Virus record (IMG/VR): IMGVR_UViG_3300033067_001757
Coordinates: 32,001 to 96,000 of that record
Origin: a virus
Lineage: Duplodnaviria > Caudoviricetes
DNA length: 64,000 nucleotides
Strand: one strand, 5' to 3'
Part shown: piece after piece, positions 1-64,000 of the stretch
How positions within the stretch are numbered: the stretch's first letter is position 1
How the letters are laid out: every line of letters begins with the position of its first letter
Made by a program: the position numbers and the translations under genes
Notes under the pieces: model-generated
Database searches by the model: none
Seen by the model: the letters and a program-made list of their open reading frames with translations, nothing else
What the model was told of the DNA's origin: nothing

Positions 1-19
1 AATTTGTCATGACCTTTAT

Positions 20-289
20 TTATTTGTTATCAAAATAGCTCTTGAATAGCTTCTTGTCTTCTTTGCTCAACCTTGCTTTGTATTCAGTAAAGACATCAAC
101 CAGTGCATTCTCAGCCTGCTCAATAGCATCTTCATGATCGTTAGCGATACCATATTTCATTCCTTGAACCAGTAAGCACTTATAGAATAACTTCCACATC
201 AGATCATCATATACTATCGTGATACTGCAGGATGAACCGTCCTGGAAACATGGTTCACCGTATGTGTGGTTGCGGAGTGTTGTGTACAT
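20..289 (-). CDS. hypothetical protein
   Basis: 89-aa ORF co-oriented and closely packed with neighbours. Confidence 0.6.
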   Translation of the reverse strand: MYTTLRNHTYGEPCFQDGSSCSITIVYDDLMWKLFYKCLLVQGMKYGIANDHEDAIEQAENALVDVFTEYKARLSKEDKKLFKSYFDNK

Positions 290-292
290 CGG

Positions 293-1012
293 TTATCGAT
301 CCAACCTCCGGTGCTCAAACAAACCTTCACCCATAGCGACATTGAAGTTTCCTTCCTTCCAGTATGTCTCAATTTTTCCTTCTAAATCTATGAGATTTCC
401 TGAAAATTGTGACACATTGTCGAGATAGAAATCCCTGACATATAGCGTAGGATTATTCGTAAAATTGGCATACCTGGAATTCGCCGTATAGAATCCTGTA
501 GCACTATCCTTCTGTATGTATTCAGGAAAATCTGTATCAGGGTGCTCTCTCCAATGTGCGCATTCCAAAATATGCATAAGAGAATCTTTCTCACGACCCA
601 TGTAGGTCTTAGTATAAAGGGGTTCCCCTGGAAACCTTCGGCTGCGATATCTAACTGCGTCTGCTATACCGTAGTGTAGAAGATGTATACCGGCTGAAAT
701 CCGTGACATCGTAATGTATGGATCATAGATATTTTGCCAGTCATTTTCCAACCCCATCCAATATTTATTCTTCGCCTGTTGACACAGTGTTGTCAACGCC
801 TTACCAATGCCAATGTTACCACTGCTTGATATAACAGAAGTGATATTGTACTCACTGGCTATATTCAAATCTTCTTCAGTAACGTTCTGAAAGAATATAC
901 TCACATCATCAGTAAGATCAAAAAGCTTTGAATCGACGTATGACTGAAGTGTATTTTTCAAAGTCAACGGGCTACCCATTGACAATATTCCAAAACTTAT
1001 AGGTAGTTGCAT
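293..1012 (-). CDS. GT-A fold glycosyltransferase-like protein
   Basis: NIGIG segment, 'GLENDW' DxD-like motif and 'FTNNP', typical of phage GT2-like proteins. Confidence 0.6.
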   Translation of the reverse strand: MQLPISFGILSMGSPLTLKNTLQSYVDSKLFDLTDDVSIFFQNVTEEDLNIASEYNITSVISSSGNIGIGKALTTLCQQAKNKYWMGLENDWQNIYDPYITMSRISAGIHLLHYGIADAVRYRSRRFPGEPLYTKTYMGREKDSLMHILECAHWREHPDTDFPEYIQKDSATGFYTANSRYANFTNNPTLYVRDFYLDNVSQFSGNLIDLEGKIETYWKEGNFNVAMGEGLFEHRRLDR

Positions 1013-1014
1013 AT

Positions 1015-1623
1015 TTATATTTTTTGTTTTAACAATACATCCTTATCCAGTCTTACTACCTCATAATCATATTCTCTCACCAACAGATCAAACATCACAG
1101 CTTCGTCTTCCAAATGCCATCCAACTTCTGATAGTATCACCGGCCTGTGTATAGTACTGTCAAGGAACCTCATCATACCACGTAGTACCTGGCATTCGTG
1201 TCCTTCTACATCAATCTTAATGAAATCAATATGTTTAATCATACTATTCCAGCAATATGTTGACAGCGTTTGTGTCATGATCTCAGAATGTTCTACTGGT
1301 TCAATCTGGTTAAAACCCAGGTTACTTCCATTCATATTCACTTTACACCACCCGTTCACATCTGAGAGCGCTTTATTCTCCACAATCACATTTGAATTAT
1401 TACTGAATTTATCTTTACAGAAGTCAGAAAACTCCTTTACGGGCTCAAAGAGGTAGGCTTTTACGTTTGGCTTACTTCGTATCACATAATCAGTTATAAC
1501 ACCTGTATTGGCCCCGATATCGAATAGAACGCCGTTGTCTGGAATGTGTTCCAGGATCACATTGATATTTTCGATCAGTGATGGATATAAATTGTTTGAC
1601 CAGTCAATTAGGTGTTGGGACAT
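1015..1623 (-). CDS. FkbM family SAM methyltransferase
   Basis: DIGANTG, FEP and IDFIKIDVEGHE motifs. Confidence 0.92.
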   Translation of the reverse strand: MSQHLIDWSNNLYPSLIENINVILEHIPDNGVLFDIGANTGVITDYVIRSKPNVKAYLFEPVKEFSDFCKDKFSNNSNVIVENKALSDVNGWCKVNMNGSNLGFNQIEPVEHSEIMTQTLSTYCWNSMIKHIDFIKIDVEGHECQVLRGMMRFLDSTIHRPVILSEVGWHLEDEAVMFDLLVREYDYEVVRLDKDVLLKQKI

Positions 1624-1883
1624 TAAGTGGATTGTATGTATTCAATGATCTGATTAATCTTCTCGTTATACGCATCAAAACCACAGTCACATTTTGTAAG
1701 ATGATGATTGAGTGATGCTCCGGATTCCGGACAGCTATACCACGCGTCTTCGGGGCAGATGTAGTGCTCTGTTCTGATCAGGCTGTGGGCTGTGGATAGT
1801 ATGTTGTCTTTCCATTTCATTTGATCGATTTGTTTTATCATAGCATCAGATGTTGCTTTTGATATATATCCATTTAAGCTCAT
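1623..1883 (-). CDS. Cys/His-rich hypothetical protein
   Basis: HYICPEDAWYSCP...CDCG, possible metal-binding residues. Confidence 0.6.
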   Translation of the reverse strand: MSLNGYISKATSDAMIKQIDQMKWKDNILSTAHSLIRTEHYICPEDAWYSCPESGASLNHHLTKCDCGFDAYNEKINQIIEYIQST

Positions 1884-2467
1884 ATATTTTCAATTTCGCT
1901 GACAGGTACTACGTTTAGCATTTCGTTTCGATGTTCAGTATAATATTTCCAGTCCAGTACCGGTGGAATCTGTCCGTTATTATAGAGTTGCTGGCTACCA
2001 CGTTTGATGATGCCACAACCCCAATCCGTATCGAGTACACACATGAATAGGTCTGGTCGAGTACAGCGGAGTTTGGCCCAGGCTTTCCACACAGTTCCTA
2101 CCCAAGCTCCCTGTGGAATATGTTCAGTTTGTTGATCTTCTGCTGTGGGTATACAATCGTGTACCATTATGATACCACCATCTGAAAGATGATTGAGACA
2201 ATTGATTACATCACGATATGCAAATGCTTCCAGGTGGTAACCATCCACAAAACAAAAATCGTACTTCTTATCAGTAGGTAATTGCGCAAAGAATTCATCT
2301 GATGTCATCGTGTAATCACACTTATTTCGCGGAGCGGGATCCACTGATGTTTTGTCATCGACTTGTATCTTATCGCAATTACAATAATAGTCTTGAACTC
2401 CTATTTCCAAATAGGATTTGAAACCGTATTTATTGATGATCTGATTGATCACATTCCATCGCATCAT
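1880..2467 (-). CDS. class I SAM methyltransferase (Methyltransf_24-like)
   Basis: YLEIGV, SVDP, FVDGYH, GGIIMVHD motifs. Confidence 0.88.
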   Translation of the reverse strand: MMRWNVINQIINKYGFKSYLEIGVQDYYCNCDKIQVDDKTSVDPAPRNKCDYTMTSDEFFAQLPTDKKYDFCFVDGYHLEAFAYRDVINCLNHLSDGGIIMVHDCIPTAEDQQTEHIPQGAWVGTVWKAWAKLRCTRPDLFMCVLDTDWGCGIIKRGSQQLYNNGQIPPVLDWKYYTEHRNEMLNVVPVSEIENI

Positions 2468-2471
2468 TATT

Positions 2472-3305
2472 TTATGTTTTTGTTGTTATGTATTCCCATT
2501 TATACCCACCTGCAGTGGAATTAGTCCAAGATTTAGAGGGATCTTTTTTACTATAAAACAACGTCTTATTCAAAGCAGAACTTAACGATGCTCGTGTTAT
2601 ATTATTTTTAGTCGCAGCTTCGTAAACAGATGAATATTTTTCAATTATAATATTGGAATTTTTATCAATCTTAGCCACTATTCTGTTTAACTCTGGATTT
2701 TTTTCTTGATCGGATAATTTTAAATATTTTGATTTATATATCCATCTATACCCCTCTGCAACATGTGTAATACCCTTATAAATACAATTATAAATACCAC
2801 TCATGTTTTTATACCCAATTTCTGGGACACCATTCCATTCTTTTATCACATTATAATCCAAATCAAGCTGAAGAATAGTTTTGCTTCTACTCTTATTTGT
2901 TTTACGAATAATTTCTTTAGTAGATTCAGTTGGCGGTGCTCCCAGGCCAGATTCTTCCACTAAATTTGCCCAGGTATCATTATTAACAACGTCAAATAAT
3001 TTACTATAATAACTACCCAATATTTTGATTTCATCAAAATCATATGATTCATATAAAATTATAGTTTGAATATCAGTGTTCTTAACAGAATGCTTTTTTA
3101 AATGTCGATTCCACCTATAACCACTTCCTTTATATGTATAAACAGTAAGATCTTTTCTTTTCCTACTTTGAAATCTCCCTAAATAAAATAGTCCTTTAGG
3201 GCTGATCTTGATGTATAAGTAAATTTTTTGTTTACCTCTAACACTAATCTCCTTGTGTCTTGCTCTTATCCTTTCGTCTGCGGTAGTTATTGCGTACTCT
3301 TTCAT
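2472..3305 (-). CDS. free-standing GIY-YIG (Seg-like) homing endonuclease with NUMOD1-type repeats
   Basis: IYLY...FYLG...YKGSG N-terminus; C-terminal 'AEGYRW' and 'TAGGYKWEY' repeats; AT-rich. Confidence 0.75.
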   Translation of the reverse strand: MKEYAITTADERIRARHKEISVRGKQKIYLYIKISPKGLFYLGRFQSRKRKDLTVYTYKGSGYRWNRHLKKHSVKNTDIQTIILYESYDFDEIKILGSYYSKLFDVVNNDTWANLVEESGLGAPPTESTKEIIRKTNKSRSKTILQLDLDYNVIKEWNGVPEIGYKNMSGIYNCIYKGITHVAEGYRWIYKSKYLKLSDQEKNPELNRIVAKIDKNSNIIIEKYSSVYEAATKNNITRASLSSALNKTLFYSKKDPSKSWTNSTAGGYKWEYITTKT

Positions 3306-3402
3306 CTATTCTTTCTTTGTTTTTCCAATAGTATGTACGACTATATTCACGCTGCTTTGCAGCGAGTTGTTCAGGTGATGTCTGCTTTTTTAATCTGCCC
3401 AT
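3244..3402 (-). CDS. small basic protein (52 aa) overlapping the homing endonuclease start
   Basis: Hand translation MGRLKKQTSPEQLAAKQREYSRTYYWKNKERIDERVRNNYRRRKDKSKTQGD; preceded by the GATATTTATATA motif. Confidence 0.65.
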   Translation of the reverse strand: MGRLKKQTSPEQLAAKQREYSRTYYWKNKERIDERVRNNYRRRKDKSKTQGD

Positions 3403-3411
3403 AATAGTCTG

Positions 3412-3423
3412 TATATAAATATC
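3412..3423 (-). promoter_or_regulatory. GATATTTATATA motif, putative late promoter
   Basis: Copy of the motif that precedes most structural genes; 9 nt before ATG 3402. Confidence 0.6.
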
Positions 3424-3462
3424 AAAGACCTAAGAAAAAAATATAAGAAAGAGGAATTATTT

Positions 3463-4143
3463 TTAGATACCGTATCGTTTTTTTACTTCTTCATAAATGA
3501 ACTCATCGTTTGCTTTTATAGAATCGAATATCGGATCACTTGACGTGGCGCTCATCTGAGTTTTTATTGGAAATTTAAGCATACCATTACGCTTTCCTTC
3601 AAGTCGTAATATGTGAAAAATGCTATCGTCGCCACAAAATATTTTCATACGATCATCTATAACCCGGTAGTTGCTCTTATGCATTACCATGAATATTCCG
3701 AATGCATTCCACCTGGTATCCACTGGTATAAAATCAATTCTATCTGCATAGAATGGTTCCAGGTTGTCAATTGGGAGAACATTTGGTTCATATGCACCGA
3801 GTATACCTAACTGATCGATAGGCCCCTGAGCGATTGCTGACACTATACCTTCAGGTAAAAGAATATCATCATTTGCCAGAATAATGTAATCAAAAGATGA
3901 CTTACGCACTCCATAGTTCCAGCTTGGATTAACATACATGTTATAATCCATCTGAACTGGCTTGAGCTTATCAATCCATTTGTTATCACCGAATGGGAAT
4001 GAGTATGCTTCCATTGTTTCACTGTTGTCAATGAGTATTATCTCACCGACTGCGGGATCGTTGTATAAATTTTCGAGGAGCCTGAGAGTAATATTCCAAC
4101 AGCGCTTCATTGTGGGTATTACTACGCTAAACTTTTTTTCCAT
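3463..4143 (-). CDS. glycosyltransferase family 2
   Basis: FSVVIPT, IILIDN, NPSWNYG, LANDDI motifs. Confidence 0.88.
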   Translation of the reverse strand: MEKKFSVVIPTMKRCWNITLRLLENLYNDPAVGEIILIDNSETMEAYSFPFGDNKWIDKLKPVQMDYNMYVNPSWNYGVRKSSFDYIILANDDILLPEGIVSAIAQGPIDQLGILGAYEPNVLPIDNLEPFYADRIDFIPVDTRWNAFGIFMVMHKSNYRVIDDRMKIFCGDDSIFHILRLEGKRNGMLKFPIKTQMSATSSDPIFDSIKANDEFIYEEVKKRYGI

Positions 4144-4328
4144 GTATGATATTGTGTTAATAATATAGAAGTTTCGTCTGAATGTTTTGTATAATCCTCG
4201 TTAAGCAATCTCTCCATCCTTTCAACAGTATCCGGTTCGTAGAATGGTGATTTGGGATTACATATAGCATCCAGGTCTTGTTGAATGTCCGGTGTCCATT
4301 TAACGTTGAGTTTCTTAAACTCGGTCAT
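4122..4328 (-). CDS. small protein with a major-capsid (gp23)-like motif
   Basis: KKLNVKWTPDIQQDLDA resembles the gp23-family RKLKAxWTxExAQDLxA segment. Confidence 0.55.
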   Translation of the reverse strand: MTEFKKLNVKWTPDIQQDLDAICNPKSPFYEPDTVERMERLLNEDYTKHSDETSILLTQYHTWKKSLA

Positions 4329-4705
4329 ATAATCTTTTCCTCTTTAGGTTTACCAAACACGTCATCCAGGCTGATACCGAATAAGCCGGCCATCTTTTTC
4401 AAGAGATCAACTTTCTGTTCCATCTCACAGTGTGGTTCGTTATTTCGCTTATCGTATTCTGCAGCTAACGTGAGAATCTTTTTCATCTCCTCTACTTCTT
4501 TCTTAAGGTCATCGAACTCTTGCCTGGTTACTTCACGTTGAAATAACTTACTGAGGATTAATTCGTCGGTCTTTTTTGGATCGGGAATATAAGGCTGCTG
4601 ATTTGGAATGACCGGATTTGTATATGGACTATCCGGTTTTAGAAATGGGGCTAAGTCTTTCCACCTATCTGTATAATGGTCACCCATATAGGAAACAACA
4701 CACAT
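4325..4705 (-). CDS. hypothetical phage protein with coiled coil
   Basis: MCVVSYMGDHY start; ...AAEYDKRNNEPHCE; overlaps the next gene. Confidence 0.7.
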   Translation of the reverse strand: MCVVSYMGDHYTDRWKDLAPFLKPDSPYTNPVIPNQQPYIPDPKKTDELILSKLFQREVTRQEFDDLKKEVEEMKKILTLAAEYDKRNNEPHCEMEQKVDLLKKMAGLFGISLDDVFGKPKEEKII

Positions 4706-4711
4706 ATGCTT

Positions 4712-5599
4712 TTATATTTTATTGTTTAAAAATTCTTTGTATTTTGAAATGATAGTATCTACCCTCTGAACCTGTGTATGATCGGCGAGGACTTTTCTGT
4801 AACCATTCTCAGCAATCCTTTTACGATCATCATCATTTCTGAGATAGTAATTGATCTTTGAGATACACTCAGATGGTCCGTCATAGTAAACAATATCTTC
4901 GTCTTCGGTAAAGAGCGAATCGATATTGGTATACTCCGGGAGCCGATCAGTAAGCACCATACTACCGCAAGCCATACCTTCAAAAATTCGACGACTGAGT
5001 TCATGATGCCTACTATTTTGTATCGTTATTGATCCTCTGGCTAAAAAATTTCCATAAACGTTACCAGACATACCGTTCTTATTGATAAATTTTTTTGGCA
5101 TAATGTTTTGGAGAACATCTAAAAACTGTGAACCACCTATTCCACGCGTTGATCTTACCGGGGGTAATCCATCACTATTAATATTAAACCATACAGGATA
5201 TTGTGTTCGAGTATCGGCAAAGTGAGTCCACCATATACAATCATAACCAAGTGCTTTGAACTTCTCGGTAGAATCGTAGGCCGGACATAACAATGTATGA
5301 TATCTGTCAGCAAGCACCTGGTGCTTATCGAAATTTTGCGGACAATCGGCTGTCTCACTCGCAACCCACAAACCCTTTGGTAAATATTGTTTATCGAGTC
5401 CGGTGAAGTTCAATCCCTTCCAGTCCATCACCAATAATATATCCCATATAACATCACTTGATAAGAACTGAGATATACCAGCTTCAGACAGATGGAATCT
5501 TTCTACATGGTGGCTTCTGGACTGCATCTCCGCAATTAGTGATCCGGGAGTACTCCAGGTTTCTTCTCCGAATTCGTACATCACTGCAACTTTAAGCAT
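4712..5599 (-). CDS. glycosyltransferase, CgeB/Glyco_trans_1_2 type
   Basis: SRRIFEGMACGSMVLTD...IAENGY...HT motif. Confidence 0.88.
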   Translation of the reverse strand: MLKVAVMYEFGEETWSTPGSLIAEMQSRSHHVERFHLSEAGISQFLSSDVIWDILLVMDWKGLNFTGLDKQYLPKGLWVASETADCPQNFDKHQVLADRYHTLLCPAYDSTEKFKALGYDCIWWTHFADTRTQYPVWFNINSDGLPPVRSTRGIGGSQFLDVLQNIMPKKFINKNGMSGNVYGNFLARGSITIQNSRHHELSRRIFEGMACGSMVLTDRLPEYTNIDSLFTEDEDIVYYDGPSECISKINYYLRNDDDRKRIAENGYRKVLADHTQVQRVDTIISKYKEFLNNKI

Positions 5600-5810
5600 C
5601 TTGTGTATCAGGTTGAGTATATTGTGAAAGCTTCCAGGTAGCGTTTGTTATGGCGTGATCGAAATCAATTGCGACTTGGCTATATCCTACAGATTCCTTG
5701 TGTCCCTTTAGTACGAACTGTCGTAACTCTTTCCACTGTCCCGCTGTCATAGTAGCCTGAATAGTTACCGGTATATCGTCTGGGTTCTGGTAGAATGCTT
5801 TTATTTCCAT
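5592..5810 (-). CDS. hypothetical protein
   Basis: 72-aa packed ORF. Confidence 0.6.
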   Translation of the reverse strand: MEIKAFYQNPDDIPVTIQATMTAGQWKELRQFVLKGHKESVGYSQVAIDFDHAITNATWKLSQYTQPDTQDA

Positions 5811-5812
5811 GA

Positions 5813-6064
5813 CTATACTAATTCAGAGGTTACTACATCACTAATACCTTCCAAAGATTTCCTGGCATTGATCCTACGCTGAGCTTCTACTATCTGACAC
5901 TGCAGATAGGCCATATGTTGGTATAATTCTGATGCTCCATATCTCTCAATATAATCTTCAAGTGTATCCGGATCGAAGGATCCTTCAACTTCTCCGAGTT
6001 GGTATATCGGTGTTTCAAAATCTGTGATATAGCGTATTGACGCTAATGGTTTTGTTTCTGGCAT
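5813..6064 (-). CDS. hypothetical protein
   Basis: 83-aa packed ORF. Confidence 0.6.
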   Translation of the reverse strand: MPETKPLASIRYITDFETPIYQLGEVEGSFDPDTLEDYIERYGASELYQHMAYLQCQIVEAQRRINARKSLEGISDVVTSELV

Positions 6065-6108
6065 ATTGAATTATTTTATTTATAAATAAGACCGGTTGTA
6101 TTACAATT

Positions 6109-6279
6109 TTACCACCAGTATATCCCACCGTATATAATGGTTGAGATGATCATTCCGAATACATATAAAGTTCTACTTACATTGATATCTCCAAAATAAC
6201 CACCTATAGGTTTTGACCTAACTGCATGTTCGAGAAGATATAATTCGATTAAAATGAAAATGATTAAGTGTATGCTCAT
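6109..6279 (-). CDS. small two-helix membrane protein (56 aa)
   Basis: Hand translation MSIHLIIFILIELYLL...FGMIISTIIYGGIYWW fills the gap between ORFs. Confidence 0.6.
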   Translation of the reverse strand: MSIHLIIFILIELYLLEHAVRSKPIGGYFGDINVSRTLYVFGMIISTIIYGGIYWW

Positions 6280-6284
6280 ATTTA

Positions 6285-6494
6285 TTAGTTATTAAAGTCA
6301 AACTCTTCTACTTCAGGATCAACATTATAATCACCTGATAAATGGTGACCTCTTATACATTCTTCACAAAGCAATCTTCCCTCTTTATCATAAGATGCAG
6401 CAGCTTCATTACATTCATCGCATGTGCCGAGATCATATCCGAAATTGAGATATACAAAGTCCTCTATTGATAATTCTTCTGTGTTGTCTGTCAT
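6285..6494 (-). CDS. small zinc-finger protein
   Basis: CDEC...LCEEC. Confidence 0.65.
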   Translation of the reverse strand: MTDNTEELSIEDFVYLNFGYDLGTCDECNEAAASYDKEGRLLCEECIRGHHLSGDYNVDPEVEEFDFNN

Positions 6495-7420
6495 TGTAAA
6501 AATGTTTGGTTGAACTGTTGCATAACTTTTTCAGCGGAAAACTCTGCTACCAGGCTCTTATAATCAAAATCTTTATTCTGAAAGTTTGTGAGGATACTAA
6601 ACAGTTCATTGGGACTTTCATAATAATACCCGCGACTCTTAAGCATCTCCAGATGATTCTTGTCTCGGCCATCTGAGTTAGTGATGACTGGAAGATTACA
6701 AAAACATGCTTCTGCGATGCTGAGTCCGAAACTTTCGCCATCAGTACGGCCTGTAAGGAAGACGTCACACGTATTGAGGAACCCAGCTTTCTGATATTCA
6801 TCTGTAGTAGCATCGATGTATATAATTCTATCATGAACGAATCCCAGGTTCTTTGTGTTCATCAGAATGACATATGCATCTTTACGTTGTTCCAAAAAGG
6901 CTTTCAGTACCTCGGGTATGTATGGAATATTTAGTTGGTCGTAACCCCCGTAACGCCCTATAACAAATGCGTTATCGGGAATCGATAAGAATGGTCTGTA
7001 ATCTTCTGTACATTCGGGTAAGCTCACAATATGCGGACAACATTTGCTACCAGGATGTTGATCTCGTAACCATGTTGAAACATATGCAGTGATCTCAGGA
7101 TTCTTTACATTGAATACAGCGTGATATACGTTTTTAGTATTTTTAAGCTTCTTGCTGGTATCTTCTCCTGAAATGATCTGATATACTACGTCGATTCCTT
7201 CGTTGTCTACAACATTCTGCAAGTCATTGAAATCCTCATATAAGAATACTCTGTCTGGGAATCGTTCTTCAAACTTTGGCCAGGATCTTAAATCACTGTT
7301 CTTTGGTGCTGCTATGAATGACATGTTACCGAGGATATCTTCGTTACCGACTGCGTAGTCAAACAATGCTACACTTGTGCCCCGGTATCCGAGTTGATTT
7401 TCACAGAATAATACTTTCAT
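6491..7420 (-). CDS. GT-B fold glycosyltransferase (GT4-like)
   Basis: RGTSVALFDYA start; GESFGLSIAEA motif. Confidence 0.88.
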   Translation of the reverse strand: MKVLFCENQLGYRGTSVALFDYAVGNEDILGNMSFIAAPKNSDLRSWPKFEERFPDRVFLYEDFNDLQNVVDNEGIDVVYQIISGEDTSKKLKNTKNVYHAVFNVKNPEITAYVSTWLRDQHPGSKCCPHIVSLPECTEDYRPFLSIPDNAFVIGRYGGYDQLNIPYIPEVLKAFLEQRKDAYVILMNTKNLGFVHDRIIYIDATTDEYQKAGFLNTCDVFLTGRTDGESFGLSIAEACFCNLPVITNSDGRDKNHLEMLKSRGYYYESPNELFSILTNFQNKDFDYKSLVAEFSAEKVMQQFNQTFLQ

Positions 7421-7424
7421 TTTG

Positions 7425-7661
7425 TTACCATGTTATCATAATGTAAGGACCCTCTCGCTGATCACCGGGAGTGTGATAAACGTCATATCCTTCCATTTTT
7501 AATTTATTTATCACATCTTGATGTATCATTTTGTAATAAGACATTTCATACTTACCCTTTTTAGACAACGATGTGATTGATGTTTTTATCTCAACGTACT
7601 GAATATTATCAGTTGAAGTATTATAATTTAGCGCTGTCTCTCTTGCTTCTTTTGCTGTCAT
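7425..7661 (-). CDS. hypothetical protein
   Basis: MTAKEAR...LKMEGYDV...ITW, a common small phage protein pattern. Confidence 0.65.
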   Translation of the reverse strand: MTAKEARETALNYNTSTDNIQYVEIKTSITSLSKKGKYEMSYYKMIHQDVINKLKMEGYDVYHTPGDQREGPYIMITW

Positions 7662-7667
7662 GATATT

Positions 7668-7853
7668 TTATTTAAAGCTTCCTCCGACGTCTTCATCTTT
7701 CCACTGGTTTATAAGTTTACGTACTTCGTATCCGAGTTCCTGGTCGTTTGAGAAGAGAACTTTTAACGCCTCTATTTGGGATAGTTTGTCTGTGGAACTA
7801 TCTTCGGTGTTAAATCCGGTGAAGTGTTCAAATAGACCTGGGTATTCTTTCAT
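7668..7853 (-). CDS. hypothetical protein
   Basis: ORF track 7668..7883; internal Met (MKEYPG) is the more plausible start. Confidence 0.5.
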   Translation of the reverse strand: MKEYPGLFEHFTGFNTEDSSTDKLSQIEALKVLFSNDQELGYEVRKLINQWKDEDVGGSFK

Positions 7854-8481
7854 AGTAATCGTTTTGTTTGATTTGTTTCTCAAGAGATTTTACATGTATG
7901 ATACTATAGTCATCGACGATAGGTAATAAAGAATGATGATTGTGCCCGGTGATCCTTTCGTGTACAGCTCCAGTCCAACGGATACCTGGCCTATTTTTAA
8001 ATATTCTTCCCTGGTAGTCAGGTGAGTTTACCCTGTTATCGGTGTCGGATAATACCCAGCCCCATTTCTGTATCAGATCGGGACGTTCTGTTATATTTGA
8101 AACGATATTGATACGAGGTAGACGATATAATTCAACTTCGGGATTATTATATAAAATCTCTTTAAGTACAGTCAAGAGTGTATCATGTGGCAACTCGTCT
8201 GCATCAAGCTGGAATTGCCATTCCTTCGTACAATGAGCAATCAGATTATTCTTGAAAGCTGCAAAATCATTGTTCAGCGGGAACTCAATGATCCTAATAT
8301 TCACCCCATCTTTCTCCAGCATCTTACAATACTGATATACTTCATCAGAGCGTGATGTATCAAGCTGAATGATTATCTCGTCCTCTGCCGGTACATAATA
8401 TTTTATGAGCCTGGGCATCAGACGTTTCAATTCTTGCAACTCTGTGCAGGCTGTTACGCAGTAAGAAATTGATGGATTCAT
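7828..8481 (-). CDS. glycosyltransferase family 2
   Basis: DFAAFKN, WQFQLDADE, PDYQGRIF, WTGAVHE motifs. Confidence 0.9.
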   Translation of the reverse strand: MNPSISYCVTACTELQELKRLMPRLIKYYVPAEDEIIIQLDTSRSDEVYQYCKMLEKDGVNIRIIEFPLNNDFAAFKNNLIAHCTKEWQFQLDADELPHDTLLTVLKEILYNNPEVELYRLPRINIVSNITERPDLIQKWGWVLSDTDNRVNSPDYQGRIFKNRPGIRWTGAVHERITGHNHHSLLPIVDDYSIIHVKSLEKQIKQNDYYERIPRSI

Positions 8482-8633
8482 TCACTGGTCTTTTTGAGTG
8501 ATAAATAATATTGTAATTCTGATACCAGACAACATATCCAACCGAATACCGCTTGCATGTTACCTTCTTTCATATTATACAGAATAAATGATATTGTCAG
8601 ACACATGCCTATTACATAAAATGGATTTTTCAT
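8478..8633 (-). CDS. small membrane protein (51 aa)
   Basis: Hand translation MKNPFYVIGMCLTISFILY...AVFGWICCLV fills the gap. Confidence 0.5.
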   Translation of the reverse strand: MKNPFYVIGMCLTISFILYNMKEGNMQAVFGWICCLVSELQYYLSLKKTSE

Positions 8634-8641
8634 ATGGTATA

Positions 8642-9082
8642 TTATTCAAAGATTTCCTCGAATACGTATGACTGATCAATGTGTTTAGAATCGGGTAGTG
8701 GTAATCTAGCTCTGATCACATGAGACTTAGCCCGGTGATGATTATACACAACTTCATCCATGGCCATTACCATTATATAATCTTTCTTCCAGTATGTCTC
8801 ATTCACATGATTGAAGAATCTACGCTTATAGAAAGCAGGATCTTCCAACGGAAGATGAAATACTCTGGGGTGATATCCAGCTTCAATGACCGGTTGCAGA
8901 TCGGGGAATGTGCTCAGATACATTTCATAAACATTCCTGGCAGTCTGCTTGACAAAGGAGTCGTCTTCATGACACTGCAGGATGAATATCTCCAGTTGAT
9001 TGTTGTAGACGGGGCGACCAAATATCGCTAAGCGACGGCCCTGACGGTCACATGACCTGAATGTTACTACGTAGTTTTGCAT
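8642..9082 (-). CDS. hypothetical protein
   Basis: 146-aa ORF whose ATG lies in the AATAAAGGTCATG motif. Confidence 0.7.
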   Translation of the reverse strand: MQNYVVTFRSCDRQGRRLAIFGRPVYNNQLEIFILQCHEDDSFVKQTARNVYEMYLSTFPDLQPVIEAGYHPRVFHLPLEDPAFYKRRFFNHVNETYWKKDYIMVMAMDEVVYNHHRAKSHVIRARLPLPDSKHIDQSYVFEEIFE

Positions 9083-9087
9083 GACCT

Positions 9088-9543
9088 TTATTTTTTGTTT
9101 AGTATTTTGAATGCTTCTGTGAAAGCGGCATCAGTACACTTTTTTCTTGTTTTATACCATTCTTTAGAATAGTTACCATAGCTTCCAGCCATTATATCTG
9201 TTCCCACAATTCTATATACCGCATGATAATTATCTATTCTGTAATGAAACTTATTGGTATCGGATGCTGCGTATTCTATTGATATTACGATTCCACATTT
9301 ATCAAACCAGTCGTGTAATTGCTGGTAGGTTGGTGCTGCTACATATTCATCAGGAGCACATGTGTTTGAACCGGAATTTTTAATCCAATAACATTCTGTT
9401 ATTTTAACGGACTCCTGAAATTGAATGTTGGGTATGGTGGGTGAATCCTCTATGAATAAGTTATAGAATGCTAAACAAGGTTCATCAAAATAATGCTCCT
9501 TGGCCATCAATGCAAATTCATATGGGACAAACAAATGATTCAT
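9088..9543 (-). CDS. hypothetical phage protein
   Basis: FVPYE.A..AKE..FDEPC and AAPTYQQ..DWF pattern; start reassigned to MNHLFVPYE. Confidence 0.7.
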   Translation of the reverse strand: MNHLFVPYEFALMAKEHYFDEPCLAFYNLFIEDSPTIPNIQFQESVKITECYWIKNSGSNTCAPDEYVAAPTYQQLHDWFDKCGIVISIEYAASDTNKFHYRIDNYHAVYRIVGTDIMAGSYGNYSKEWYKTRKKCTDAAFTEAFKILNKK

Positions 9544-9716
9544 GTTAAATGAGAATATTTTAAAGCGCCATAAACAGAGAATGCATAAAATGGAGTATTG
9601 ATGCACACACCAATCATTCCCCAATGTTCACCGCTCTGCCAGGCCATACAAAATGTTACCTGAATAAAAGTTAATATCCACATAGCAGCGTAACAATGTT
9701 TATATATCTTTCTCAC
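9540..9716 (-). CDS. small membrane protein (58 aa, GTG start)
   Basis: Hand translation with two hydrophobic stretches; 4-nt overlaps with both neighbours. Confidence 0.5.
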   Translation of the reverse strand: MRKIYKHCYAAMWILTFIQVTFCMAWQSGEHWGMIGVCINTPFYAFSVYGALKYSHLT

Positions 9717-10156
9717 GCTGAAGCATTATTTAAAAGTCCACAGGCTTGTAATGCAAGAGGAAATTGATCCTGGTTAAACTGCAATGCTGCATTTACATTG
9801 ATCTTATACTTGGCATCTTTAAAACGTTCCTTCTCATGTTCTTCCACAGCGATATGAGGAAAGAAGGCCCAGAACCAGTTGTCTTTTGAAGTACCATCAA
9901 CAGTGAGGACTCCTACACCTTCATTAGCGATATATTGAGGATACCATACCAGGCCATCTTCATCTTCGTGTTTCAGATCAATGTATAGCCGAGGAATGTT
10001 TTCTTCAAAGGATAAGAGTGTATCGGTACCTTTCATCAGATAGGTACTTGTTTCGAAACCACAAACCAGACATTTCCATGCCACGACATGATCATTCATG
10101 ATTTGGTAACAAACGGAGGCACCGCATTTTCGACATTTGCAAATTGAATCGGTCAT
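9713..10156 (-). CDS. zinc-ribbon protein
   Basis: CRKCG...C...CLVCGF. Confidence 0.7.
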   Translation of the reverse strand: MTDSICKCRKCGASVCYQIMNDHVVAWKCLVCGFETSTYLMKGTDTLLSFEENIPRLYIDLKHEDEDGLVWYPQYIANEGVGVLTVDGTSKDNWFWAFFPHIAVEEHEKERFKDAKYKINVNAALQFNQDQFPLALQACGLLNNASA

Positions 10157-10159
10157 ATA

Positions 10160-10405
10160 TTATTTGATGGTTTTTACTGAATCGATTATTGAGAAATGAT
10201 CTACATCATAAGAGAAGGCATTCTCATTACCATCTCGTAAACACTGTCCATGTAAATGGAGATTCTGATAATATTCAATTTTGATAGTATCATTTTTATA
10301 CTTCGTCGATGTAATGACTACAATTGCTGTTTTATTAGGATCTGAATCCGGTGGTAAACACGATGATAACAATAAGAATGAAAATAGAATGAGGAGTAGT
10401 TTCAT
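10160..10405 (-). CDS. putative lipoprotein
   Basis: Signal peptide MKLLLILFSFLLLSSC with lipobox Cys. Confidence 0.65.
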   Translation of the reverse strand: MKLLLILFSFLLLSSCLPPDSDPNKTAIVVITSTKYKNDTIKIEYYQNLHLHGQCLRDGNENAFSYDVDHFSIIDSVKTIK

Positions 10406-10414
10406 GGCTGAGAT

Positions 10415-10875
10415 TTAATCGTGATCGTATTCTTCAATATCGATAGTACCGTTCTTGGATACTGTTATCCTTACATGATCTCCGAATAACTCTTCGTAGA
10501 ATTCTTCTGGGATATCACTTAATACTTCTTTAAACTCTCCCAGAATTTTAACCTCATCCCAATCAATCACCTTTCCTTCAGTCGCAAGCTTTTCAAGATC
10601 ATCTGGATACTTTGTTCTCCAAGAATACCAATCCAGTTCATCCACATCAACACCATTCACATCAACATAATCGACATTTGTCCTGAACGTACATAAGTCA
10701 CCATCATTGAAATATGGTGTGTACTGTGTCCAGCTTATCGATTCTATCTTTTTAGATTTATCGAACAGTGGTTGTAACAAAGATGGAAACTCTGTTCTTA
10801 ACTGCTCAACTAATTGCTTCTTTTTTCATTGAATGCTGCAAGCTCAGCTTTGATTTTGTTTACTGTGTCTGACAT
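10415..10875 (-). CDS. conserved phage protein, split by a 1-nt indel in an A-run near 10821-10826
   Basis: ATG 10875 (MSDTVNKIKAELAAFNEK) joins KKQLVEQLRTEFPSLLQPLF after a frame change; WTQYTPYFNDG and EYDHD motifs. Confidence 0.7.
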
Positions 10876-10876
10876 A

Positions 10877-11101
10877 TTATTCTTCGATTGAGATTACTTT
10901 GTAAGGTTGTATAGGTTCATCGCTACCTTCTTCGCGGAACCATTTGTCATCTGCGCATTCTTTATTATTAGCATCTGCTACTACCTGGGCCTCTGCAGCG
11001 GTATCAAATAGTTTAGACTGAATAGTATACCCTTCGTCATCTGACTGACAATAGAAACAGTCATCATACTCCCAGCCTTCTTTTACGACTACGTATTTCA
11101 T
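10877..11101 (-). CDS. hypothetical protein
   Basis: 74-aa ORF, GWEYDD motif. Confidence 0.6.
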   Translation of the reverse strand: MKYVVVKEGWEYDDCFYCQSDDEGYTIQSKLFDTAAEAQVVADANNKECADDKWFREEGSDEPIQPYKVISIEE

Positions 11102-11119
11102 TATGTTGTATTTTATTGA

Positions 11120-11539
11120 TTAATCGAGTACTATATCGCGAGGATTTGTATACGCAATACTTTGTTCTTTTTTCTTGTACAATAACTCAGATGATGTCGG
11201 AGTACCCGACCGGGCATTCTGCATCCAGTCTTTCATCTCCATATGTTGGATGAAATCTTGTGGAGTCGGGATAAACTTCTGTCGGTAGTCTTCCAGGATA
11301 TGTTGTTCACATATATCTTTAACCGATACGATTTTACCATCACTGTTAGTCATCGTAACTCCGTAAATGGGAGTCATTACTTCCTGTATCCAAAACATCG
11401 TATGAGTGAGAACACGATGCCGGTTGTCTGGAAAATATCCTTTGCTGCAATCCATCTTTACATGGAGATGCAAGTAGTCTTCCATTTTACCACCGAACCT
11501 TTTTGCAGAAGAAATTGCGTGAATGTGGGGAGCGCTCAT
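11120..11539 (-). CDS. DUF6915-like protein
   Basis: HAISSAKRFGG...DNRHR...EQHILED...IPTPQD. Confidence 0.75.
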   Translation of the reverse strand: MSAPHIHAISSAKRFGGKMEDYLHLHVKMDCSKGYFPDNRHRVLTHTMFWIQEVMTPIYGVTMTNSDGKIVSVKDICEQHILEDYRQKFIPTPQDFIQHMEMKDWMQNARSGTPTSSELLYKKKEQSIAYTNPRDIVLD

Positions 11540-11564
11540 GACCTTTATTTTAATTTGTAGACCA

Positions 11565-11596
11565 CAAAATTAAGAGAACTTATTGAGTTCTCCAAA
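11565..11596 (-). promoter_or_regulatory. Bacteroidota sigma-70 promoter with palindromic spacer
   Basis: TTTG-N20-TAATTTTG; spacer holds GAGAACT-N5-AGTTCTC. Confidence 0.8.
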
Positions 11597-11601
11597 TATA
11601 T

Positions 11602-11919
11602 TTAGAGAAATCTGATAAATTTATTTGTGAGTGGCAGTTTAGGTCCATCTATCAGTTCTACGAGAACATCACCGTGGCAGGACTTGGGATGACAAAAACA
11701 TGCAAGCGTTTTATCTTTTAGTTCATATAAACTATTCATCAATTCTGGTTGGGTCACTATCCATTCACGGTACCTGGAGATAGCTTCTTCACGAGTACCT
11801 ACGATGAATTCTGCTAATGTTTCTTCGTCCTTAATATGAGAAAAGGGATTCCCCCACTTGGAAGGTCTCCCTATGTATACATCGTATCTGTCTTTCTTAA
11901 CGTGGACTACTTTAGTCAT
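11602..11919 (-). CDS. DUF4326 domain protein
   Basis: VYIGRPSKWGNPF...LACFCHPKSCHGDVL. Confidence 0.88.
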   Translation of the reverse strand: MTKVVHVKKDRYDVYIGRPSKWGNPFSHIKDEETLAEFIVGTREEAISRYREWIVTQPELMNSLYELKDKTLACFCHPKSCHGDVLVELIDGPKLPLTNKFIRFL

Positions 11920-12095
11920 CTGCGTTTTGGAAATTTATATCTACCTGATTCTAAACCGTGTAGTATTCTTTTTGCAGTACTAAGACAAGTTTTTAACTCT
12001 GATCTCAGTTCCAGTGGTGAATCCTTTATCCAACTCTTTATGCGTTTGACCTCGTTCCTTACAAAATCTATTTCTTCTTGTGCGTTATTTGCCAT
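11916..12095 (-). CDS. hypothetical protein (59 aa)
   Basis: Hand translation MANNAQEEIDFVRNEVKRIKSWIKDSPLE...; ATGA overlap with the next gene. Confidence 0.55.
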   Translation of the reverse strand: MANNAQEEIDFVRNEVKRIKSWIKDSPLELRSELKTCLSTAKRILHGLESGRYKFPKRR

Positions 12096-12097
12096 GA

Positions 12098-13405
12098 TTA
12101 TGTTGTTGGTAAAGAAATTGGCCGGGCCAACTTCGGAAGTTGTATTGATACCGGTCTGCTGATCACCGGAGTATACTTCTTTAATATAGTGTCAAGTTTC
12201 TCAGTCATCTTGTCAAGAGAGAAGTCTGTACGACAGCGATAACCCTGACGCTTTCCACGATCAATATAGTTCTTATAGTTCTCGTATACATCTTTCAATG
12301 CAATGCTGAGTTGATGAGGATCTGGTTTAAACCATTGAGCTTCTTTCAGTAAGAATTGGTTTGCTGCAGATGGGTGTACATTATGTAAAGCCCCACCGAC
12401 AAACACAGAAAAGTCTGGGAATAAGAAGTCTGTATGTCCTGACCAAGGACTACATATTATAATTTTCCCGGTAGCGGCGCTGAATTCAAGGAATGGTCTG
12501 CCGAATCCTTCTGATCCAACCAGTGCAAACGCTTTTACTTTGGGATGATTGTACAGCGAATTCATTTCCTCATCGGACAATTCTCCATGAATAAGATAAA
12601 TATTTGGAAGATCTCCGGTAACCTGCTTGCGAATCTTATCAATGCGATCAAGTAGTTGCTCTTCTTCTGTGATAGAATAACCACCGATACTTGTTTTGAG
12701 TATCAGCGCTGGTCGTACCTTTTTGTTCTTAAACGTTTCAAGAAACACTTTTATCAACGTAGTCAGTTGCTTTCTGTCTTCACCCTGATCACCAGGAAGT
12801 AAATGTCCAACTGAAAGGAAACAAAACTCTTCTTTTATAAAATCGATTGCTGGGAACAATGCTTCAGCATTATCAATTTTATGATAAACACTCGTGTCAA
12901 TTCCCTCAAACAGTACTTCGCAAGGTTTCGTTAGCTTCAGGTCAGCAACCTTCTGTTGAGTCCTGTTGTCTATCTGTTCAAACGTAGATGATTCGAATAC
13001 CTTCTTAGCATGTTCACTGGATACGATTACCAGGTCTGCGTTATTGGCACCCTGGATCAGTTCCGCTGGCATTATGGACGTTTCCACGCCGGCAGTAACG
13101 ATCAAATTTAGGTACTTTCCAACACGTTGCTGAGGCATCTCATTTGGTACTGAACACATGATGAAGATGTCTGGTTGCTCTGTGAGTTGAGGAATAGTCC
13201 TATCGATGATTGCTTTGTCTGCAGGGTTGGCCGGGTTGAGTGATCCAAATGGTGTTTGGCCCCAGCGCTGGCTCAAAACCTTGATGTCGTATTCTTCACC
13301 TTTGAGTTTGATCAACGATTTTAGAAAATCTTTCGAGCGAAATCCATACCCTGAAAATGTATCTTGACATCCCGAGAAAACCAATTTTACCTTGTTGTTA
13401 GTCAT
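12098..13405 (-). CDS. GT-B glycosyltransferase (GT4-like)
   Basis: SGYG...DRK...LYNHPKVKAF...EGFGRPFLEF...SGHTDF. Confidence 0.88.
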   Translation of the reverse strand: MTNNKVKLVFSGCQDTFSGYGFRSKDFLKSLIKLKGEEYDIKVLSQRWGQTPFGSLNPANPADKAIIDRTIPQLTEQPDIFIMCSVPNEMPQQRVGKYLNLIVTAGVETSIMPAELIQGANNADLVIVSSEHAKKVFESSTFEQIDNRTQQKVADLKLTKPCEVLFEGIDTSVYHKIDNAEALFPAIDFIKEEFCFLSVGHLLPGDQGEDRKQLTTLIKVFLETFKNKKVRPALILKTSIGGYSITEEEQLLDRIDKIRKQVTGDLPNIYLIHGELSDEEMNSLYNHPKVKAFALVGSEGFGRPFLEFSAATGKIIICSPWSGHTDFLFPDFSVFVGGALHNVHPSAANQFLLKEAQWFKPDPHQLSIALKDVYENYKNYIDRGKRQGYRCRTDFSLDKMTEKLDTILKKYTPVISRPVSIQLPKLARPISLPTT

Positions 13406-13415
13406 GTTATAATTA

Positions 13416-14219
13416 TCAATAATTAATGAAATAATCGTCTATCACTTTAATATACTTTGGTGGTATATTGTTATAAGTCCACACGGCTTTCGGATGATTA
13501 GGATCGTCGAAAAGTTTTATCTTATCACGTAGTGATTTATAATCTATCTGAAGAATTTTATATTCCTTTATTCTCTCTTGTACCGCAGGTGCTTCCTTAT
13601 CATAAAGTGATTCAATCTCCGAATTCAAATCTTGGTTATCTACAAATAGATAAATACGTCCTGGATGAGCAGCAATTTTAGAAGCACTCTTAGGCGTCAA
13701 GCCTTTTAGACCAATTCTTGTAAATCTCAAGTCGGGAGATACATGATATAAATAATCTCCTTTAAAATCTATCTCAACATCATATTTAGCCTCATACTTT
13801 AATTCAATGTCTTTCCCGGATACAACATTCTTTTTAAGATTCTCAGCATTGTATTTATTGAAATCTTTTATATACGCAGGGTACCATCCAAAAGAATCCA
13901 TGTACTTGTTAATATCGGATATATTAGTCTGCTGTAAATTATCAAAAACTATACTGAGCGCATTTACATTAGGATCACCTTCAAACGCTTTTTTATAATC
14001 TCCGTTAAATCTCTTCTTCAATTCTGATAGAGTTTTGTCTTTGGATATGGTTTGTGTTACAAACTCCAATAACATTTGCTCATCACAGTATCCTCTATAA
14101 TATTCGTATATAAAATTTTCAGATAAACCTTTCAGCTTAGGGTATTCATCTACTATAGTATCAATGTCTACCAGGTAGGCCGGGTGAACCGTTTCTTCTA
14201 AAATTTTATTTAGACTCAT
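13416..14219 (-). CDS. protein with a C-terminal ADP-ribosyltransferase/Tpt1-like domain
   Basis: YLYHVS...I..KGLTPK...RIYL...ILQID...NIPPKYI; N-terminal MSLNKILEE leader. Confidence 0.55.
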   Translation of the reverse strand: MSLNKILEETVHPAYLVDIDTIVDEYPKLKGLSENFIYEYYRGYCDEQMLLEFVTQTISKDKTLSELKKRFNGDYKKAFEGDPNVNALSIVFDNLQQTNISDINKYMDSFGWYPAYIKDFNKYNAENLKKNVVSGKDIELKYEAKYDVEIDFKGDYLYHVSPDLRFTRIGLKGLTPKSASKIAAHPGRIYLFVDNQDLNSEIESLYDKEAPAVQERIKEYKILQIDYKSLRDKIKLFDDPNHPKAVWTYNNIPPKYIKVIDDYFINY

Positions 14220-14742
14220 ATGATATTGTAAATTCTACGTTATAGGGATATGAGGATGTTGTTACCGTTCCACTATGATATTTATTGTCTTTCATTTCGA
14301 CCCGGTTCATTTGACTTATGATATCTTCACTCAATCTTTCACATATTTGTTCTTCAACTGAGATACCCCCATACCACTCTTCTCTCCTGTTCGTCGCTTT
14401 ATTAAAAGCTTTCAGTGTATCAGTCAGATATTTGGCCAGAATGAAATCCGGGGTATCACTATCATTCTCTTTGCTGTACTGATTGATGAGTGTGGTCAGT
14501 GCTTGTTTGAATGGTGGTCTTGGTTGAATGTCTTCCTCACATTTTTGTTCTTTGACTGATATAGTATTCAAAATATTCACACCTTCTTTCCAAAATCTAT
14601 CAATAGCTTTTTGACATTCTATTTCTACACCAGATTGTTTTTCCGGTAACGGTAAATACTTCTGATTGCAAAGACAATTAAGCAGATGCTCAAAGTTGCC
14701 CTTTGAAATAATAACGTCGTTTCCTTCAATTCTTCCTTTCAT
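14206..14742 (-). CDS. hypothetical protein
   Basis: INQYSKENDSDTPDFILAKYL...REEWYG pattern common in phages. Confidence 0.65.
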   Translation of the reverse strand: MKGRIEGNDVIISKGNFEHLLNCLCNQKYLPLPEKQSGVEIECQKAIDRFWKEGVNILNTISVKEQKCEEDIQPRPPFKQALTTLINQYSKENDSDTPDFILAKYLTDTLKAFNKATNRREEWYGGISVEEQICERLSEDIISQMNRVEMKDNKYHSGTVTTSSYPYNVEFTISYESK

Positions 14743-14744
14743 AA

Positions 14745-15026
14745 TTATTCCTTTACAGTTTTAAGTTTAAACACTACCGGTATCTGTCCGCCGGTTACCA
14801 GGTCGTACTCTGGAAAATGTTTCGGTTTGATCTGTCTCAGTTCCATATTACCTGAAACCTTCATCAACATTTTACTATTGAATGGTGATTTGAAAGCATA
14901 ATCTGGAAGATCATAGTCTTCGTCCAATTCGTCATCGTGAAGCTTTATCATTTCGAGTGCGTACACGAAAGATCGATTTGGTTTACGACGTGATAATTGT
15001 TCTGTGAAATCTTGTATTGTGATCAT
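14745..15026 (-). CDS. hypothetical protein
   Basis: 93-aa packed ORF. Confidence 0.6.
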   Translation of the reverse strand: MITIQDFTEQLSRRKPNRSFVYALEMIKLHDDELDEDYDLPDYAFKSPFNSKMLMKVSGNMELRQIKPKHFPEYDLVTGGQIPVVFKLKTVKE

Positions 15027-15029
15027 AAA

Positions 15030-16493
15030 TTAATAGCTTATTGGATGTGATAAATATTTTAGGGACCTGGGCTCTATTTTACGAACTGTGTATCGTTCTC
15101 TTACTGATGTGTCTGATAGAATATCTTCGATGCTTTCCACTACGTTCTTACACATAGCTTCTTCACTCATCATTGATTCATCGGACATTACCCAGTCTCG
15201 TCCGGATTGCCCTCTGTTTTCACGTTGTTCTTGTGTCATAGAGTAAACTTCATATATCTTCACTGCGGCTTCTGAGAAACTTGCTCGGTCATCTGTGATA
15301 TATGGTGTTGGAACGCTTCCCTGAATGCTTATGTTGGAAGGGAATACAGGTAAGAACCATTCACCACACTTCCTGTATCGGCCCAAATGATTGGTTGAAA
15401 ACTTCTCGTTGAAGGTTATCCAGCGACCGTTATGATCTTCAAACCTGGCCTGGTCTTGTATACCACCGGTTACATTTCCTACAACGGGAGTTCCCGCCAT
15501 GATTGATTCTAATATACTGAGGCCAAACCCTTCATTGCTGCTTAAAAGTATCGTGGCGTCGAACATGTTGTATAAGAAATTCATGTACTCTACCGGAGCC
15601 CGTAGATCAGAGAAGATGATCTGGTCTTGTTTATCACCGAATAACATCTCCCGTACCGCATATAAATCGGTGCCGTTATCATCTACTGGTTGAGTATGCA
15701 GAACGAATGCACATCGTGCGGTCTGTTCCGGGGTCAGCATATCGAGAAACGTTTTAAAAGCAAGTAATGTATCGGGAATACTCTTGCGTCGAATGTTGCG
15801 GCTATTAAAGCCCAAAACAAAGTCATACTCTTTTCCCTTTAGTATATCGTGACGGAATTTTAGTAAGTCCGGATACTGAGGATGATTAGAGTTTATCGGA
15901 TAGAATTGGTTAGGGTTTACACCGTGTGGTATGTACCGGATATATTTAGAATCCGCGTACTTACCAAGCGCAATTTTTACCAAAGATTCAGTTTGACGGG
16001 AAATACATAACAGTCCATCACATGATCTGTAGGCCGGAGTATTGTATAATGGTGCCGGTTCATCATCCCAAATTGTAAGGTACACAAGCTTCACAGGATT
16101 ACGTCCAGGGCCACCAGTTCTCAATTCATGTTCCGATCTAAATAACCAATCGTAATACCTGGGATCAGTAATGAAGAATATTGCTTCTATCTTCTCATGT
16201 TTAACGATCTCTCTGACAAATTCTATATTACCATAACCGTTGAATGGGAACATAACCACGTTAGCATCTGTCATGTTCAATAACTTATTCGTATCACCAC
16301 ACATATCGAGTCGTTTACCGGCATCGGGATGGTTTACACCACCACCAATTATCGTCCAGTTAAATCTGTGTGCTGATCCTAATACGATAGTGCGACCCAT
16401 AAAGCCAACCCCCGTACTGAACCTTATATCGTCACATATAAGCAATACATTTTTCCTTTGCTCTTTTGGCAAATATCCTTCCTGTTGATTCAT
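15030..16493 (-). CDS. GT-B glycosyltransferase (GT4-like)
   Basis: DDIR.STGV, IPHGVN, RNIRRK, SNEGFGLSILES...TGGIQDQ. Confidence 0.9.
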   Translation of the reverse strand: MNQQEGYLPKEQRKNVLLICDDIRFSTGVGFMGRTIVLGSAHRFNWTIIGGGVNHPDAGKRLDMCGDTNKLLNMTDANVVMFPFNGYGNIEFVREIVKHEKIEAIFFITDPRYYDWLFRSEHELRTGGPGRNPVKLVYLTIWDDEPAPLYNTPAYRSCDGLLCISRQTESLVKIALGKYADSKYIRYIPHGVNPNQFYPINSNHPQYPDLLKFRHDILKGKEYDFVLGFNSRNIRRKSIPDTLLAFKTFLDMLTPEQTARCAFVLHTQPVDDNGTDLYAVREMLFGDKQDQIIFSDLRAPVEYMNFLYNMFDATILLSSNEGFGLSILESIMAGTPVVGNVTGGIQDQARFEDHNGRWITFNEKFSTNHLGRYRKCGEWFLPVFPSNISIQGSVPTPYITDDRASFSEAAVKIYEVYSMTQEQRENRGQSGRDWVMSDESMMSEEAMCKNVVESIEDILSDTSVRERYTVRKIEPRSLKYLSHPISY

Positions 16494-16517
16494 ATATTTA
16501 TTCTATTGTGTCTGAGA

Positions 16518-16748
16518 TTATTTCCTACTGAATATATTGTCAAGTATCAGATATATCCATACGACAATTAATCCGGTATTAACCAGTGGTGCCAGACATA
16601 TGATGTTGATCATTTTATCGGCGCTGATACCGGTACCTTCCATTGATTCCATAAACTCGATCTTCATTGCCGGGTTACTATTAAACCCGAGTTTAGTAAC
16701 ACCTTTGCATATTAATGCGCTTGCGAGATATATAAGTAGAAATATCAT
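16518..16748 (-). CDS. small membrane protein
   Basis: Two hydrophobic segments; AATAAAGGTTATG start context. Confidence 0.65.
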   Translation of the reverse strand: MIFLLIYLASALICKGVTKLGFNSNPAMKIEFMESMEGTGISADKMINIICLAPLVNTGLIVVWIYLILDNIFSRK

Positions 16749-16771
16749 AACCTTTATTTTGTTGATAGATG

Positions 16772-16966
16772 TTATAGTGAGCCGCTGCTCATAAGTACGT
16801 TGTAGCCGAGTATCTGATCTCTGAAATCAGGGTTGTTTACGAACAGATGCATACTGCGATTTACCAATTGCTGTAACGTGAATTTTCGTATCAATGCATC
16901 CATTTTGAAATGTTCCTGGATATCTGGATGTAATTTTACGCTGGTGAGTCTAAGGTCTGAATTCAT
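16772..16966 (-). CDS. small putative DNA-binding (ribbon-helix-helix-like) protein
   Basis: LTSVKL...FK...KFTLQQLVNRSMHLF; start moved to MNSDLR, downstream of the GATATTTATATA motif at 16983-16994. Confidence 0.55.
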   Translation of the reverse strand: MNSDLRLTSVKLHPDIQEHFKMDALIRKFTLQQLVNRSMHLFVNNPDFRDQILGYNVLMSSGSL

Positions 16967-17017
16967 AATGATTATATATGTATATATAAATATCATGATG
17001 GAGACTAAAACGATAAA

Positions 17018-17950
17018 TTATTTTCTCTTGTTACAGTTTACGGGGTCCAGATCGTATGGACAGAATTTACATACCTTACCAGGGTTCTTTGGATAATCTT
17101 TGTGGATTATTTTTCCATCCCATTCATGTGTAGCATGAATAAACTTTGTAAGCATGTTAGTAGCCTGAAGCATCTTATTCTTACCCTGAGCCGGTATGTG
17201 TGTATTGACTCTGGACTGTTTATATTGAGAGTTCTCCCATAGCTTCCTTTTCAGTATCATGAAAGATACTTCGATATCGTCTTCGGGTATATCAAACTGT
17301 TTGGACAGATATTTCTTGTATAAAAGACCCTGGGCCATCTTTACCTCATCTTTCTTTTGATAATCACCCCAACCCTTACCACTCGTTTTGAAATCGGGAA
17401 CACGTATGGTCTTGCTTACTTTATCCCGAAATGCTATGTCGATGAATCCTTTAAAATAAAATGTATCGTTACCTTCCAGCGCCGGTACCATCAATGGGAT
17501 TTCAATACCCAGCAGTTCTTCGTTTACATGGTCAAACAGATATTTTCTATTCTGCTTTATATACTTCATGATCTCACAACCATCCAGGTAGTATTCATTG
17601 AGTAACTCAGCAGTACTGAAGTCCTGGTTATCATTCTTTTCAAATTCAATATTGTAGTTGGCCAGCAAACGTTCCTTTAGGAATTCATATACTTTAAATT
17701 CCTCGGATGCTTTGACTGAATCGTTGAACAACAGTTCTAAATATTTCTGCAGAGTCTCATGCATAGCTGTGCCGAATACGGTATCGATTGTACTGGTAAA
17801 TGGAAAGAGTTCTTTACCATAAGTCAGGTACCATCTGTGTGGACACTGTTCATATACGCTAAGCTGAGTGAATGATATCTTCTTAGCTTTTTCGGGTGCT
17901 TCGCGTACAAAAGATTGAATATGCTGAGATAGACTTGAATGATTCTTCAT
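17018..17950 (-). CDS. PD-(D/E)XK nuclease (RecB/Cas4-like)
   Basis: ISFTQL...CP, FGTAMHE, GFID...DFKTS, C-terminal CKFCPY...C. Confidence 0.88.
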   Translation of the reverse strand: MKNHSSLSQHIQSFVREAPEKAKKISFTQLSVYEQCPHRWYLTYGKELFPFTSTIDTVFGTAMHETLQKYLELLFNDSVKASEEFKVYEFLKERLLANYNIEFEKNDNQDFSTAELLNEYYLDGCEIMKYIKQNRKYLFDHVNEELLGIEIPLMVPALEGNDTFYFKGFIDIAFRDKVSKTIRVPDFKTSGKGWGDYQKKDEVKMAQGLLYKKYLSKQFDIPEDDIEVSFMILKRKLWENSQYKQSRVNTHIPAQGKNKMLQATNMLTKFIHATHEWDGKIIHKDYPKNPGKVCKFCPYDLDPVNCNKRK

Positions 17951-18210
17951 TATATGATTTTATCCTTCGGTGGATTGTTTACTTCGTTACGGATGATACT
18001 GGTGAGTTCTTTCTTTTGTTCGTAGGTAAATGAAGATTCTTCCTTGGGACGAAGACGTTTCAGTTGAAATAATATTACTATAACAAAGATCATCATTGAA
18101 TCTTCAAATCCTAAGAAATGAACGCATACCCAAAGTGTAAAAAAGCCTTGGATACAATCCCATATGAATGACCAGTCATCCCTGCGTATACCGAATATTT
18201 TTCTTCTCAT
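17950..18210 (-). CDS. membrane protein
   Basis: Two hydrophobic segments in 86 aa. Confidence 0.6.
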   Translation of the reverse strand: MRRKIFGIRRDDWSFIWDCIQGFFTLWVCVHFLGFEDSMMIFVIVILFQLKRLRPKEESSFTYEQKKELTSIIRNEVNNPPKDKII

Positions 18211-18586
18211 TAATAATCATTGTTAGAACCTATTTCCACGAAATCGACAGACTCGGAATAGTATCCATTTGATTCCCCCTAACCAGCGTATGGTAACATA
18301 GCCTTTAACAGTGGCCAGTTTATAAAATGTCCAGGTAAAACTGTCGCTATATTCATTTGGCTTATCAATACCATTAGTACTTTCTTCCGCCTGAGTTATC
18401 GGTGAACCAATCAAGTCTTGTAAGTCACCATCGATGTCTTCAATAGAAACAGATTCACAGCAATCTTGACTATGATACATTCGATATTGAACCCCCTGAC
18501 TGTAAAGTAAAAATCAGTTCATCATTATTAACCTTATCAATGTTTGTTATGATCTCATTTAAGAGAACGGAAATTTGTGTATTCAT
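18211..18586 (-). CDS. conserved phage protein, interrupted by two G-run indels
   Basis: Removing one G at ~18492-18496 and one at ~18275-18279 gives MNTQISVLL...[17 protein letters not shown]...WTFY...[17 protein letters not shown], a recognisable phage family. Confidence 0.7.
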
Positions 18587-18596
18587 AAAATATGGA

Positions 18597-18794
18597 TTAG
18601 TCAATTGAATTTAATATAGACTCAAGCTCACCGGACAACATATCGATCTTCATTAACAGATGATCACATTGCTGTGCAGCAGTTTCATCGTCGTAAACGT
18701 TAGTCGTTTCGATTAGTATAGATAACGCCTGCTCAGCTTGTTCAAGCTCTACCTGGCAGTCCTTCAGCCGTATGTTTATAGCATCATCAATCAT
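18597..18794 (-). CDS. small coiled-coil protein
   Basis: 65-aa ORF with heptad pattern. Confidence 0.55.
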   Translation of the reverse strand: MIDDAINIRLKDCQVELEQAEQALSILIETTNVYDDETAAQQCDHLLMKIDMLSGELESILNSID

Positions 18795-19201
18795 TTCATC
18801 AGTTTTTTGATTTCTTTCTCATTGTATCCATATGCTGATAGAATATTACTGATAGCATCGGGAGATAGAATGCTGCAATATTGAATTGCTTCACGTTGAG
18901 AAACAGAATAATGTTTGGAGATTATTGCGTGTAGATCCTGTCTGGCATCTTTCTTGCTCGCTTTGAGATACTGTGAGAAGTAGTTTCCTTTTGGAAGAAT
19001 ACTGAAGTAGATCGAATATAGTTGTTCAGGAGGAAGTTTAGAATGCTTCTGAACGTGATTAACCAACTCGATCCACTCCGGATTCATAGAAAGTATACGA
19101 TTAGTCATGTAAGGACTAAAAGACTTCCGTTCCGCAGGCGTAAAAGATGCCCATGGAATTTTGTGAGAAGTGAGACTTTTGACGAATTCAAAAGGACTCA
19201 T
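18791..19201 (-). CDS. clamp loader small subunit (T4 gp62-like)
   Basis: SPFEFVKSL...FSPYMTNRILSM...YLK; lies near the gp44 homolog. Confidence 0.8.
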   Translation of the reverse strand: MSPFEFVKSLTSHKIPWASFTPAERKSFSPYMTNRILSMNPEWIELVNHVQKHSKLPPEQLYSIYFSILPKGNYFSQYLKASKKDARQDLHAIISKHYSVSQREAIQYCSILSPDAISNILSAYGYNEKEIKKLMK

Positions 19202-19437
19202 TACTCGATTACCTCCGCGTAAGTTGTACGTAGTTCAATTGGTATGAACTCTGCGTTTACGTGGTTACATTTCAGACAGGGAAATACCGGTATTGGCATT
19301 AACCCGTCCTGGCTGTCGCCGGTAATGAACTTCGACACTTTACGAAGCAGTGCTGCTGATGTAAAAGTATCATTTCCACATTCTTCACACACTACTCCGG
19401 ATGTCTTGTCCAGAGGGACATTAATTTGCTGACTCAT
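19201..19437 (-). CDS. zinc-finger protein
   Basis: CEECG...CLKCNHVN. Confidence 0.75.
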   Translation of the reverse strand: MSQQINVPLDKTSGVVCEECGNDTFTSAALLRKVSKFITGDSQDGLMPIPVFPCLKCNHVNAEFIPIELRTTYAEVIE

Positions 19438-19496
19438 GACCTTTATTGGTTTATTGGATTTTAAAAACGAGACCTTTATTTAACATGACCTTTATT
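19435..19496 (-). repeat. three tandem copies of AATAAAGGTC
   Basis: catgacctttatt at 19435 and 19484; gacctttatt at 19471. Confidence 0.8.
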
Positions 19497-19498
19497 GC

Positions 19499-19714
19499 TT
19501 AGCCTAACAGTTGCCTCGGTTGAGGTGAATTATATTCATGAATGACCTCTTTGGAACCACCCTTATTTAGTTTAGCGGTGATAACATCAGCGGCTTTCTT
19601 ATATGATGACTTTGGCTCTGAAATATTTACCCAGTTATCTCCTTCTCCTTTTTGAGCAAAATATTGTGACGGAGACTTAGGATATTGTTTTTCGAGTACG
19701 CGATATTCTGGCAT
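19499..19714 (-). CDS. hypothetical protein
   Basis: 71 aa; YR...AQK...W...IHEY pattern shared with the neighbour. Confidence 0.6.
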   Translation of the reverse strand: MPEYRVLEKQYPKSPSQYFAQKGEGDNWVNISEPKSSYKKAADVITAKLNKGGSKEVIHEYNSPQPRQLLG

Positions 19715-19719
19715 AGGTA

Positions 19720-19944
19720 TTAGTAATTAAATTCGTGAATGATGTCGGTTGGTGACACGCTGTAAAGGGCTATCTCCCGAGCAATATTCTTCTTCATAGC
19801 TTCTTCACAAGATTCTTTATTTTCGTATTCAGAATAGAGATATTTTCTCCATCCCTTATTAAAACGATTCTCATCAAGCTTCTCTGCTACAAATAATGGC
19901 TTTCCATTAAGATGTGTTTCTCTGATTCGGTATTTTTCTGCCAT
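19720..19944 (-). CDS. hypothetical protein, probable paralog of 19499..19714
   Basis: YRIRE...AEK...W...IIHEFN. Confidence 0.6.
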   Translation of the reverse strand: MAEKYRIRETHLNGKPLFVAEKLDENRFNKGWRKYLYSEYENKESCEEAMKKNIAREIALYSVSPTDIIHEFNY

Positions 19945-19948
19945 ACAA

Positions 19949-20878
19949 TTACTTTATGATTTTTAATATTGATAATAAAAGACTTGCGACGTTTATTTCC
20001 CTATCAGGTACCGTAGGATGCCAGCGCTGGGCCTCTGCTATCGCAAGAACGATTTCTTCTGGCTTACCTTTGGAGTATTCGTCTACGCTATTGTAAAGAA
20101 AGCTGAACACACCTGAATAATCTGTATCACAATCAATCATTATCTGTCTCATCTTATTCCAGGCATCCTTGCCGGGGGACTTTAAAATCTCTAATAGAGA
20201 ACAAAGGTATGAAGTATTACTGAGATTATCAAATTTAAGTTCTATATTATTGGAACTATTTACAGATTCTTGTAGAACTAGCAGAGAGCTTCTGATGTCA
20301 GGATGGAATTTATTGACAACAGCAGTGATGTCTTTAGGGTCGAAGGTCACACCTTCCTTTTCAAGGATTGTAGCAAGCTGGATCTTGACATCTTTCTTTG
20401 ATGGTGGTAGTACTTCGAATGTACCGCTTTTACAGCGAGAACGCAATGGCTCAATAAGACGGTCCAGATGGTTGGTTGTAAATATGAAGCGAGTCTTGGC
20501 TGAGTATTGCTCTATTAACGGTAAAAGAGCATTTTGTGCATCAACAGTTAGATTCTGATTACAGTCATCATAGATGATTATTTTTAGCGGTGCGAAACCT
20601 GCTGCTGAAGCAAAATCTTTGATCTTAGTTCTTACTATTTCTATTCCGTTATCTGATGCAGCATTTAGATATAATGATTCACATCTTAAATTAGCAGCGA
20701 TCAGTTTAGCCAATGTTGTCTTACCAGTTCCTGTGGGGCCGTGTAGTATAATATTAGGAATATCGTTCTTTACAATGTATTTTTCAACCTGAGATTTTAT
20801 GATATCATTACCTATATAATTATCCAACCCAATCGGTCTATATTTTTCCACCCAAAGACTATTGTGATTATTGATCAT
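19949..20878 (-). CDS. clamp loader AAA+ subunit (T4 gp44/RFC-like)
   Basis: LWVEKYRP, GPTGTGKTT, LNAAS, PLRSRC. Confidence 0.95.
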   Translation of the reverse strand: MINNHNSLWVEKYRPIGLDNYIGNDIIKSQVEKYIVKNDIPNIILHGPTGTGKTTLAKLIAANLRCESLYLNAASDNGIEIVRTKIKDFASAAGFAPLKIIIYDDCNQNLTVDAQNALLPLIEQYSAKTRFIFTTNHLDRLIEPLRSRCKSGTFEVLPPSKKDVKIQLATILEKEGVTFDPKDITAVVNKFHPDIRSSLLVLQESVNSSNNIELKFDNLSNTSYLCSLLEILKSPGKDAWNKMRQIMIDCDTDYSGVFSFLYNSVDEYSKGKPEEIVLAIAEAQRWHPTVPDREINVASLLLSILKIIK

Positions 20879-20951
20879 TTTTTGTTTTTATAATATTGAA
20901 TAAGATTTTCAGCAGTATTATAACATTTTGGGTCTGTAATTTTATCTATCT

Positions 20952-21455
20952 TCAAAACTTGTACATCGGACATAACATCCGATTGATATTAATCTCCAGT
21001 TTCTTCATTGCCTTGATATATTTCTTACCGGCACCAGGTTGCAGATATCCAATCGTTAAATGTGGGTGATACGTAGGATAATCATTGGTATATGGTAATT
21101 CAGTCAACGCTTTGTTGACCTGTTTGAGCTCAGGTGATTTAATATCAAATTTCAGTACATCATAATCTTCCTTTTCGAATACTGAGATATTATATGCTTT
21201 GATCTTTGAGAAGGTGAATTTACTTATGATGTCTTTCACATCTGATACCGGTACACCATCATGGATACCGTACAGCAGTGTAATATGTGGATCCGTCTCC
21301 AGACCATACGTTTGATCTCCGGTCTCCTCATAAAGGTCCTCCGGAGCGATGACATCATGAATCTTCTTCATGACAGGAAATTTTACATTAAGTAGTACAC
21401 ATCCATATTCGTGTGTATCACTGTGTTTTTCAGTAAGAAGTCTTATCAGGCTCAT
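20952..21455 (-). CDS. 2H phosphoesterase (T4 gp57B/Acb1-like)
   Basis: Two HxT motifs: PHITLLYG and YHPHLTIGY. Confidence 0.8.
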   Translation of the reverse strand: MSLIRLLTEKHSDTHEYGCVLLNVKFPVMKKIHDVIAPEDLYEETGDQTYGLETDPHITLLYGIHDGVPVSDVKDIISKFTFSKIKAYNISVFEKEDYDVLKFDIKSPELKQVNKALTELPYTNDYPTYHPHLTIGYLQPGAGKKYIKAMKKLEININRMLCPMYKF

Positions 21456-21671
21456 TTAATAATGTTTCAAGTTTAGCTTTGAGTGAATTGAAATCTATCT
21501 GAGGATAACCCTGGACGTTGAATACTTCAAATTCAATGCGGTCTACTGAATTGTCACGGAGTATTATATGGTTGTAACCTTTAACTGATTCTTGAACATA
21601 ATCATTATATCTAACCAGATATTCAGGCTCAATTACATGCGGAATCTCGTGACCAATATTGGTTTACTCAT
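21429..21671 (-). CDS. hypothetical protein, split by a 1-nt indel near 21641
   Basis: MSKPILVTRF joins PHVIEPEY...IEFEVFN... if one C is added. Confidence 0.5.
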
Positions 21672-22006
21672 AGACATATTTTCATGTAAAATTGAATGGC
21701 TTCATATTCCTTATTCTGTAGCCACTGGTTATATGATAGGTAACAGTCAGCACATCCATCGACATTATTAGCATAGTCATACCGGTACCGTTTCTCAGCT
21801 TCTTCGTGGTCGATCTCAAGTTTCACTTTAATGAATTTGGTCTTCTCCCATTCAGCGTCGAGTTCTTTGTTTTCCTGGTCCCGGTATTCACGTTCCTCAT
21901 CTGATATTGAATGGATAGGTGGTGTAGTGGTCAAAGGAATATATGGAGCATACACAAGTTCCGCTGGAACGCATTCTTGAAATAAATGTGCTTTCTTATA
22001 ATCCAT
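21668..22006 (-). CDS. small protein with a major-capsid-like YAPYIPL motif
   Basis: LVYAPYIPLTTTP matches the conserved gp23-family C-terminal motif. Confidence 0.55.
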   Translation of the reverse strand: MDYKKAHLFQECVPAELVYAPYIPLTTTPPIHSISDEEREYRDQENKELDAEWEKTKFIKVKLEIDHEEAEKRYRYDYANNVDGCADCYLSYNQWLQNKEYEAIQFYMKICL

Positions 22007-22007
22007 A

Positions 22008-22247
22008 TTATTCCGATTTTATTTCATCAACAATCAAATAAGGTGGGAGGATGTCAACCTTACCATCATCAATCCAATGAAATCCATTGAATCGTAGATC
22101 AGGATACCTTTTTTTAACATGTAAAAAGAATCGTACTGATAAACATAGGTTTGCCAATATTGCATCTACATTGTTTTCATTGAGTATCTTATCTAAATCT
22201 TCAAATGAGTTTATATTGTATTCAGGAAAATCATTTTGTATTGGCAT
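22008..22247 (-). CDS. hypothetical protein
   Basis: Start reassigned to MPIQNDFPEY to avoid a long overlap with groEL; FHWIDDG motif. Confidence 0.6.
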   Translation of the reverse strand: MPIQNDFPEYNINSFEDLDKILNENNVDAILANLCLSVRFFLHVKKRYPDLRFNGFHWIDDGKVDILPPYLIVDEIKSE

Positions 22248-22251
22248 TATG

Positions 22252-23934
22252 TTACCATCCAAACTGTGACATATCATATTGCTCTGCAGCTTTGCTGTCT
22301 TCCTCAACTGGAAACACACATGAATCACTTGTAAGAAATACACCGGCCATACTTGCTGCATTTTCAATGGCTGTGCGAGTGACTTTGGTAGGATCGATAA
22401 CACCGTCTTTTAAGAGGTCGACGTATTGGGATGTCTTGACGTTGTATCCTTGCCATAATTGACCTTTATCATAGTCTGTGTCTGAACCTATTGTTCGTAT
22501 TCCACCCATATTAGATTGAATCTTGCTAAGTATCTCGTAATAGTTTTCTACGCCGGCATTCTTGAGTATTGTGATAAATGGAGAGTACAGTGCTTTCTTA
22601 ACGATCTCCATACCGAGTAACTCGTCACGATTGGTATAATCAGCCTCATTAAGAGCATCTATGCAATTTATGAGTGCCATACCTGCACCAGGAACGATAC
22701 CCTGTTCAATAGCCGCTTTGGTGGCATGGAGTGCATCGTCAACCCGGTCTTTCCGTTCGTTCATTTCTACCTCAGACAATCCACCCACTTTCACAATGGC
22801 TACACCACCGGTAAGCTTGGATAATCTGTCTTGCAGATTCTGTGTCTCAAAGTTTGACGCAGCGTTATCAATCTGCTTCTTAATCTCAAGCATCTTCGCT
22901 TCGATATCTTCTTTCTTTCCTTTACCGTCAACGATTGTTGTATCTGCGGCTGTAATGGTTGAAAGACGACATTCACCGAAATGGGTCTTCAACTCTTCCA
23001 CAGACATCTTCTCGAGCTTGTGACCTTTTGCATTACTGAGTACAGTGCCACCAGTTAACACAGCGATATCTTCCAGCAGCGCTGTCTTACGATCACCGAA
23101 GTCCGGTGCCTTTACAGCACATACTTTTACACTACCGCGTGATTTATTTACTACCAGGATACTCAGTACCTGGGATGAGAAATCTTCTGCGATAAGGAGT
23201 AATGGTTTATTCTGAGCATTTGAATATTGTAGTGCATTGATCACTTGTTTATCTATACCGAGTACTCCGTCATATATTAGTACGATAGTTTCGTGTAGCA
23301 CAGCTTCCATACGTTCATGATCTGTAACGAAATATGGTGATTTGAATCCACGATTGAATAATAGTCCTTCGACAATTTCCAGTTCATCCACACCTGATTT
23401 ACTAGTCTCAATAGAAACTACTCCATCATTACCAACTTTATCAAGCGCCCTGGATATAATCAAGCCGATGGATGGATCATTGTTACCTGAAATGGATGCA
23501 ACATGTTTGATCTCTTCTTCAGTTACATCGAGAGAAATCTCTTTCAATTTCTTCACGACTGCGGCTGCAGCTTTATCAATACCTCGCTTCACATCAGATG
23601 GGTTACTGCCGGCCTGAATAGACTTCAGTCCTTCTTCGATAATAGCTTTAGCGAGAACTACAGATGTAGTGGTACCATCACCTACCTTATCACCACTCTT
23701 TATGGAAACATTACGTACCAGGTCGCTACCGATCGACATAATCGGATCTTCCAGTTTATTGATACTCTTAGCCACTGTTACACCATCCTTGGTTATCTGG
23801 ATAGTATCATCGTCTTTACGGATGATCACTGTCTTACCGCTTGGCCCCAGCGTTGAGCTTACTGCGTCGCTTAATATTTTTACTCCTTCGAAAAGCTTAT
23901 TCTTTAGTGCTAATCCTGTCTGTGTTTTTATCAT
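22252..23934 (-). CDS. groEL: chaperonin GroEL
   Basis: TLGPSG, ITKDGVTVAK, GDGTTT, KAPDFGDR, GVIDPTKVTR. Confidence 0.97.
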   Translation of the reverse strand: MIKTQTGLALKNKLFEGVKILSDAVSSTLGPSGKTVIIRKDDDTIQITKDGVTVAKSINKLEDPIMSIGSDLVRNVSIKSGDKVGDGTTTSVVLAKAIIEEGLKSIQAGSNPSDVKRGIDKAAAAVVKKLKEISLDVTEEEIKHVASISGNNDPSIGLIISRALDKVGNDGVVSIETSKSGVDELEIVEGLLFNRGFKSPYFVTDHERMEAVLHETIVLIYDGVLGIDKQVINALQYSNAQNKPLLLIAEDFSSQVLSILVVNKSRGSVKVCAVKAPDFGDRKTALLEDIAVLTGGTVLSNAKGHKLEKMSVEELKTHFGECRLSTITAADTTIVDGKGKKEDIEAKMLEIKKQIDNAASNFETQNLQDRLSKLTGGVAIVKVGGLSEVEMNERKDRVDDALHATKAAIEQGIVPGAGMALINCIDALNEADYTNRDELLGMEIVKKALYSPFITILKNAGVENYYEILSKIQSNMGGIRTIGSDTDYDKGQLWQGYNVKTSQYVDLLKDGVIDPTKVTRTAIENAASMAGVFLTSDSCVFPVEEDSKAAEQYDMSQFGW

Positions 23935-23941
23935 CTTTTAA

Positions 23942-24265
23942 TTATTGTTTTTCTTCGGTTTCATCGTCTGTATACCCAGCTTCTAATTCCACTTCACGGC
24001 ATATACCGTATTCCTGACCGTCTATTTCTACTGTAGTAACAACGGCCTTCTTAACTGATACTATTTCTCCAACAGTACATTCCATTGGAATACGAGCCAT
24101 AGTGGGTGATAATTCGCTTACGCGGCCAGGGCCTACATCGATTACTTCGTATAAGTTGGACTTCTCTTTACCGGTATCCGGTATAATAATACCACCGTGT
24201 ATCTCTTCTTTGTCAACCGGTTTTAAAATGATTTTGTCGTGCTTTGCACGTAGCCTTTTAGCCAT
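23942..24265 (-). CDS. groES: co-chaperonin GroES
   Basis: DKIILKP...GGIIIPD...KEK...VIDVGPG; directly upstream of groEL. Confidence 0.92.
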   Translation of the reverse strand: MAKRLRAKHDKIILKPVDKEEIHGGIIIPDTGKEKSNLYEVIDVGPGRVSELSPTMARIPMECTVGEIVSVKKAVVTTVEIDGQEYGICREVELEAGYTDDETEEKQ

Positions 24266-24302
24266 AGAATAGGATATTGGATTTTAAATTATTGTAGAAC
24301 TG

Positions 24303-24334
24303 CAAAGGTATGCTAAGTTCTCTATATAAACAAA
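24303..24334 (-). promoter_or_regulatory. Bacteroidota sigma-70 promoter for groES-groEL
   Basis: TTTG-N20-TACCTTTG. Confidence 0.8.
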
Positions 24335-24347
24335 TTTAGTTTGTAGA

Positions 24348-25088
24348 TTAATCTATACATTCACAAGGTGTCTGAAACAACTCTACGTCTTCAAACTGAG
24401 GATTATCTTTTTCATGAGTATTTATTAAATCGGTCCAGGCATATTGTCTACCAAGCCCTTTCAACTCAACCTTGTTTTTAGCATTGGATTCGATGAACTT
24501 CACTCTTTCTTTCTCATCGTCTGATAATGTAAGTATCTCGGGTTTCTTCATACTCGGACAAAAGAAGCAACTGCTCTTACCGGGTAAACATAGTTTAGAT
24601 AATAATATTTCTTCAACACATCTTGGCCTATCCCATCCCCATTCTATTAATGGGTAGAGATTGGTATGATTCTTTAAAGGGTTATCCTTCACGCGTCGAG
24701 ATTCACCAATATCATAGCCTATGTAATGCACAATTTCATCACCTTTATAACGTTCGTTTATGAATTTTGACTGTGGTCTTATCTTGAATTTATCGCTGCA
24801 ACTTTTAAATCCAAAAGCTATAGCCGGTAATGTATTGTTATTGATAATATCCTGTTCGAGAGTGAGTTCAATACCATCTTTTGTTTTGTACTTCACTATC
24901 TCGATCTCAGGCATCCCGTTTTGTTTAAGCCATTTACTGAAATATGATATGTAAGAATAAGTTGCTTGTCTCTCACCACCGGTATCAGCGAATAAAATAT
25001 GATCCGGAACCATCCCTTGCTTTTGTAAACCTATGATCATAGCGGTAGAATTAGTTCCACCACCATAGCTTATTATTTTTCTCACCAT
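24348..25088 (-). CDS. PAPS-reductase-like adenine nucleotide alpha-hydrolase
   Basis: PP-loop SYGGGTNS, FADTGGE, KSSCFFCP, terminal PCEC. Confidence 0.8.
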   Translation of the reverse strand: MVRKIISYGGGTNSTAMIIGLQKQGMVPDHILFADTGGERQATYSYISYFSKWLKQNGMPEIEIVKYKTKDGIELTLEQDIINNNTLPAIAFGFKSCSDKFKIRPQSKFINERYKGDEIVHYIGYDIGESRRVKDNPLKNHTNLYPLIEWGWDRPRCVEEILLSKLCLPGKSSCFFCPSMKKPEILTLSDDEKERVKFIESNAKNKVELKGLGRQYAWTDLINTHEKDNPQFEDVELFQTPCECID

Positions 25089-25204
25089 TGTTAGAGTTCT
25101 CTACTATTTTTTACGTATACGTAATCTTGCTGCGAGTATTAAAATGATCAGTGCAATAAAATATGTGGTGCCTGGATATTCGCTGATTAAATTGAAGAAT
25201 TGAA

Positions 25205-25549
25205 TCACACTTTGTGAAATAGATGTCCGTGTTTTTTTAAGAATGCATTGAATACTTTTTTACTTCCAATGCTAAACCAAAAATCATCACCCGGTATATC
25301 AATATTTTCCTTATTAGTAAAGTCTTTTTCGAGAGCAAGAACAAGTTCGATGAATTGTTCTTGTTTACAGTTATTGCCAACTTGAAATACCAGGTGATCA
25401 TCAACATATATTTCAGTCCATGCTAATCCTTCATCATAATTCCAGTCATGACCGTATTCTATATTATTGTCTTTACAGAAGTCATAAACCTTTGGAGTAG
25501 ATTTTACTGGTTCCGAGATAGATATGGAGCCTGTTACGTGGAATGTCAT
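25205..25549 (-). CDS. hypothetical protein
   Basis: 114-aa packed ORF. Confidence 0.6.
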   Translation of the reverse strand: MTFHVTGSISISEPVKSTPKVYDFCKDNNIEYGHDWNYDEGLAWTEIYVDDHLVFQVGNNCKQEQFIELVLALEKDFTNKENIDIPGDDFWFSIGSKKVFNAFLKKHGHLFHKV

Positions 25550-26274
25550 AACTTATCAAGTGCGATTAAGAAGTATGTAACTTCCGGTGTGAATAAACCT
25601 ATAGTCTCTTTGAAATATATCTTCATGAGTCCATCTGAATGGATGAACATCCTGCCAGTGCAGTCTTTATTACGTTGAAATATTTCTTCAATGACGTCCG
25701 ATGAGAATGATATCTTTTTCATATCAAACATACCATCTTCTTCTACAAAGAACTTACTCTTGTTGGAATGTTTGTCACCCAGCTCAAATGTGGCTTTACG
25801 ATCTTTGATAGACACCGATACAACCTCAGAACCATTGGCCTTCTTTGCCTTCAGATACTTATTGACAAAATCGGTAGTAAGTTCTATTACCATGTCGTAT
25901 GACAGAGGTTCGTCGATTATCGGAGTTTGTACGTTGATGACAGTAGGATCACATAGAATGTAGTCCTGTTCAAATGATGCATCTTTTATTTGCATCTTAT
26001 GATCATGCTTCTTACTGAATTTCAACTGGAGTTCTTCTTCAGCGATGTTCAACAGATTGAGGAATGTTTTAGGATTACGAATTATCACATTGAGGTTGGC
26101 TAAATCCACACCTGGTAGTGATAGCTGACATACTGTAGAAGAACCGAATGCAATTACGTATGCACTGAAGCTTAGTTTACTGTCTTCGACGTGCCACTTG
26201 ATATAATAATCGTCAACACCTTTAAGTTCGAGAAAACAACGCTTTATGGACGAGAGGAGTACGGATTTTGTCAC
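25546..26274 (-). CDS. sliding clamp (T4 gp45-like)
   Basis: 242 aa, beta-rich, ends GLMKIYF...YFL; downstream of PolB with gp44/gp62 nearby. Confidence 0.7.
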   Translation of the reverse strand: MTKSVLLSSIKRCFLELKGVDDYYIKWHVEDSKLSFSAYVIAFGSSTVCQLSLPGVDLANLNVIIRNPKTFLNLLNIAEEELQLKFSKKHDHKMQIKDASFEQDYILCDPTVINVQTPIIDEPLSYDMVIELTTDFVNKYLKAKKANGSEVVSVSIKDRKATFELGDKHSNKSKFFVEEDGMFDMKKISFSSDVIEEIFQRNKDCTGRMFIHSDGLMKIYFKETIGLFTPEVTYFLIALDKL

Positions 26275-26287
26275 AGGTATTTAGTTA

Positions 26288-26500
26288 TTAAAGAATATTT
26301 TTCAAAATATATTCAAGTTCTAATAATCTGGTTGGTATTGATTTATACCAAACATGAGCATCGTTTGAAAACGAACAAGATATCTTTCTCGGTTTTGAAT
26401 AATACGACCATTGACTTTGTAAGAACGTGATTCTTTCGTCTAACTTTTCATAGATATGTTGATATTCCGTCACTTCGAGATCATTACTCATTATTTTCAA
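26288..26500 (-). CDS. hypothetical protein
   Basis: First ORF after the promoter at 26518. Confidence 0.5.
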   Translation of the reverse strand: MKIMSNDLEVTEYQHIYEKLDERITFLQSQWSYYSKPRKISCSFSNDAHVWYKSIPTRLLELEYILKNIL

Positions 26501-26517
26501 TATTAAATAGTTCTATG

Positions 26518-26549
26518 CAAAGGTATGTATTTATTAGATACCTTCCAAA
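26518..26549 (-). promoter_or_regulatory. Bacteroidota sigma-70 promoter
   Basis: TTTG-N20-TACCTTTG. Confidence 0.8.
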
Positions 26550-26567
26550 TTTAATTCTCTATAAAGT

Positions 26568-29159
26568 CTACACAAACCTCATGAAACGCTTAACATTCTT
26601 GTTATATGAAATGGTACCCCAACCTAAATTGTCGTATATGCGCTGCAGTTTGTTCACAAGATTTTTATCAAACAGCATTTCTCTATTCATGTATTTTCGA
26701 ATGAATTTCATGATCTCTTCAGGTGGGTCAACTAAATTGAATCCAAGTACATCAATGTTATAAGGATTATTTGTATCCAGATACACCCACTTAAATTTTT
26801 CACCAGTTTGAATAGGGTAATGTTTATCGGCCAGTCCTTTAAAATTCAGCAGGTCATTATAATAGAAGGCCGCTTTAAAATGTGCCTGCGCTCCTTTCTT
26901 CGGTGTACTGAATATTGTACCTGCAGATGGTCCTCTTTGAATATAATCTTTTAAATTTTTATTCATACCGGTTGGCTTAGCCGCTTCTTCCAGTGGTAAT
27001 GTTTTGAACTTCTCACGGAAGTCCAATATGCATGTATCAATATACGATTTAGGTTTATCGAATAATATATCTTTCACCAATTGCTGAGTAAATTCTTTAT
27101 ATAACCTGGGGTAGGAGCTTTTTATGAAGTCAAGTCCAACAAAAGAAAATTCAGCTTTAACAATACCTTCTTTCTCCACCATGTATGCAGCATATTGTTT
27201 GGCACCTGATATGTATAATCTTTTATAAATAACCTCAGACTTAGTACGAAAATATTGCTCTCCTTTTCGGTTTAATTTGTTCCTGGAATAATCAAGGTAA
27301 TATTCATTAATTTCTTTAGGTAGTTCAATAGCAATGAGTCTTATTTTCTCCATTACTTTTTCATCATCTGACATATCAAGATCAGCATGTCTATGCAATA
27401 ATATATCTTCCAATTTGTAGAAGGCCGAGTCTGTATCAGCCATAACTGCATACTTATGGTTAGCACCAAGTTCCTTGTTGAATTTATCTTCTGCAAATTT
27501 GATAGAACCCTGGTTAACACTTCTACCAGTCATGGTTACTGAGATGGCCAAAAGTTTAGCTGGATCACCATAACGAAAACTTGTGAGCCCCAGGGATCCG
27601 TAAATCGCATTCAGACAAACTTTAATAGCAGCCTGCCATATATCATAGAATTTTTCCATCTTATGATCACCTGCTTTACCGGCAGATATCATCTTACCTT
27701 TATATGTCTTTCTAAGCGTAAACCATTCACTCACTACTGAGCATACCGCTGACATTTTATATGAATCAAACATAACTCCGTTTGGAGAGATAAGTATATC
27801 ATTTTCTTCTATTAGAGATATAAGTTTCCTTATAGTGACATACTTATATTTACCATCATTTGATTCTATCTGTATAGTCGATAATGGATCGCGATTTTTG
27901 ATATCATCAAGACCCCATGATATATCTTCATTGTCTTCTGTTACTATTCTTCCAAGGTAACTTTCTGTACCAATATTGAGGTTCTTAATTATACACGGAT
28001 ACAATGATTCCAGATCACAATCCAGTACCCAGCGCTCAAGTCCCGGGGTCGGAGCAAGTACCCATGCGCCCGGGAATTTTTCGTCATCTTCTGATTCCGA
28101 TTCAAACTTAAATTTCAGTTCCGGAAATGTGGTAGTAGGTTTGTTAACGCTTACAATATTTTGTTTTTTCAAAAAGCACATGATGGCCCCTTCACATATT
28201 CTCGATGTCTCATAAACATAATGATAAGGTACGTGTGCGATTGATGATACCATTATGGCCAGGTCAATAAATTTCTTCTTCTCATCTATCTCTACGATCA
28301 GTTGTACGTCATTGACGTTATAAGCAATGAATTTATCAATATCGGTTCTGAACAGATTGTCAAGCGTTCCTTCGTATTTGATTTTACCTTTACCGATTTC
28401 AACAGTAGCAATTGCATCAAGAGCATAACTCGGTTGTTGTTTGGGAATAAATTTGCGATAGAGTCTGAGATAATCAAGACTGTTCACACCGGCTATTTTA
28501 AAGGGGGCCTTGATGTCAAATTGATCTTCTTTGACTATACCTATCGGAGACAATTGATTGGCCTTATTCTGCCCTAAAACACGTCTCATGCGATTGTACA
28601 AATATGGAATATCAAAGCTATCTCCGTTCCATGTTACCAACACGGTGACGTCTAATTCGATCCATTTATCTAGGAATGACTGCAGTAATATTTTCTCAGT
28701 CTTACACGGAATAACATTTGTATTATTCTTGACTGATGATGATAGTATTCCGGCCTCATCTAACACATATACAAAATATTCCTTGCTATTATCATCATAT
28801 AAAGCAACAGCAGTAACCTTAACAGGAGCCTTAGCGCAGTAAGCATTGTTGATACCACCACCCATTTCTGTTTCTATGTCTAAGAATACCTTATTATGCC
28901 ACGCCGGGGGTTCGTCGAATTCCTTATAGATATCAAGAAGTACGCGAAGATTAATATCTACGTCTTTCTCATATAACTCAGGATCTTCTTTGTTGTACCT
29001 GGTAGTAGCGTTCGCTCTCTTTCCATCAAGAGTTGGAAACTCTCCGTTGGGATGAAGTTTATAATACGTTGGCTGATATGAAAAATGCTGCCACCCTTCA
29101 TTTGAGTCACGAAGATGGCAGACGCGGTTTTGGTAATCGTAGAAAATTGCTTGGTAAAT
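26568..29159 (-). CDS. family B DNA polymerase (T4 gp43-like), probable ATT start
   Basis: Exo I DIETE upstream of the track's ATG; WNGDSFDIPY, DLESLYP, KVCLNAIYG, ADTDS; frame open 98 codons upstream to ATT at 29159. Confidence 0.93.
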   Translation of the reverse strand: MYQAIFYDYQNRVCHLRDSNEGWQHFSYQPTYYKLHPNGEFPTLDGKRANATTRYNKEDPELYEKDVDINLRVLLDIYKEFDEPPAWHNKVFLDIETEMGGGINNAYCAKAPVKVTAVALYDDNSKEYFVYVLDEAGILSSSVKNNTNVIPCKTEKILLQSFLDKWIELDVTVLVTWNGDSFDIPYLYNRMRRVLGQNKANQLSPIGIVKEDQFDIKAPFKIAGVNSLDYLRLYRKFIPKQQPSYALDAIATVEIGKGKIKYEGTLDNLFRTDIDKFIAYNVNDVQLIVEIDEKKKFIDLAIMVSSIAHVPYHYVYETSRICEGAIMCFLKKQNIVSVNKPTTTFPELKFKFESESEDDEKFPGAWVLAPTPGLERWVLDCDLESLYPCIIKNLNIGTESYLGRIVTEDNEDISWGLDDIKNRDPLSTIQIESNDGKYKYVTIRKLISLIEENDILISPNGVMFDSYKMSAVCSVVSEWFTLRKTYKGKMISAGKAGDHKMEKFYDIWQAAIKVCLNAIYGSLGLTSFRYGDPAKLLAISVTMTGRSVNQGSIKFAEDKFNKELGANHKYAVMADTDSAFYKLEDILLHRHADLDMSDDEKVMEKIRLIAIELPKEINEYYLDYSRNKLNRKGEQYFRTKSEVIYKRLYISGAKQYAAYMVEKEGIVKAEFSFVGLDFIKSSYPRLYKEFTQQLVKDILFDKPKSYIDTCILDFREKFKTLPLEEAAKPTGMNKNLKDYIQRGPSAGTIFSTPKKGAQAHFKAAFYYNDLLNFKGLADKHYPIQTGEKFKWVYLDTNNPYNIDVLGFNLVDPPEEIMKFIRKYMNREMLFDKNLVNKLQRIYDNLGWGTISYNKNVKRFMRFV

Positions 29160-29164
29160 GTTGT

Positions 29165-29172
29165 CCTCCTTT
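29165..29172 (-). promoter_or_regulatory. strong Shine-Dalgarno AAAGGAGG, 5 nt before ATT
   Basis: TTAAAGGAGGACAACATTTACCAA on the minus strand. Confidence 0.75.
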
Positions 29173-29177
29173 AATTA

Positions 29178-29609
29178 TTATTTCCCGGTACTCCCATAAC
29201 CACCGGTACCTCTTTCGGTTTCCGATAGTTCTTCAACAAGGTTCAGTGTAATATTCGGTATAGGAATGATCATCATCTGACCAATACGATCACCTTTATT
29301 ATATAAATTATATACATCTCCATTACCAATCTTTTTATAGCGAAATGTTATCTCACCTCTGTAATCTGAATCCACTACTCCAACAGAATTAGCCAAGATT
29401 AAAGTGGTCTTCGATACACTACTTCTTGGAAATAAAAGACCAACATATCCTTCAGGTATTTCTATAACAACACCGGTATTAAATTCCCAGTAATGATATT
29501 CATCATCCCACACAGGTTGCTCGGCAGCATACAGATCAAAACATGCAGCACCTTCAGTGGAGTATACCGGATCGGGTACCTCTCTTATCTTTTTATAATT
29601 TACAATCAT
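29178..29609 (-). CDS. dut: trimeric dUTPase
   Basis: AACFDL, PRSS, GVVDSDYRGEI, GDRIGQ, RGTGGYGSTG. Confidence 0.96.
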   Translation of the reverse strand: MIVNYKKIREVPDPVYSTEGAACFDLYAAEQPVWDDEYHYWEFNTGVVIEIPEGYVGLLFPRSSVSKTTLILANSVGVVDSDYRGEITFRYKKIGNGDVYNLYNKGDRIGQMMIIPIPNITLNLVEELSETERGTGGYGSTGK

Positions 29610-29610
29610 A

Positions 29611-29853
29611 TTACTTTTGTTTAAACAAGTCTCTCAAAGACTTCTTGATATCGGGAAGCCATAGTAGCATCCGGTTGTTTGATTCAAACGGTATTTTATT
29701 CGCGGTAAGGAATGCTTTAAGTATTGGCATCAGATGTGTATCTTCTACCATACCACACACTCCGAAATTGTGTAGTGTGCGTACATGGCCAGCCATCCAG
29801 TTGTTCTCTTTCTTGGCTGCTACGATTAGTTCTTTACTGAGGTATTGGTTCAT
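29611..29853 (-). CDS. hypothetical protein
   Basis: 80-aa packed ORF. Confidence 0.6.
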   Translation of the reverse strand: MNQYLSKELIVAAKKENNWMAGHVRTLHNFGVCGMVEDTHLMPILKAFLTANKIPFESNNRMLLWLPDIKKSLRDLFKQK

Positions 29854-30704
29854 ATCAATTCTTTTAAACTATATATTCTTTTGTAACCAACATCATATCG
29901 TTGATTGTGTGGAGCATCGAATAGGAAACAGCATATACCAGCTTTATTGATCTCAACGAAGTTGTCGAAACGATCATCAACAAATATTTCAACACCCGCT
30001 TCTTTTAGCACATCTATCTTAGAAGTCCCAACTGGTACAGTGATGACAGGTCTTGCAGGATATCCGTGTCTCTCCAACCATAATTCGGTTATAATGGTTG
30101 ATACTGGTCTGGATGTTACATAACAATGAGGTTCGAATGGTATGTCTTCAGGTTTAGTACGGGGCTTAAGATTGAGATAAAAAGAATCAAGCTTTCCATC
30201 CTTCTTCATCTTATCAAAACGCTTTACAATATCTCTGTCAAAGAACCATGATGATGGAGTTGGAATATCATAAAGTTTAACCCAATCGGTAACCCAATCA
30301 CATATTACTTCATCTATATCGAGCCCTATCTTTGGATGAGTTAAATATTGATGCCCCCGGTCATCACCTTGTGGATATATTTTGTAATAAGAAATTAATG
30401 ATAAACAGTTCCATGCAGCATGGGCCATGTGATATAACCCGGTATGATTGACACATGTACCAACTTTACATTGTGGACAGTCCGGATCATAATCAAAATC
30501 TTCACCGCTTTCAAATTGAGTAATATGACGTTTGAGTGACGCCAACATTTTACTCCACTTCATCCCTTTTTTCCAATTATTATCAGCATATTTCAGAGCA
30601 CCTTTTGTATAAACCTTGGCCACCTCATCGATAGCGAATGGTTCAAATAAATCATGACGTGCTTTACCTTGGTTTAATCTTAATCCTTTATCTGTATCAC
30701 TCAC
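29850..30704 (-). CDS. dATP/dGTP diphosphohydrolase (DUF5664) fused to a HAD 5'-nucleotidase
   Basis: N-term GK.RHDL...GALKY..NW.KG...RH...HMAHAAWN; C-term IGLDIDEV, VTSR, FVDD, PHN. Confidence 0.85.
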   Translation of the reverse strand: MSDTDKGLRLNQGKARHDLFEPFAIDEVAKVYTKGALKYADNNWKKGMKWSKMLASLKRHITQFESGEDFDYDPDCPQCKVGTCVNHTGLYHMAHAAWNCLSLISYYKIYPQGDDRGHQYLTHPKIGLDIDEVICDWVTDWVKLYDIPTPSSWFFDRDIVKRFDKMKKDGKLDSFYLNLKPRTKPEDIPFEPHCYVTSRPVSTIITELWLERHGYPARPVITVPVGTSKIDVLKEAGVEIFVDDRFDNFVEINKAGICCFLFDAPHNQRYDVGYKRIYSLKELI

Positions 30705-32011
30705 TTCAATATATTTTTAGTTTCTTCATAATCATCAACCACTTTATTATCTTTCAGCAGTATAGTTGTCTTATCTTTTATCTTAGCCTTACCGACCATC
30801 TCGAATACGAGTTGGTATCCTTTACCGGTGAGGTATGCTTCAATCTCTTTGAGGTTATCTTCATCAAGCAGGTTTGCATCCTGGATGAATACATATTTGA
30901 GTTTTGGATTCTGAGAGGATATGAGTACTGGTATGGTCTTTAGTAACTCACCGGTGCTGAAGAACGGTTCTTTGATAAGCTTACCATCCATGAGTAGTTG
31001 ACCTTCATCATCTATGCTGAGATTATCGAATGGGAGCTTCAATGATTTGATGTAATCTATGCGATCCTGCTCCTTGGTTTTTTGTTTGTTGGTGTTAGTA
31101 TCGAGCTTCGCTTTCGTATCATCCTTCTGTTGCTTCTTCTCGATATATTTCTGGTATGCAACAGCCTTATCGTTTGTATCTGATGCGTTTTGTATCTGCA
31201 GGTTGATGTCATCGAGAGGCTTGATTGGTTCCGGTATGGGTAATTCAGCTAAAGCCGCTTCGGTAGACACGATGCTATCCCTAACAACAAGCAGTTTAGC
31301 TTTAAGACGAACGATTTCATCTACTATATCATCAGCTTCTGTTACTAAGGACGCAATCTGATCCTTAGCTGCAATAATAGCTTCCTGTTTCTTACCCTGT
31401 TCTGTATTAAACTCAATGATCTCATCCTTTTGCTTCGACAAGTCAGCAAAGTCTACCTTCTCAGCATAGTCCACCGGTGTCAGTTCGCCCAGATTACGGT
31501 AATCGCGGTTGATATTCGTATACTCTGTTTTAAGCTCTTTGATCTCATTATCTATGCCAGCAGTATCAATACCTATAGCCAGCGCCTGACCCTTCGGAGA
31601 GAGCTCCGTAAAGCGTTTTGGAGCTATTAAAAAAAGATTGAACAGATCGGTAAGCCACTGTTGATTCAGATTGGCTGTATCAGGTCCCTGGAACTTTAAT
31701 TCGGTACCAGTCTTGGTAAGCTTACGGAGCACCTTTACTTCCCACCCGGTCTTTTCATCGTATAGAGTCATCTCACCTTTACCGGTAACACCGTTAGGGC
31801 CTATGAAACGGAATCTTTCACTGATGATTGGTGATGTGCCTTTAGCTACTTTCTCGGATATACCTTCAAAGATGAATTGTACACCAGTGATACCGAGTGT
31901 GGATTTACCACCACCATTCTTACCGACCAGGTAGGTCACATTTTCATCGAAGGATACGGATACTGAAGCGTAATTAGCGAAATTGTTGAGGGATATGTCT
32001 TTTATTTTCAT
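30701..32011 (-). CDS. SMC/Rad50-like ATPase
   Basis: Walker A GKNGGGKST, long coiled coil, signature FSTGE, Walker B-like VFIQD. Confidence 0.8.
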   Translation of the reverse strand: MKIKDISLNNFANYASVSVSFDENVTYLVGKNGGGKSTLGITGVQFIFEGISEKVAKGTSPIISERFRFIGPNGVTGKGEMTLYDEKTGWEVKVLRKLTKTGTELKFQGPDTANLNQQWLTDLFNLFLIAPKRFTELSPKGQALAIGIDTAGIDNEIKELKTEYTNINRDYRNLGELTPVDYAEKVDFADLSKQKDEIIEFNTEQGKKQEAIIAAKDQIASLVTEADDIVDEIVRLKAKLLVVRDSIVSTEAALAELPIPEPIKPLDDINLQIQNASDTNDKAVAYQKYIEKKQQKDDTKAKLDTNTNKQKTKEQDRIDYIKSLKLPFDNLSIDDEGQLLMDGKLIKEPFFSTGELLKTIPVLISSQNPKLKYVFIQDANLLDEDNLKEIEAYLTGKGYQLVFEMVGKAKIKDKTTILLKDNKVVDDYEETKNILK

Positions 32012-33591
32012 TTAGCTAAGCGTTGACGGATCATGTCGAGGGTTTCTTCTATGATCATTTTACTGTCTTTGAATACAGTTCGTAAAGCCCCACCTTGCTC
32101 TTCTTCTTTGGTACATTGATCTTTCAACTGATAAGTAGAGTGATGTAGTTTACCGAGACTGTCTGCATTTAATATTTCATTAACGCGGAGTAAGCCTTTG
32201 GCGCTTTTCTTGGTACCATCATCTGTAATAGGATCCTTAAATATTTCACGGCCAACTGATACCATTTGATTGTGTACAGCACCATCTGCAGATGCTACTA
32301 CTGATACCGGTTCAAGTACTTCACCGTATGTAGCTTTTACAGCGAAGCCAAACAAGTCCCTGGTGATCCAATATTGGTTTCCCGGAGATGTTTCACCACC
32401 AGTATATGTCATACTACCAATACCAAGGACAATATTAGTAGAAGCGAAGCCTTTAGCTTTCAATCTTGCACATATTTCATCGGCTAAAACAAGGGTTATA
32501 GAATCACCATAAATACCACCTATATGTGAATCAAGGACTTTATAACCTTTATCGTTTATAGTACCCCCGAATATTTCCCACAAACATTCAACCAATCCTT
32601 TTTTATAGAATTCTGGATAATACGCCTGCTTTTCTCTTTCGGTCAATTCATCATCGTGACCACATATAATATCAGCAGGTGTTCGCTTGTTAGGACAGGA
32701 ATCGGGTCTAATAACAAGTTTCCCATCTCGACTCATTATTTCGTTCTTTATTTGAAATAAGACACCATCCGATTCAGGTTTAGCTACTTTAGTTATATCC
32801 CAGGTATCCATAACTTTTGAAATGATACCAGTCTTGTATAATCTAAATGCTTTTAGGATTGAATCTTTCTCATTTCCTTCTCCACCCATGCACTCCACGC
32901 TATGTTCAGATGCTGGCACCGATGCACCGATCAAACCTGCCGCATTGTAGCTTTTTTTCAACTGATATATAGCTGGGATAACATCTGTACCAGTAAAGCT
33001 CAGAAGATGACCCATACCGGATAAAATAGAAGACTCTACTGATGACATACCTCGCATAGAGAAGTCATGACCTTGCCATTGTACACCATCTGCGTTACCA
33101 GTAGTCTCAATCGCATATTTTGTAAGTAATTTCTTGTACTCATATGCTATTGTAGCAGATGTGATCGGTTGCCAAAGGGTACAACTGATAAGTGTTTCAA
33201 GATAGTTTACGAGCCATGCAAACTCCGGATGAGTATTGGTAATGGTTAACAAAGGAACACCAATTGGACATCTTGATCCTTCTGGTAAAGCTTTGATTTC
33301 AATAGGTAAATATCCCAACTCGTGAAGTCTTTCAATATGACTGAGATCAATCTTTATCTCTTCGTAATATTCATCGCGAATCTTACTCCATGGTACATTG
33401 AAAAACTCTTTATCGAAAGCGTCGATAAGATAAGTTTTACATAAGTGTTGTATAGCGAATACAACAACCTTATCGACACCTTTCATCCTGCTTTTTCTCG
33501 GAGTGAGATTGGAATTGAGTTTTGTCATTCCATCCGGATACATCGGGTTGTGATGTGGCTTGTAAAAATCTACTAATAATAGTGGGTTCAT
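32008..33591 (-). CDS. nicotinamide phosphoribosyltransferase-like protein (NAMPT/Namat)
   Basis: DFYK, HDFSMRG, SVPASEHS, LVIRPDS, IYGDSIT, KDPITDDGTKKSAKG. Confidence 0.92.
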   Translation of the reverse strand: MNPLLLVDFYKPHHNPMYPDGMTKLNSNLTPRKSRMKGVDKVVVFAIQHLCKTYLIDAFDKEFFNVPWSKIRDEYYEEIKIDLSHIERLHELGYLPIEIKALPEGSRCPIGVPLLTITNTHPEFAWLVNYLETLISCTLWQPITSATIAYEYKKLLTKYAIETTGNADGVQWQGHDFSMRGMSSVESSILSGMGHLLSFTGTDVIPAIYQLKKSYNAAGLIGASVPASEHSVECMGGEGNEKDSILKAFRLYKTGIISKVMDTWDITKVAKPESDGVLFQIKNEIMSRDGKLVIRPDSCPNKRTPADIICGHDDELTEREKQAYYPEFYKKGLVECLWEIFGGTINDKGYKVLDSHIGGIYGDSITLVLADEICARLKAKGFASTNIVLGIGSMTYTGGETSPGNQYWITRDLFGFAVKATYGEVLEPVSVVASADGAVHNQMVSVGREIFKDPITDDGTKKSAKGLLRVNEILNADSLGKLHHSTYQLKDQCTKEEEQGGALRTVFKDSKMIIEETLDMIRQRLAK

Positions 33592-33613
33592 GACCTTTAT
33601 TTTTTGTTGTTTA

Positions 33614-34081
33614 TTATGGTTGATATAATACGACTGTCACATCGCAGTCTTTAAATTCTTTTTGTATTATAAGCTTGATAGTATCCCAGTCACCACCGGC
33701 AAGGTGGCTTCCGATAGCCGGTAAACCAATATGCTTTCCTTTAAACGTATGATTCATCTTACGCATACAGAGAGTGAAAGCATCATAGTCAAATGGTTTT
33801 GTTTCTGTTGACCAATGGTATTGGGTGTAACAGTTCACCACAGCTAAGAAATTAGGTTTGCCCAGATTTGCAAACTGCTGCCAATCAATCTGACCGAGTT
33901 TATTAATATCACCCGCATACCTCGGTGCTTCTAATGGAAAATAATCAGTTCCAAAAGCTTTAACCATTTGTGGTGCCAGGCCACGTTTTTGACGACACAT
34001 ACAATTACATCCATGAGCGATTACGTCGAATGCTCCAGACTTGGCGAGTGTAATCAAATTACCTTCAATTTCTTTATACAT
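33614..34081 (-). CDS. macrodomain protein (ADP-ribose hydrolase-like)
   Basis: GNLI...IAHGCNC...GLA...YTQY...PAIGSHLAGGDW. Confidence 0.88.
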   Translation of the reverse strand: MYKEIEGNLITLAKSGAFDVIAHGCNCMCRQKRGLAPQMVKAFGTDYFPLEAPRYAGDINKLGQIDWQQFANLGKPNFLAVVNCYTQYHWSTETKPFDYDAFTLCMRKMNHTFKGKHIGLPAIGSHLAGGDWDTIKLIIQKEFKDCDVTVVLYQP

Positions 34082-35010
34082 TAGAATACATTTAACTGTT
34101 TAACAAATCCTACTTTACTCATAGTAAGCATCACACCATTGTTGACATTATCATGACCAATAAAAGCAGCATCAATGTCTTTCACTGAATTAGTGCAGAA
34201 TATATTATCAAACCATTCATCCAATACTTTCAATCCACCTGAGAATATTCCGTGTGTGATAATGAGATAAATCTTAGCTTGTGGACGCATTGATTTAATA
34301 ACCTTAGATATCTCAATAAACGTTCGACCACCATCACAGATGTCATCAATGATTATAAATGTATCGTGAGTATGTTCACCTGCAACAAGAGGTACCTGTG
34401 TTGATAATATTTTTCCAGTAGAAATATCACGATGCTTTGATGCTACGATAACATCATTTTTATAATCTATAGCCTGGGCTACATCGTATATTTTTTTAAG
34501 TGCTCCGGCATCCGGAGATATCAACGCAAATTGATCTGAAGTATATCCTTCACAATCGCAATTGTCTGATTCATAACATCCAAGATTCAGTGCTTCCAAA
34601 GCAAATGTTACAAGTGAAGTATTGTCTCGTTTGATAAGATTATTTATCACCGCTTCAGAGACGTCACTGTGTGGATCAATAACTTCTACTGAGGAATAGT
34701 TTTGTGCGTTTATAATAGGAGCAACGACATCGCGGAGATAGCTGGTGCCACCTTTCTGGAATTTGCGGTCTGACCTGGCACCAAGGATATTAGGAATGAA
34801 TAGATGGATTTGTGTAACACCATTATTTTTAAGCGCTTTAGTGGCACAGATGATAAGTTCCAAATCTCTGAAATTGTTAAATCTGGAGCTTATCTGTACC
34901 GGGCCAACCCAATCGGTTTTAATTATGATATCCTGTTGTCCGTCTGGATAACTTCTCTTCTCATAATTAATAGATGAATTTTCACTATCTAATAGATTGA
35001 GTACTTTCAT
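34081..35010 (-). CDS. ribose-phosphate pyrophosphokinase-like protein (PRS/Adps)
   Basis: YPDGQ, ARSDR, DPHS, SPDAGA, IIDDICDGGRTF, THG. Confidence 0.9.
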   Translation of the reverse strand: MKVLNLLDSENSSINYEKRSYPDGQQDIIIKTDWVGPVQISSRFNNFRDLELIICATKALKNNGVTQIHLFIPNILGARSDRKFQKGGTSYLRDVVAPIINAQNYSSVEVIDPHSDVSEAVINNLIKRDNTSLVTFALEALNLGCYESDNCDCEGYTSDQFALISPDAGALKKIYDVAQAIDYKNDVIVASKHRDISTGKILSTQVPLVAGEHTHDTFIIIDDICDGGRTFIEISKVIKSMRPQAKIYLIITHGIFSGGLKVLDEWFDNIFCTNSVKDIDAAFIGHDNVNNGVMLTMSKVGFVKQLNVF

Positions 35011-35033
35011 GACCTTTATTTGTATATTTCATG

Positions 35034-35065
35034 CAAAGCTAAGACAAGTTCTCTAATAAAACAAA
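35034..35065 (-). promoter_or_regulatory. Bacteroidota sigma-70 promoter for the NAD operon
   Basis: TTTG-N20-TAGCTTTG. Confidence 0.8.
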
Positions 35066-35078
35066 TATTTGTAGAACT

Positions 35079-36983
35079 TTATTTTATTGGGCAGGCACCA
35101 GAACTACAATCTTCCAGTTGAAAATCATCTTCTTTAACCTCTACAGAAGTTATAGGTCTTACTTTAGATATGATATCTAAATATTGTTCTTCTGAAATGG
35201 TTTCATATGGAGCTTGGTCAAAACCGTGTCCATGATACAATAGAAATGATACAGTTTTAAGACCTTCTCTATAATTATCTGTCAACCATTCTTTAATGCC
35301 TGGTAGTTCTTCCTTCTTATATGTAACAGTAACTGATACAGCATTGTCTGACCATATTTGCTGAACATTCTTAATCATATTTAACTGATCTATAGCAGAT
35401 ATGTTTTCAGCAACCGGTGTATAAGATGGAATACGACATGGAAATTCTACAACAACAGTAGTTCTATCCTCACTACCATCAAATCTCCGCTGGAATTCTA
35501 CCTTATAACCATTTTTACGACATATCTCTACAAGAGGTGAACCTGATGATATACGGATTCTTCTGATGAAACACGGGCCTGCAGGTGAAACATTGGAGCC
35601 GGGTGTAACTCCTCTGAGTAAACTGAGGGTTCCAGATGGTTTGCTTGTAGTAATTTTAATACTCGGAGGAAATCCGTTTGCTTCGCTGTATTGCTTGTCA
35701 AACTCTCTCAAATAAACGTAACATTCCTCAAGCCATGACCTTTGTTCGTCTGTTGCCTGCCAAACACCGGTGATTCCTATACCCATTCTCATATTCTTAT
35801 TGACGATTACCTCTGTCTCTTTATTATGACAAGGTAAAGCCAGTGAATGCTTACATATACGATACAGATATTTCGCTACTTTGAACAATTCTTCTTTTGA
35901 TTCTATAGCATTGAGATATATCTCAGCCAAACAACATGTTTCAAAGTTGTTGAGACTCTGTTCAGCACATGGATTATACCCTATCACATCCGGATCGGGA
36001 TATTGAGTTTCTCCGAGTCTACCGACAAGTCTGCTGAGTCTTAAATTGATAAGACCATATGGTTCACCCTGATTATATGTTTCCCAAAACTCTTCTGGTA
36101 AGTCCTGTATATTTTCACATACAACCGAGTTATTACTCATAGAACGCCAATTAGGGATGCTTCCCAAATCCCAACGCTTCGCTTTCAAAAACTTAATATC
36201 ATCACTGTCACCTATAGCTATCTGTGCAGACCTGCGAACATTACCGGCAACAACAATCTGACCAATAATATTCATGATATCAAGACAGTCAATTGGTTCG
36301 AGTTTCTTATTAGCTTTAGCGTTAAGTATCTTGTGTATTTCATTTATACCCCAACACAGTTCTTCAGGCCCAGATGCCGTACCACCAAACCCCTTAATAG
36401 TAGCACCTTTACCACGAACACACATAGTGGAATATGTAAAGCTTTCTCCACTATAGAAATGAGCCTTCAATACTTTACCCAAGAGTTTCACCCACCCTTC
36501 CCGGCTGTCAGGTACTATAAAATCAGCATCTGCTACATCCTTTCTTTCAATCTTTATCTTACCCTTTACCTTCGGTAACTGATATACATTTTCTTTCTGA
36601 ATATTATAACCAACACCGCTGCCAAGCATCAGCATGTCGAAAGCCCAGGTAAATGGTCTGATTGGACTATCTACTACTACTGTAGCACAATTTTGTAATG
36701 AGGGTAATCCCAATTTCTTAACAGTAGACGTTCCCAATTGCCATAAGAATCTACCGGCCACCATACCCTTCAGGTTCATCAATATATCACCTAACTCTTG
36801 TTCTTCAGTTTCGGTAAATCCTACTTTTAATTGTGTCTTACATGCTTTTATTACTCTCTCTATCGTCTCATTAAATTCTTCCGTTCTCGAATTGATATCG
36901 TTATCATTTATTCTTCTTGCGTATGTCCTTTTGTATGTTATATAACCGATTTCTCCCCATGGAGTTTTGATATCCTTATACAT
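35079..36983 (-). CDS. nrdJ: class II (B12-dependent, monomeric type) ribonucleotide reductase
   Basis: GRFLWQLG, LQNC, GNVRRSA, NPCAEQ, KPSGT, C-terminal C..GACPIK. Confidence 0.9.
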   Translation of the reverse strand: MYKDIKTPWGEIGYITYKRTYARRINDNDINSRTEEFNETIERVIKACKTQLKVGFTETEEQELGDILMNLKGMVAGRFLWQLGTSTVKKLGLPSLQNCATVVVDSPIRPFTWAFDMLMLGSGVGYNIQKENVYQLPKVKGKIKIERKDVADADFIVPDSREGWVKLLGKVLKAHFYSGESFTYSTMCVRGKGATIKGFGGTASGPEELCWGINEIHKILNAKANKKLEPIDCLDIMNIIGQIVVAGNVRRSAQIAIGDSDDIKFLKAKRWDLGSIPNWRSMSNNSVVCENIQDLPEEFWETYNQGEPYGLINLRLSRLVGRLGETQYPDPDVIGYNPCAEQSLNNFETCCLAEIYLNAIESKEELFKVAKYLYRICKHSLALPCHNKETEVIVNKNMRMGIGITGVWQATDEQRSWLEECYVYLREFDKQYSEANGFPPSIKITTSKPSGTLSLLRGVTPGSNVSPAGPCFIRRIRISSGSPLVEICRKNGYKVEFQRRFDGSEDRTTVVVEFPCRIPSYTPVAENISAIDQLNMIKNVQQIWSDNAVSVTVTYKKEELPGIKEWLTDNYREGLKTVSFLLYHGHGFDQAPYETISEEQYLDIISKVRPITSVEVKEDDFQLEDCSSGACPIK

Positions 36984-37009
36984 CCTGTAAAAGCGTAGTT
37001 TATAGTGTT

Positions 37010-37043
37010 AAAAATACCCCGACGAAGTATCTTGCCGGGTATA
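37010..37043 (-). terminator. hairpin plus U-tract between helicase and nrdJ
   Basis: ATACCCGGC...GTCGGGGTAT followed by TTTT on the minus strand. Confidence 0.5.
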
Positions 37044-37114
37044 TAAATAGTGTGAAATGTTTGAAAGAAAAATGTTTGTTGGTAACTTTTTTCGATGGTA
37101 TATATGATATGCTA

Positions 37115-38434
37115 TTATTGATTTATACGCATGAACTTTCCTTTAACTTCTTTTTTAAATTCTTCTTCTTCCTCTTCCATAGCATTCTCATCGTATGGTT
37201 TCGAATCGATTACAATGTGACCATTCCTACGGTTAAAAGAAGATTTAAATGCAACACCATCATCACCGTAACGGTTGCCCATCATATACCAAATATTGGT
37301 CTTCTTCGAAACTGTCATGATAATATCTGCTATCATAAATTTTTCGTAGGTACCAGCCAAATGGTTATCCTTAATAATATCAATATCCGAGGCGGTTCTG
37401 TTAGCCTGTGCAGGCGAAACAATCGGTACGTTTAATACCTCAGCCAATCCTTTAGCATCTGTAAATACGTCACCAGCATCCTCGTTTTTATCTTTCCTGT
37501 CTTTTACATTACGAAGTTTTTCGAGATAATCTATGATAATAAGACCTGGTTCCCAGCCATCCTGGTTCTTCTGCTTACGCAAATGTTTCTCAATAGTTGT
37601 CAGTGTGGTCCTGCCGGGTGGATATTTCTTAATACGTATACGTTCAGAGAATTCCGATACAGTTCGTTTAACTTCATCAACATTTTTGTCAAGTTCATCA
37701 ACTTCTATACCGGTAAAGTAAGCATCGTATCTCTTTGCTGTATATGCTTCAGATAACTCTAAGGAGTAATGCATTACATTTTTACCTAGTTTGGCTGCAT
37801 GAGCACCCATAGCCACACATCCCCAGGATTTTCCACCTTTAGGATTCGAGACTATAATTACAAGATCACCACCACCCGGTCCACCCTGAGTAATATTGGT
37901 AAGAGTTGGCCATGGAAATGGAATAGGATTCCTGGCATCGTCCGTATAGCGCGATTCTACATCTCTTTCGTAATAGTAAACCTCTTCCTTTTGTTCACCG
38001 GACTTTAATGCGTTTCCGATCAATCTGAATATATCTTCGTATTCACCGTTCTGTTCAAGGATATCTGCAGACATCAGGATCGCATCTTTCATCACCTGAT
38101 TTCTACAAAAGTTAGCAAATTCCTCTTTCACATATTCGATATCATCTTCAGTAGATGTATATGCTTGTTTAAGCTCAAGCTTGATTGCTTCTTTTAATAC
38201 AGCATTCTTCTCTTTCTTCATCTCAACTTTCAATACTTCCATAGTTGGATTAGTATGATATTGACTGAAGTAATTTATAATAACATCAACAATCCATTTA
38301 TGTGCTGCGTTATCAAAGTATTCAGATGTTAATGAATCCGATATTGATTGCAGAAACAGTTTATCGTTGAGTAATGAATATAAAATCTTAATCTGGAATG
38401 AGTGTCCGAACTCGCTCAGTTTGTTCATCGTCAT
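37115..38434 (-). CDS. DnaB-like replicative helicase (T4 gp41-like)
   Basis: NPKGGKS, YSLEL, IIIDY, PAQANR, NRYG. Confidence 0.9.
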   Translation of the reverse strand: MTMNKLSEFGHSFQIKILYSLLNDKLFLQSISDSLTSEYFDNAAHKWIVDVIINYFSQYHTNPTMEVLKVEMKKEKNAVLKEAIKLELKQAYTSTEDDIEYVKEEFANFCRNQVMKDAILMSADILEQNGEYEDIFRLIGNALKSGEQKEEVYYYERDVESRYTDDARNPIPFPWPTLTNITQGGPGGGDLVIIVSNPKGGKSWGCVAMGAHAAKLGKNVMHYSLELSEAYTAKRYDAYFTGIEVDELDKNVDEVKRTVSEFSERIRIKKYPPGRTTLTTIEKHLRKQKNQDGWEPGLIIIDYLEKLRNVKDRKDKNEDAGDVFTDAKGLAEVLNVPIVSPAQANRTASDIDIIKDNHLAGTYEKFMIADIIMTVSKKTNIWYMMGNRYGDDGVAFKSSFNRRNGHIVIDSKPYDENAMEEEEEEFKKEVKGKFMRINQ

Positions 38435-38467
38435 GTTATATATCCTATCTTTTTTTCGTGACCTTTA

Positions 38468-38692
38468 TTAAAATAATTCCCATTGATCAATATAATCCCA
38501 TTGTGATTCTTTGGCTTTATCTTCAATAGCTTCTTTCACCAGCTTTAGAACCTTCTTATTAACATGAAAATCCTCCACCGTATCTATAGCCCAACCGAGA
38601 TATTTCGGATCAATATCAAGTACAGTTTTAATGGTCTGTCGTTTATACTTTCCGAAAGTGAATTTATCCCCGAGACCCAAAGATTTTGTCAT
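38468..38692 (-). CDS. small FGKY-motif protein (DUF3820/ExoX C-terminal-like)
   Basis: FTFGKYK..TI..V...DPKYLGW. Confidence 0.7.
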   Translation of the reverse strand: MTKSLGLGDKFTFGKYKRQTIKTVLDIDPKYLGWAIDTVEDFHVNKKVLKLVKEAIEDKAKESQWDYIDQWELF

Positions 38693-38700
38693 GACCTTAA

Positions 38701-38904
38701 TTATTTCCTGTTATACAGCCTGTGTGCGTATAGATGCTCATACCATCTGGTAGATGCTTTCTCTATATCTTTCTTCTTGAATGGATTCTTCTTACCGGCT
38801 GTCGTGTAAGTATTGTACCAGTAAACAGGATCCTCCCGGCACCGTATGAATTCATCGTAGTGATGGTCGAAGAGTTTTGTGTTGTTGTTCATATTATTGT
38901 ACAA
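38701..38904 (-). CDS. small protein resembling the large terminase N-terminus
   Basis: EFIRCREDPVYWYNTY...PF resembles the gp17-family E[YW]xKCxxDxVYFxxxY segment. Confidence 0.55.
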   Translation of the reverse strand: MYNNMNNNTKLFDHHYDEFIRCREDPVYWYNTYTTAGKKNPFKKKDIEKASTRWYEHLYAHRLYNRK

Positions 38905-39160
38905 TCAGTTTTACTTCCATCCCGGTAATCTCCTTAATGGAATTGATAATATTATCTTGCACATCAACCGCTATTTGTTTCGGTATCGCGTCATCTTCGG
39001 GAACTATTATAGACGCTTCCAGTTGAGGCTTATTAAATAATATATCAGGAAGTTCAAGATTAATCTTTATACTGACCTCATCCCAGGCAAGATCGGGTTT
39101 TCCTTTTGATACGCGAACGCTACCATTCTTATTTACAGTTAAATGACATTGAAGTTTCAT
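38894..39160 (-). CDS. hypothetical protein
   Basis: 88-aa packed ORF. Confidence 0.65.
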   Translation of the reverse strand: MKLQCHLTVNKNGSVRVSKGKPDLAWDEVSIKINLELPDILFNKPQLEASIIVPEDDAIPKQIAVDVQDNIINSIKEITGMEVKLIVQ

Positions 39161-39169
39161 AGTAATATT

Positions 39170-40207
39170 TTAATAATTATTAAGCACTGAAAAAAGTTCT
39201 ATCCAATGCGATGCATAAGGAAGAGTATCTCCAAGCCGATCAATCTCACATAACTTTAAGAAGTCATACTTCTGCAGCTTTGGTATCTCCCGGTTAAATT
39301 GATGATGTATTTCTTCGAGGTCAACATTTGAGATATTGGGCTCATGAAGATTCATGATCTGATAGTTAATGGCCAGTTTACGCTTATCTTCAAGCAACCG
39401 TGTAAATAGTTTACCATAGTCCTGGTTATATTCAGCATGATCAAAGACTTCATCGAGCATCATTCTGTTGGGTTCAACAAATTGAGGAAACATCTTAGAA
39501 ATCTTCTTCTCACCAATACCATGAACACCTTTCACATTGTCCGATGAGTCGCCGAGTATAGCTTTATATAAAAGGAAATTTGCAGGATGTACACCAAACT
39601 CTTCAAGTACCTGCTGAGTATTGTAATGGATATGTTTTATAGGACTCCATACTGATATACGATCATTCACAAGTTGAAAGAAATCTCTGTCTGATGACAT
39701 GATCGTTATTTCGCAGTCTGGTTCCTCACGGTATAGCTTTCCGCTTAGGTATCCGATTATATCATCGGCCTCCAATTTGTCAACACACATACAGTTGACT
39801 GGTAATAACTTCAAATAGTCCATCAACCTGGTAATCTCATTCAGCTTAGCATCGTCTTCATCTTTCTTTGTTTCGAAAGACTTATAATTCATCACCTTTT
39901 GATTGTTCCTGTTACTCTTATATTCTGGTAACAGATACTTGCGATTTTGAGACCCAGCCTCGCCATCAAATACAATTATGACACGAGTGGGCATCAGTTG
40001 TTTTATAACGCTGCCGAGGCTCTTTAAGAAGCCTGTGAGACCACCTATGTGGTTACCGGCAAGATTGATATGATTTATTACTGCAAAATTCCGGATGAAG
40101 GTGTTCATTCCATCGATGAATAGTACACGACTATTGAACTGCAGGTTCAACGGTTTGGTTTCTTCCGTGATGGAATTAAAGAGGTTAAGGAGATTGAGTT
40201 TGGTCAC
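39170..40207 (-). CDS. 5'-3' exonuclease/flap endonuclease (T4 RNase H-like)
   Basis: IDGMN, VFDG, YKSNR, EADDII, SSDRDF, GDSSDNVKGV.GIG. Confidence 0.93.
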   Translation of the reverse strand: MTKLNLLNLFNSITEETKPLNLQFNSRVLFIDGMNTFIRNFAVINHINLAGNHIGGLTGFLKSLGSVIKQLMPTRVIIVFDGEAGSQNRKYLLPEYKSNRNNQKVMNYKSFETKKDEDDAKLNEITRLMDYLKLLPVNCMCVDKLEADDIIGYLSGKLYREEPDCEITIMSSDRDFFQLVNDRISVWSPIKHIHYNTQQVLEEFGVHPANFLLYKAILGDSSDNVKGVHGIGEKKISKMFPQFVEPNRMMLDEVFDHAEYNQDYGKLFTRLLEDKRKLAINYQIMNLHEPNISNVDLEEIHHQFNREIPKLQKYDFLKLCEIDRLGDTLPYASHWIELFSVLNNY

Positions 40208-40566
40208 TTACCTTCAGAAAGTTTTGTGTTATCAATCATGTAAGTGAAACGTGGACATATAAGAGTAACTTTATATTGTTGCAACTCATCCGCAAGCGTC
40301 TCGCCTAATATGAGAGCTCTTTCCCATATAACTATTTCATCACGTATAAACCTTGGATACTGAATAAATTCAATGATCACACCCGGTTCATTACCATTTG
40401 TATATAAGTATTCAGTGGGAGTAAACGATACACATTCACCTTTCTCATCTACAAACTTTTGACATATAGCTCTCGCTTTGTCTATACTTTGTATCTCACC
40501 GGTATCACGGATTTTTAATCCAACATGGATGGTCGCTTTAAACGTAATTGCGTATTTTACTTGCAT
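40204..40566 (-). CDS. hypothetical protein
   Basis: YTNGNEPGVII..IQYPRF pattern. Confidence 0.65.
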   Translation of the reverse strand: MQVKYAITFKATIHVGLKIRDTGEIQSIDKARAICQKFVDEKGECVSFTPTEYLYTNGNEPGVIIEFIQYPRFIRDEIVIWERALILGETLADELQQYKVTLICPRFTYMIDNTKLSEGK

Positions 40567-40575
40567 ATCAATAAT

Positions 40576-41418
40576 TTAAACAAAGCATTCACATGGTTTT
40601 GCTTCGTCGAGTGATTCAATTTTATATTTCTTTAAATACTTACCGAATTCTCCTTTCGGTATATGTTCGGATGCTGGTATGCCTGCACATTTCATCCTTT
40701 CAAATATTGGTTCCAGTTCGGATAATGGTGATGGATGCATGACACCCTTCTTCATCATTCTGAGGATTGAGTAGCCCAGGTATTCTTCGGTCTCTTTAGC
40801 CTTCTTAAAGATGTCGTACCTGGTACAATATGTGACATACCAGTGTTGCATTCCACCCTTGAGACAGCCTGTACAATTAGCATGTTTGAATTGGCTATAT
40901 GTATTAGGCTTTCTGATACCGATTTCTTCTGTGCTGAATATGGTTCTTTCATCCCACAAAGCGAGTGGATAATCTGTTTGATATCCCATCGCTCCTAATA
41001 TTGATTGACGTCGAGCAACTCTGTTCATTTCATTAGCATCAAAACCATAGTATATGATACAATCTTCATCAGGAAAATATCTTTGCAGAAAAATATTAAA
41101 TGGTCTTGTTTTTAGTCTGCTCGTACAAATAGCTTCACCTGAATTCGGCGCTTTAAAACCACTTTCTTTTACAGCAATATCAAATTGATCCGGTATATCA
41201 TTTGGATTGGTAACATCTTTATAGTTGGCATATGTAATTGGTATTCCTAAGTATTCAGATACTTCATTACCAAATCTTTTGATATCAGCTTCTTCTTTAT
41301 CAGGATGAATATCATGGTTAAGTAATATGACATTTTCTTTACCGAACTTCCTGGTGACTTCTATCGCAACCAACGCTGATGAATGACCCTTACTGAAACA
41401 TACGATGTGTTTATTCAT
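40576..41418 (-). CDS. second PAPS-reductase-like protein
   Basis: VCFSKGHSSA, CTSRLK, HANCTGCLKGG, terminal PCEC. Confidence 0.75.
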   Translation of the reverse strand: MNKHIVCFSKGHSSALVAIEVTRKFGKENVILLNHDIHPDKEEADIKRFGNEVSEYLGIPITYANYKDVTNPNDIPDQFDIAVKESGFKAPNSGEAICTSRLKTRPFNIFLQRYFPDEDCIIYYGFDANEMNRVARRQSILGAMGYQTDYPLALWDERTIFSTEEIGIRKPNTYSQFKHANCTGCLKGGMQHWYVTYCTRYDIFKKAKETEEYLGYSILRMMKKGVMHPSPLSELEPIFERMKCAGIPASEHIPKGEFGKYLKKYKIESLDEAKPCECFV

Positions 41419-41623
41419 TCATTCTCTCCTTCACTAACGCTATTATTTTTTCAACGGTATCCAGGCCATCCATTTCATCGTCGTTGATTATGACTGAAAA
41501 CAATTTTTCTATTTGCATAATCATATCAAAAAAATACCATACATCAATCATCTGATCTGTTCCTACATAATTCAGAATATTTGATTCATATTCATTATAT
41601 AATTCTCTTATTTTTTCTTCCAT
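41411..41623 (-). CDS. acyl-carrier-protein-like protein lacking the phosphopantetheine serine
   Basis: 70 aa, acidic; DMIMQIEKLFSVIINDDEMDGLDTVEKIIALV aligns with ACP helices II-IV; DVW replaces DSL. Confidence 0.6.
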   Translation of the reverse strand: MEEKIRELYNEYESNILNYVGTDQMIDVWYFFDMIMQIEKLFSVIINDDEMDGLDTVEKIIALVKERMNE

Positions 41624-42087
41624 CTGATAAGTTTTAATCCATCTTCATCTGGTACATTTTCTTCAGACCTTTCGTAACCGGTAAAATATTTATTTATATA
41701 ATAATTATAAATCTTATCTCTCGTGGAACCATGTAAATCATATTCAATTCCTTTCACATCATATTTATCAACATAGTATTTTAAAAACCCAAATACAGTC
41801 GGGACTATTACTTTGGAAGAAGGATCATTCAATAATTTAGTAACATTAGTTACTCTATGTCCATCTACATCCTCTATATTTCCAAAAGAAACATTGTGAT
41901 ATTCCGGATCAAGAACATTACTAAAATATATTTCATATTCTTTACCCTTATAGGTTAAAAACACTTGCATCACTTTTGAAGTCTCCCTCTTTATAACATA
42001 CTCAACACCTTTACTTTTAAGTTCATCGAGTTGATACAAGTCAATCATTTCCAATAAAACTTCGGCCAATATTGTATTTAATCTCAT
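41608..42087 (-). CDS. hypothetical protein with an MRLNTILAE leader
   Basis: ORF track 41608..42096; second Met gives the leader. Confidence 0.6.
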   Translation of the reverse strand: MRLNTILAEVLLEMIDLYQLDELKSKGVEYVIKRETSKVMQVFLTYKGKEYEIYFSNVLDPEYHNVSFGNIEDVDGHRVTNVTKLLNDPSSKVIVPTVFGFLKYYVDKYDVKGIEYDLHGSTRDKIYNYYINKYFTGYERSEENVPDEDGLKLIRWKKK

Positions 42088-42088
42088 G

Positions 42089-43060
42089 TTATTCATTTAC
42101 ATATTTCCATTTAAATCCACCAGCTGTTATTCCCCGACCATTACATACTCCTGTAATGTTCTGCCTGGATATACCGAGTGTCTCGACGGCTTTTGAAATA
42201 GTATCCCATATCTTAATCACTTCGTCTGTCTTATGATTGATCTGCATTAATGATTCTCGTTTATCTGGTTTGGGTGCATATTTGAAGCGATGGTTTTTCA
42301 CCACTTTGGTACCGCTCTTACATGATACACATATGTTAGCTGGACTATCGTTTAAAAAATCAGCAGCTTCTCTCATGCTGTCGAATGTTTTAATATAATT
42401 CCAGTTAATATCAAACATATCAATCGGAGTTTTTTGCTTATTAGAAGCTTTCTTTATATTGGCAACCGACGTAGGATATTTTTTACCTGAATGAATCTTG
42501 GAAACCTTCTCACTATATTCAACAGTTCGCGGTGGCATTATTCTACCGGTTGATGTCACTCTTACTTTTTCTTTAGTTTCATCCGATGATTTCCTACCAG
42601 TTAATGCTTCGCTTAATAATTGTTTCGTCTTCTCCGATAAAGGTTTACCAAACGATGGATTGTTCTTACCGGAAAATTTAATACTCATACTTTTCCGTCT
42701 CTCATCAGTCCAACAATTTCTGGCTATCTGTAATCGTTCTTCAGAATAAAGAACAGGCACATCATCATAACCTGGCAGGGATAGATTCAAACCTTTGTGT
42801 TTATCTAATACTTCATACAAATCACCGAATGTTCGTTCCATTTTGAACATATCTTCAATCAATCCCCTCCAGATACATTCAAAAACATGATTCTCCGGGC
42901 CATATTTCTTCAGTGAACGGTATAACTTTGATTGAGATTTACACTGTAATGTCTTATAACTGTACCATCGTTGATATAGAGTTTGATATGTACTACCGAT
43001 ATAAATTCTACCTGTTGGACTTGTAATTTTATAGACTTTTCCTTTTCTTTTTGCTTTCAT
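42089..43060 (-). CDS. GIY-YIG homing endonuclease with NUMOD3/NUMOD1 repeats
   Basis: GKVYKITSPTGRIYIGST, NPSFGKPLSEKTK, TAGGFKWKY. Confidence 0.9.
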   Translation of the reverse strand: MKAKRKGKVYKITSPTGRIYIGSTYQTLYQRWYSYKTLQCKSQSKLYRSLKKYGPENHVFECIWRGLIEDMFKMERTFGDLYEVLDKHKGLNLSLPGYDDVPVLYSEERLQIARNCWTDERRKSMSIKFSGKNNPSFGKPLSEKTKQLLSEALTGRKSSDETKEKVRVTSTGRIMPPRTVEYSEKVSKIHSGKKYPTSVANIKKASNKQKTPIDMFDINWNYIKTFDSMREAADFLNDSPANICVSCKSGTKVVKNHRFKYAPKPDKRESLMQINHKTDEVIKIWDTISKAVETLGISRQNITGVCNGRGITAGGFKWKYVNE

Positions 43061-43112
43061 CTATAATAAATATCATAGACGAACAATAATATGTGGAGTT
43101 ATCTAAATATAT

Positions 43113-44255
43113 TTACTCATCGTCAGCTTCAATACTGTTAAAAACATCTCTGATGTCTTCCTTTACATCTTGCTCTTCCACAATATCAAACTCGCCGGTA
43201 CCAAGTATCTCCAACCACTCATGACGATGATCTTTCTTGTACTTTTCAACGTCTTTTTTATCATCTTTGATAAAGCCATGTGGAGTAACAAGTATCTTCG
43301 CAGATGCTGTTATACCGTTGATATGATTCTTCTCAATTGACACCTTGGTACGCTTAGCGAATTCTACCTCTCGACCGTTCTTCTGAGCCTTAATTTTTGA
43401 TGTGCCTGCATTGGTTACATTACCGAATAATATACAAAGGCTACAGTCTGAATAGAGAGCGTTTCCACCCTTGCTTTTAATTGTAGGTAGCGCACCATAA
43501 GTTGCCGGCTTATCAATCCAGATCTTATTAACGACGATGAATGTATTAGTGTAAGGTCTTGATAATTTACGTGATACTATTATCTGTTGATCAATATAGT
43601 TACCAAAATTTCTACTCATCGCAGCCGCTGCCCATTCATTATTAGAGGTTTTTGAATCGAGTGACTGTTGGCAGACTACAGTTCCAGCACAGTCCCAAAA
43701 AAATACCAGGTCATATGGAAGTTTGCCTTTCTTCTGTTCATCTAATAGATCACCCATGAACCCTGCTATCTTTTCGATAGTTCCGACCTGTTCAATATCA
43801 ACATAAATGAAATTACCTTCATACCGCATCTCACCTGTTTCCTTGTCTGGAACTTCGTCGAATTCAAGACCCATGAGCCTCATATGATTCCAATCTATTT
43901 TCATCTCTGTTATTATAAGAACCGGTAGCTTCCCTGCTTTCTGCGCAGCTACGATAGCTTCGATACCCAAGGCGCTTTTACCTGTGTCACTATGGCCGCG
44001 TATAACAACCACATGTCCTACCGGTATACCGGGTAGTCCTGTTGCTTCCTGGAATGCTTCAGACACCTTTAACCATTCTTGATCTTTAAACCCGGATGAT
44101 TGATTAAGATTCTTAGACTTCTTGAAATCATTTAAATCAAAACCCTTCTTAGGAACTATTGCCGTTCCTACAGCTTTCTTCATATTATTACCAGTAGCAG
44201 CCTTCGCAGATTTCTCTTCTGCGCTGGCAACTTTAATTGTTGCTTTCTTTGCCAT
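43113..44255 (-). CDS. RecA/UvsX-like recombinase
   Basis: GIPVGH...GHSDTGKS, FFWD, VVNKIW, KGG, KNHING. Confidence 0.88.
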   Translation of the reverse strand: MAKKATIKVASAEEKSAKAATGNNMKKAVGTAIVPKKGFDLNDFKKSKNLNQSSGFKDQEWLKVSEAFQEATGLPGIPVGHVVVIRGHSDTGKSALGIEAIVAAQKAGKLPVLIITEMKIDWNHMRLMGLEFDEVPDKETGEMRYEGNFIYVDIEQVGTIEKIAGFMGDLLDEQKKGKLPYDLVFFWDCAGTVVCQQSLDSKTSNNEWAAAAMSRNFGNYIDQQIIVSRKLSRPYTNTFIVVNKIWIDKPATYGALPTIKSKGGNALYSDCSLCILFGNVTNAGTSKIKAQKNGREVEFAKRTKVSIEKNHINGITASAKILVTPHGFIKDDKKDVEKYKKDHRHEWLEILGTGEFDIVEEQDVKEDIRDVFNSIEADDE

Positions 44256-44290
44256 ACTCTGTTTAAGTGAATTGATACATGACCTTTATT

Positions 44291-44351
44291 AAAGCACCCG
44301 GACGGGTGTAATTCTATCTGTTTACACATGAGATATACCCTTGCGGGTATA
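44291..44351 (-). terminator. two hairpins after the SSB gene
   Basis: TATACCC-GCAA-GGGTATA and CACCC-GTCC-GGGTG-CTTT on the minus strand. Confidence 0.55.
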
Positions 44352-44355
44352 CCTA

Positions 44356-45381
44356 CTATTCATCATCGTCAAACACGGCGCTAAACTTATCAGCAACAGA
44401 TACTGCTTTACTTGGTGCCTTGGGTGCTACTTTTACTTCGGACTTAACAGTCGGAGCCTTAGCAGGAGCTTTTGGAGCAGCCTTCTTTACAGGTGGTGGA
44501 GGTGGGGGTAATTCCTCTTCCTCGGGGTCTTCTTCAAATGGTTGATCTGGCACCAAATCAGTAACATCGTCCTCATCATCTTCGGGTTCTGGTGGAGCGG
44601 GTGCAAACTTCTTCACAGCGGCTGATGTAGGTTTGGGTGCCGGTGCTGGTTGTTTCTCTGCTTCTGCAGCCTCTGGATCGAGGTACTTCGCGAACATTTC
44701 TTTGATCTCTGCGAACGTATATTTCTTATGAACTTCCAACGGATCCTTCTGATCATCCAACCATTTCTTAACCAGGTTAGCATCTTCAGATAACGGAGAT
44801 GTTACTGAATCCGGAAGAATGTTTACTTCAATATAGTTAATATTCTTAGCACCCTGTTGCATAGTTGCTTTCACACCTTCTACTTCGAGATCACGTCCTT
44901 CCATTACATCTGTGATATCCCCCAACTTTTTCTTACCAAGCAAAGCCAGAATTTTTGTCTCAGTCTGAGAACCAAATTCCCATAATAAAACTCCTTTATC
45001 TTCTTGGCCACGAACGATCACCGGCATAAAGAATCTCTCTTTTATCTTGATCTTTTTAGCTAAGTTCTCACTTTCCAACGCTGTTTCTGAACCGGATTTA
45101 GCATCTTCATAGAGTCCTTTTCTAAATTGTTCAACAGGATCTTTCTCTCCCCAGTTCTTCAATGCGTAAACTGTACGCTTGAATATGTTATTGTCGTGGA
45201 AGAAAACATTTTTAATGGGATAATCCCGGTTCCATTTGGCTGGAACAATGCGGATAATTTGTTCCCCCTCTTTAGGTTTGAAGAAAATTTTAGACCAATC
45301 GGTTTTTTCGAAGGTGTTACCGTTACCTTTCTGCGTCTTCTGTTCCAGACGCTGCTTTACAATAGACATGTCTAATGCCAT
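44356..45381 (-). CDS. single-stranded DNA-binding protein (T4 gp32-like)
   Basis: FFKPK...IRIVP, RFF.PVIVRG, LWEFG, DITD..EGRD; Pro/Ala-rich linker; acidic tail FDDDE. Confidence 0.88.
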   Translation of the reverse strand: MALDMSIVKQRLEQKTQKGNGNTFEKTDWSKIFFKPKEGEQIIRIVPAKWNRDYPIKNVFFHDNNIFKRTVYALKNWGEKDPVEQFRKGLYEDAKSGSETALESENLAKKIKIKERFFMPVIVRGQEDKGVLLWEFGSQTETKILALLGKKKLGDITDVMEGRDLEVEGVKATMQQGAKNINYIEVNILPDSVTSPLSEDANLVKKWLDDQKDPLEVHKKYTFAEIKEMFAKYLDPEAAEAEKQPAPAPKPTSAAVKKFAPAPPEPEDDEDDVTDLVPDQPFEEDPEEEELPPPPPPVKKAAPKAPAKAPTVKSEVKVAPKAPSKAVSVADKFSAVFDDDE

Positions 45382-45425
45382 AAAATACTGGATTGTTTAA
45401 TGATAGAATATTGAATTGTAGAGTG

Positions 45426-45457
45426 CAAAGGTATAGAACTTATTTGAGATCACCAAA
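45426..45457 (-). promoter_or_regulatory. Bacteroidota sigma-70 promoter for ssb-recA
   Basis: TTTG-N20-TACCTTTG. Confidence 0.8.
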
Positions 45458-45484
45458 TAAAAGTTCTATAATAGAGAAGTTATT

Positions 45485-45922
45485 TTATTTACGGATATGT
45501 ATTACGTCGTAGATTTTGGTAGCGAGATGGCAAAGTTCACCGCCTCTGGTAATCAGGATAGAATTCTTGTAATTGTTCCAGTTGATTCGGAAGTGTGGAT
45601 CCAATACTCCGTTATTAAAAGCGGTAATAAGTGCGTTCAGGGCCTTAACCGTGTAGAATGTATTGGTATCTTTTTTACGTTGAATGATCAGGGTATCAGG
45701 AATAATGTGTGTGGATAAAATATTAGAAGTATCGATATTATATGTACATAACAATTCCTGGGATTCGGCTACTGAAAACACAAATATCTTATCGAACAAT
45801 ATTTCGTATGTACGATTTATTAATCGAATGGTGTCATCCAAATTTGACTGATATGTGAAAGTGCAAAATAATTTATTTGACAAACCTTTTATTTCTTCTG
45901 GTAAAATAGAGTAGCGGTACAT
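45485..45922 (-). CDS. conserved hypothetical phage protein
   Basis: NKLFCTF...RKKDTNTFYTVKALN...NW.NYKNSIL. Confidence 0.7.
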   Translation of the reverse strand: MYRYSILPEEIKGLSNKLFCTFTYQSNLDDTIRLINRTYEILFDKIFVFSVAESQELLCTYNIDTSNILSTHIIPDTLIIQRKKDTNTFYTVKALNALITAFNNGVLDPHFRINWNNYKNSILITRGGELCHLATKIYDVIHIRK

Positions 45923-45945
45923 AAATAAATATCAAATAAAGTTTG

Positions 45946-47286
45946 TCAAACAGATTTCATATTAGCATAATTGCTCCCATAAGTACAAGATGTTTTATAT
46001 CCACCATGTTCCAGAATTTCTTCGATATCATTTAACACCGCTTTTGAGTCATCTTTACTGTAGTCAAATAAAAATGAATCATAAGTATAAAGTATCAGCT
46101 TGGTTTTTTTAGTTTGCAAATATGCTATCAAATCATTTAATATCAGAATATTGCGCTCTGTTTCATAGTTCTGTAACAAATATGGTAATATCTGGGTTTT
46201 ATTAGAAATATTTGTAATAGGTCGACCTGATATCCACGATTTTACATAACCATTCTCCTGAAAGTTTTCCCAATATTGATTTTTAAATTCTCTGATCTTG
46301 GAAATAAATGGAATTTTTTCAAAATCGTTGAAAGGAGCATCTGTATATATAATTTTAAATGTTATTCCTTTACTGGATTCATATTGTTCATCAGTAATAA
46401 CATCGGTATTGAAATAAAGTTTAGCCAGGCTAGTGTGTATGTCATCATCTTCGAATTCAAAACCAATAATCTCACATAATATTCTTAAGTGATATGAAGA
46501 ATAATCAAACTCTACTAATACATTGTTACCCGGTACAATAAACTCCCGACTACTATTACTCTTATCCATGCCGGCGAAATTAATACCGTTGAATTTGTTA
46601 CTGGGTCTGCCAGTCTGGGTAAAGAGATTGTACTGAGTATAAATCTTACCATTATCGTCTATAGAAAATGATTCATTCTTCAGTTTAAAGTGCTCATCCA
46701 GCTTAGCTTTATCTATTGTAATACCCTGTCTTTCTATTTCACTGAATACATAGTTTCCAATATGATTATAGAATCTGAAATACTTCGACTTAAACCATTC
46801 ATCTTTCAGCTTTATATCCTTAAACATATTCTCACATTTCTCATAATGCTTGGAAATGGGAATAAGTCTGTTTATGTCTTGTCTTAGCGGGTACCGTTGA
46901 TAGAAATATGAATGAGCAGCAGTATTGTACTTACTTTCATCCAATATATCTTCAGACATGAGGTATTTGGCTGTTTTAAGGCAAAATACGCGGTCATGTG
47001 GTAACGGATAAGTAAACGCTTTCTTACCGTCATTGACAAAAATTTGATTGGTTTTCTTTGATATTAGCGACCAGACTAAATTGATGTCCAGTTTAAACCC
47101 TTCCGTATGATCAATACAGAATATGAAGCCAGCCCTGGATCTAAATGGTTTTAAATAGACCAGACTCACAGGGGAAATAAGATGATGACACTGAGGATTG
47201 AAATGAATGACTTCTAAAAAACACCGGTCTAAATTATACTCGGAAAATTTATCCAGTTGATCCTTCGTCTCAATTAAGTAGAACAA
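45946..47286 (-). CDS. compact family A DNA polymerase-like protein
   Basis: TGRPS, motif A EFDYSSYHLR, motif B K.ITFKIIY, motif C YTYDSFLFD. Confidence 0.85.
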   Translation of the reverse strand: MFYLIETKDQLDKFSEYNLDRCFLEVIHFNPQCHHLISPVSLVYLKPFRSRAGFIFCIDHTEGFKLDINLVWSLISKKTNQIFVNDGKKAFTYPLPHDRVFCLKTAKYLMSEDILDESKYNTAAHSYFYQRYPLRQDINRLIPISKHYEKCENMFKDIKLKDEWFKSKYFRFYNHIGNYVFSEIERQGITIDKAKLDEHFKLKNESFSIDDNGKIYTQYNLFTQTGRPSNKFNGINFAGMDKSNSSREFIVPGNNVLVEFDYSSYHLRILCEIIGFEFEDDDIHTSLAKLYFNTDVITDEQYESSKGITFKIIYTDAPFNDFEKIPFISKIREFKNQYWENFQENGYVKSWISGRPITNISNKTQILPYLLQNYETERNILILNDLIAYLQTKKTKLILYTYDSFLFDYSKDDSKAVLNDIEEILEHGGYKTSCTYGSNYANMKSV

Positions 47287-47345
47287 AATTATTCATTGTT
47301 TTGAGTATTCCAAATTAAATTTTTATTATCCGATAACAATCGCGA

Positions 47346-47543
47346 TTACTCAGACGATATCAACCATATTACAAAACGAAATATAAGCATAATCAATACA
47401 CATGTACTGTACATTACCAATACCCCAATGAACCCTGTCTCCCTAAATACCATAAACGGAGGTATGAATACCATTAAAAATAAAATTGTATAACCTATGA
47501 ATTTTTTAACATAGCTTAAGTACTTTGCAGAATATTTTTTCAT
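47346..47543 (-). CDS. small two-TM membrane protein
   Basis: Two hydrophobic helices; own promoter and AATAAAGGTCATG start. Confidence 0.7.
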   Translation of the reverse strand: MKKYSAKYLSYVKKFIGYTILFLMVFIPPFMVFRETGFIGVLVMYSTCVLIMLIFRFVIWLISSE

Positions 47544-47559
47544 GACCTTTATTTGACAG

Positions 47560-47590
47560 CAAAACTACGGAAAAATATCGAGACTACAAA
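47560..47590 (-). promoter_or_regulatory. Bacteroidota sigma-70 promoter
   Basis: TTTG-N19-TAGTTTTG. Confidence 0.65.
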
Positions 47591-48111
47591 TTCTGATTAG
47601 AGAACTCAGCAAGATTAACTAAATATATAGAGAGACCTGGAACTATCGTTTCTTTAGATTTCACTGTACGCATATTAGTATCGATGATACCGTGTACCGG
47701 TATTTTGGAGTCCTTATTATCGTAGAGCGGTCCAGTAATCTTCCACTCCAGATTTACACCGACATACAGTGGATTGCTCTTGAATTTATTGTAATCAGTA
47801 ATAGAGACCTCTTTAATCGTGTCTACACCGCTGTTAACGCGTTTAATGAAGTATCTGGTGATAAATCCCCGCTTCATATCTTCCACGGTCACGGTCGGTC
47901 TGAAATACATTGATTTCGTAGTACCTGGAGTATTATTGACAATCAGCTTCTGCAGTTCTGACGGATTACTGTCTGTTGGGCTCCCTGAAAAATACCGGTT
48001 ATCAAACGTAGCATAGTATTTTCCTTTATACGGCTTCTTCGTCGACAGCATGACGAACTGGTTTCCGGATGTATACTGATCTTCGCTTATTTTGGATTTA
48101 GGGTAGTACAT
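47584..48111 (-). CDS. putative virion/baseplate protein
   Basis: MYYPKS...YT.G, GFITRYF, WKITGP; last gene of the baseplate block. Confidence 0.6.
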   Translation of the reverse strand: MYYPKSKISEDQYTSGNQFVMLSTKKPYKGKYYATFDNRYFSGSPTDSNPSELQKLIVNNTPGTTKSMYFRPTVTVEDMKRGFITRYFIKRVNSGVDTIKEVSITDYNKFKSNPLYVGVNLEWKITGPLYDNKDSKIPVHGIIDTNMRTVKSKETIVPGLSIYLVNLAEFSNQNL

Positions 48112-50942
48112 TAAAGCGTAGTTAAATAAATTGAGAAACGTAAATTATTAGCATCAAATATTGATTTTTTCAACGTACCACCTGTTAATACGGAGTTAGG
48201 AGCGATTAATGGAAAATGATAAGGTGATACTATTCCATTACCGGCTTTTATTTCTGATATCATATCCGCGTATTGAGTATCAAATTTATTTTTGATTTCA
48301 TCAACCATATTGATGTAACTATCCGAGTAATGTATCGCAAAATCTAATGCTTGAATACGGAACTCTGTATCGAAATTCCCTATATTCAAACTATTAAAAT
48401 CACTCAATCCAGAAGCATTTCCTGTTTTTTTACTATAGTATGGAGCTAAGCTTTTACCGAAATCACCTAACTGTAAATTGATAAGTTTAGATGATTGAAT
48501 TGAAGTAGCTAATAATTGTTTAGGAGTACCGCGATATGCAGCCTGAGTTAACCGATTTTCATCATAGTGTAAATCTGCTATTCCATTAAACTGACTTATC
48601 TGGTAAACATTTTGACAGTAATCCATTATGAATGATGCCAATATATTATAATAGTCTATTGATCTGTTAAGCGCTGAAAATTCATTGCTTATAATGGATG
48701 CTATCTCAGATTTAAATGATGTTTTATCGATACCTAAATTATTTTTATAAAGATCATCCTGATCTAATAAGCAGACTTGTGTAGTCAATGATGTTTTCCA
48801 TTCCGAACGGACTATATCCTGCGATATTCCGGTTACAATAAAACCAATATTCTTATTATTATATTCCTTCGGCAGAGCGTCTGGATTGATAGTAAAAATC
48901 TCACCAATCGTAATACCACCAATACCGTCTAAACCCACTTCTAAAGAAATAGGAACAACCGCTCTGTTATTGGCATCGGTATTTATCTTAAGGATCAGGC
49001 TATTTAAAGCACTGTTTAACGATGCTTTTACATTACCATCGACCAATACTCTTTTCATTACATATTCATTGACATACGAGACAAGATTTTGGATATTATT
49101 TATTAATATATTTTTCTTCTGAGTTAACTCATCGACATTATTCTGATTGGAATATTCAACTTTATCTTTTATTAATCGACTGCTGATGTTATTATTCAGA
49201 TATGAATTTGTAGAAGACTGGATACCGGCTATATTATCACGGTTTTGAGCGGCTATTGCGATCATAGTGGTTTGAGATGCAAAAATCTTTGAAACAACAC
49301 TCATATTTTTAATCACAGAATTATTACCTATGAGATTCAGTTGAAACTTTGATTTATAACTTGAATCAGCGCCGAATTCGGTGTAATGTTTATCTATAAT
49401 AACTGCAGTATTATCTGATACATATATATCAAAATCATTGATGGAACCTAATGCGAAACTCATTTGATTTGTAATAGCTGATATCAATCTCGCTAAAATA
49501 ACAGAACCATTATTATCCAGAGCCATATCGTTATAAATGGATATTACTTTATCAATCGATACATATATATTTCCAATAACACCCAATGTAGTATCATCGT
49601 ATAAAAAAGAATTTAATGGATTGGTATCAGCGAGACCATAATTACTGACTCTGAAATTATCTGGGAAAATAGCTCTGTTATCCTTAAAATCATTATATAA
49701 ATCAAATCCGTCTTTGACCAGAAATGTAGCATTTGGATTTTTAATTATGCAGACTTCAGGATCGATGCTGATTGAATCAACACTGGCTAAACACAAACCA
49801 TTACCTTTATTCTCTTTAGAATAAACTGGACATTCAATATTTATGTATTTATTCTTGTCACTATCAAACAAATTATACCGTTCATTTAAGATGTGTATCA
49901 GATAAGCAAACTGAATATAATAAATATTACTACCAGCATCATCATTTGCATTTTGTGCTTGCTTTACAAATGGTAAATGGTGTATATTAGTGTCCAACCC
50001 TTTTAATTTACCGCTCAGTATTAAATCACCAGACGCACTGAATACCTCGTTGGTTTTCAATCCGGTTAACAATAATTCAAATTCAGTCTTGTAATCCTTA
50101 TTCTTTTGTGATATTATTTCTAAGCCGGTGGAAGAGTTAATCTTTAGAGAATCAAGCACATCACCAATACTGATTAAAATAGTTGTACACTCATACCCAC
50201 CGTTAGGTAACAGGTTCCAGGAGAAGTTTACAATCTTACCGAGTGTTGCGTCGTAGTTTCCGCTGAATTTATGTTGGTATCGTTTGATTCTATCGTAAAT
50301 ATCGTCTTGGGTAATTCCGGACTGGAATGCGTTGATCGTCGGAGAATCAAAGGATTTGATCAATCCACGTCCAAATCTGTCGTTTATATTGACCTTTTGA
50401 ATCACACTACCCTGATCAGGTCTTGCGTCGTAAGATTCACCGGAAACAGATGAATCGATATACATTGACCATCCCCATTCCAACAATACTTCGTAACCAG
50501 GTCTCATGAACAGAATTTCCAATTCTTCCAGTTGCTTTTTATCCCAACACATGAACTTGATAGTAGCCTCTCGTAAGGATCCGTAAGCGCTCTTTGATCT
50601 GATGTTTACTGATGTAATACCGGGCATCGGCATAAGCCCATAATCCCTGTTTCCGAGATTACTACCATAAGCAGCATTCGCTGCACCGATACCATATCTC
50701 ATAGAATACTGAGTATTATCATCCGGTGATGGAATAAGTGTACCAGCTTCCAGTACATATTTACGGGCCAATGCGTCGCTTCCATTGTGATTCACAAAGG
50801 ATTGCATCCTTACCCAAGGAGATTTTGCGGTAGTATATTGGTGGAATTCAGACGGCCTGGTGCCAGCAATACTCATCAGGTCTTGACGTGCATTGATCTG
50901 ACGACATAAAAACGGCTTGAATGTTTGCTTGAAAATCGACAT
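48111..50942 (-). CDS. large baseplate hub-like protein
   Basis: PMPGIT...GSLREA...RPGYEVLLEWGW and LDGIGG..IG; follows the gp53-like gene. Confidence 0.6.
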   Translation of the reverse strand: MSIFKQTFKPFLCRQINARQDLMSIAGTRPSEFHQYTTAKSPWVRMQSFVNHNGSDALARKYVLEAGTLIPSPDDNTQYSMRYGIGAANAAYGSNLGNRDYGLMPMPGITSVNIRSKSAYGSLREATIKFMCWDKKQLEELEILFMRPGYEVLLEWGWSMYIDSSVSGESYDARPDQGSVIQKVNINDRFGRGLIKSFDSPTINAFQSGITQDDIYDRIKRYQHKFSGNYDATLGKIVNFSWNLLPNGGYECTTILISIGDVLDSLKINSSTGLEIISQKNKDYKTEFELLLTGLKTNEVFSASGDLILSGKLKGLDTNIHHLPFVKQAQNANDDAGSNIYYIQFAYLIHILNERYNLFDSDKNKYINIECPVYSKENKGNGLCLASVDSISIDPEVCIIKNPNATFLVKDGFDLYNDFKDNRAIFPDNFRVSNYGLADTNPLNSFLYDDTTLGVIGNIYVSIDKVISIYNDMALDNNGSVILARLISAITNQMSFALGSINDFDIYVSDNTAVIIDKHYTEFGADSSYKSKFQLNLIGNNSVIKNMSVVSKIFASQTTMIAIAAQNRDNIAGIQSSTNSYLNNNISSRLIKDKVEYSNQNNVDELTQKKNILINNIQNLVSYVNEYVMKRVLVDGNVKASLNSALNSLILKINTDANNRAVVPISLEVGLDGIGGITIGEIFTINPDALPKEYNNKNIGFIVTGISQDIVRSEWKTSLTTQVCLLDQDDLYKNNLGIDKTSFKSEIASIISNEFSALNRSIDYYNILASFIMDYCQNVYQISQFNGIADLHYDENRLTQAAYRGTPKQLLATSIQSSKLINLQLGDFGKSLAPYYSKKTGNASGLSDFNSLNIGNFDTEFRIQALDFAIHYSDSYINMVDEIKNKFDTQYADMISEIKAGNGIVSPYHFPLIAPNSVLTGGTLKKSIFDANNLRFSIYLTTL

Positions 50943-50946
50943 TGTA

Positions 50947-50958
50947 TATATAAATATC
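50947..50958 (-). promoter_or_regulatory. GATATTTATATA putative late promoter
   Basis: 4 nt before ATG 50942. Confidence 0.65.
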
Positions 50959-50967
50959 TTCTAAATG

Positions 50968-50996
50968 AAAAAGCCCTCGTCTTGCTCCGAGGGACT
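50968..50996 (-). terminator. intrinsic terminator
   Basis: CCCTCG-N8-CGAGGG followed by CTTTTT. Confidence 0.75.
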
Positions 50997-51025
50997 TCTT
51001 CTTACGTAATAGAACATGAGGAATA

Positions 51026-51057
51026 CAAAGATATGTAGAACTTATGAGATAACCAAA
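51026..51057 (-). promoter_or_regulatory. Bacteroidota sigma-70 promoter firing into the terminator
   Basis: TTTG-N20-TATCTTTG. Confidence 0.7.
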
Positions 51058-51062
51058 TATAT

Positions 51063-51365
51063 TTAGAGAACTCCGTTGATCCGGTTAAATTCAGCTTTGA
51101 TAGAAGTAATATCTTGTGGTACGCGTACCTGTGTCCCTACTGGAATGAACCTGCTGTCACATCTCAATCCATTGGCAATAGCTATGATCCAGTAATCATC
51201 TGCATTTTTATAATAATCATATGCAATGATGTCAAGGCTATCCCCGTAAACAGATATAAAATACAGGTCATTATCTGTTGCCGGTATGTCCGGGTACCGG
51301 GTACCTTTTAGATATCTCTTGCCAGTTGAATCGTTTTTAATATTAATACCGTCGTATCTGGACAT
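51063..51365 (-). CDS. baseplate wedge protein (gp53/LysM-like)
   Basis: GDSLDIIAYDYY....YWIIAIAN...G.QVRVP. Confidence 0.8.
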   Translation of the reverse strand: MSRYDGINIKNDSTGKRYLKGTRYPDIPATDNDLYFISVYGDSLDIIAYDYYKNADDYWIIAIANGLRCDSRFIPVGTQVRVPQDITSIKAEFNRINGVL

Positions 51366-53029
51366 TATTGTTTTTTACTTTTAATGAGAGCATCCAAACC
51401 AGTGAGCCAGTCGTTGGCTTTACCCTTATCGCCATCAATACCGAAGAAAGGAGCTTCTGCTGACTTGTGCGGAAGGAAGTTCCATAGGGGTATGAAGTTC
51501 ATGCCAATTCTGAGCATCATTGGTAAGGTGTTCATATCAGCATCTCTGATCGGATCGGCTTTTATTTCCCAGTTGGCTTCTTCAGGTATACCGAAGTACA
51601 GTGAAGTGATAATACCGGGTTGTTGTTTGATATAATCTCCAATAGTCAACTCGTGCAGGTTTCCACGCATTTTATTATTCTTATAATCGGGTGTCAATGT
51701 AGAACGCAGATAATTAAGTTTCTGATACATGGGTTTCATCTCACTTCTTGACAAAGCAATTATGGTATACTCAAGTGACAATACATTCGAAAAACCGTCG
51801 TAGGTATAAAATGATTCACCCCTGCCTACGTATGCATATTGGTTCCATTTAGCGTCTGTACGGCTGTCTACATTCGTTATGAATGCCCTGAATATCATGT
51901 AAACCCCTGAGCCTGGATGGTCGTTATCGATGGCTTTGATGCGGAATTTAACCATGTCTGAATTGAGGTCGGTTTCTTCCAGTTGATTATTATACTGGAG
52001 ACTGGTTAGATTGATTCTATCTGCAGCATCTTTTACAACAACAGTGTAATCTGGTGTATATTCTGATTTCTTTCTTGATCTCGCAATACCAATACGTTTT
52101 TCAAGATTCAGATTCTCATAATCGGTCGATGGTAGTTCAGTTTGACCTGGTTTAAGCATTAGATTTTTATACTCTCTGAAATCACGTTTACTGAAATCGT
52201 ATGTACCGGGATCAACACCATTTGAGGGAGCAGTGGTTGGAATTTGAGGTGTTTCAATTTTACCCTCGTCACTAATCAATAAAAGCTTCTGTACCGGGAT
52301 GGGAATGAAACCATTCAGAACCTTCCTTTTACCTTCAGTGTTGTCAATTTTGGCGATAGTATTTACTGAAATACCACCATCTTTAGCTTTATTGATTGTG
52401 GTTTCACCTATACCAAGTATTGATCCGGGGCCACCCTTATATTTGTCGATGTAATCAATTTCAATTGGTAGATAGGGGTCAGCAAATTTCTCAAGGAGGT
52501 TTACCAGTCGGTTATTACCGTTATCATTATTTTCACGAACGATCGTTTCATACTTATCAGAATCTTCCATTACAGGAAGTAACCCATGACGAACAAAATG
52601 TTGACCGAAACCCACTACGCCTATCTCAGCAAGTGTATTTGTTGGAGTGTAAATACGTGTAGTACCGAGATCATTCTGAATACGGTTGGCTACATTGAGT
52701 AGACTATTACCGACATTATTGAAAACTCCTTGACCGGTAGTACTATTGTCTGTCTTCCTATCAGAACGATGTTCCAGCTTGACGTTGGTCAACTGTAGAC
52801 CGACCTGTTTAGCTACGAATGGAATACCATGTTTAGGATCAACAAGGAATTTAGTTATACGCAATACATCAGTAGCAGATGCCGCAGCTTCTGTTATGAG
52901 ACCAGTGAAATCAGCATGTGTATCAAGATTCTGCTTGATATACGGTTGGCCACTGTCACCACCACCTGGTGTATCTTTACCAAATGATAGGTTGCTTAGA
53001 TTACTATGCAGATCACGTAGACTCGGCAT
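51365..53029 (-). CDS. baseplate/tail-tube initiator-like protein
   Basis: FRAFI...W....YVGRGE.FYTY.GF, LTIGDY...PG.I. Confidence 0.65.
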   Translation of the reverse strand: MPSLRDLHSNLSNLSFGKDTPGGGDSGQPYIKQNLDTHADFTGLITEAAASATDVLRITKFLVDPKHGIPFVAKQVGLQLTNVKLEHRSDRKTDNSTTGQGVFNNVGNSLLNVANRIQNDLGTTRIYTPTNTLAEIGVVGFGQHFVRHGLLPVMEDSDKYETIVRENNDNGNNRLVNLLEKFADPYLPIEIDYIDKYKGGPGSILGIGETTINKAKDGGISVNTIAKIDNTEGKRKVLNGFIPIPVQKLLLISDEGKIETPQIPTTAPSNGVDPGTYDFSKRDFREYKNLMLKPGQTELPSTDYENLNLEKRIGIARSRKKSEYTPDYTVVVKDAADRINLTSLQYNNQLEETDLNSDMVKFRIKAIDNDHPGSGVYMIFRAFITNVDSRTDAKWNQYAYVGRGESFYTYDGFSNVLSLEYTIIALSRSEMKPMYQKLNYLRSTLTPDYKNNKMRGNLHELTIGDYIKQQPGIITSLYFGIPEEANWEIKADPIRDADMNTLPMMLRIGMNFIPLWNFLPHKSAEAPFFGIDGDKGKANDWLTGLDALIKSKKQ

Positions 53030-53256
53030 TATTTAGGAGGATGATCCAGATATTTTACAGGATTCAACGTACCAGGTCCCAGTTTGGTAGGTTGTAAACC
53101 TCTCAGGTAAGGATCTTTATATGTACCGAAAGCAGGATTGTTATCCAGGCTGGAATGATAGTGTAAAGTGGAATTGGGGCCGAGGTCGAAAGGTGCAGGT
53201 TGACCACCGTGATAACCAAGATTGGTTAAAGGAAGGAGTTCTAATATTGTTGGCAT
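53029..53256 (-). CDS. small structural-region protein
   Basis: 75 aa ending KYLDHPPK; late motif at 53270-53281. Confidence 0.65.
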   Translation of the reverse strand: MPTILELLPLTNLGYHGGQPAPFDLGPNSTLHYHSSLDNNPAFGTYKDPYLRGLQPTKLGPGTLNPVKYLDHPPK

Positions 53257-53279
53257 TGTGTTATTGTTTTATATAAATA

Positions 53280-53311
53280 TTTGATTTGGATATGAGAAAA
53301 AGCTACTTTTG
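53280..53311 (+). promoter_or_regulatory. Bacteroidota sigma-70 promoter on the plus strand
   Basis: TTTG-N20-TACTTTTG, 17 nt before ATG 53329. Confidence 0.7.
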
Positions 53312-53328
53312 GTTTAAACTATCATTGT

Positions 53329-53523
53329 ATGTTGTACGTGATTGCAGTTATACTTGTTGTTCTTGGGCTCATATCATATGGAATGAGTTCGTTGAAACAG
53401 GCATTTATAAACACAACCAATGCGATAAATGGTAAAGAGAAAATCAAACAGGAGTCAATTATGTCTTGGATGAATTTCGTTACAATCCTGATTATAATTG
53501 GAATCATTCTGTACTACGCGTAA
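53329..53523 (+). CDS. small two-TM membrane protein, opposite orientation
   Basis: Two hydrophobic helices; own promoter; fills the gap between tape measure and 53256. Confidence 0.7.
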   Translation: MLYVIAVILVVLGLISYGMSSLKQAFINTTNAINGKEKIKQESIMSWMNFVTILIIIGIILYYA

Positions 53524-55883
53524 CCATTGTAAGCAATACCCTGAGCTGTTCCTACCTTCATAGAATCTAAATATACATTTCCAGGTCTTTTCATACCATC
53601 TCTGATTTCAGATAATATTGCAATCATTTCACTATTATTTCCACCACCAGATAACATTCCTTTAGGGTCGGTTGTTGTTATGATTGAATCTTTTCTATTA
53701 GGTACGATCTGACCTTCTGGTGTTGATATTACAATTCCACCTTGAGGATTGATAACAGAGTCATTTACCGCTACACCAGTAGCTGTACCTGCGGCTATCG
53801 CTGCTGCTAATGGTACAGCACCTGCAACAGCCCCAACCCAGTTACCCATGGCAAATGCTGCTGCAATAGATGCTCCGGCAGTTACGATTGCTTTAGTGGC
53901 CATAAACGCTAAAGCTGCTCCAGATGCTATCAATAATCCTTTCAATAATTCAGTATGTTCAAGCATCTTTGCAAGGCCATTGAGAATAGTTATTAACGGC
54001 CCAGATGCCACACTTACAAATACTTCCTTAATCCTTTCCATGCTCTCTTCGAACTTCTGTTGAAGTGATGCCTGAGAAATATTCTTTAATAGGATATCAC
54101 CGTTTGTTTTTGATAGTATATCAGCCTGCAGATTCTGTAAAGCTATTGAGTCACCAGTCTTCTTGTATAATTCTAGTTTATCAGCAATAAGTTGCTTATC
54201 CTGAACACCCAGTTCTTTCAATGTCTGTTGTTCGCGTAATGAATTAGTCAACTCATCAGTAGTCATACCAACGGCTTTTGCAAGAGATTCTTGTTGAATA
54301 ACATTCAGCTTCTGAAAATCTGCAAACTGTCCTACTTGAGATAACATCTCTTTAGCAGCATCAGCACTTTTACCATCCAACGCTAATGATCTTGCTTTCT
54401 CTAAATTCAATGCTTTACCGGTAACCAGTTCAGCTTCCAATTCTGCTGATATAGATGACTCAAAATTCAACAAGAACTCAGATGACTTCTTAGCCTGTTC
54501 TAATGTAATACCGAGCTTCTGTGCTTGCACTACAGCCTTGGCTAATTCTTCTGGATTATTCTTATATTGAGCCAGTAACTGACCACTTATTTTGGTAACC
54601 TCTGATAATACTTTTTTGTATGAAAGCGTACCATCATTCTGTTTGAGAATATTCTTGAGTATGTCGCTGGTAGTTGACTTGTTATTCAACGCCAGCTTCT
54701 CCAAAGCATTAGCTTCATCAACAGACATCCCCATCTGCTTTGTCAACATGATCTGGCTCTGTACTTGTTCATTTGTAAATAGAACAGAAGTACCGAATCC
54801 GTCATTCAGTTGATTTAATGCATTTCCCTGATTGGTAATAGAGATGAACGCGGCGTCCAGGTTCTCAACAACCTTCTTTCCTTGTACTGTTACATCCTGG
54901 AATCCTTTGTATAAATCTTGTGTGGTAGACTTTGATAATGCGAGACTGTTAGCAGTATCGGTTATATTCTTTTCAAATTTGAAGGCTTCCTTTACCAATG
55001 ATGCAAAGAGACCTACCAGCACTACACCAATGATAAGAGGATCGCTTGCGATTCTATCTAGTTCGTTTAAAGTAGCACTTATGCCAGCATCAAAAGCTTT
55101 CCATCTTGAACCACCCTTCTTAATACTATCTTCCATCTGATCCAGTATCTTTTCAGTCTGAATAAGATTACCAAGTATCGGTATTTTGGATATACCTTTT
55201 ACTATAGCGCCGAGTGAGCCAAGCTTATTGTTTTGAATATCGAGACGCTTGTTCGTCTCTTTTTGACTGACCTTCTGTGATTCAAGATGTGTAGCGTTCT
55301 CTTCTGCTAGTATTTTTTGGTATCCGAGGAAAGCTAGTTGACGAGCGTTGTCATCCTGTTTAAGATGATTCTCAAGACGAGTCTTTGCCGCAGCTTCCTG
55401 GAAATATAATTGTTGTAAATCAGCTTGCTTTTGTTGAAGTATAGTACCGGAATATAATCCTTCGTTTATTTCGGTGGATAATTCAGCTATCTTCTTATTC
55501 CAACCGTCAACAGCTTTATAATCCTGAACAGCTTCATCGGCAAGATTAAGTATCTGAGTCTGATTCCCTGCAATACCCGCTGTAAATGATTGAATTCTGG
55601 CTTGTATCTGAGCAGCCTGTTCATTATATTTCAGTATCTCTTTATCAATAGAACTGATCTTGATATATTCTTTACCGATACGAGATTGCAAAGTGATAGT
55701 ATCTTTCATCAGATTATTGGACCTGGTACTAAGGCTGATAATGTTTTCAACCTCTTTGCCAGTAAGACCGGCATTAAGATTTAATTGCTTAAAATCGTCG
55801 GTAGAATCAGCTAATGATTTCTGAAATAGTGCAGACTCCCTGAGTGCTTTTTCTAAAGCTATATCCTGTGCGTTCTTTGCCAT
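53514..55883 (-). CDS. tape measure protein
   Basis: 789 aa, helical Ala/Leu/Gln-rich; LLNFESSISAELEAELVTGK.LNLEKAR; follows the chaperone pair. Confidence 0.8.
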   Translation of the reverse strand: MAKNAQDIALEKALRESALFQKSLADSTDDFKQLNLNAGLTGKEVENIISLSTRSNNLMKDTITLQSRIGKEYIKISSIDKEILKYNEQAAQIQARIQSFTAGIAGNQTQILNLADEAVQDYKAVDGWNKKIAELSTEINEGLYSGTILQQKQADLQQLYFQEAAAKTRLENHLKQDDNARQLAFLGYQKILAEENATHLESQKVSQKETNKRLDIQNNKLGSLGAIVKGISKIPILGNLIQTEKILDQMEDSIKKGGSRWKAFDAGISATLNELDRIASDPLIIGVVLVGLFASLVKEAFKFEKNITDTANSLALSKSTTQDLYKGFQDVTVQGKKVVENLDAAFISITNQGNALNQLNDGFGTSVLFTNEQVQSQIMLTKQMGMSVDEANALEKLALNNKSTTSDILKNILKQNDGTLSYKKVLSEVTKISGQLLAQYKNNPEELAKAVVQAQKLGITLEQAKKSSEFLLNFESSISAELEAELVTGKALNLEKARSLALDGKSADAAKEMLSQVGQFADFQKLNVIQQESLAKAVGMTTDELTNSLREQQTLKELGVQDKQLIADKLELYKKTGDSIALQNLQADILSKTNGDILLKNISQASLQQKFEESMERIKEVFVSVASGPLITILNGLAKMLEHTELLKGLLIASGAALAFMATKAIVTAGASIAAAFAMGNWVGAVAGAVPLAAAIAAGTATGVAVNDSVINPQGGIVISTPEGQIVPNRKDSIITTTDPKGMLSGGGNNSEMIAILSEIRDGMKRPGNVYLDSMKVGTAQGIAYNGYA

Positions 55884-55885
55884 TG

Positions 55886-55897
55886 TATATAAATATC
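55886..55897 (-). promoter_or_regulatory. GATATTTATATA putative late promoter
   Basis: 2 nt before ATG 55883. Confidence 0.65.
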
Positions 55898-55905
55898 AAA
55901 AACCC

Positions 55906-56178
55906 CTACTTTTTGATAGGGGCTTTAGCTATGTAGTCTGGAACCATCGGTTTCTTACCGATCATATCCTTCATGGTCATATTTCCTTTCTGCTTATCGA
56001 CTGCTTCATTTTGTTTTTCAATACGGTTTGACAACCATTTAACAACGAATCGTCTGGTAGCTATTGGAATATTCCACGCTTCTGAGAAAGTAATACCACC
56101 ATTGCTATTGACAACAATACTGAGTATCTGCTCTCTGAACTGATCACGATAATTTTTACTTAGGCCAAAAGAAATCAA
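55906..56178 (-). CDS. tail assembly chaperone extension ORF (GT-like)
   Basis: Overlaps the upstream gene end in the +1 frame; only a TTG start; GG.TFSEAWNIP...RRF. Confidence 0.65.
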   Translation of the reverse strand: MISFGLSKNYRDQFREQILSIVVNSNGGITFSEAWNIPIATRRFVVKWLSNRIEKQNEAVDKQKGNMTMKDMIGKKPMVPDYIAKAPIKK

Positions 56179-56902
56179 CCGTCATCGGTATGTCGATGTC
56201 CTCCACTACATCGCCGGTTGGTCGGGTATAGTTAAACTTCATATTATATCCAGGAGTAATAGTATTAATGAAAGCACGTAGTGCACGGGAATCTCTTATC
56301 GGCATTCTGTCAACATATTCGCGGATCGTTTTGGTACTGCGGTCACCATTGACTGATGTTATGGTATGTTTTAGTCTGGTAGTTACGTCGCCAGCTAAAG
56401 CAGAAGCAACTTTATTAGAACCTTCTATCTCAGAGGTTATTGCTCTTTCATCTTTACGAGTAAGCAGTTTGAATGTGAGACTAGCTTTAGATAATTCTGC
56501 GAAGAATGGGAATTCATTCTCACCGCGTATGAATATAGCCGGATCAATTACTTTCTCGTCTAATTTGGAAAGGTCACATGGGAATACTTCACCGTCTTTC
56601 TTCACAGCGTATTCGCCACCGAAAGCCAGCACTCTGAATGCAACAAATATTGCATCCTGATCACCCATCAACATATCATCAATATCAATGCTTTTATTGA
56701 CAATAACGGCCTTTAATAATTTGTCGAATACAATACCTTGCTTTAGATAAGCAGCGTTTGTAAGAATATCCTCGTGGACTGCAGAAGGCATTACGATATC
56801 TATCTGTCCAGATGCCAGGGGATGGCTTTCGGGATAAAGAAGACCTTTGGAAGGTAAATCTAAGACTTGGGTGGGAAAATCGAACTGATTTTTCTCTGAC
56901 AT
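56156..56902 (-). CDS. tail/baseplate assembly chaperone (T4 gp26-like)
   Basis: LPSKGLLYP, EDILTN, GDQDAI...R..AFG, DSRALR, terminal FFWP. Confidence 0.8.
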   Translation of the reverse strand: MSEKNQFDFPTQVLDLPSKGLLYPESHPLASGQIDIVMPSAVHEDILTNAAYLKQGIVFDKLLKAVIVNKSIDIDDMLMGDQDAIFVAFRVLAFGGEYAVKKDGEVFPCDLSKLDEKVIDPAIFIRGENEFPFFAELSKASLTFKLLTRKDERAITSEIEGSNKVASALAGDVTTRLKHTITSVNGDRSTKTIREYVDRMPIRDSRALRAFINTITPGYNMKFNYTRPTGDVVEDIDIPMTVDFFWPK

Positions 56903-56954
56903 ATACTTTATTTGTTTTGTATATATAAATATATAAGCAGAGACTTTTTGAAAT

Positions 56955-56985
56955 AAAAAACCACACCCGGTCTAAAGATGTGGTT
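56955..56985 (-). terminator. intrinsic terminator
   Basis: AACCACATC...GGTGTGGTT followed by TTTT. Confidence 0.7.
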
Positions 56986-57018
56986 GAAGGTTTAGGGTGT
57001 TCCTACGGTAGCAGGTCG

Positions 57019-57870
57019 TTATATATCTTTGTTTTCCTTTAGGATATGCTTCCAAAGTGCGTCCGCTGTCTTTACAGGGTCTTTTGTAACTGATGATAAT
57101 TTCTTTGCCACTTTATGATATTTGGACATGATTGGTTCCAAATCTTTTTTATCTTTTATTTTCTTACCGATATGTTTCTTCACTTGTTCAACGTGTTTAT
57201 CAGAATCTTTCTCTTCATCCAGAGACATTTTCTCTGCAAGCTTGGAGTATGCTTCTTTAGCGGTATTGAGTATACGGAGAGTTTTTTCTGCTAAGCGTTT
57301 GTATGTTGCGTTTTCAGTTGATTCTGAAGTCTGAGATAATGATGATATCGCGGAATCGATTGCTTCCGCTACGTTGATTTCGGTTGGTTGGCCTGGCTCA
57401 ATTTCATTCTCGGACAGCGGCATACCGCGTTTTTTGATCTGTACAGTGTCACCCCCGTCTGCGGCCATCTGAACCTTTTTCTTCTGGTCTGAGGTTAATG
57501 TTTTTTCTGTACCATCTGTTGATGAGATGACTGTTTTTTCGTCGAGATCACTTGCCCTACCCCAGTTATTTGTATCAAACGGATCAATACCTTTTTGCTT
57601 ACAACCTTTAACTGTTAGTACGCTGACTTCACTCGGCTTCAAATCCATGTCTTTCAAATCTCCTTTTGCATAATATGCGATACTTTCTTTATCCATATCC
57701 TTGCCATATTCAAATCCATTAACAATCTTGTTGGTAGATTTCAATAAAAAGAAATGAGTATATTTTGGATTTACCTTCCAAGGTTTCTTTGGAGTTTCTT
57801 CCAGTTTTTTTTCTGCTATCACCTCATCGGTAAGAGACTCTATAAGTTTTTTAAGAGTGGATTTGTTCAT
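57019..57870 (-). CDS. charged hypothetical protein, possible internal head protein
   Basis: Start MNKSTLKKLIES follows the late motif at 57887-57898; several LxE sites. Confidence 0.6.
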   Translation of the reverse strand: MNKSTLKKLIESLTDEVIAEKKLEETPKKPWKVNPKYTHFFLLKSTNKIVNGFEYGKDMDKESIAYYAKGDLKDMDLKPSEVSVLTVKGCKQKGIDPFDTNNWGRASDLDEKTVISSTDGTEKTLTSDQKKKVQMAADGGDTVQIKKRGMPLSENEIEPGQPTEINVAEAIDSAISSLSQTSESTENATYKRLAEKTLRILNTAKEAYSKLAEKMSLDEEKDSDKHVEQVKKHIGKKIKDKKDLEPIMSKYHKVAKKLSSVTKDPVKTADALWKHILKENKDI

Positions 57871-57912
57871 TATTTGTTGATTAGTATATATAAATATCAA
57901 AGAGAACCATCG

Positions 57913-58535
57913 TTAAATGATGTAGTGTTCAAACGCTTTATACATTTGAGCAGGTATAGTATTATAACTTCTTTGGAAACGATCCGGAGCCAATGACCAT
58001 ATTTCATATTTGGAATATATGCGATTATACCATTTTCGCTTTAGTTCACAGTACATAATTCCATAGAAATATGTATTAGATTTCTTTTTGTATCGGTATA
58101 TGTCTACCGGGAGTTTATATTTATGTATTTTTTTTATCGCTCTTTTTCACAATCAAGTTCCAAAGCAACTACTAATTCCCTACTCTTTTTAATTTGACCC
58201 GGTGTTAATTCTACTCTATGGTCAAGCCATTCAAAAAAATTATTTAAACCATGTCCACATCTGTTCCAAAAAGTTTTATCTTCCAGGAATTGATCCATAT
58301 GACACGATTCATGTATCAATAGACCCATCCATTTTGTAATGTCTTTATCGTATACAGAAATAGCCATTTCTCTTAAATCTGATGAAAAATACCCAACACT
58401 ACCAATAAGGTCCGAAGGATCACTATAAACCAGAGATTGATCTGTAACTCGTATGTTTATATTGTTATCTGATGCCTTTTTTATTGTATCATCAACAAAC
58501 TTTGTATATGATTTAGGATAAGTTGGTAACTGCAT
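57913..58535 (-). CDS. HExxH zinc-metallopeptidase-like protein, split by an A-run indel near 58144
   Basis: LIHESCHMDQ...LELDCEK; adding one A continues RAIKKIHKYKLPVD...FEHYII to a stop at 57913. Confidence 0.65.
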
Positions 58536-58597
58536 AAATAAAAAAGTTCTACATATATAAATATTGTAGAACTCTTAAATAAAAATTTGGAAATGTC

Positions 58598-59086
58598 TTA
58601 GAAATTGTTTATTTGACCACTATTTGCAATAGTCAATTCCATCGTACTAAAAGCATCTGCAGACCAATCAAATTCAGGCCCGAATGCAAATGTTTTAACA
58701 TACGCTTTTTTAATAATCCATTCGCCGACCACTGAACCTACGGGATCAAGTACTCTGAAAGTTAAATCTTTCCAGTAAAAATCGGCGTAACCAGCACGAC
58801 CTGTAACAACTTCATATCCTAACCGTGCCCACTCCATAACCGCCTGGGCACCAGATGGTGCAACCGGGTTATATAGACTAAGGGTAATATCGTTCCAGCG
58901 CCTTTTAGCTCTGGTTTTGAAGTAAGTATTAATATGATCTATAACTACCTCACCGTCATCAAAACCAATACCTCCGACTTTCTTAATAAGGTAAGAAGGT
59001 ATCCCATCAATATACATGATGAACCTGTGTTGAAGAATTGGATCAAATACTGTGTTGTCTAATTCATTAGGGTCTAATATCGGCAT
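58598..59086 (-). CDS. tail tube protein (gp19-like)
   Basis: RFIMYIDGIPSY, WNDITLSLY.P, GRAGYADFY.KD, LDPVG.VV.EW. Confidence 0.9.
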   Translation of the reverse strand: MPILDPNELDNTVFDPILQHRFIMYIDGIPSYLIKKVGGIGFDDGEVVIDHINTYFKTRAKRRWNDITLSLYNPVAPSGAQAVMEWARLGYEVVTGRAGYADFYWKDLTFRVLDPVGSVVGEWIIKKAYVKTFAFGPEFDWSADAFSTMELTIANSGQINNF

Positions 59087-59119
59087 TCTATTGTGTTTGT
59101 ACTATTATAAATATCAATC

Positions 59120-61366
59120 TTAATTAAAAGTCACTCCGCTACCGTTGATAGAGAAACTCAACAGTATAAACTCAATCGTTTTAGTCGGTGACAGGTAAAT
59201 GTTTACCACCAGTTGGTTACGATCTATCACGTCCGAAGTATTGTTTGAATCGTCGACCTGAACACGGTAAGCGTACAGACCTTGCTTCTGTTTTACATTC
59301 TCCATGAATGGATTCAGTATGTTTCTCAGCTTGATCTGTGTATTGTTGGTATTCTGTTCGAAAACGAACGCATTAGAAGCGTTTACAACGAATGATCTCA
59401 GCGCGATGAGTAAACGGCGTACATTGATACGGTTAAGCGCTGTATCAGCCACTTGCAATGTCTTCTGACCAAATATTGATACACCATTGTTATTGGATTT
59501 GATCAACGGATTGATACGGGCTTGGTAAAGAGTATCTCTATCAGCTTTGTACAATCTGTATTTGGTATCAATAGCTCCACCAAGACCACCACGACCTATG
59601 CCTGCAGGTGCAAACCAAGGTTCGGCCACTGCATCATTGTATGCATATGCCTGTGGAACGATAACTGAAGGTGGAATAAAGATTGATTTATTACTTCCAA
59701 TGTCTTTAACGAGTACCCACGGATGATATGTTGCACTATAATTAGAATCAAGACCAGCAGCAGTAGCCACAGCGGTAGCGATTGTCTCATTAGGCCCGGT
59801 TAAATCTCTGATATAAACAGCATCGGTACGATTTTCACACATTGTTTCTGCAAGAGCAGTTACAGCAGAGTGATATTGTTCAATTATACCTGGTAAAGTC
59901 AGCAACCCGAATGAATATGCTTCCGGATTAGATAATATATTGATTGCTTTTTGATATGCTGCGGTTCCACCTGTTGTACTTGTCGATAAATCGAATCCAA
60001 ATACGTTAGTACCATTAGCCAGTATCTTTTCACCAATCTTTTTGATCACCGCGAAGTTTGTACCATCTGTACCACCCTGGAACGGTATAGTAAATTTGTT
60101 CTCATTCGTTGTTTTGGTGAAAGGAACGTTACTACCGGTACCCGCTTCGGTTGGGATTGGGTTAAGATAGTTTGTATTGTCGCTATTAGCGAAATTGAAA
60201 CCTGAATATGTTGTTGAGCTCGTTGTACTGAATACAAATGAAGCACTTGGTAGTGTGTATCCTGAAAAACCAGCAATAGGTTCATATATAGCTTCGAAAC
60301 CAACCGGAATAAGGTTAGGAGTCACGGAACCAGCTTCTACTCCACCGTCTATTTCTACACGAACGTATTTAGAGATGTTTGGATAGTAACCGTGATCAAG
60401 AACTCTTAACAGAGTCTCATCATAGTCGCTATATTTGTCACCGATTTTCTTACCGATGTAATTAGCAGCATCCGGATCAAGACTCACACCTGAATATTGT
60501 TCAATTACAGAAGGAGTTCGATCTGTATCGTTCCATGCTCTTACGAGAATATCGAATGTTGAGTAAATACTTGAGTCAGTATTCTTTGAAATATTTGCAA
60601 TGGATATCTTAATATCCTTATTTGTCTTAAACCCATGTGAACGGTGTACAAATCTGAATAATCTTACACCGCTATCGGATAATATCCACGGAGTTTTAGC
60701 AGCATCGTAACCTTCAGCGTATGAACTGGTGAACGTTATAGCTGAACCATTGAATATCAATGATCCGCTGGCAGAAGCTGCCGGTGTAACGGATCCTGTG
60801 AAGTAATTTGCAAAATGTATGTAAGGATATGCGCTTGAAGTAGCATAATTCTCATCAGTACCAATCATTTTCAACAAATAGTTGTTATCTGTCGGTGACA
60901 ATGACGCTGAAATAATCCTTGTAGTAATCTGACTACCACTTAATGTGAGTACGAAGTTATTGAAAGCACTTGCTGATGGTATAGATGAACTATTCAGTGC
61001 AGCGGTTGCAGCATTGTCGTTCTTTGAAGGGAATAAAACAGATATAATCTTAGAACCGCTTACAATTGCTGCTACTTTACGGGTAGTATTGAATACAAAC
61101 CCACCGTTACCCAATACTCTGGTAACTTTTGCAGTGCTGCCAGCTTGTAAATAATTATAAACAGCCTGTGGAACATAAGTTTCACCGGTATTTGTACCAA
61201 ACTTAGACACGAAATCGGCATAAGATGTCACATCCGTAGGAACGTATGCTGCACCTTTTTCAGTTGGGCCAACGATAGCCAAACCTGTAGCGACCTGACC
61301 TGGTGGTATATATGATTGGTCAATTTCTGATGAATAGACACCCGGGCTTAAGATTTGTTCTGTCAT
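59120..61366 (-). CDS. contractile tail sheath protein (gp18-like)
   Basis: SPGVY..EID, GPTEKG, WFAPAG..RG, GQKTL, RINVRRLL, FEQN. Confidence 0.95.
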   Translation of the reverse strand: MTEQILSPGVYSSEIDQSYIPPGQVATGLAIVGPTEKGAAYVPTDVTSYADFVSKFGTNTGETYVPQAVYNYLQAGSTAKVTRVLGNGGFVFNTTRKVAAIVSGSKIISVLFPSKNDNAATAALNSSSIPSASAFNNFVLTLSGSQITTRIISASLSPTDNNYLLKMIGTDENYATSSAYPYIHFANYFTGSVTPAASASGSLIFNGSAITFTSSYAEGYDAAKTPWILSDSGVRLFRFVHRSHGFKTNKDIKISIANISKNTDSSIYSTFDILVRAWNDTDRTPSVIEQYSGVSLDPDAANYIGKKIGDKYSDYDETLLRVLDHGYYPNISKYVRVEIDGGVEAGSVTPNLIPVGFEAIYEPIAGFSGYTLPSASFVFSTTSSTTYSGFNFANSDNTNYLNPIPTEAGTGSNVPFTKTTNENKFTIPFQGGTDGTNFAVIKKIGEKILANGTNVFGFDLSTSTTGGTAAYQKAINILSNPEAYSFGLLTLPGIIEQYHSAVTALAETMCENRTDAVYIRDLTGPNETIATAVATAAGLDSNYSATYHPWVLVKDIGSNKSIFIPPSVIVPQAYAYNDAVAEPWFAPAGIGRGGLGGAIDTKYRLYKADRDTLYQARINPLIKSNNNGVSIFGQKTLQVADTALNRINVRRLLIALRSFVVNASNAFVFEQNTNNTQIKLRNILNPFMENVKQKQGLYAYRVQVDDSNNTSDVIDRNQLVVNIYLSPTKTIEFILLSFSINGSGVTFN

Positions 61367-61460
61367 TTGATTATTAAAAAATTATGAGGAAAAGTGTATT
61401 TAACTATAAATAAATATCATGTGGTATGTGTAGAAAAATATCGTTATTGATAGCTTACGA

Positions 61461-63302
61461 TTAAAAAAATGCTGCCCAGGATGATCCATTATGAAAATAT
61501 GGCTTAGCTGTACCCGAACTTCCAGATACCGCAATCATCCCTAATCGTCCTGTTGGTAATGGATTTGAAGGTTTCAATAATAAGAAACTTGCTATTTCGG
61601 CAGAACCACTGATACTTAAACTTCCACTTATAAAAGATGATCCTGATATACTAAAACTGGCTGATTGAATAGCAGATGATTGATTTCTGATGGTAACAGA
61701 AGGATTATCTGACACAAGAGTAGAAACAGTTGACGAACCTATATAAAATTTATAGGAGCTCCCGGCTATCGGTTTAAAATTACTTCCACCGAGTTTAAAA
61801 TTTACAGAATCAACAAGAGTAGTATTTGCGGTGTTGAAATTAGCGATTATTTCCTGGCCACCGATACCGTTTAAAAATCCTGTAAAATTTGTAGCAGATG
61901 TATCATTAAAAGATATCACATTAGAACCGCTGACATCTTGTGTTGTTGCACCGTCAATTTTAGATGCTATTGAGTTCACAAATGGAATACCGACAGGCTT
62001 AAACTGCAACGATGATAACACAGCATAATGATCATCATCAGCATGGAATCTCAAACCAGGTGAAGAAGTATTTAATCTGGTAATTAAACTACCGCTATGA
62101 TCAAAAGAACTATTAGAAAATACTATATTTGTCAACGGTTGGAACAAAACATCCTCAGCAAATTCTGCAATTACTTTTCTATAATTATGAGTAGGTACAT
62201 CATCACCATAATCTCCGAATATCACTCTGGGTCTATATCTCAGATTATTATTATTTGAAGGGGCCATATTCTCAAGAAATGACCAGCTAACTCCACCGTC
62301 TGTTTGAATGCTGGAAGTATGAACAGGGCGAGTCGCACCGGTAGTTCCTGTGGTAGTAGCTCTGTAATATGAATACTCATTTACAATGATTTCACCGGTA
62401 GTAGTTGGACGCCCCGAATACCAATAACATAGATCTGCCCCACTCATACTATAAAATAATCCACCGTTATGATCAACAGGTACATTAAAATTCTGAGGTT
62501 GTAGATTGGCAATAGTCATTGCCTTATAAGTATTGTTCAGGAACGTGAACTCTATAGGTTGCCACGCTCCGGCAAAGTTTCCTTGATTTTTTGAATTTAT
62601 ACGATATACACCGGTACCGTTGTAACCACCATCATTCGCATAAAAACCACCGTCTCTATAATCTAATTGTCCTTCAGCGATCGTACTCTCAATATCATCC
62701 ATCCCAATTTTTAATGCTGAATATTGACCACCTGGATAAGGAGTGTTTGGATATTTACCTTTAGGCATGATATACAACGCCGCGTTCTTTGCATTCTTAA
62801 ATCCTCTCATTGTAATATGAGAATCACCTAAACCTGATGGTAGTTCTATTGTTGTGGATGTACCATAAGAAAAACTACCACTATTACCATCAAATATAAT
62901 CACATCATCAAGTTTATTATCGGCTATACTTTCTCTGTCATACATAACTCCTGAAGGAATATATATGGACTTCTTACCGTTGTCAAGTACTGTACTGAGT
63001 ATATTTGTATTCTGTAGAGAAGTTTTTCCGATACCAGCCCCCGAAAGTCTTAGATCATAAAATACTGCTTCGGTAGCATAAGTAGCTGAACCTGATACTG
63101 ATCCTGTAATTCCTCCGGCAACATTCAAATTCCTCTTGATATATACCTGATCAGTTCCTTGTACACTTCCTGTACCGATTGTCAATGATCCTGATACTAA
63201 AAGATCAACACTGGAACTATGAGTAAAAGCATTTATCAATTGAGAAACGTCTGAAGCTAAAACAACGTTACCAGTAACTATATTGGATTTATTTAAAGGC
63301 AT
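61461..63302 (-). CDS. tail fibre/virion appendage protein
   Basis: SGS-rich; internal W...G......Y....GTTG...P.H.....DG.V.W carbohydrate-binding-like module; late motif at 63317-63328. Confidence 0.65.
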   Translation of the reverse strand: MPLNKSNIVTGNVVLASDVSQLINAFTHSSSVDLLVSGSLTIGTGSVQGTDQVYIKRNLNVAGGITGSVSGSATYATEAVFYDLRLSGAGIGKTSLQNTNILSTVLDNGKKSIYIPSGVMYDRESIADNKLDDVIIFDGNSGSFSYGTSTTIELPSGLGDSHITMRGFKNAKNAALYIMPKGKYPNTPYPGGQYSALKIGMDDIESTIAEGQLDYRDGGFYANDGGYNGTGVYRINSKNQGNFAGAWQPIEFTFLNNTYKAMTIANLQPQNFNVPVDHNGGLFYSMSGADLCYWYSGRPTTTGEIIVNEYSYYRATTTGTTGATRPVHTSSIQTDGGVSWSFLENMAPSNNNNLRYRPRVIFGDYGDDVPTHNYRKVIAEFAEDVLFQPLTNIVFSNSSFDHSGSLITRLNTSSPGLRFHADDDHYAVLSSLQFKPVGIPFVNSIASKIDGATTQDVSGSNVISFNDTSATNFTGFLNGIGGQEIIANFNTANTTLVDSVNFKLGGSNFKPIAGSSYKFYIGSSTVSTLVSDNPSVTIRNQSSAIQSASFSISGSSFISGSLSISGSAEIASFLLLKPSNPLPTGRLGMIAVSGSSGTAKPYFHNGSSWAAFF

Positions 63303-63326
63303 TTATTGAGTATTTGTATATAAATA

Positions 63327-64000
63327 TCATGGAAGAACAATAGGAGTCGATGTTGGGTAAGTGATAGTACCATAAAATGCTACCGCATTTGTGCTTGCTC
63401 CGGATATAAGAATCACATATCCGTTATCAGCCGAATTTACAGCTATTGCCACCTTTGAGTTATTTGCTACGGGATTAGTAACATTTGATGTAAAACCACC
63501 TGCTCCATAAAACAATACTTCATTGGCGGTACCAAAACCTGCTGGCTCATAAGGTACAGGACTACCGGATGGTAATGGTATTGACGCAAGTGTTACACCG
63601 ATTCCTGGTCCCGAATATCTTAAATTAAAAACCAAAGATGACATATTACCAACTCTTGTCCACTGAAAAGTATTATTCGTACTACCGCTGGGAGCAGCCG
63701 TGGCAGTATATGCAATTGTTCCGCTGTAAGCAGATGATGATACTTCAGAGAAAACTAATCCGGCAATCGAGGCACTGACTGATCTGAGACTGGAGCTTGT
63801 TGATAATATTCGAGTATCAAGTGATGAACTTGCTATGTAATAAGATGATGTGAAAATATTATAGCTGGAACTCAACCAAAACAAAGAAGAAGAGTCGTTG
63901 GATATTCTGGAATTAAATGAGGCCGAATCAGTTAAATATGATGATGTAAGCAAATATTTCGATTCGCTTTGGTAAACATTATTGATACGTAGATCAAATG
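63327..64000 (-). CDS. Ser-rich tail fibre-like protein, 5' end outside the window
   Basis: Frame stays open to the window edge; SSS/SAS repeats; C-terminal WTRVGN...LP fibre-tip-like domain. Confidence 0.6.
   Translation of the reverse strand, partial: FDLRINNVYQSESKYLLTSSYLTDSASFNSRISNDSSSLFWLSSSYNIFTSSYYIASSSLDTRILSTSSSLRSVSASIAGLVFSEVSSSAYSGTIAYTATAAPSGSTNNTFQWTRVGNMSSLVFNLRYSGPGIGVTLASIPLPSGSPVPYEPAGFGTANEVLFYGAGGFTSNVTNPVANNSKVAIAVNSADNGYVILISGASTNAVAFYGTITYPTSTPIVLP

Follow-up and report, generated by a model that had tools for sequence, protein, structure and literature searches.

Among host immune sensors, Lit is tied to the Gol peptide, which lies in the N-terminal quarter of the capsid protein gp23, and Avs sensors detect the terminase through its folded ATPase and nuclease. 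T4-type capsid proteins are, in addition, obligate clients of chaperonins. A literature search turned up no description of decoys or mini-copies of phage capsid or terminase proteins, and none of serine-less phage acyl carrier proteins (ACPs). The DNA analysed here, a stretch of 64,000 nucleotides referred to as the window, comes from a large, T4-like phage of 187 kb, in which a preliminary description had proposed one decoy system of four small ORFs, each with a short block resembling part of a capsid, terminase or acyl carrier protein. The four ORFs are present, all on the minus strand, with lengths of 68, 112, 67 and 70 aa (ORFs 1 to 4), and they lie amid glycosyltransferase, chaperonin, anti-CBASS and replication genes. 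They are also far from the head genes, since the capsid and terminase of this phage are encoded 11-20 kb past the end of the window. The reading preferred here, with a probability of roughly 0.55, is that the four are unrelated small accessory genes, each kept by its own selection, and do not form one system. The features of the locus are given in Table 1.

Table 1 Features of the four small ORFs and their neighbours in the window
Feature	Coordinates	Strand	Description
ORF 1 (P0001, 68 aa)	4122..4328	(-)	Orphan small gene within a glycosyl/methyl-transferase cluster
ORF 1 block, residues 5-21, KKLNVKWTPDIQQDLDA	4266..4316	(-)	Like the capsid family consensus rklkavwtpefaqdlna
Acb1-like (anti-CBASS) 2H phosphoesterase	20952..21455	(-)	Downstream of ORF 2; PF23474, E 8.5e-9
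ORF 2 (P0002, 112 aa)	21668..22006	(-)	Predicted disordered tail, then three-helix domain of an unnamed small-protein family
ORF 2 block, residues 16-32, ELVYAPYIPLTTTPPIH	21911..21961	(-)	Like the capsid C-terminal consensus GavyapyvPlimtPlvy
Phage GroES (23942-24265) and GroEL (22252-23934)	22252..24265	(-)	Just upstream of ORF 2; Cpn10, E 1.5e-12; Cpn60, E 8.5e-68
ORF 3 (63 aa from ATG)	38701..38892	(-)	Basic small protein between a 5'-3' exonuclease and a DnaB-type helicase
ORF 3 block, residues 14-29, EFIRCREDPVYWYNTY	38806..38853	(-)	Copy of the T4-type large-terminase N-terminal signature
PP-loop / PAPS-reductase-like gene (P0028)	40576..41418	(-)	Overlaps the end of ORF 4 by 8 nt; phrog_424, E 4.9e-28
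ORF 4 (P0004, 70 aa)	41411..41623	(-)	Complete predicted carrier-protein (ACP/PCP) fold without the attachment serine

The four ORFs are regarded as real genes because dN/dS against close relatives is 0.07-0.24 (ORF 1, 0.12; ORF 2, 0.12; ORF 3, 0.07-0.12; ORF 4, 0.24), values obtained from tiny homologue sets of one to three close relatives and from 10-60 underlying substitutions. The same values rule out neutral decay into pseudogene debris. All four frames are intact in several relatives, and the blocks are retained in the homologues. Megablast with 20 kb of window sequence as the query gave no match among phages, word-based searches with ORFs 1, 3 and 4 returned near-identical relatives only, and ESM Atlas feature searches with ORFs 1 and 3 returned nothing usable.

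The proposal that the four ORFs form one system was not supported. They are spread over 37 kb in four unrelated gene neighbourhoods and have no motif in common, the best shared 8-residue window having 4/8 identities, and a comparison of the small genes of the genome (168 plus ORF 3) revealed no C-terminal tail in common. No homologues of ORFs 2, 3 and 4 were found in five related phage records (three complete, with a capsid identity of about 48 % where measured), and ORF 1 gave short motif-level matches only in the same records. No co-inheritance of the four was seen in these records, and no synteny or common conservation pattern links them.

The terminase match of ORF 3 is, on sequence comparison, the best supported of the resemblances. 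Its start codon is most likely the ATG at 38892, which makes the product 63 aa long, the length found in the relatives, and not the TTG at 38904 that had been noted (67 aa). As in T4-type gp17 (PHROG 5989), residues 14-29 carry the signature [FL]-[IL]-[KR]-C-x-[ED]-D-P-[VI]-[YH]-[FW], the gp17 counterpart of which is an N-terminal segment ahead of the adenine-binding and Walker A motifs. Unlike gp17, ORF 3 has no Walker A/B ATPase core or C-terminal nuclease domain, and it lies amid replication genes, with a distance of 46 kb to the gene of the real, 530-aa terminase. A search of ORF 3 against PHROG matched one family, the terminase large subunit PHROG 5989 (E 8.8e-5, profile positions 100-130), and when this family was searched over the phage's own genome ORF 3 was found with E 4.5e-5. 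Smith-Waterman alignment of ORF 3 with two cyanophage TerL proteins gave scores of 77 and 72, with none of 5000 shuffles above 62; the block has 11/16 residues identical to cyanophage TerL, and ORF 3 fits cyanophage terminases better than the phage's own terminase. An HMM of the phage's own terminase family gave E 0.066 for ORF 3, a score reached in 8/60 shuffled sets. The homologues of ORF 3 (P0009 and P0011) are about 94 % identical, whereas the adjoining helicase is just 49 % identical in the same relative, and codons 10-30 of the three homologues differ by five synonymous and no replacement changes. In IMG/VR the pattern C-x-E-D-P-V-Y-W gave five matches, none of them a small ORF; a confirmed terminase and a probable one were matched in their N-terminal regions, and no other stand-alone copy of the signature was found in the five related phage records or the two cyanophages. 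A review of the T4 head yielded no role for this segment of gp17. The terminase signature copy is the most constrained part of ORF 3, and the gene most likely derives from a terminase gene, as an old fragment that was exapted. A terminase gene split around ORF 3 was considered and rejected, the neighbours being an ExoX-like small ORF, the DnaB-type helicase and the 5'-3' exonuclease.

The short block ascribed to each ORF in the preliminary description was upheld for the terminase block of ORF 3, is borderline for the capsid blocks of ORFs 1 and 2, and does not apply to ORF 4, which is a whole ACP domain. Profile comparison with gp23, gp17 and ACP thus gave one significant match (ORF 3 to the PHROG terminase) and a confirmed ACP fold for ORF 4. 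The latter matches PDB 2l4b with E 0.002 and was modelled by AF2 with a pLDDT of 90.7 (2/5 models confident); the predicted structure has the four-helix carrier-protein fold, and the 50 PDB entries listed by Foldseek as matches consist throughout of ACP or PCP chains or of ACP-containing complexes (TM 0.5-0.7). Like ACP/PCP proteins (PF00550, PF14573; PDB 2l4b, Escherichia coli AcpP), ORF 4 has the four-helix fold and the length, and its sequence fits helices II-IV, with scores under the Pfam gathering cut-offs (PF14573, 21.5 versus 32 bits; PF00550, 13.7 versus 20.8 bits). Unlike ACPs, it has no phosphopantetheine serine, and no PPTase or acyl-enzyme neighbour was seen. The position of the DSL serine at the start of helix II is occupied by Val28 in the 2l4b alignment and by Gln24 in an alternative register, and no serine is conserved between ORF 4 and its homologue P0010. 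Having lost the serine, ORF 4 would therefore be able only to bind and not to carry. Also unlike ACPs, it has a PP-loop ATPase gene as its translationally coupled neighbour, and the overlap of the two genes recurs in a relative (L149). ORF 4 is probably the partner or a small adaptor of this ATPase. ORF 4 as a conserved partner of PP-loop enzymes was not borne out, distant PP-loop homologues having no upstream ACP-like gene. At its most modest, the analysis yields a clear case of a carrier-fold protein that lacks the serine, and a well-supported mini-protein that carries a terminase signature on its own.

Like T4-type gp23 (PF07068), ORFs 1 and 2 each match one signature segment of 15-17 residues, aligning to residues 311-327 (ORF 1) and 495-509 (ORF 2) of the phage's own capsid protein; unlike gp23, they have no HK97 fold and their flanks are unrelated. 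When a capsid-family HMM was searched against 969 non-self six-frame ORFs, ORFs 1 and 2 took ranks 1 and 2 with E 0.14 and 0.16, and the second-best score was equalled in 0/60 shuffled ORF sets, so that the joint top ranking has a frequency of about 1 % or less by shuffling. The Gumbel p values are 3e-5 and 6e-5 per sequence, and in hhalign comparisons the blocks scored 33.8 and 32.2 against the capsid (probabilities 45-68 %), the next best of 168 small genes scoring 20.9. Taken alone, each capsid block is borderline. No Pfam match to Gp23 (PF07068) was obtained for ORFs 1 and 2 at E up to 10, and in the phage's own genome PF07068 found only the 545-aa capsid gene. A tblastn search against 50,697 phage records gave no capsid match, and in a BLASTP run of all 168 small proteins with 50 large ones neither capsid pair reached E 0.02. 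The 120 IMG/VR matches listed for the pattern A-P-Y-I-P-x4-T-P are capsid genes throughout, with no small ORF among them.

These values bear on the explanation that the capsid and terminase resemblances all arose by chance and only the ACP likeness is real, which is considered unlikely. It would account for the marginal capsid E values and hhalign probabilities, for the failure of the Pfam, tblastn and BLASTP searches to find the capsid, and for the own-family terminase score of ORF 3, which some shuffled sets reach. It would also suit the matches of ORF 1, a gene that overlaps both adjacent genes and has only homologues that are about 94 % identical. A genome-wide search with ORF 1 recovered the capsid motif in one relative (G001, E 0.026), but in another (G003) the better match was that of residues 8-68 to an NT5C-like protein (E 0.0098); ORF 1 fits this unrelated protein about as well as it fits the capsid, and its capsid-like block may be chance. 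Against chance as a general explanation, the PHROG library search named the terminase unprompted, the alignment score of ORF 3 with cyanophage TerL was unmatched in 5000 shuffles, the paired capsid scores did not occur in the 60 shuffled sets and have low Gumbel p values, and the capsid-profile score of the ORF 2 block survives seven substitutions.

This last comparison is between ORF 2 and P0012, which are 86 % identical; 7/17 block positions differ and the capsid-profile score is as good, and under a neutral substitution model the score was retained in 0.3 % of trials from P0002 to P0012 and 3.6 % in reverse. The tail carrying the capsid-like block is present in P0002 and P0012 only. An exhaustive HMMER search with ORF 2 gave 16 matches (E 4.9e-57 to 6.4e-4), 15 of which cover solely residues 37-110 or thereabouts, i.e. 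the helical domain. The family alignment (A1) unites the members by the C-terminal three-helix domain, F-I-K ... S-F-N-Q-W-L, with Y74, S91, Q94, W95 and L96 invariant, and no Pfam or PHROG family was found for ORF 2. Helices were modelled by AF2 at residues 36-56, 67-79 and 92-111, with pLDDT below 50 at residues 1-19 and averaging 57 at residues 21-30, and the model had no fold match in the PDB by Foldseek. ORF 2 is thus a member of a widespread unnamed three-helix family in which a flexible tail with the capsid C-terminal signature was probably gained in one lineage only.

Signatures of late virion or packaging proteins in three of the four ORFs should be above the expectation for a random set of small genes, and with the first two ranks of the capsid profile search also falling to these ORFs, a common logic of mimicry may therefore lie behind them. 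On the preferred reading, the likeliest mode of action of the blocks that are real (ORF 3 and probably ORF 2) would be that of a short linear motif binding the same partner as the matching segment of the terminase or capsid protein. A bolder explanation, which is judged unlikely, is that ORF 3, ORF 2 and perhaps also ORF 1 are naturally occurring microprotein mimics, each presenting one terminase or capsid segment on a small basic protein or a flexible tail and competing for the partner of that segment. Such a partner might be a chaperonin, a host sensor or a factor in assembly or packaging, and what is affected might be the timing of the phage itself, relatives that co-infect the cell or the immunity of the host. 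Should the blocks prove to be functional mimics, large phages would employ tiny copies of segments of their own late proteins as regulators or decoys.

The more specific proposal is judged improbable; it holds that the mini-proteins, made early, either occupy immune sensors of the host as decoys or inhibit the capsid and terminase of co-infecting relatives in a dominant-negative manner. The significant terminase block and the top-ranked capsid blocks are in its favour, as are the closer fit to the family consensus of the blocks than of the phage's own proteins, which would suit a target common to many phages, the position of the ORF 2 block on a predicted disordered tail, the location of the genes within replication and accessory clusters, and the proximity of ORF 2 to Acb1 and of a family member to Apyc1. 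The ORFs have, however, no common tag, regulation or co-inheritance, and the blocks are merely 15-17 residues long. A block of 16 residues would moreover be a poor decoy for Lit or Avs, because the Gol region is taken to occupy a part of gp23 other than the two capsid-block sites, and what Avs sensors read is the terminase fold as a whole.

It is quite improbable that ORF 2 assists the chaperonin, using its capsid-like tail to dock on the phage GroEL and to mimic a client or serve as a capsid-folding adaptor. Such a role would be consistent with the location of ORF 2, which follows groES-groEL on the same strand at a distance of about 250 nt, with another family member less than 4 kb from Cpn10/Cpn60, and with the chaperonin requirement of T4-type capsid proteins, but most family members are tailless and have no nearby chaperonin in the contexts retrieved, and the adjacency may merely mirror shared phage ancestry. 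A complex prediction for ORF 2 with the apical domain of the phage GroEL scored 0.02 (mark, 0.32), a value that speaks for neither binding nor its absence. That the ORFs are functionless remnants left by the decay of genes for capsid, terminase and ACP, as the short blocks with unrelated flanks and the mosaic surroundings with insertions and deletions might suggest, is very improbable in view of the intact frames in several relatives, the low dN/dS and the conservation of ORF 3 beside a diverged helicase.

Among the unrelated accessory genes of the preferred reading, ORF 2 defines an unnamed small-protein family that sometimes adjoins the anti-defence enzymes Acb1 and Apyc1. Neighbours of about 182 aa beside ORF 2 family members were also considered as Acb1 and were rejected by Pfam. 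The ORF 2 homologue of one relative (L150) directly overlaps an Acb1-like gene, and one family member adjoins Apyc1.

The four small ORFs belong to a phage that is T4-like, with a source record of 187,243 bp at 36.7% G+C, of which the window covers bases 32001-96000, and the closest named phage is Flavobacterium phage immuto (capsid identity 47.5%). The phage's capsid gene is of the Gp23 family (545 aa; PF07068, E 4.4e-61); it and the large terminase (530 aa) are both located outside the window, in which almost all genes are carried on the minus strand. The ORFs, which the preliminary description had presented as one candidate system imitating capsid, terminase and acyl carrier protein (ACP), were found at the positions claimed for them, and the observation of look-alikes was largely right. 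The grouping into a system was unsupported: no motif or tail common to ORFs 1-4 was found, their neighbourhoods are separate, and related records hold no set of homologues. In the five related records searched (three complete; capsid identity ~48% in the two having a capsid locus), no homologues of the ORF 2 family, ORF 3 or ORF 4 were present, and ORF 1 gave motif-level matches only, to a capsid (record G001) and to an NT5C-like region (record G003). We read the four as independent small genes, with a probability of about 0.55.

Positions of the small ORFs and of neighbouring features in the window
Feature	Position	Strand	Length (aa)	Setting or remark
ORF 1	4122-4328	-	68	Glycosyl/methyl-transferase cluster
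Acb1-like anti-CBASS phosphoesterase	within 20952-21667	-		Downstream of ORF 2
Additional 212 nt	21456-21667			One frame open, without canonical start
ORF 2	21668-22006	-	112	After phage groES-groEL pair, before Acb1-like gene
ORF with no assigned function	22008-22403		80-131	Overlaps 3' end of GroEL
Phage-own GroES and GroEL	22252-24265	-	107, 560	Chaperonin pair
PAPS-reductase-like gene	24348-25088			Weak match
Segment of ~4.2 kb	30705-34914		436, 527, 155, part of 309	Between ribonucleotide reductase and dGTP-diphosphohydrolase-like gene
Small ORFs flanking ORF 3	38468-38692; 38894-39160			Gained or lost among close relatives
ORF 3	38701-38892	-	63 from ATG (67 from TTG at 38904)	Between 5'-3' exonuclease and DnaB-type helicase
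PP-loop / PAPS-reductase-like gene	40576-41418	-		Motif S-K-G-H-S-S; S-G-G-H-S-S in two distant homologues
ORF 4	41411-41623	-	70	8-nt overlap with PP-loop / PAPS-reductase-like gene
Mosaic hot spot	41411-43060			Compared with 8173-9400 of contig L149
DUF6934-like ORF	41608-42096		162	Missing from L149
Homing endonuclease	42089-43060			Just 36% identity to that of L149, a close relative

The terminase resemblance of ORF 3 was well supported. The start of this ORF is most probably the ATG at 38892, which gives 63 aa, as in relatives. A search of all 38,880 PHROG families returned solely the terminase large subunit (E 8.8e-5), and when that family was run across the phage genome it picked out ORF 3 (E 4.5e-5) beside the real terminase. 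Smith-Waterman alignment to two cyanophage TerL proteins gave ORF 3 scores of 77 and 72, higher than the maxima of 5000 shuffles (58 and 62). The block EFIRCREDPVYWYNTY shares 11 of its 16 positions with cyanophage gp17 (EFIKCKEDPVYFTKTY) and is closer to it than to the phage's own terminase; an HMM of the phage's own terminase family, used alone, gave no significant match (E 0.066, a score reached by 8 of 60 shuffled sets). In IMG/VR, five occurrences of the pattern C-x-E-D-P-V-Y-W were found, two of them in N-terminal parts of large ORFs (one an HMM-confirmed terminase, one terminase-like by motifs only) and none in a real small gene. No second terminase match was present in four related phage records having a terminase match, nor in two cyanophages (one each).

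The capsid resemblances of ORFs 1 and 2 are suggestive but borderline. When an HMM of the phage's capsid protein and 28 relatives was applied to all 971 six-frame ORFs, ORF 1 (E 0.14) and ORF 2 (E 0.16) ranked next after the capsid gene itself, but neither had a capsid match in Pfam or tblastn, and the capsid pairs were not listed at E 0.02 in all-against-all BLASTP. Among 60 shuffled ORF sets, the best match reached at least 6.4 bits in eight and the second-best at least 6.2 bits in none. With hhalign the two scored 33.8 and 32.2 against the capsid (probabilities 45-68%), whereas the next-ranked of the 168 small genes scored 20.9 and 621 shuffles reached at most 27.7 (Gumbel fit p = 3e-5 and 6e-5), although this test is not independent of the HMMER one, since both use the same capsid alignment. 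These statistics are to be read against the many other famous proteins available for matching. In G003, an unrelated protein of 560 aa has an NT5C-like region that residues 8-68 of ORF 1 also matched (E 0.0098), slightly more strongly than ORF 1 matched the G001 capsid (E 0.026); one or both of the matches must be noise. That the virion-like blocks arose by pure chance is rather improbable.

The ORF 2 block kept its capsid-profile score despite divergence: the only full-length homologue, P0012 (86% identity overall), has other residues at 7 of the 17 block positions and scores 25.3 bits, against 23.1 bits in ORF 2, a retention seen in 0.3% of trials starting from ORF 2 under a BLOSUM-type neutral model and in 3.6% in reverse. 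In three ORF 3 homologues, codons 10-30 had 5 synonymous and 0 replacement changes, and the remainder 8 and 6 (Fisher one-sided p ~0.11). Mimicry with a function, including the putative role as epitope decoys or as dominant-negative inhibitors of co-infecting relatives, appears unlikely. The host sensors named as targets fit poorly, because Gol, through which Lit acts, lies elsewhere in gp23 than the capsid-like blocks, and Avs recognises the entire terminase fold.

Exhaustive HMMER searching with ORF 2 gave 16 matches, 15 of which span only residues ~37-110, a conserved domain (F-I-K ... S-F-N-Q-W-L) that matched no Pfam or PHROG family. The AF2 model has three confident helices, with no fold match found in the PDB, and the capsid-like block sits in its low-confidence tail (pLDDT <50 at residues 1-19, mean 57 at 21-30). 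In two retrieved contexts, family members adjoin Acb1 (contig L150, a close relative whose arrangement mirrors that of the window) or the anti-Pycsar gene Apyc1 (P0014); further members have ordinary replication contexts. An anti-defence or early-gene role is possible for this family. One member has Cpn10/Cpn60 within 4 kb, and ORF 2 itself follows a chaperonin pair; a chaperonin accessory role for ORF 2 is quite improbable. In L150 the ORF 2 homologue and the Acb1-like gene overlap, and the window has the additional 212 nt.

The ACP resemblance of ORF 4 proved real, but it involves the entire domain and not a short block. Matches were obtained to PF14573 (E 2.7e-4, Pfam cut-offs not being reached), the PHROG ACP family (E 1.2e-4) and PDB 2l4b (E 0.002). 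The AF2 model (pLDDT 90.7, confident in two of five models) has four helices, and its Foldseek PDB matches, among the 50 listed, were ACP/PCP chains or ACP-containing complexes. The attachment-serine position is occupied by Val28 or Gln24, depending on register, and no serine is common to ORF 4 and its 59% identical homologue P0010, which suggests that ORF 4 is a carrier fold for binding only. Its coupling to the PP-loop gene also occurs in L149 and was not found in distant homologues of the PP-loop enzyme. Compared with L149, ORF 4 is mosaic, with synonymous divergence saturated in the N-terminal half and an almost identical C-terminal half.

Judged against close relatives on metagenomic contigs, all four ORFs are real genes. 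Neutral decay is excluded, with dN/dS at 0.12 for ORF 1 (7 synonymous, 4 replacement changes), 0.12 for ORF 2 (tail 0.20, domain 0.05), 0.07-0.12 for ORF 3 (three pairwise comparisons) and 0.24 for ORF 4. ORF 3 shares 94% identity with its counterpart in one relative, against only 49% for the adjoining helicase. It is very improbable that the ORFs are debris. Beside ORF 3, an ExoX-C-like 74-aa ORF is missing from contigs L022 and L149, and an 88-aa ORF from L149. The ~4.2 kb segment is also missing from L149, which is elsewhere 88-95% identical.

Follow-up and report, generated by a model that had tools for sequence, protein, structure and literature searches.

Near-cognate start codons and polymerase control

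In E. coli, an AUU start yields about 1-2% of AUG output, and infC and pcnB are the only genes confirmed to use one (10.1101/063800). A change from AUG to AUU was found once in 61,358 starts, and the offsetting of weak starts by a Shine-Dalgarno sequence (SD) is documented (PMC5622118). In F. johnsoniae, infC is proven to initiate at AUA (PMC7797042). Wild-type ribosomes of this bacterium gain nothing from an SD, and the sequence-only reading of the locus described here was accurate in its background that bS21, bS18 and bS6 occlude the anti-SD (PMC7797042, PMC9976891).

The locus lies on the minus strand of a 64,000-nt window (positions 32,001 to 96,000 of IMG/VR record IMGVR_UViG_3300033067_001757) and encodes the DNA polymerase of an uncultured T4-like phage, whose 187-kb genome has a CheckV completeness of 100%. 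As in E. coli infC and pcnB and F. johnsoniae infC, a near-cognate AUH replaces AUG at a conserved N-terminus, at the homologous start and with no canonical alternative in frame. Annotation has put the start too far downstream in both F. johnsoniae infC (by 57 codons) and the phage polymerase (by 98). By analogy with infC-type genes, IF3 sensitivity would be expected for the polymerase too. infC, however, encodes a self-regulating translation factor, whereas the phage gene encodes an essential replicative polymerase, and unlike infC and pcnB the phage AUU is paired with an SD amid a genome and a host type that avoid SDs. A single standout SD in an SD-depleted gene set is likewise found in the rpsU (bS21) mRNA of Flavobacteriales, which is read by bS21-less ribosomes; the phage gene differs from rpsU in being phage-encoded, in starting with AUU rather than AUG, and in having an SD of 8 bp rather than 9-13 bp.

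Two further systems bear comparison. Belinky, Rogozin and Koonin 2017 (PMC5622118) described weaker starts with stronger SDs for GUG and UUG; the polymerase family is graded in the same direction, from ATG through TTG to ATT/ATA, and has taken up ATT/ATA at least seven times, with an SD in 11 of 11 genes. Gene 43 of T4 and RB69, subject to autogenous repression, encodes the same enzyme family and serves the same apparent goal of limiting polymerase at initiation, but no operator hairpin was detected here and control apparently resides in the start codon and SD. Quite probably, translation of the polymerase begins at a real AUU, directed by the SD, and this start keeps output low for the last gene of an early operon of nucleotide metabolism.

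The polymerase and its start codon

The features of the gene are as follows.

26568..29159, minus strand: gp43-type family B DNA polymerase, 863 codons plus stop with the ATT start at 29159
29157..29159, minus strand: predicted ATT (AUU) initiation codon, in the same alignment column as the homologues' M, V or L residue 1
28866..28880, minus strand: Exo I motif DIETE, residues 94-98, on model strand 90-97
28863..28865, minus strand: first canonical ATG, codon 99, directly 3' of DIETE and used by public gene calling

The polymerase belongs to the gp43-type (T4/RB69) family B enzymes: its domains, catalytic motifs and full-length fold all match. It has Pfam matches to DNA_pol_B (PF00136, 5.5e-24) and DNA_pol_B_exo1 (PF03104, 5.3e-19), phmmer against RB69 gp43 gives 3e-50, and homologues of 860-866 aa align over 100% of its length. 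Structure alignment places residues 1-863 of an AlphaFold model of the ATT-started polymerase (pLDDT 85.3) on residues 4-900 of RB69 gp43, with a Z score of 36.7 and an rmsd of 3.3-3.7 A over about 785 aligned residues at 24% identity; the Z score against T4 gp43 (9ea2) is 32.3. Motif C, D575-T576-D577-S578, is invariant in the homologue alignment, and D94, I95 and E96 of Exo I are at least 90% conserved among 22 homologues. Residues 1-100 of the model, with six strands, one helix and the Exo I strand, have pLDDT values of 76-89.

Judged from its sequence, the polymerase almost certainly starts at AUU. After the stop at 29175-29177 the frame has no canonical start (ATG, GTG or TTG) until codon 99, and the 103 codons open before the first such codon form the longest lead in the 187-kb genome, which has 199 stop-to-stop ORFs with 120 codons or more; the next-longest leads belong to short opposite-strand shadow ORFs. 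The codons after ATT (TAC CAA GCA ATT TTC TAC GAT) read YQAIFYD, while the homologues of about 860 aa have the N-terminus M/V/L-YQxIYYDY, with the first residue exactly at the ATT codon. The earlier coordinates, and the claim that the frame is open for 98 codons above the first ATG with DIETE included, all check out. The proposal of ATT as the start is borne out by the homologue start column, the fit to RB69 gp43 from residue 1, and the conservation and folding of residues 1-98.

Public gene calls begin further downstream. The database entry for the polymerase, P0121 of the 187,243-bp contig, has 765 aa counted from the internal ATG, and P0001, a 97%-identical protein on four independent ENA contigs, is likewise called only from the internal Met; from this truncated call we infer that ATT is conserved there. 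The gene call of P0038, 51% identical to the polymerase, begins at the same internal Met, as does that of P0122.

The region directly upstream contains three further features.

29178..29609, minus strand: dUTPase gene (Pfam dUTPase 3e-23), directly upstream of the polymerase
29175..29180, minus strand: tandem stops TAA TAA ending the dUTPase, in the polymerase frame
29165..29172, minus strand: predicted Shine-Dalgarno AAAGGAGG, 5 nt before ATT, in the non-coding spacer

It is extremely improbable that translation instead begins at ATG 28865 to give a 765-aa product, or that read-through fuses dUTPase to polymerase. The internal ATG follows an A-rich stretch of the genome's usual kind, and the two genes share one frame; yet DIETE and a conserved, folded N-terminal domain would be lost, since a start at Met99 drops residues 1-98. 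Read-through would have to cross two consecutive TAA codons, with no suppressor tRNA among the 17 phage tRNAs, and relatives have dUTPase and polymerase as separate genes in different frames.

A single strong SD in an SD-avoiding genome

The minus strand reads, in order, TAA (29180-29178), TAA (29177-29175), TT, AAAGGAGG, ACAAC (29164-29160) and ATT, confirming the placement of ATT 5 nt behind AAAGGAGG with no canonical in-frame start after the 29175-29177 stop. AAAGGAGG pairs over 8 contiguous nt with CCUCCUUU at a predicted -11.7 to -12.0 kcal/mol, the latter value being computed against a generic 15-nt 16S tail that may differ from the host's own. Across about 260 start regions (median +0.2 kcal/mol) no duplex is stronger, and AAAGGAGG is the sole 8-nt, GGAGG-containing anti-SD match among 304 ORFs, 283 of which (93%) have no anti-SD match of at least 4 nt at 3-11 nt spacing. 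Over its two strands the genome has 12 copies of AGGAGG against about 43 expected, and AAAGGAGG is present just twice. The polymerase SD is both optimally spaced and unique in a genome that avoids SDs; the absence of a comparable SD before other genes, first noticed within the window, extends to all 304 ORFs of the genome.

Two other leads were rejected. A second AGGAGG before a start, that of a 63-aa acidic ORF at genome position 179208, lies within the upstream gene's Glu-Glu-Asp codons, and the ORF is not bS21-like. The ACAAC spacer was also compared with the ACAACAAU hairpin loops found elsewhere in the genome; it shares only ACAACA with them, with no full loop and no stem, and ACAACA is common (107 on the polymerase strand against 71 expected).

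Start codons across the polymerase family

Among 129 relatives, the homologous start codon is ATG, TTG, ATT or ATA. GGAG or GAGG lies 3-10 nt upstream of all seven ATT and all four ATA starts, of 6 of the 19 TTG starts and of 1 of the 93 ATG starts; the core is found in none of six genes with an ATG one codon further upstream. Mean SD energies follow the same series, at -7.9 kcal/mol for ATT, -7.1 for ATA, -4.1 for TTG and -2.0 for ATG. The tree requires at least eight changes between ATT/ATA and other starts and holds at least seven independent ATT/ATA switches. Over seven independent contrasts, the SD tracks ATT/ATA in five to six and runs in the reverse direction in none (sign test, p 0.03-0.06).

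The sequence-only reading had looked to relatives for the same start codon, and this held in part: ATT or ATA is present in 11 of the 129, all with an SD, but the closest relatives have neither AUU nor SD. No SD precedes the start in the ATG relatives L001, L081-85 and L167, which have either the phage's usual TAAAGGTTATG or a stop-gtt-ATG junction. A promoter scan puts the -10 box of the ATG relatives some 32 nt upstream, which speaks against a leaderless arrangement there. The ATT/ATA relatives with SDs form a distant clade (35-37% identity) in which about 50% of neighbouring genes use SDs and which has its own sigma70-type promoter; there the 5' UTR is short, the start lying about 27 nt after that promoter with no upstream cistron. 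The comparison shows that the pairing of ATT/ATA with an SD is real biology, seen in an SD-using clade rather than in an SD-blind host. Neither clade contains an isolated phage, the nearest being Microcystis phage Mel-JY01 (34-45%), whose polymerase starts with ATG and has no SD. Scans of IMG/VR with the polymerase protein, P0038 and P0002 returned no matches.

This distribution also bears on whether the codon is a sequencing or assembly error for a true ATG, which is very improbable. One G-to-T change would suffice. The unique SD, however, would serve no purpose with an ATG, because the ATG relatives have none; moreover, ATT and ATA recur across the family, and the independent 97% relative shares the truncated call on its four ENA contigs.

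Operon context and possible termination-reinitiation

Two promoter features frame the polymerase transcript.

35034..35065, minus strand: nearest upstream Bacteroidota-type promoter (TTTG-N-TAnnTTTG), from the promoter scan
26518..26576, minus strand: two overlapping host-type promoters at the polymerase 3' end, for the next transcription unit, from the same scan

The first probably starts an eight-gene operon in which the polymerase is the last cistron; the scan found no further Bacteroidota-type promoter on the minus strand between 35034 and 29159. This early operon contains NAMPT, a Rad50/gp46-like ATPase, a dNTP diphosphohydrolase, the dUTPase and then the polymerase, and the genes upstream of the polymerase abut or overlap. 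PurZ, searched for because a MazZ-like gene adjoins, is absent. The dUTPase stops 15-18 nt upstream of ATT with the SD in between, and its adjacency to the polymerase is retained in relatives L001, L081 and L167, with spacers of 3-19 nt.

With the dUTPase stop within about 20 nt and a shared transcript, the polymerase has the position of a coupled distal cistron. AUU might serve chiefly those ribosomes that come straight from termination at the dUTPase UAA UAA and are held by the SD, making polymerase output a fixed small fraction of dUTPase translation. The 18 nt from stop to start with the SD between, the overlapping or abutting upstream genes with no intervening promoter, and the conserved adjacency with short spacers all favour such reinitiation. 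It is somewhat doubtful as the main route, however: coupling is unnecessary for AUU/AUA use in the polymerase family, since the distant ATT/ATA relatives start de novo with no upstream cistron.

Host type and the state of the ribosome

The sequence-only reading's placement of the phage in a Bacteroidota host has indirect support from host-type promoters, A-rich and G-poor start regions, and a capsid nearest to that of a Flavobacterium phage; the host is probably of Flavobacterium type. TTTG-N18-21-TAnnTTTG promoters number 22 against 6.5 expected, and from -17 to -5 the start regions contain 50-59% A and 6-13% G. In its capsid protein the phage shares 49.8% identity with Flavobacterium phage immuto and 47% with Microcystis phage Mel-JY01. 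Phage immuto has no match to a gp43-type polymerase, and in blastn against isolated phages dUTPase fragments were the sole matches.

In such a host, an SD followed by AUU might be started only by anti-SD-exposed ribosomes, with bS21 missing or displaced, or in low-IF3 cells. The polymerase would then be made only on a minority of bS21-free host ribosomes, with AUU adding IF3 proofreading, and its synthesis would report ribosome or IF3 status. This gating would refine rather than exclude the preferred explanation of a low-output AUU start, and we consider it unlikely. The probable Bacteroidota host and the uniqueness of the polymerase SD are in its favour. rpsU is normally the sole strong-SD gene of Flavobacteriales, and a reporter with AGGAGGU (7 nt) rises about 2-fold without the bS21 C-tail (PMC9976891). 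IF3 logic is present in F. johnsoniae as well, since its infC starts at AUA (PMC7797042).

Against gating, the closest relatives manage without SD or AUU, and the phage encodes neither factor. The bS21 (PF01165) and IF3 (PF00707) profiles had no match in the 187-kb record, with controls matched in 6 and 10 genomes, so the rpsU and infC genes for which a search had been suggested are both absent. At 8 bp and -12 kcal/mol, the polymerase SD also falls short of the rpsU class, which spans 9-13 bp and -14 to -21 kcal/mol, with a threshold of under -13 kcal/mol (PMC9976891). The data are fitted equally well by a simpler idea than gating, in which the dose is set low at the operon end and the SD compensates.

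Possible autogenous repression and the proposed mechanism

T4 and RB69 gp43 block their own translation through a hairpin and the ribosome binding site (PMC3014915), and the phage protein, as a gp43 homologue, might similarly bind an RNA operator overlapping its own ribosome binding site, SD region included. Some T4-related gp43 proteins do not autoregulate, however (PMC3014915). The region from -80 to +30 has no significant fold (z -0.63), though a 5-bp hairpin of operator size is still conceivable, and SD and AUU are unpaired; a conserved hairpin is not seen in clade relatives. These observations make autogenous repression improbable. Rfam gave no match on the polymerase start region up to E = 1, and RegA had no match, the control genomes being equally silent.

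For the preferred SD-directed AUU start, the proposed sequence of events is as follows. The ribosome would locate AUU through SD/anti-SD pairing, with ribosomes finishing the dUTPase probably supplying the site. AUU would keep the polymerase at a much lower rate of synthesis than the nucleotide-supply enzymes encoded upstream, and the SD would mark the weak codon and partly offset its weakness. Because IF3 proofreads near-cognate starts, polymerase output would be expected to rise as IF3 per ribosome drops.

Implications for phage replication

Public gene calls leave 98 residues, Exo I among them, off the polymerase and its 97% relative, and pipelines that admit only ATG, GTG and TTG will go on mis-calling this polymerase family. 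The exchange of AUG for AUU, very rare in bacteria (1 in 61,358, PMC5622118), is recurrent here; at least seven gains of ATT/ATA, always with an SD, argue that selection has favoured a weak, tunable start for the replicase. A single outlier SD in a phage of a probable Bacteroidota host would imply that infection makes use of the anti-SD that is latent in such ribosomes. If gating were true, the polymerase would join rpsU as the first other natural client of Bacteroidia 'specialised ribosomes', and phage DNA replication would be tied to the state of ribosomes and IF3 in the infected cell. T4-like phages may repeatedly pick AUU or AUA with an SD as a built-in control on polymerase dose, the counterpart at codon level of the gp43 operator.

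The polymerase locus and its start codon

The window spans bases 32001-96000 of an IMG/VR record that is 187,243 bp long and complete by CheckV, and the minus strand carries nearly all window genes. The polymerase belongs to family B by Pfam (PF00136, 5.5e-24), with an exonuclease domain (PF03104) matching from residue 91. The dUTPase terminates 18 nt upstream of the polymerase ATT. Re-reading the minus strand returned every coordinate of the sequence-only reading, which had proposed an AUU start behind a strong Shine-Dalgarno sequence (SD).

Features of the dUTPase-polymerase junction
29609-29178, minus: dUTPase gene (Pfam 3e-23)
29180-29178, minus: dUTPase stop codon TAA, from the sequence
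29177-29175, minus: second in-frame TAA after dUTPase, from the sequence
29172-29165, minus: SD AAAGGAGG, preceded by TT and followed by the spacer ACAAC
29159-29157, minus: ATT start codon, directly after ACAAC
29159 to 26568, minus: polymerase frame from ATT, 863 open codons
28865, minus: first in-frame ATG, GTG or TTG (ATG, codon 99), directly behind the Exo I DIETE

Homology, structure and the open frame point to this start. A search of 5.8 billion proteins returned relatives of 49-59% identity and 858-869 aa that cover 100% of the ATT-started protein, and in the alignment the ATT column holds their first residue (M; one V, one L), followed by a conserved YQxIYYDY. The AlphaFold model of the ATT-started polymerase (pLDDT 85.3) has residues 1-100 confidently structured as six strands, a helix and a strand (90-97) bearing Exo I. 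The complete model superposes on RB69 gp43 with a Z of 36.7, residue 1 falling onto residue 4. Finally, the lead of 103 open codons before a canonical start is unmatched by other large ORFs of the genome, the remaining candidates being opposite-strand shadow ORFs. Judged from sequence and model, the predicted ATT start is real and unusual.

Initiation at Met99 instead would cost the polymerase its Exo I carboxylates together with an integral domain. An A-rich stretch of the genome's usual start type does precede this internal ATG (28866-28890, minus), and a minor, N-terminally truncated, exonuclease-less product may arise from it. Read-through from dUTPase would have to cross both TAA stops, and the 17 tRNAs of the phage include no suppressor.

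It is also unlikely that the ATT is a sequencing or assembly error for ATG. The public call for the phage genome is a truncated 765-aa product (P0121), and a separate 97%-identical protein on four ENA contigs (P0001) is likewise called from the internal Met (764 aa), with no full-length version in the protein database. With an ATG, moreover, the unique SD would serve nothing, because ATG relatives carry no SD. In a 51%-identical polymerase (P0038/P0122; on 20-kb and 121-kb JGI contigs), the 768-aa call begins at the internal Met of the window call, which suggests another non-canonical start within this SD-poor clade.

An exceptional SD

AGGAGG is depleted in the whole genome (12 observed versus ~43 expected), and normal start regions (-17 to -5) contain 50-59% A and 6-13% G, making them A-rich and G-poor. 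Across ~260 crude genes, the energy of pairing with the anti-SD of the 16S rRNA tail has a median of +0.2 kcal/mol and reaches -6 in only 4.6%; the polymerase site is the strongest, at -11.7 kcal/mol. Once correct spacing is required, no anti-SD match of at least 4 nt remains in 283 of 304 ORFs, and the polymerase alone has an 8-nt match including GGAGG. The earlier observation that other genes have no comparable SD thus extends genome-wide. The polymerase SD is optimally spaced and unpaired in the RNA fold. One further AGGAGG precedes a start, but it falls within Glu-Glu-Asp codons of the gene ahead and was rejected. The only other genomic AAAGGAGG (whole phage record G000:C1:16979-16972, minus) sits downstream of tRNA-Tyr at a distance of 13 nt, and no ORF of 50 or more codons comes after it.

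The junction TAAAGGT(C/T)ATG after an A-rich run is common to 34 genes of the genome (in the window at 35010, 33591, 19437, 11539 and 9082, minus) and looks like the usual signal of this clade for a start or gene junction. In the nearest relatives from IMG/VR and metagenomes (loci L001, L081-85), the polymerase genes carry exactly this junction; that of locus L167 (62% identity) reads dUTPase-TAA-gtt-ATG. Since relatives carry ordinary ATG junctions, the window lineage has swapped the family's ATG junction for SD, spacer and ATT.

Start codons across the polymerase family

Starts at 160 relatives' loci were anchored by homology, giving 113 distinct contexts including the window's own; one (L042, CAA) was left out. 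SD cores (GGAG/GAGG 3-10 nt upstream) were counted in 129 distinct polymerase sequences.

Start codons, mean SD energy and SD cores
ATG: 80 contexts, -2.0 kcal/mol; core in 1/93 genes
TTG: 18 contexts, -4.1 kcal/mol; core in 6/19 genes
ATT: 6 contexts, -7.9 kcal/mol; core in 7/7 genes
ATA: 2 contexts, -7.1 kcal/mol; core in 4/4 genes
ATG-1 (ATG one codon further upstream): 6 contexts; core in 0/6 genes

In a tree built from the 129 polymerases, the ATT/ATA state requires at least 8 changes, yielding 7 independent contrasts; the SD tracks the weak codon in 5-6 of these and runs in the opposite direction in none (p 0.03-0.06). When TTG is counted together with ATT/ATA, the contrasts number 15 (p ~0.016). 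Among 61,358 bacterial starts, one AUG to AUU change has been reconstructed (PMC5622118).

The remaining ATT/ATA genes belong to a distant clade (35-37% identity) whose hosts read SDs normally. The window SD is remarkable because 0/25 neighbouring genes have an SD in its own clade, versus about half in the distant one. The distant-clade polymerase has its own TTGACA-18-TATATT promoter ~27 nt upstream (L002-L080, e.g. L005, L028, L004, L074) and a short 5' UTR of ~25 nt. ATG versions there retain GGGG/GAGG ~14 nt before the start, and their spacer may form a 4-bp hairpin (GAUU-UUAU-AAUC); in ATT/ATA sisters the G-rich element is shifted to 5-7 nt.

Operon context and mechanism

Bacteroidota-type promoters (TTTG-N18-21-TAnnTTTG) number 22 versus 6.5 expected and lie mostly immediately upstream of genes. 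The capsid protein is nearest to that of Flavobacterium phage immuto (49.8%), followed by those of Microcystis phage Mel-JY01 (47%) and Rhodothermus phage RM378.

Features of the early operon
35065-35034, minus: nearest same-strand promoter upstream of the polymerase (Bacteroidota-type scan)
29850-30704, minus: MazZ-type dATP/dGTP diphosphohydrolase N-terminal domain (PF18909, 5.8e-27), two genes upstream of dUTPase
26576-26518, minus: two overlapping Bacteroidota-type promoters over the polymerase's last codons and stop

As the scan places the nearest same-strand promoters at 35065-35034 and at the polymerase stop, the polymerase closes an early operon of eight cistrons, after a 309-aa protein, a 155-aa protein, NAMPT, a Rad50/gp46-like ATPase, dNTP diphosphohydrolase, an 80-aa protein and dUTPase. 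A Z-base cluster around the MazZ-type gene is ruled out, because the genome has no PurZ or adenylosuccinate-synthetase homologue.

AUU output is ~1-2% of AUG in E. coli (10.1101/063800). IF3, cold, starvation and ppGpp all disfavour AUU (PMC5499595), and in F. johnsoniae translation of infC does begin at AUA (PMC7797042). The AUU and SD pair would set the polymerase dose low relative to the upstream nucleotide-supply enzymes, with the SD marking the start site and partly offsetting the weak codon, and ribosomes exiting dUTPase probably feeding it.

The sequence-only reading held that ribosome state (bS21) or IF3 level gates polymerase synthesis, which is possible though not the likeliest account. 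A reporter with a 7-nt SD responded to bS21 loss, but the polymerase SD falls short of rpsU-class length (PMC9976891), and a search of the 187,243-bp record for rpsU and infC found neither a bS21 nor an IF3 gene. A gp43-style translational operator (PMC3014915) at the start finds no structural support in the RNA fold of the region (-80 to +30) or in an Rfam comparison.

Three consecutive G-C pairs beside the anticodon loop are a hallmark of initiator tRNA. One of two phage tRNA-CAT genes (G000:C1:28517-28593, minus, ~3.4 kb before the window start) has such pairs, together with U1-A72, U11-A24 and an AUCG T-loop; in the other (G000:C1:21945-22018), A1/A72 is mismatched and the acceptor stem resembles that of tRNA-Ile2. 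A phage initiator tRNA could bear on near-cognate starts. The polymerase site shows the pairing of a near-cognate start with an SD in a new form, within an essential phage gene of an SD-avoiding system, and it recurs across the family.
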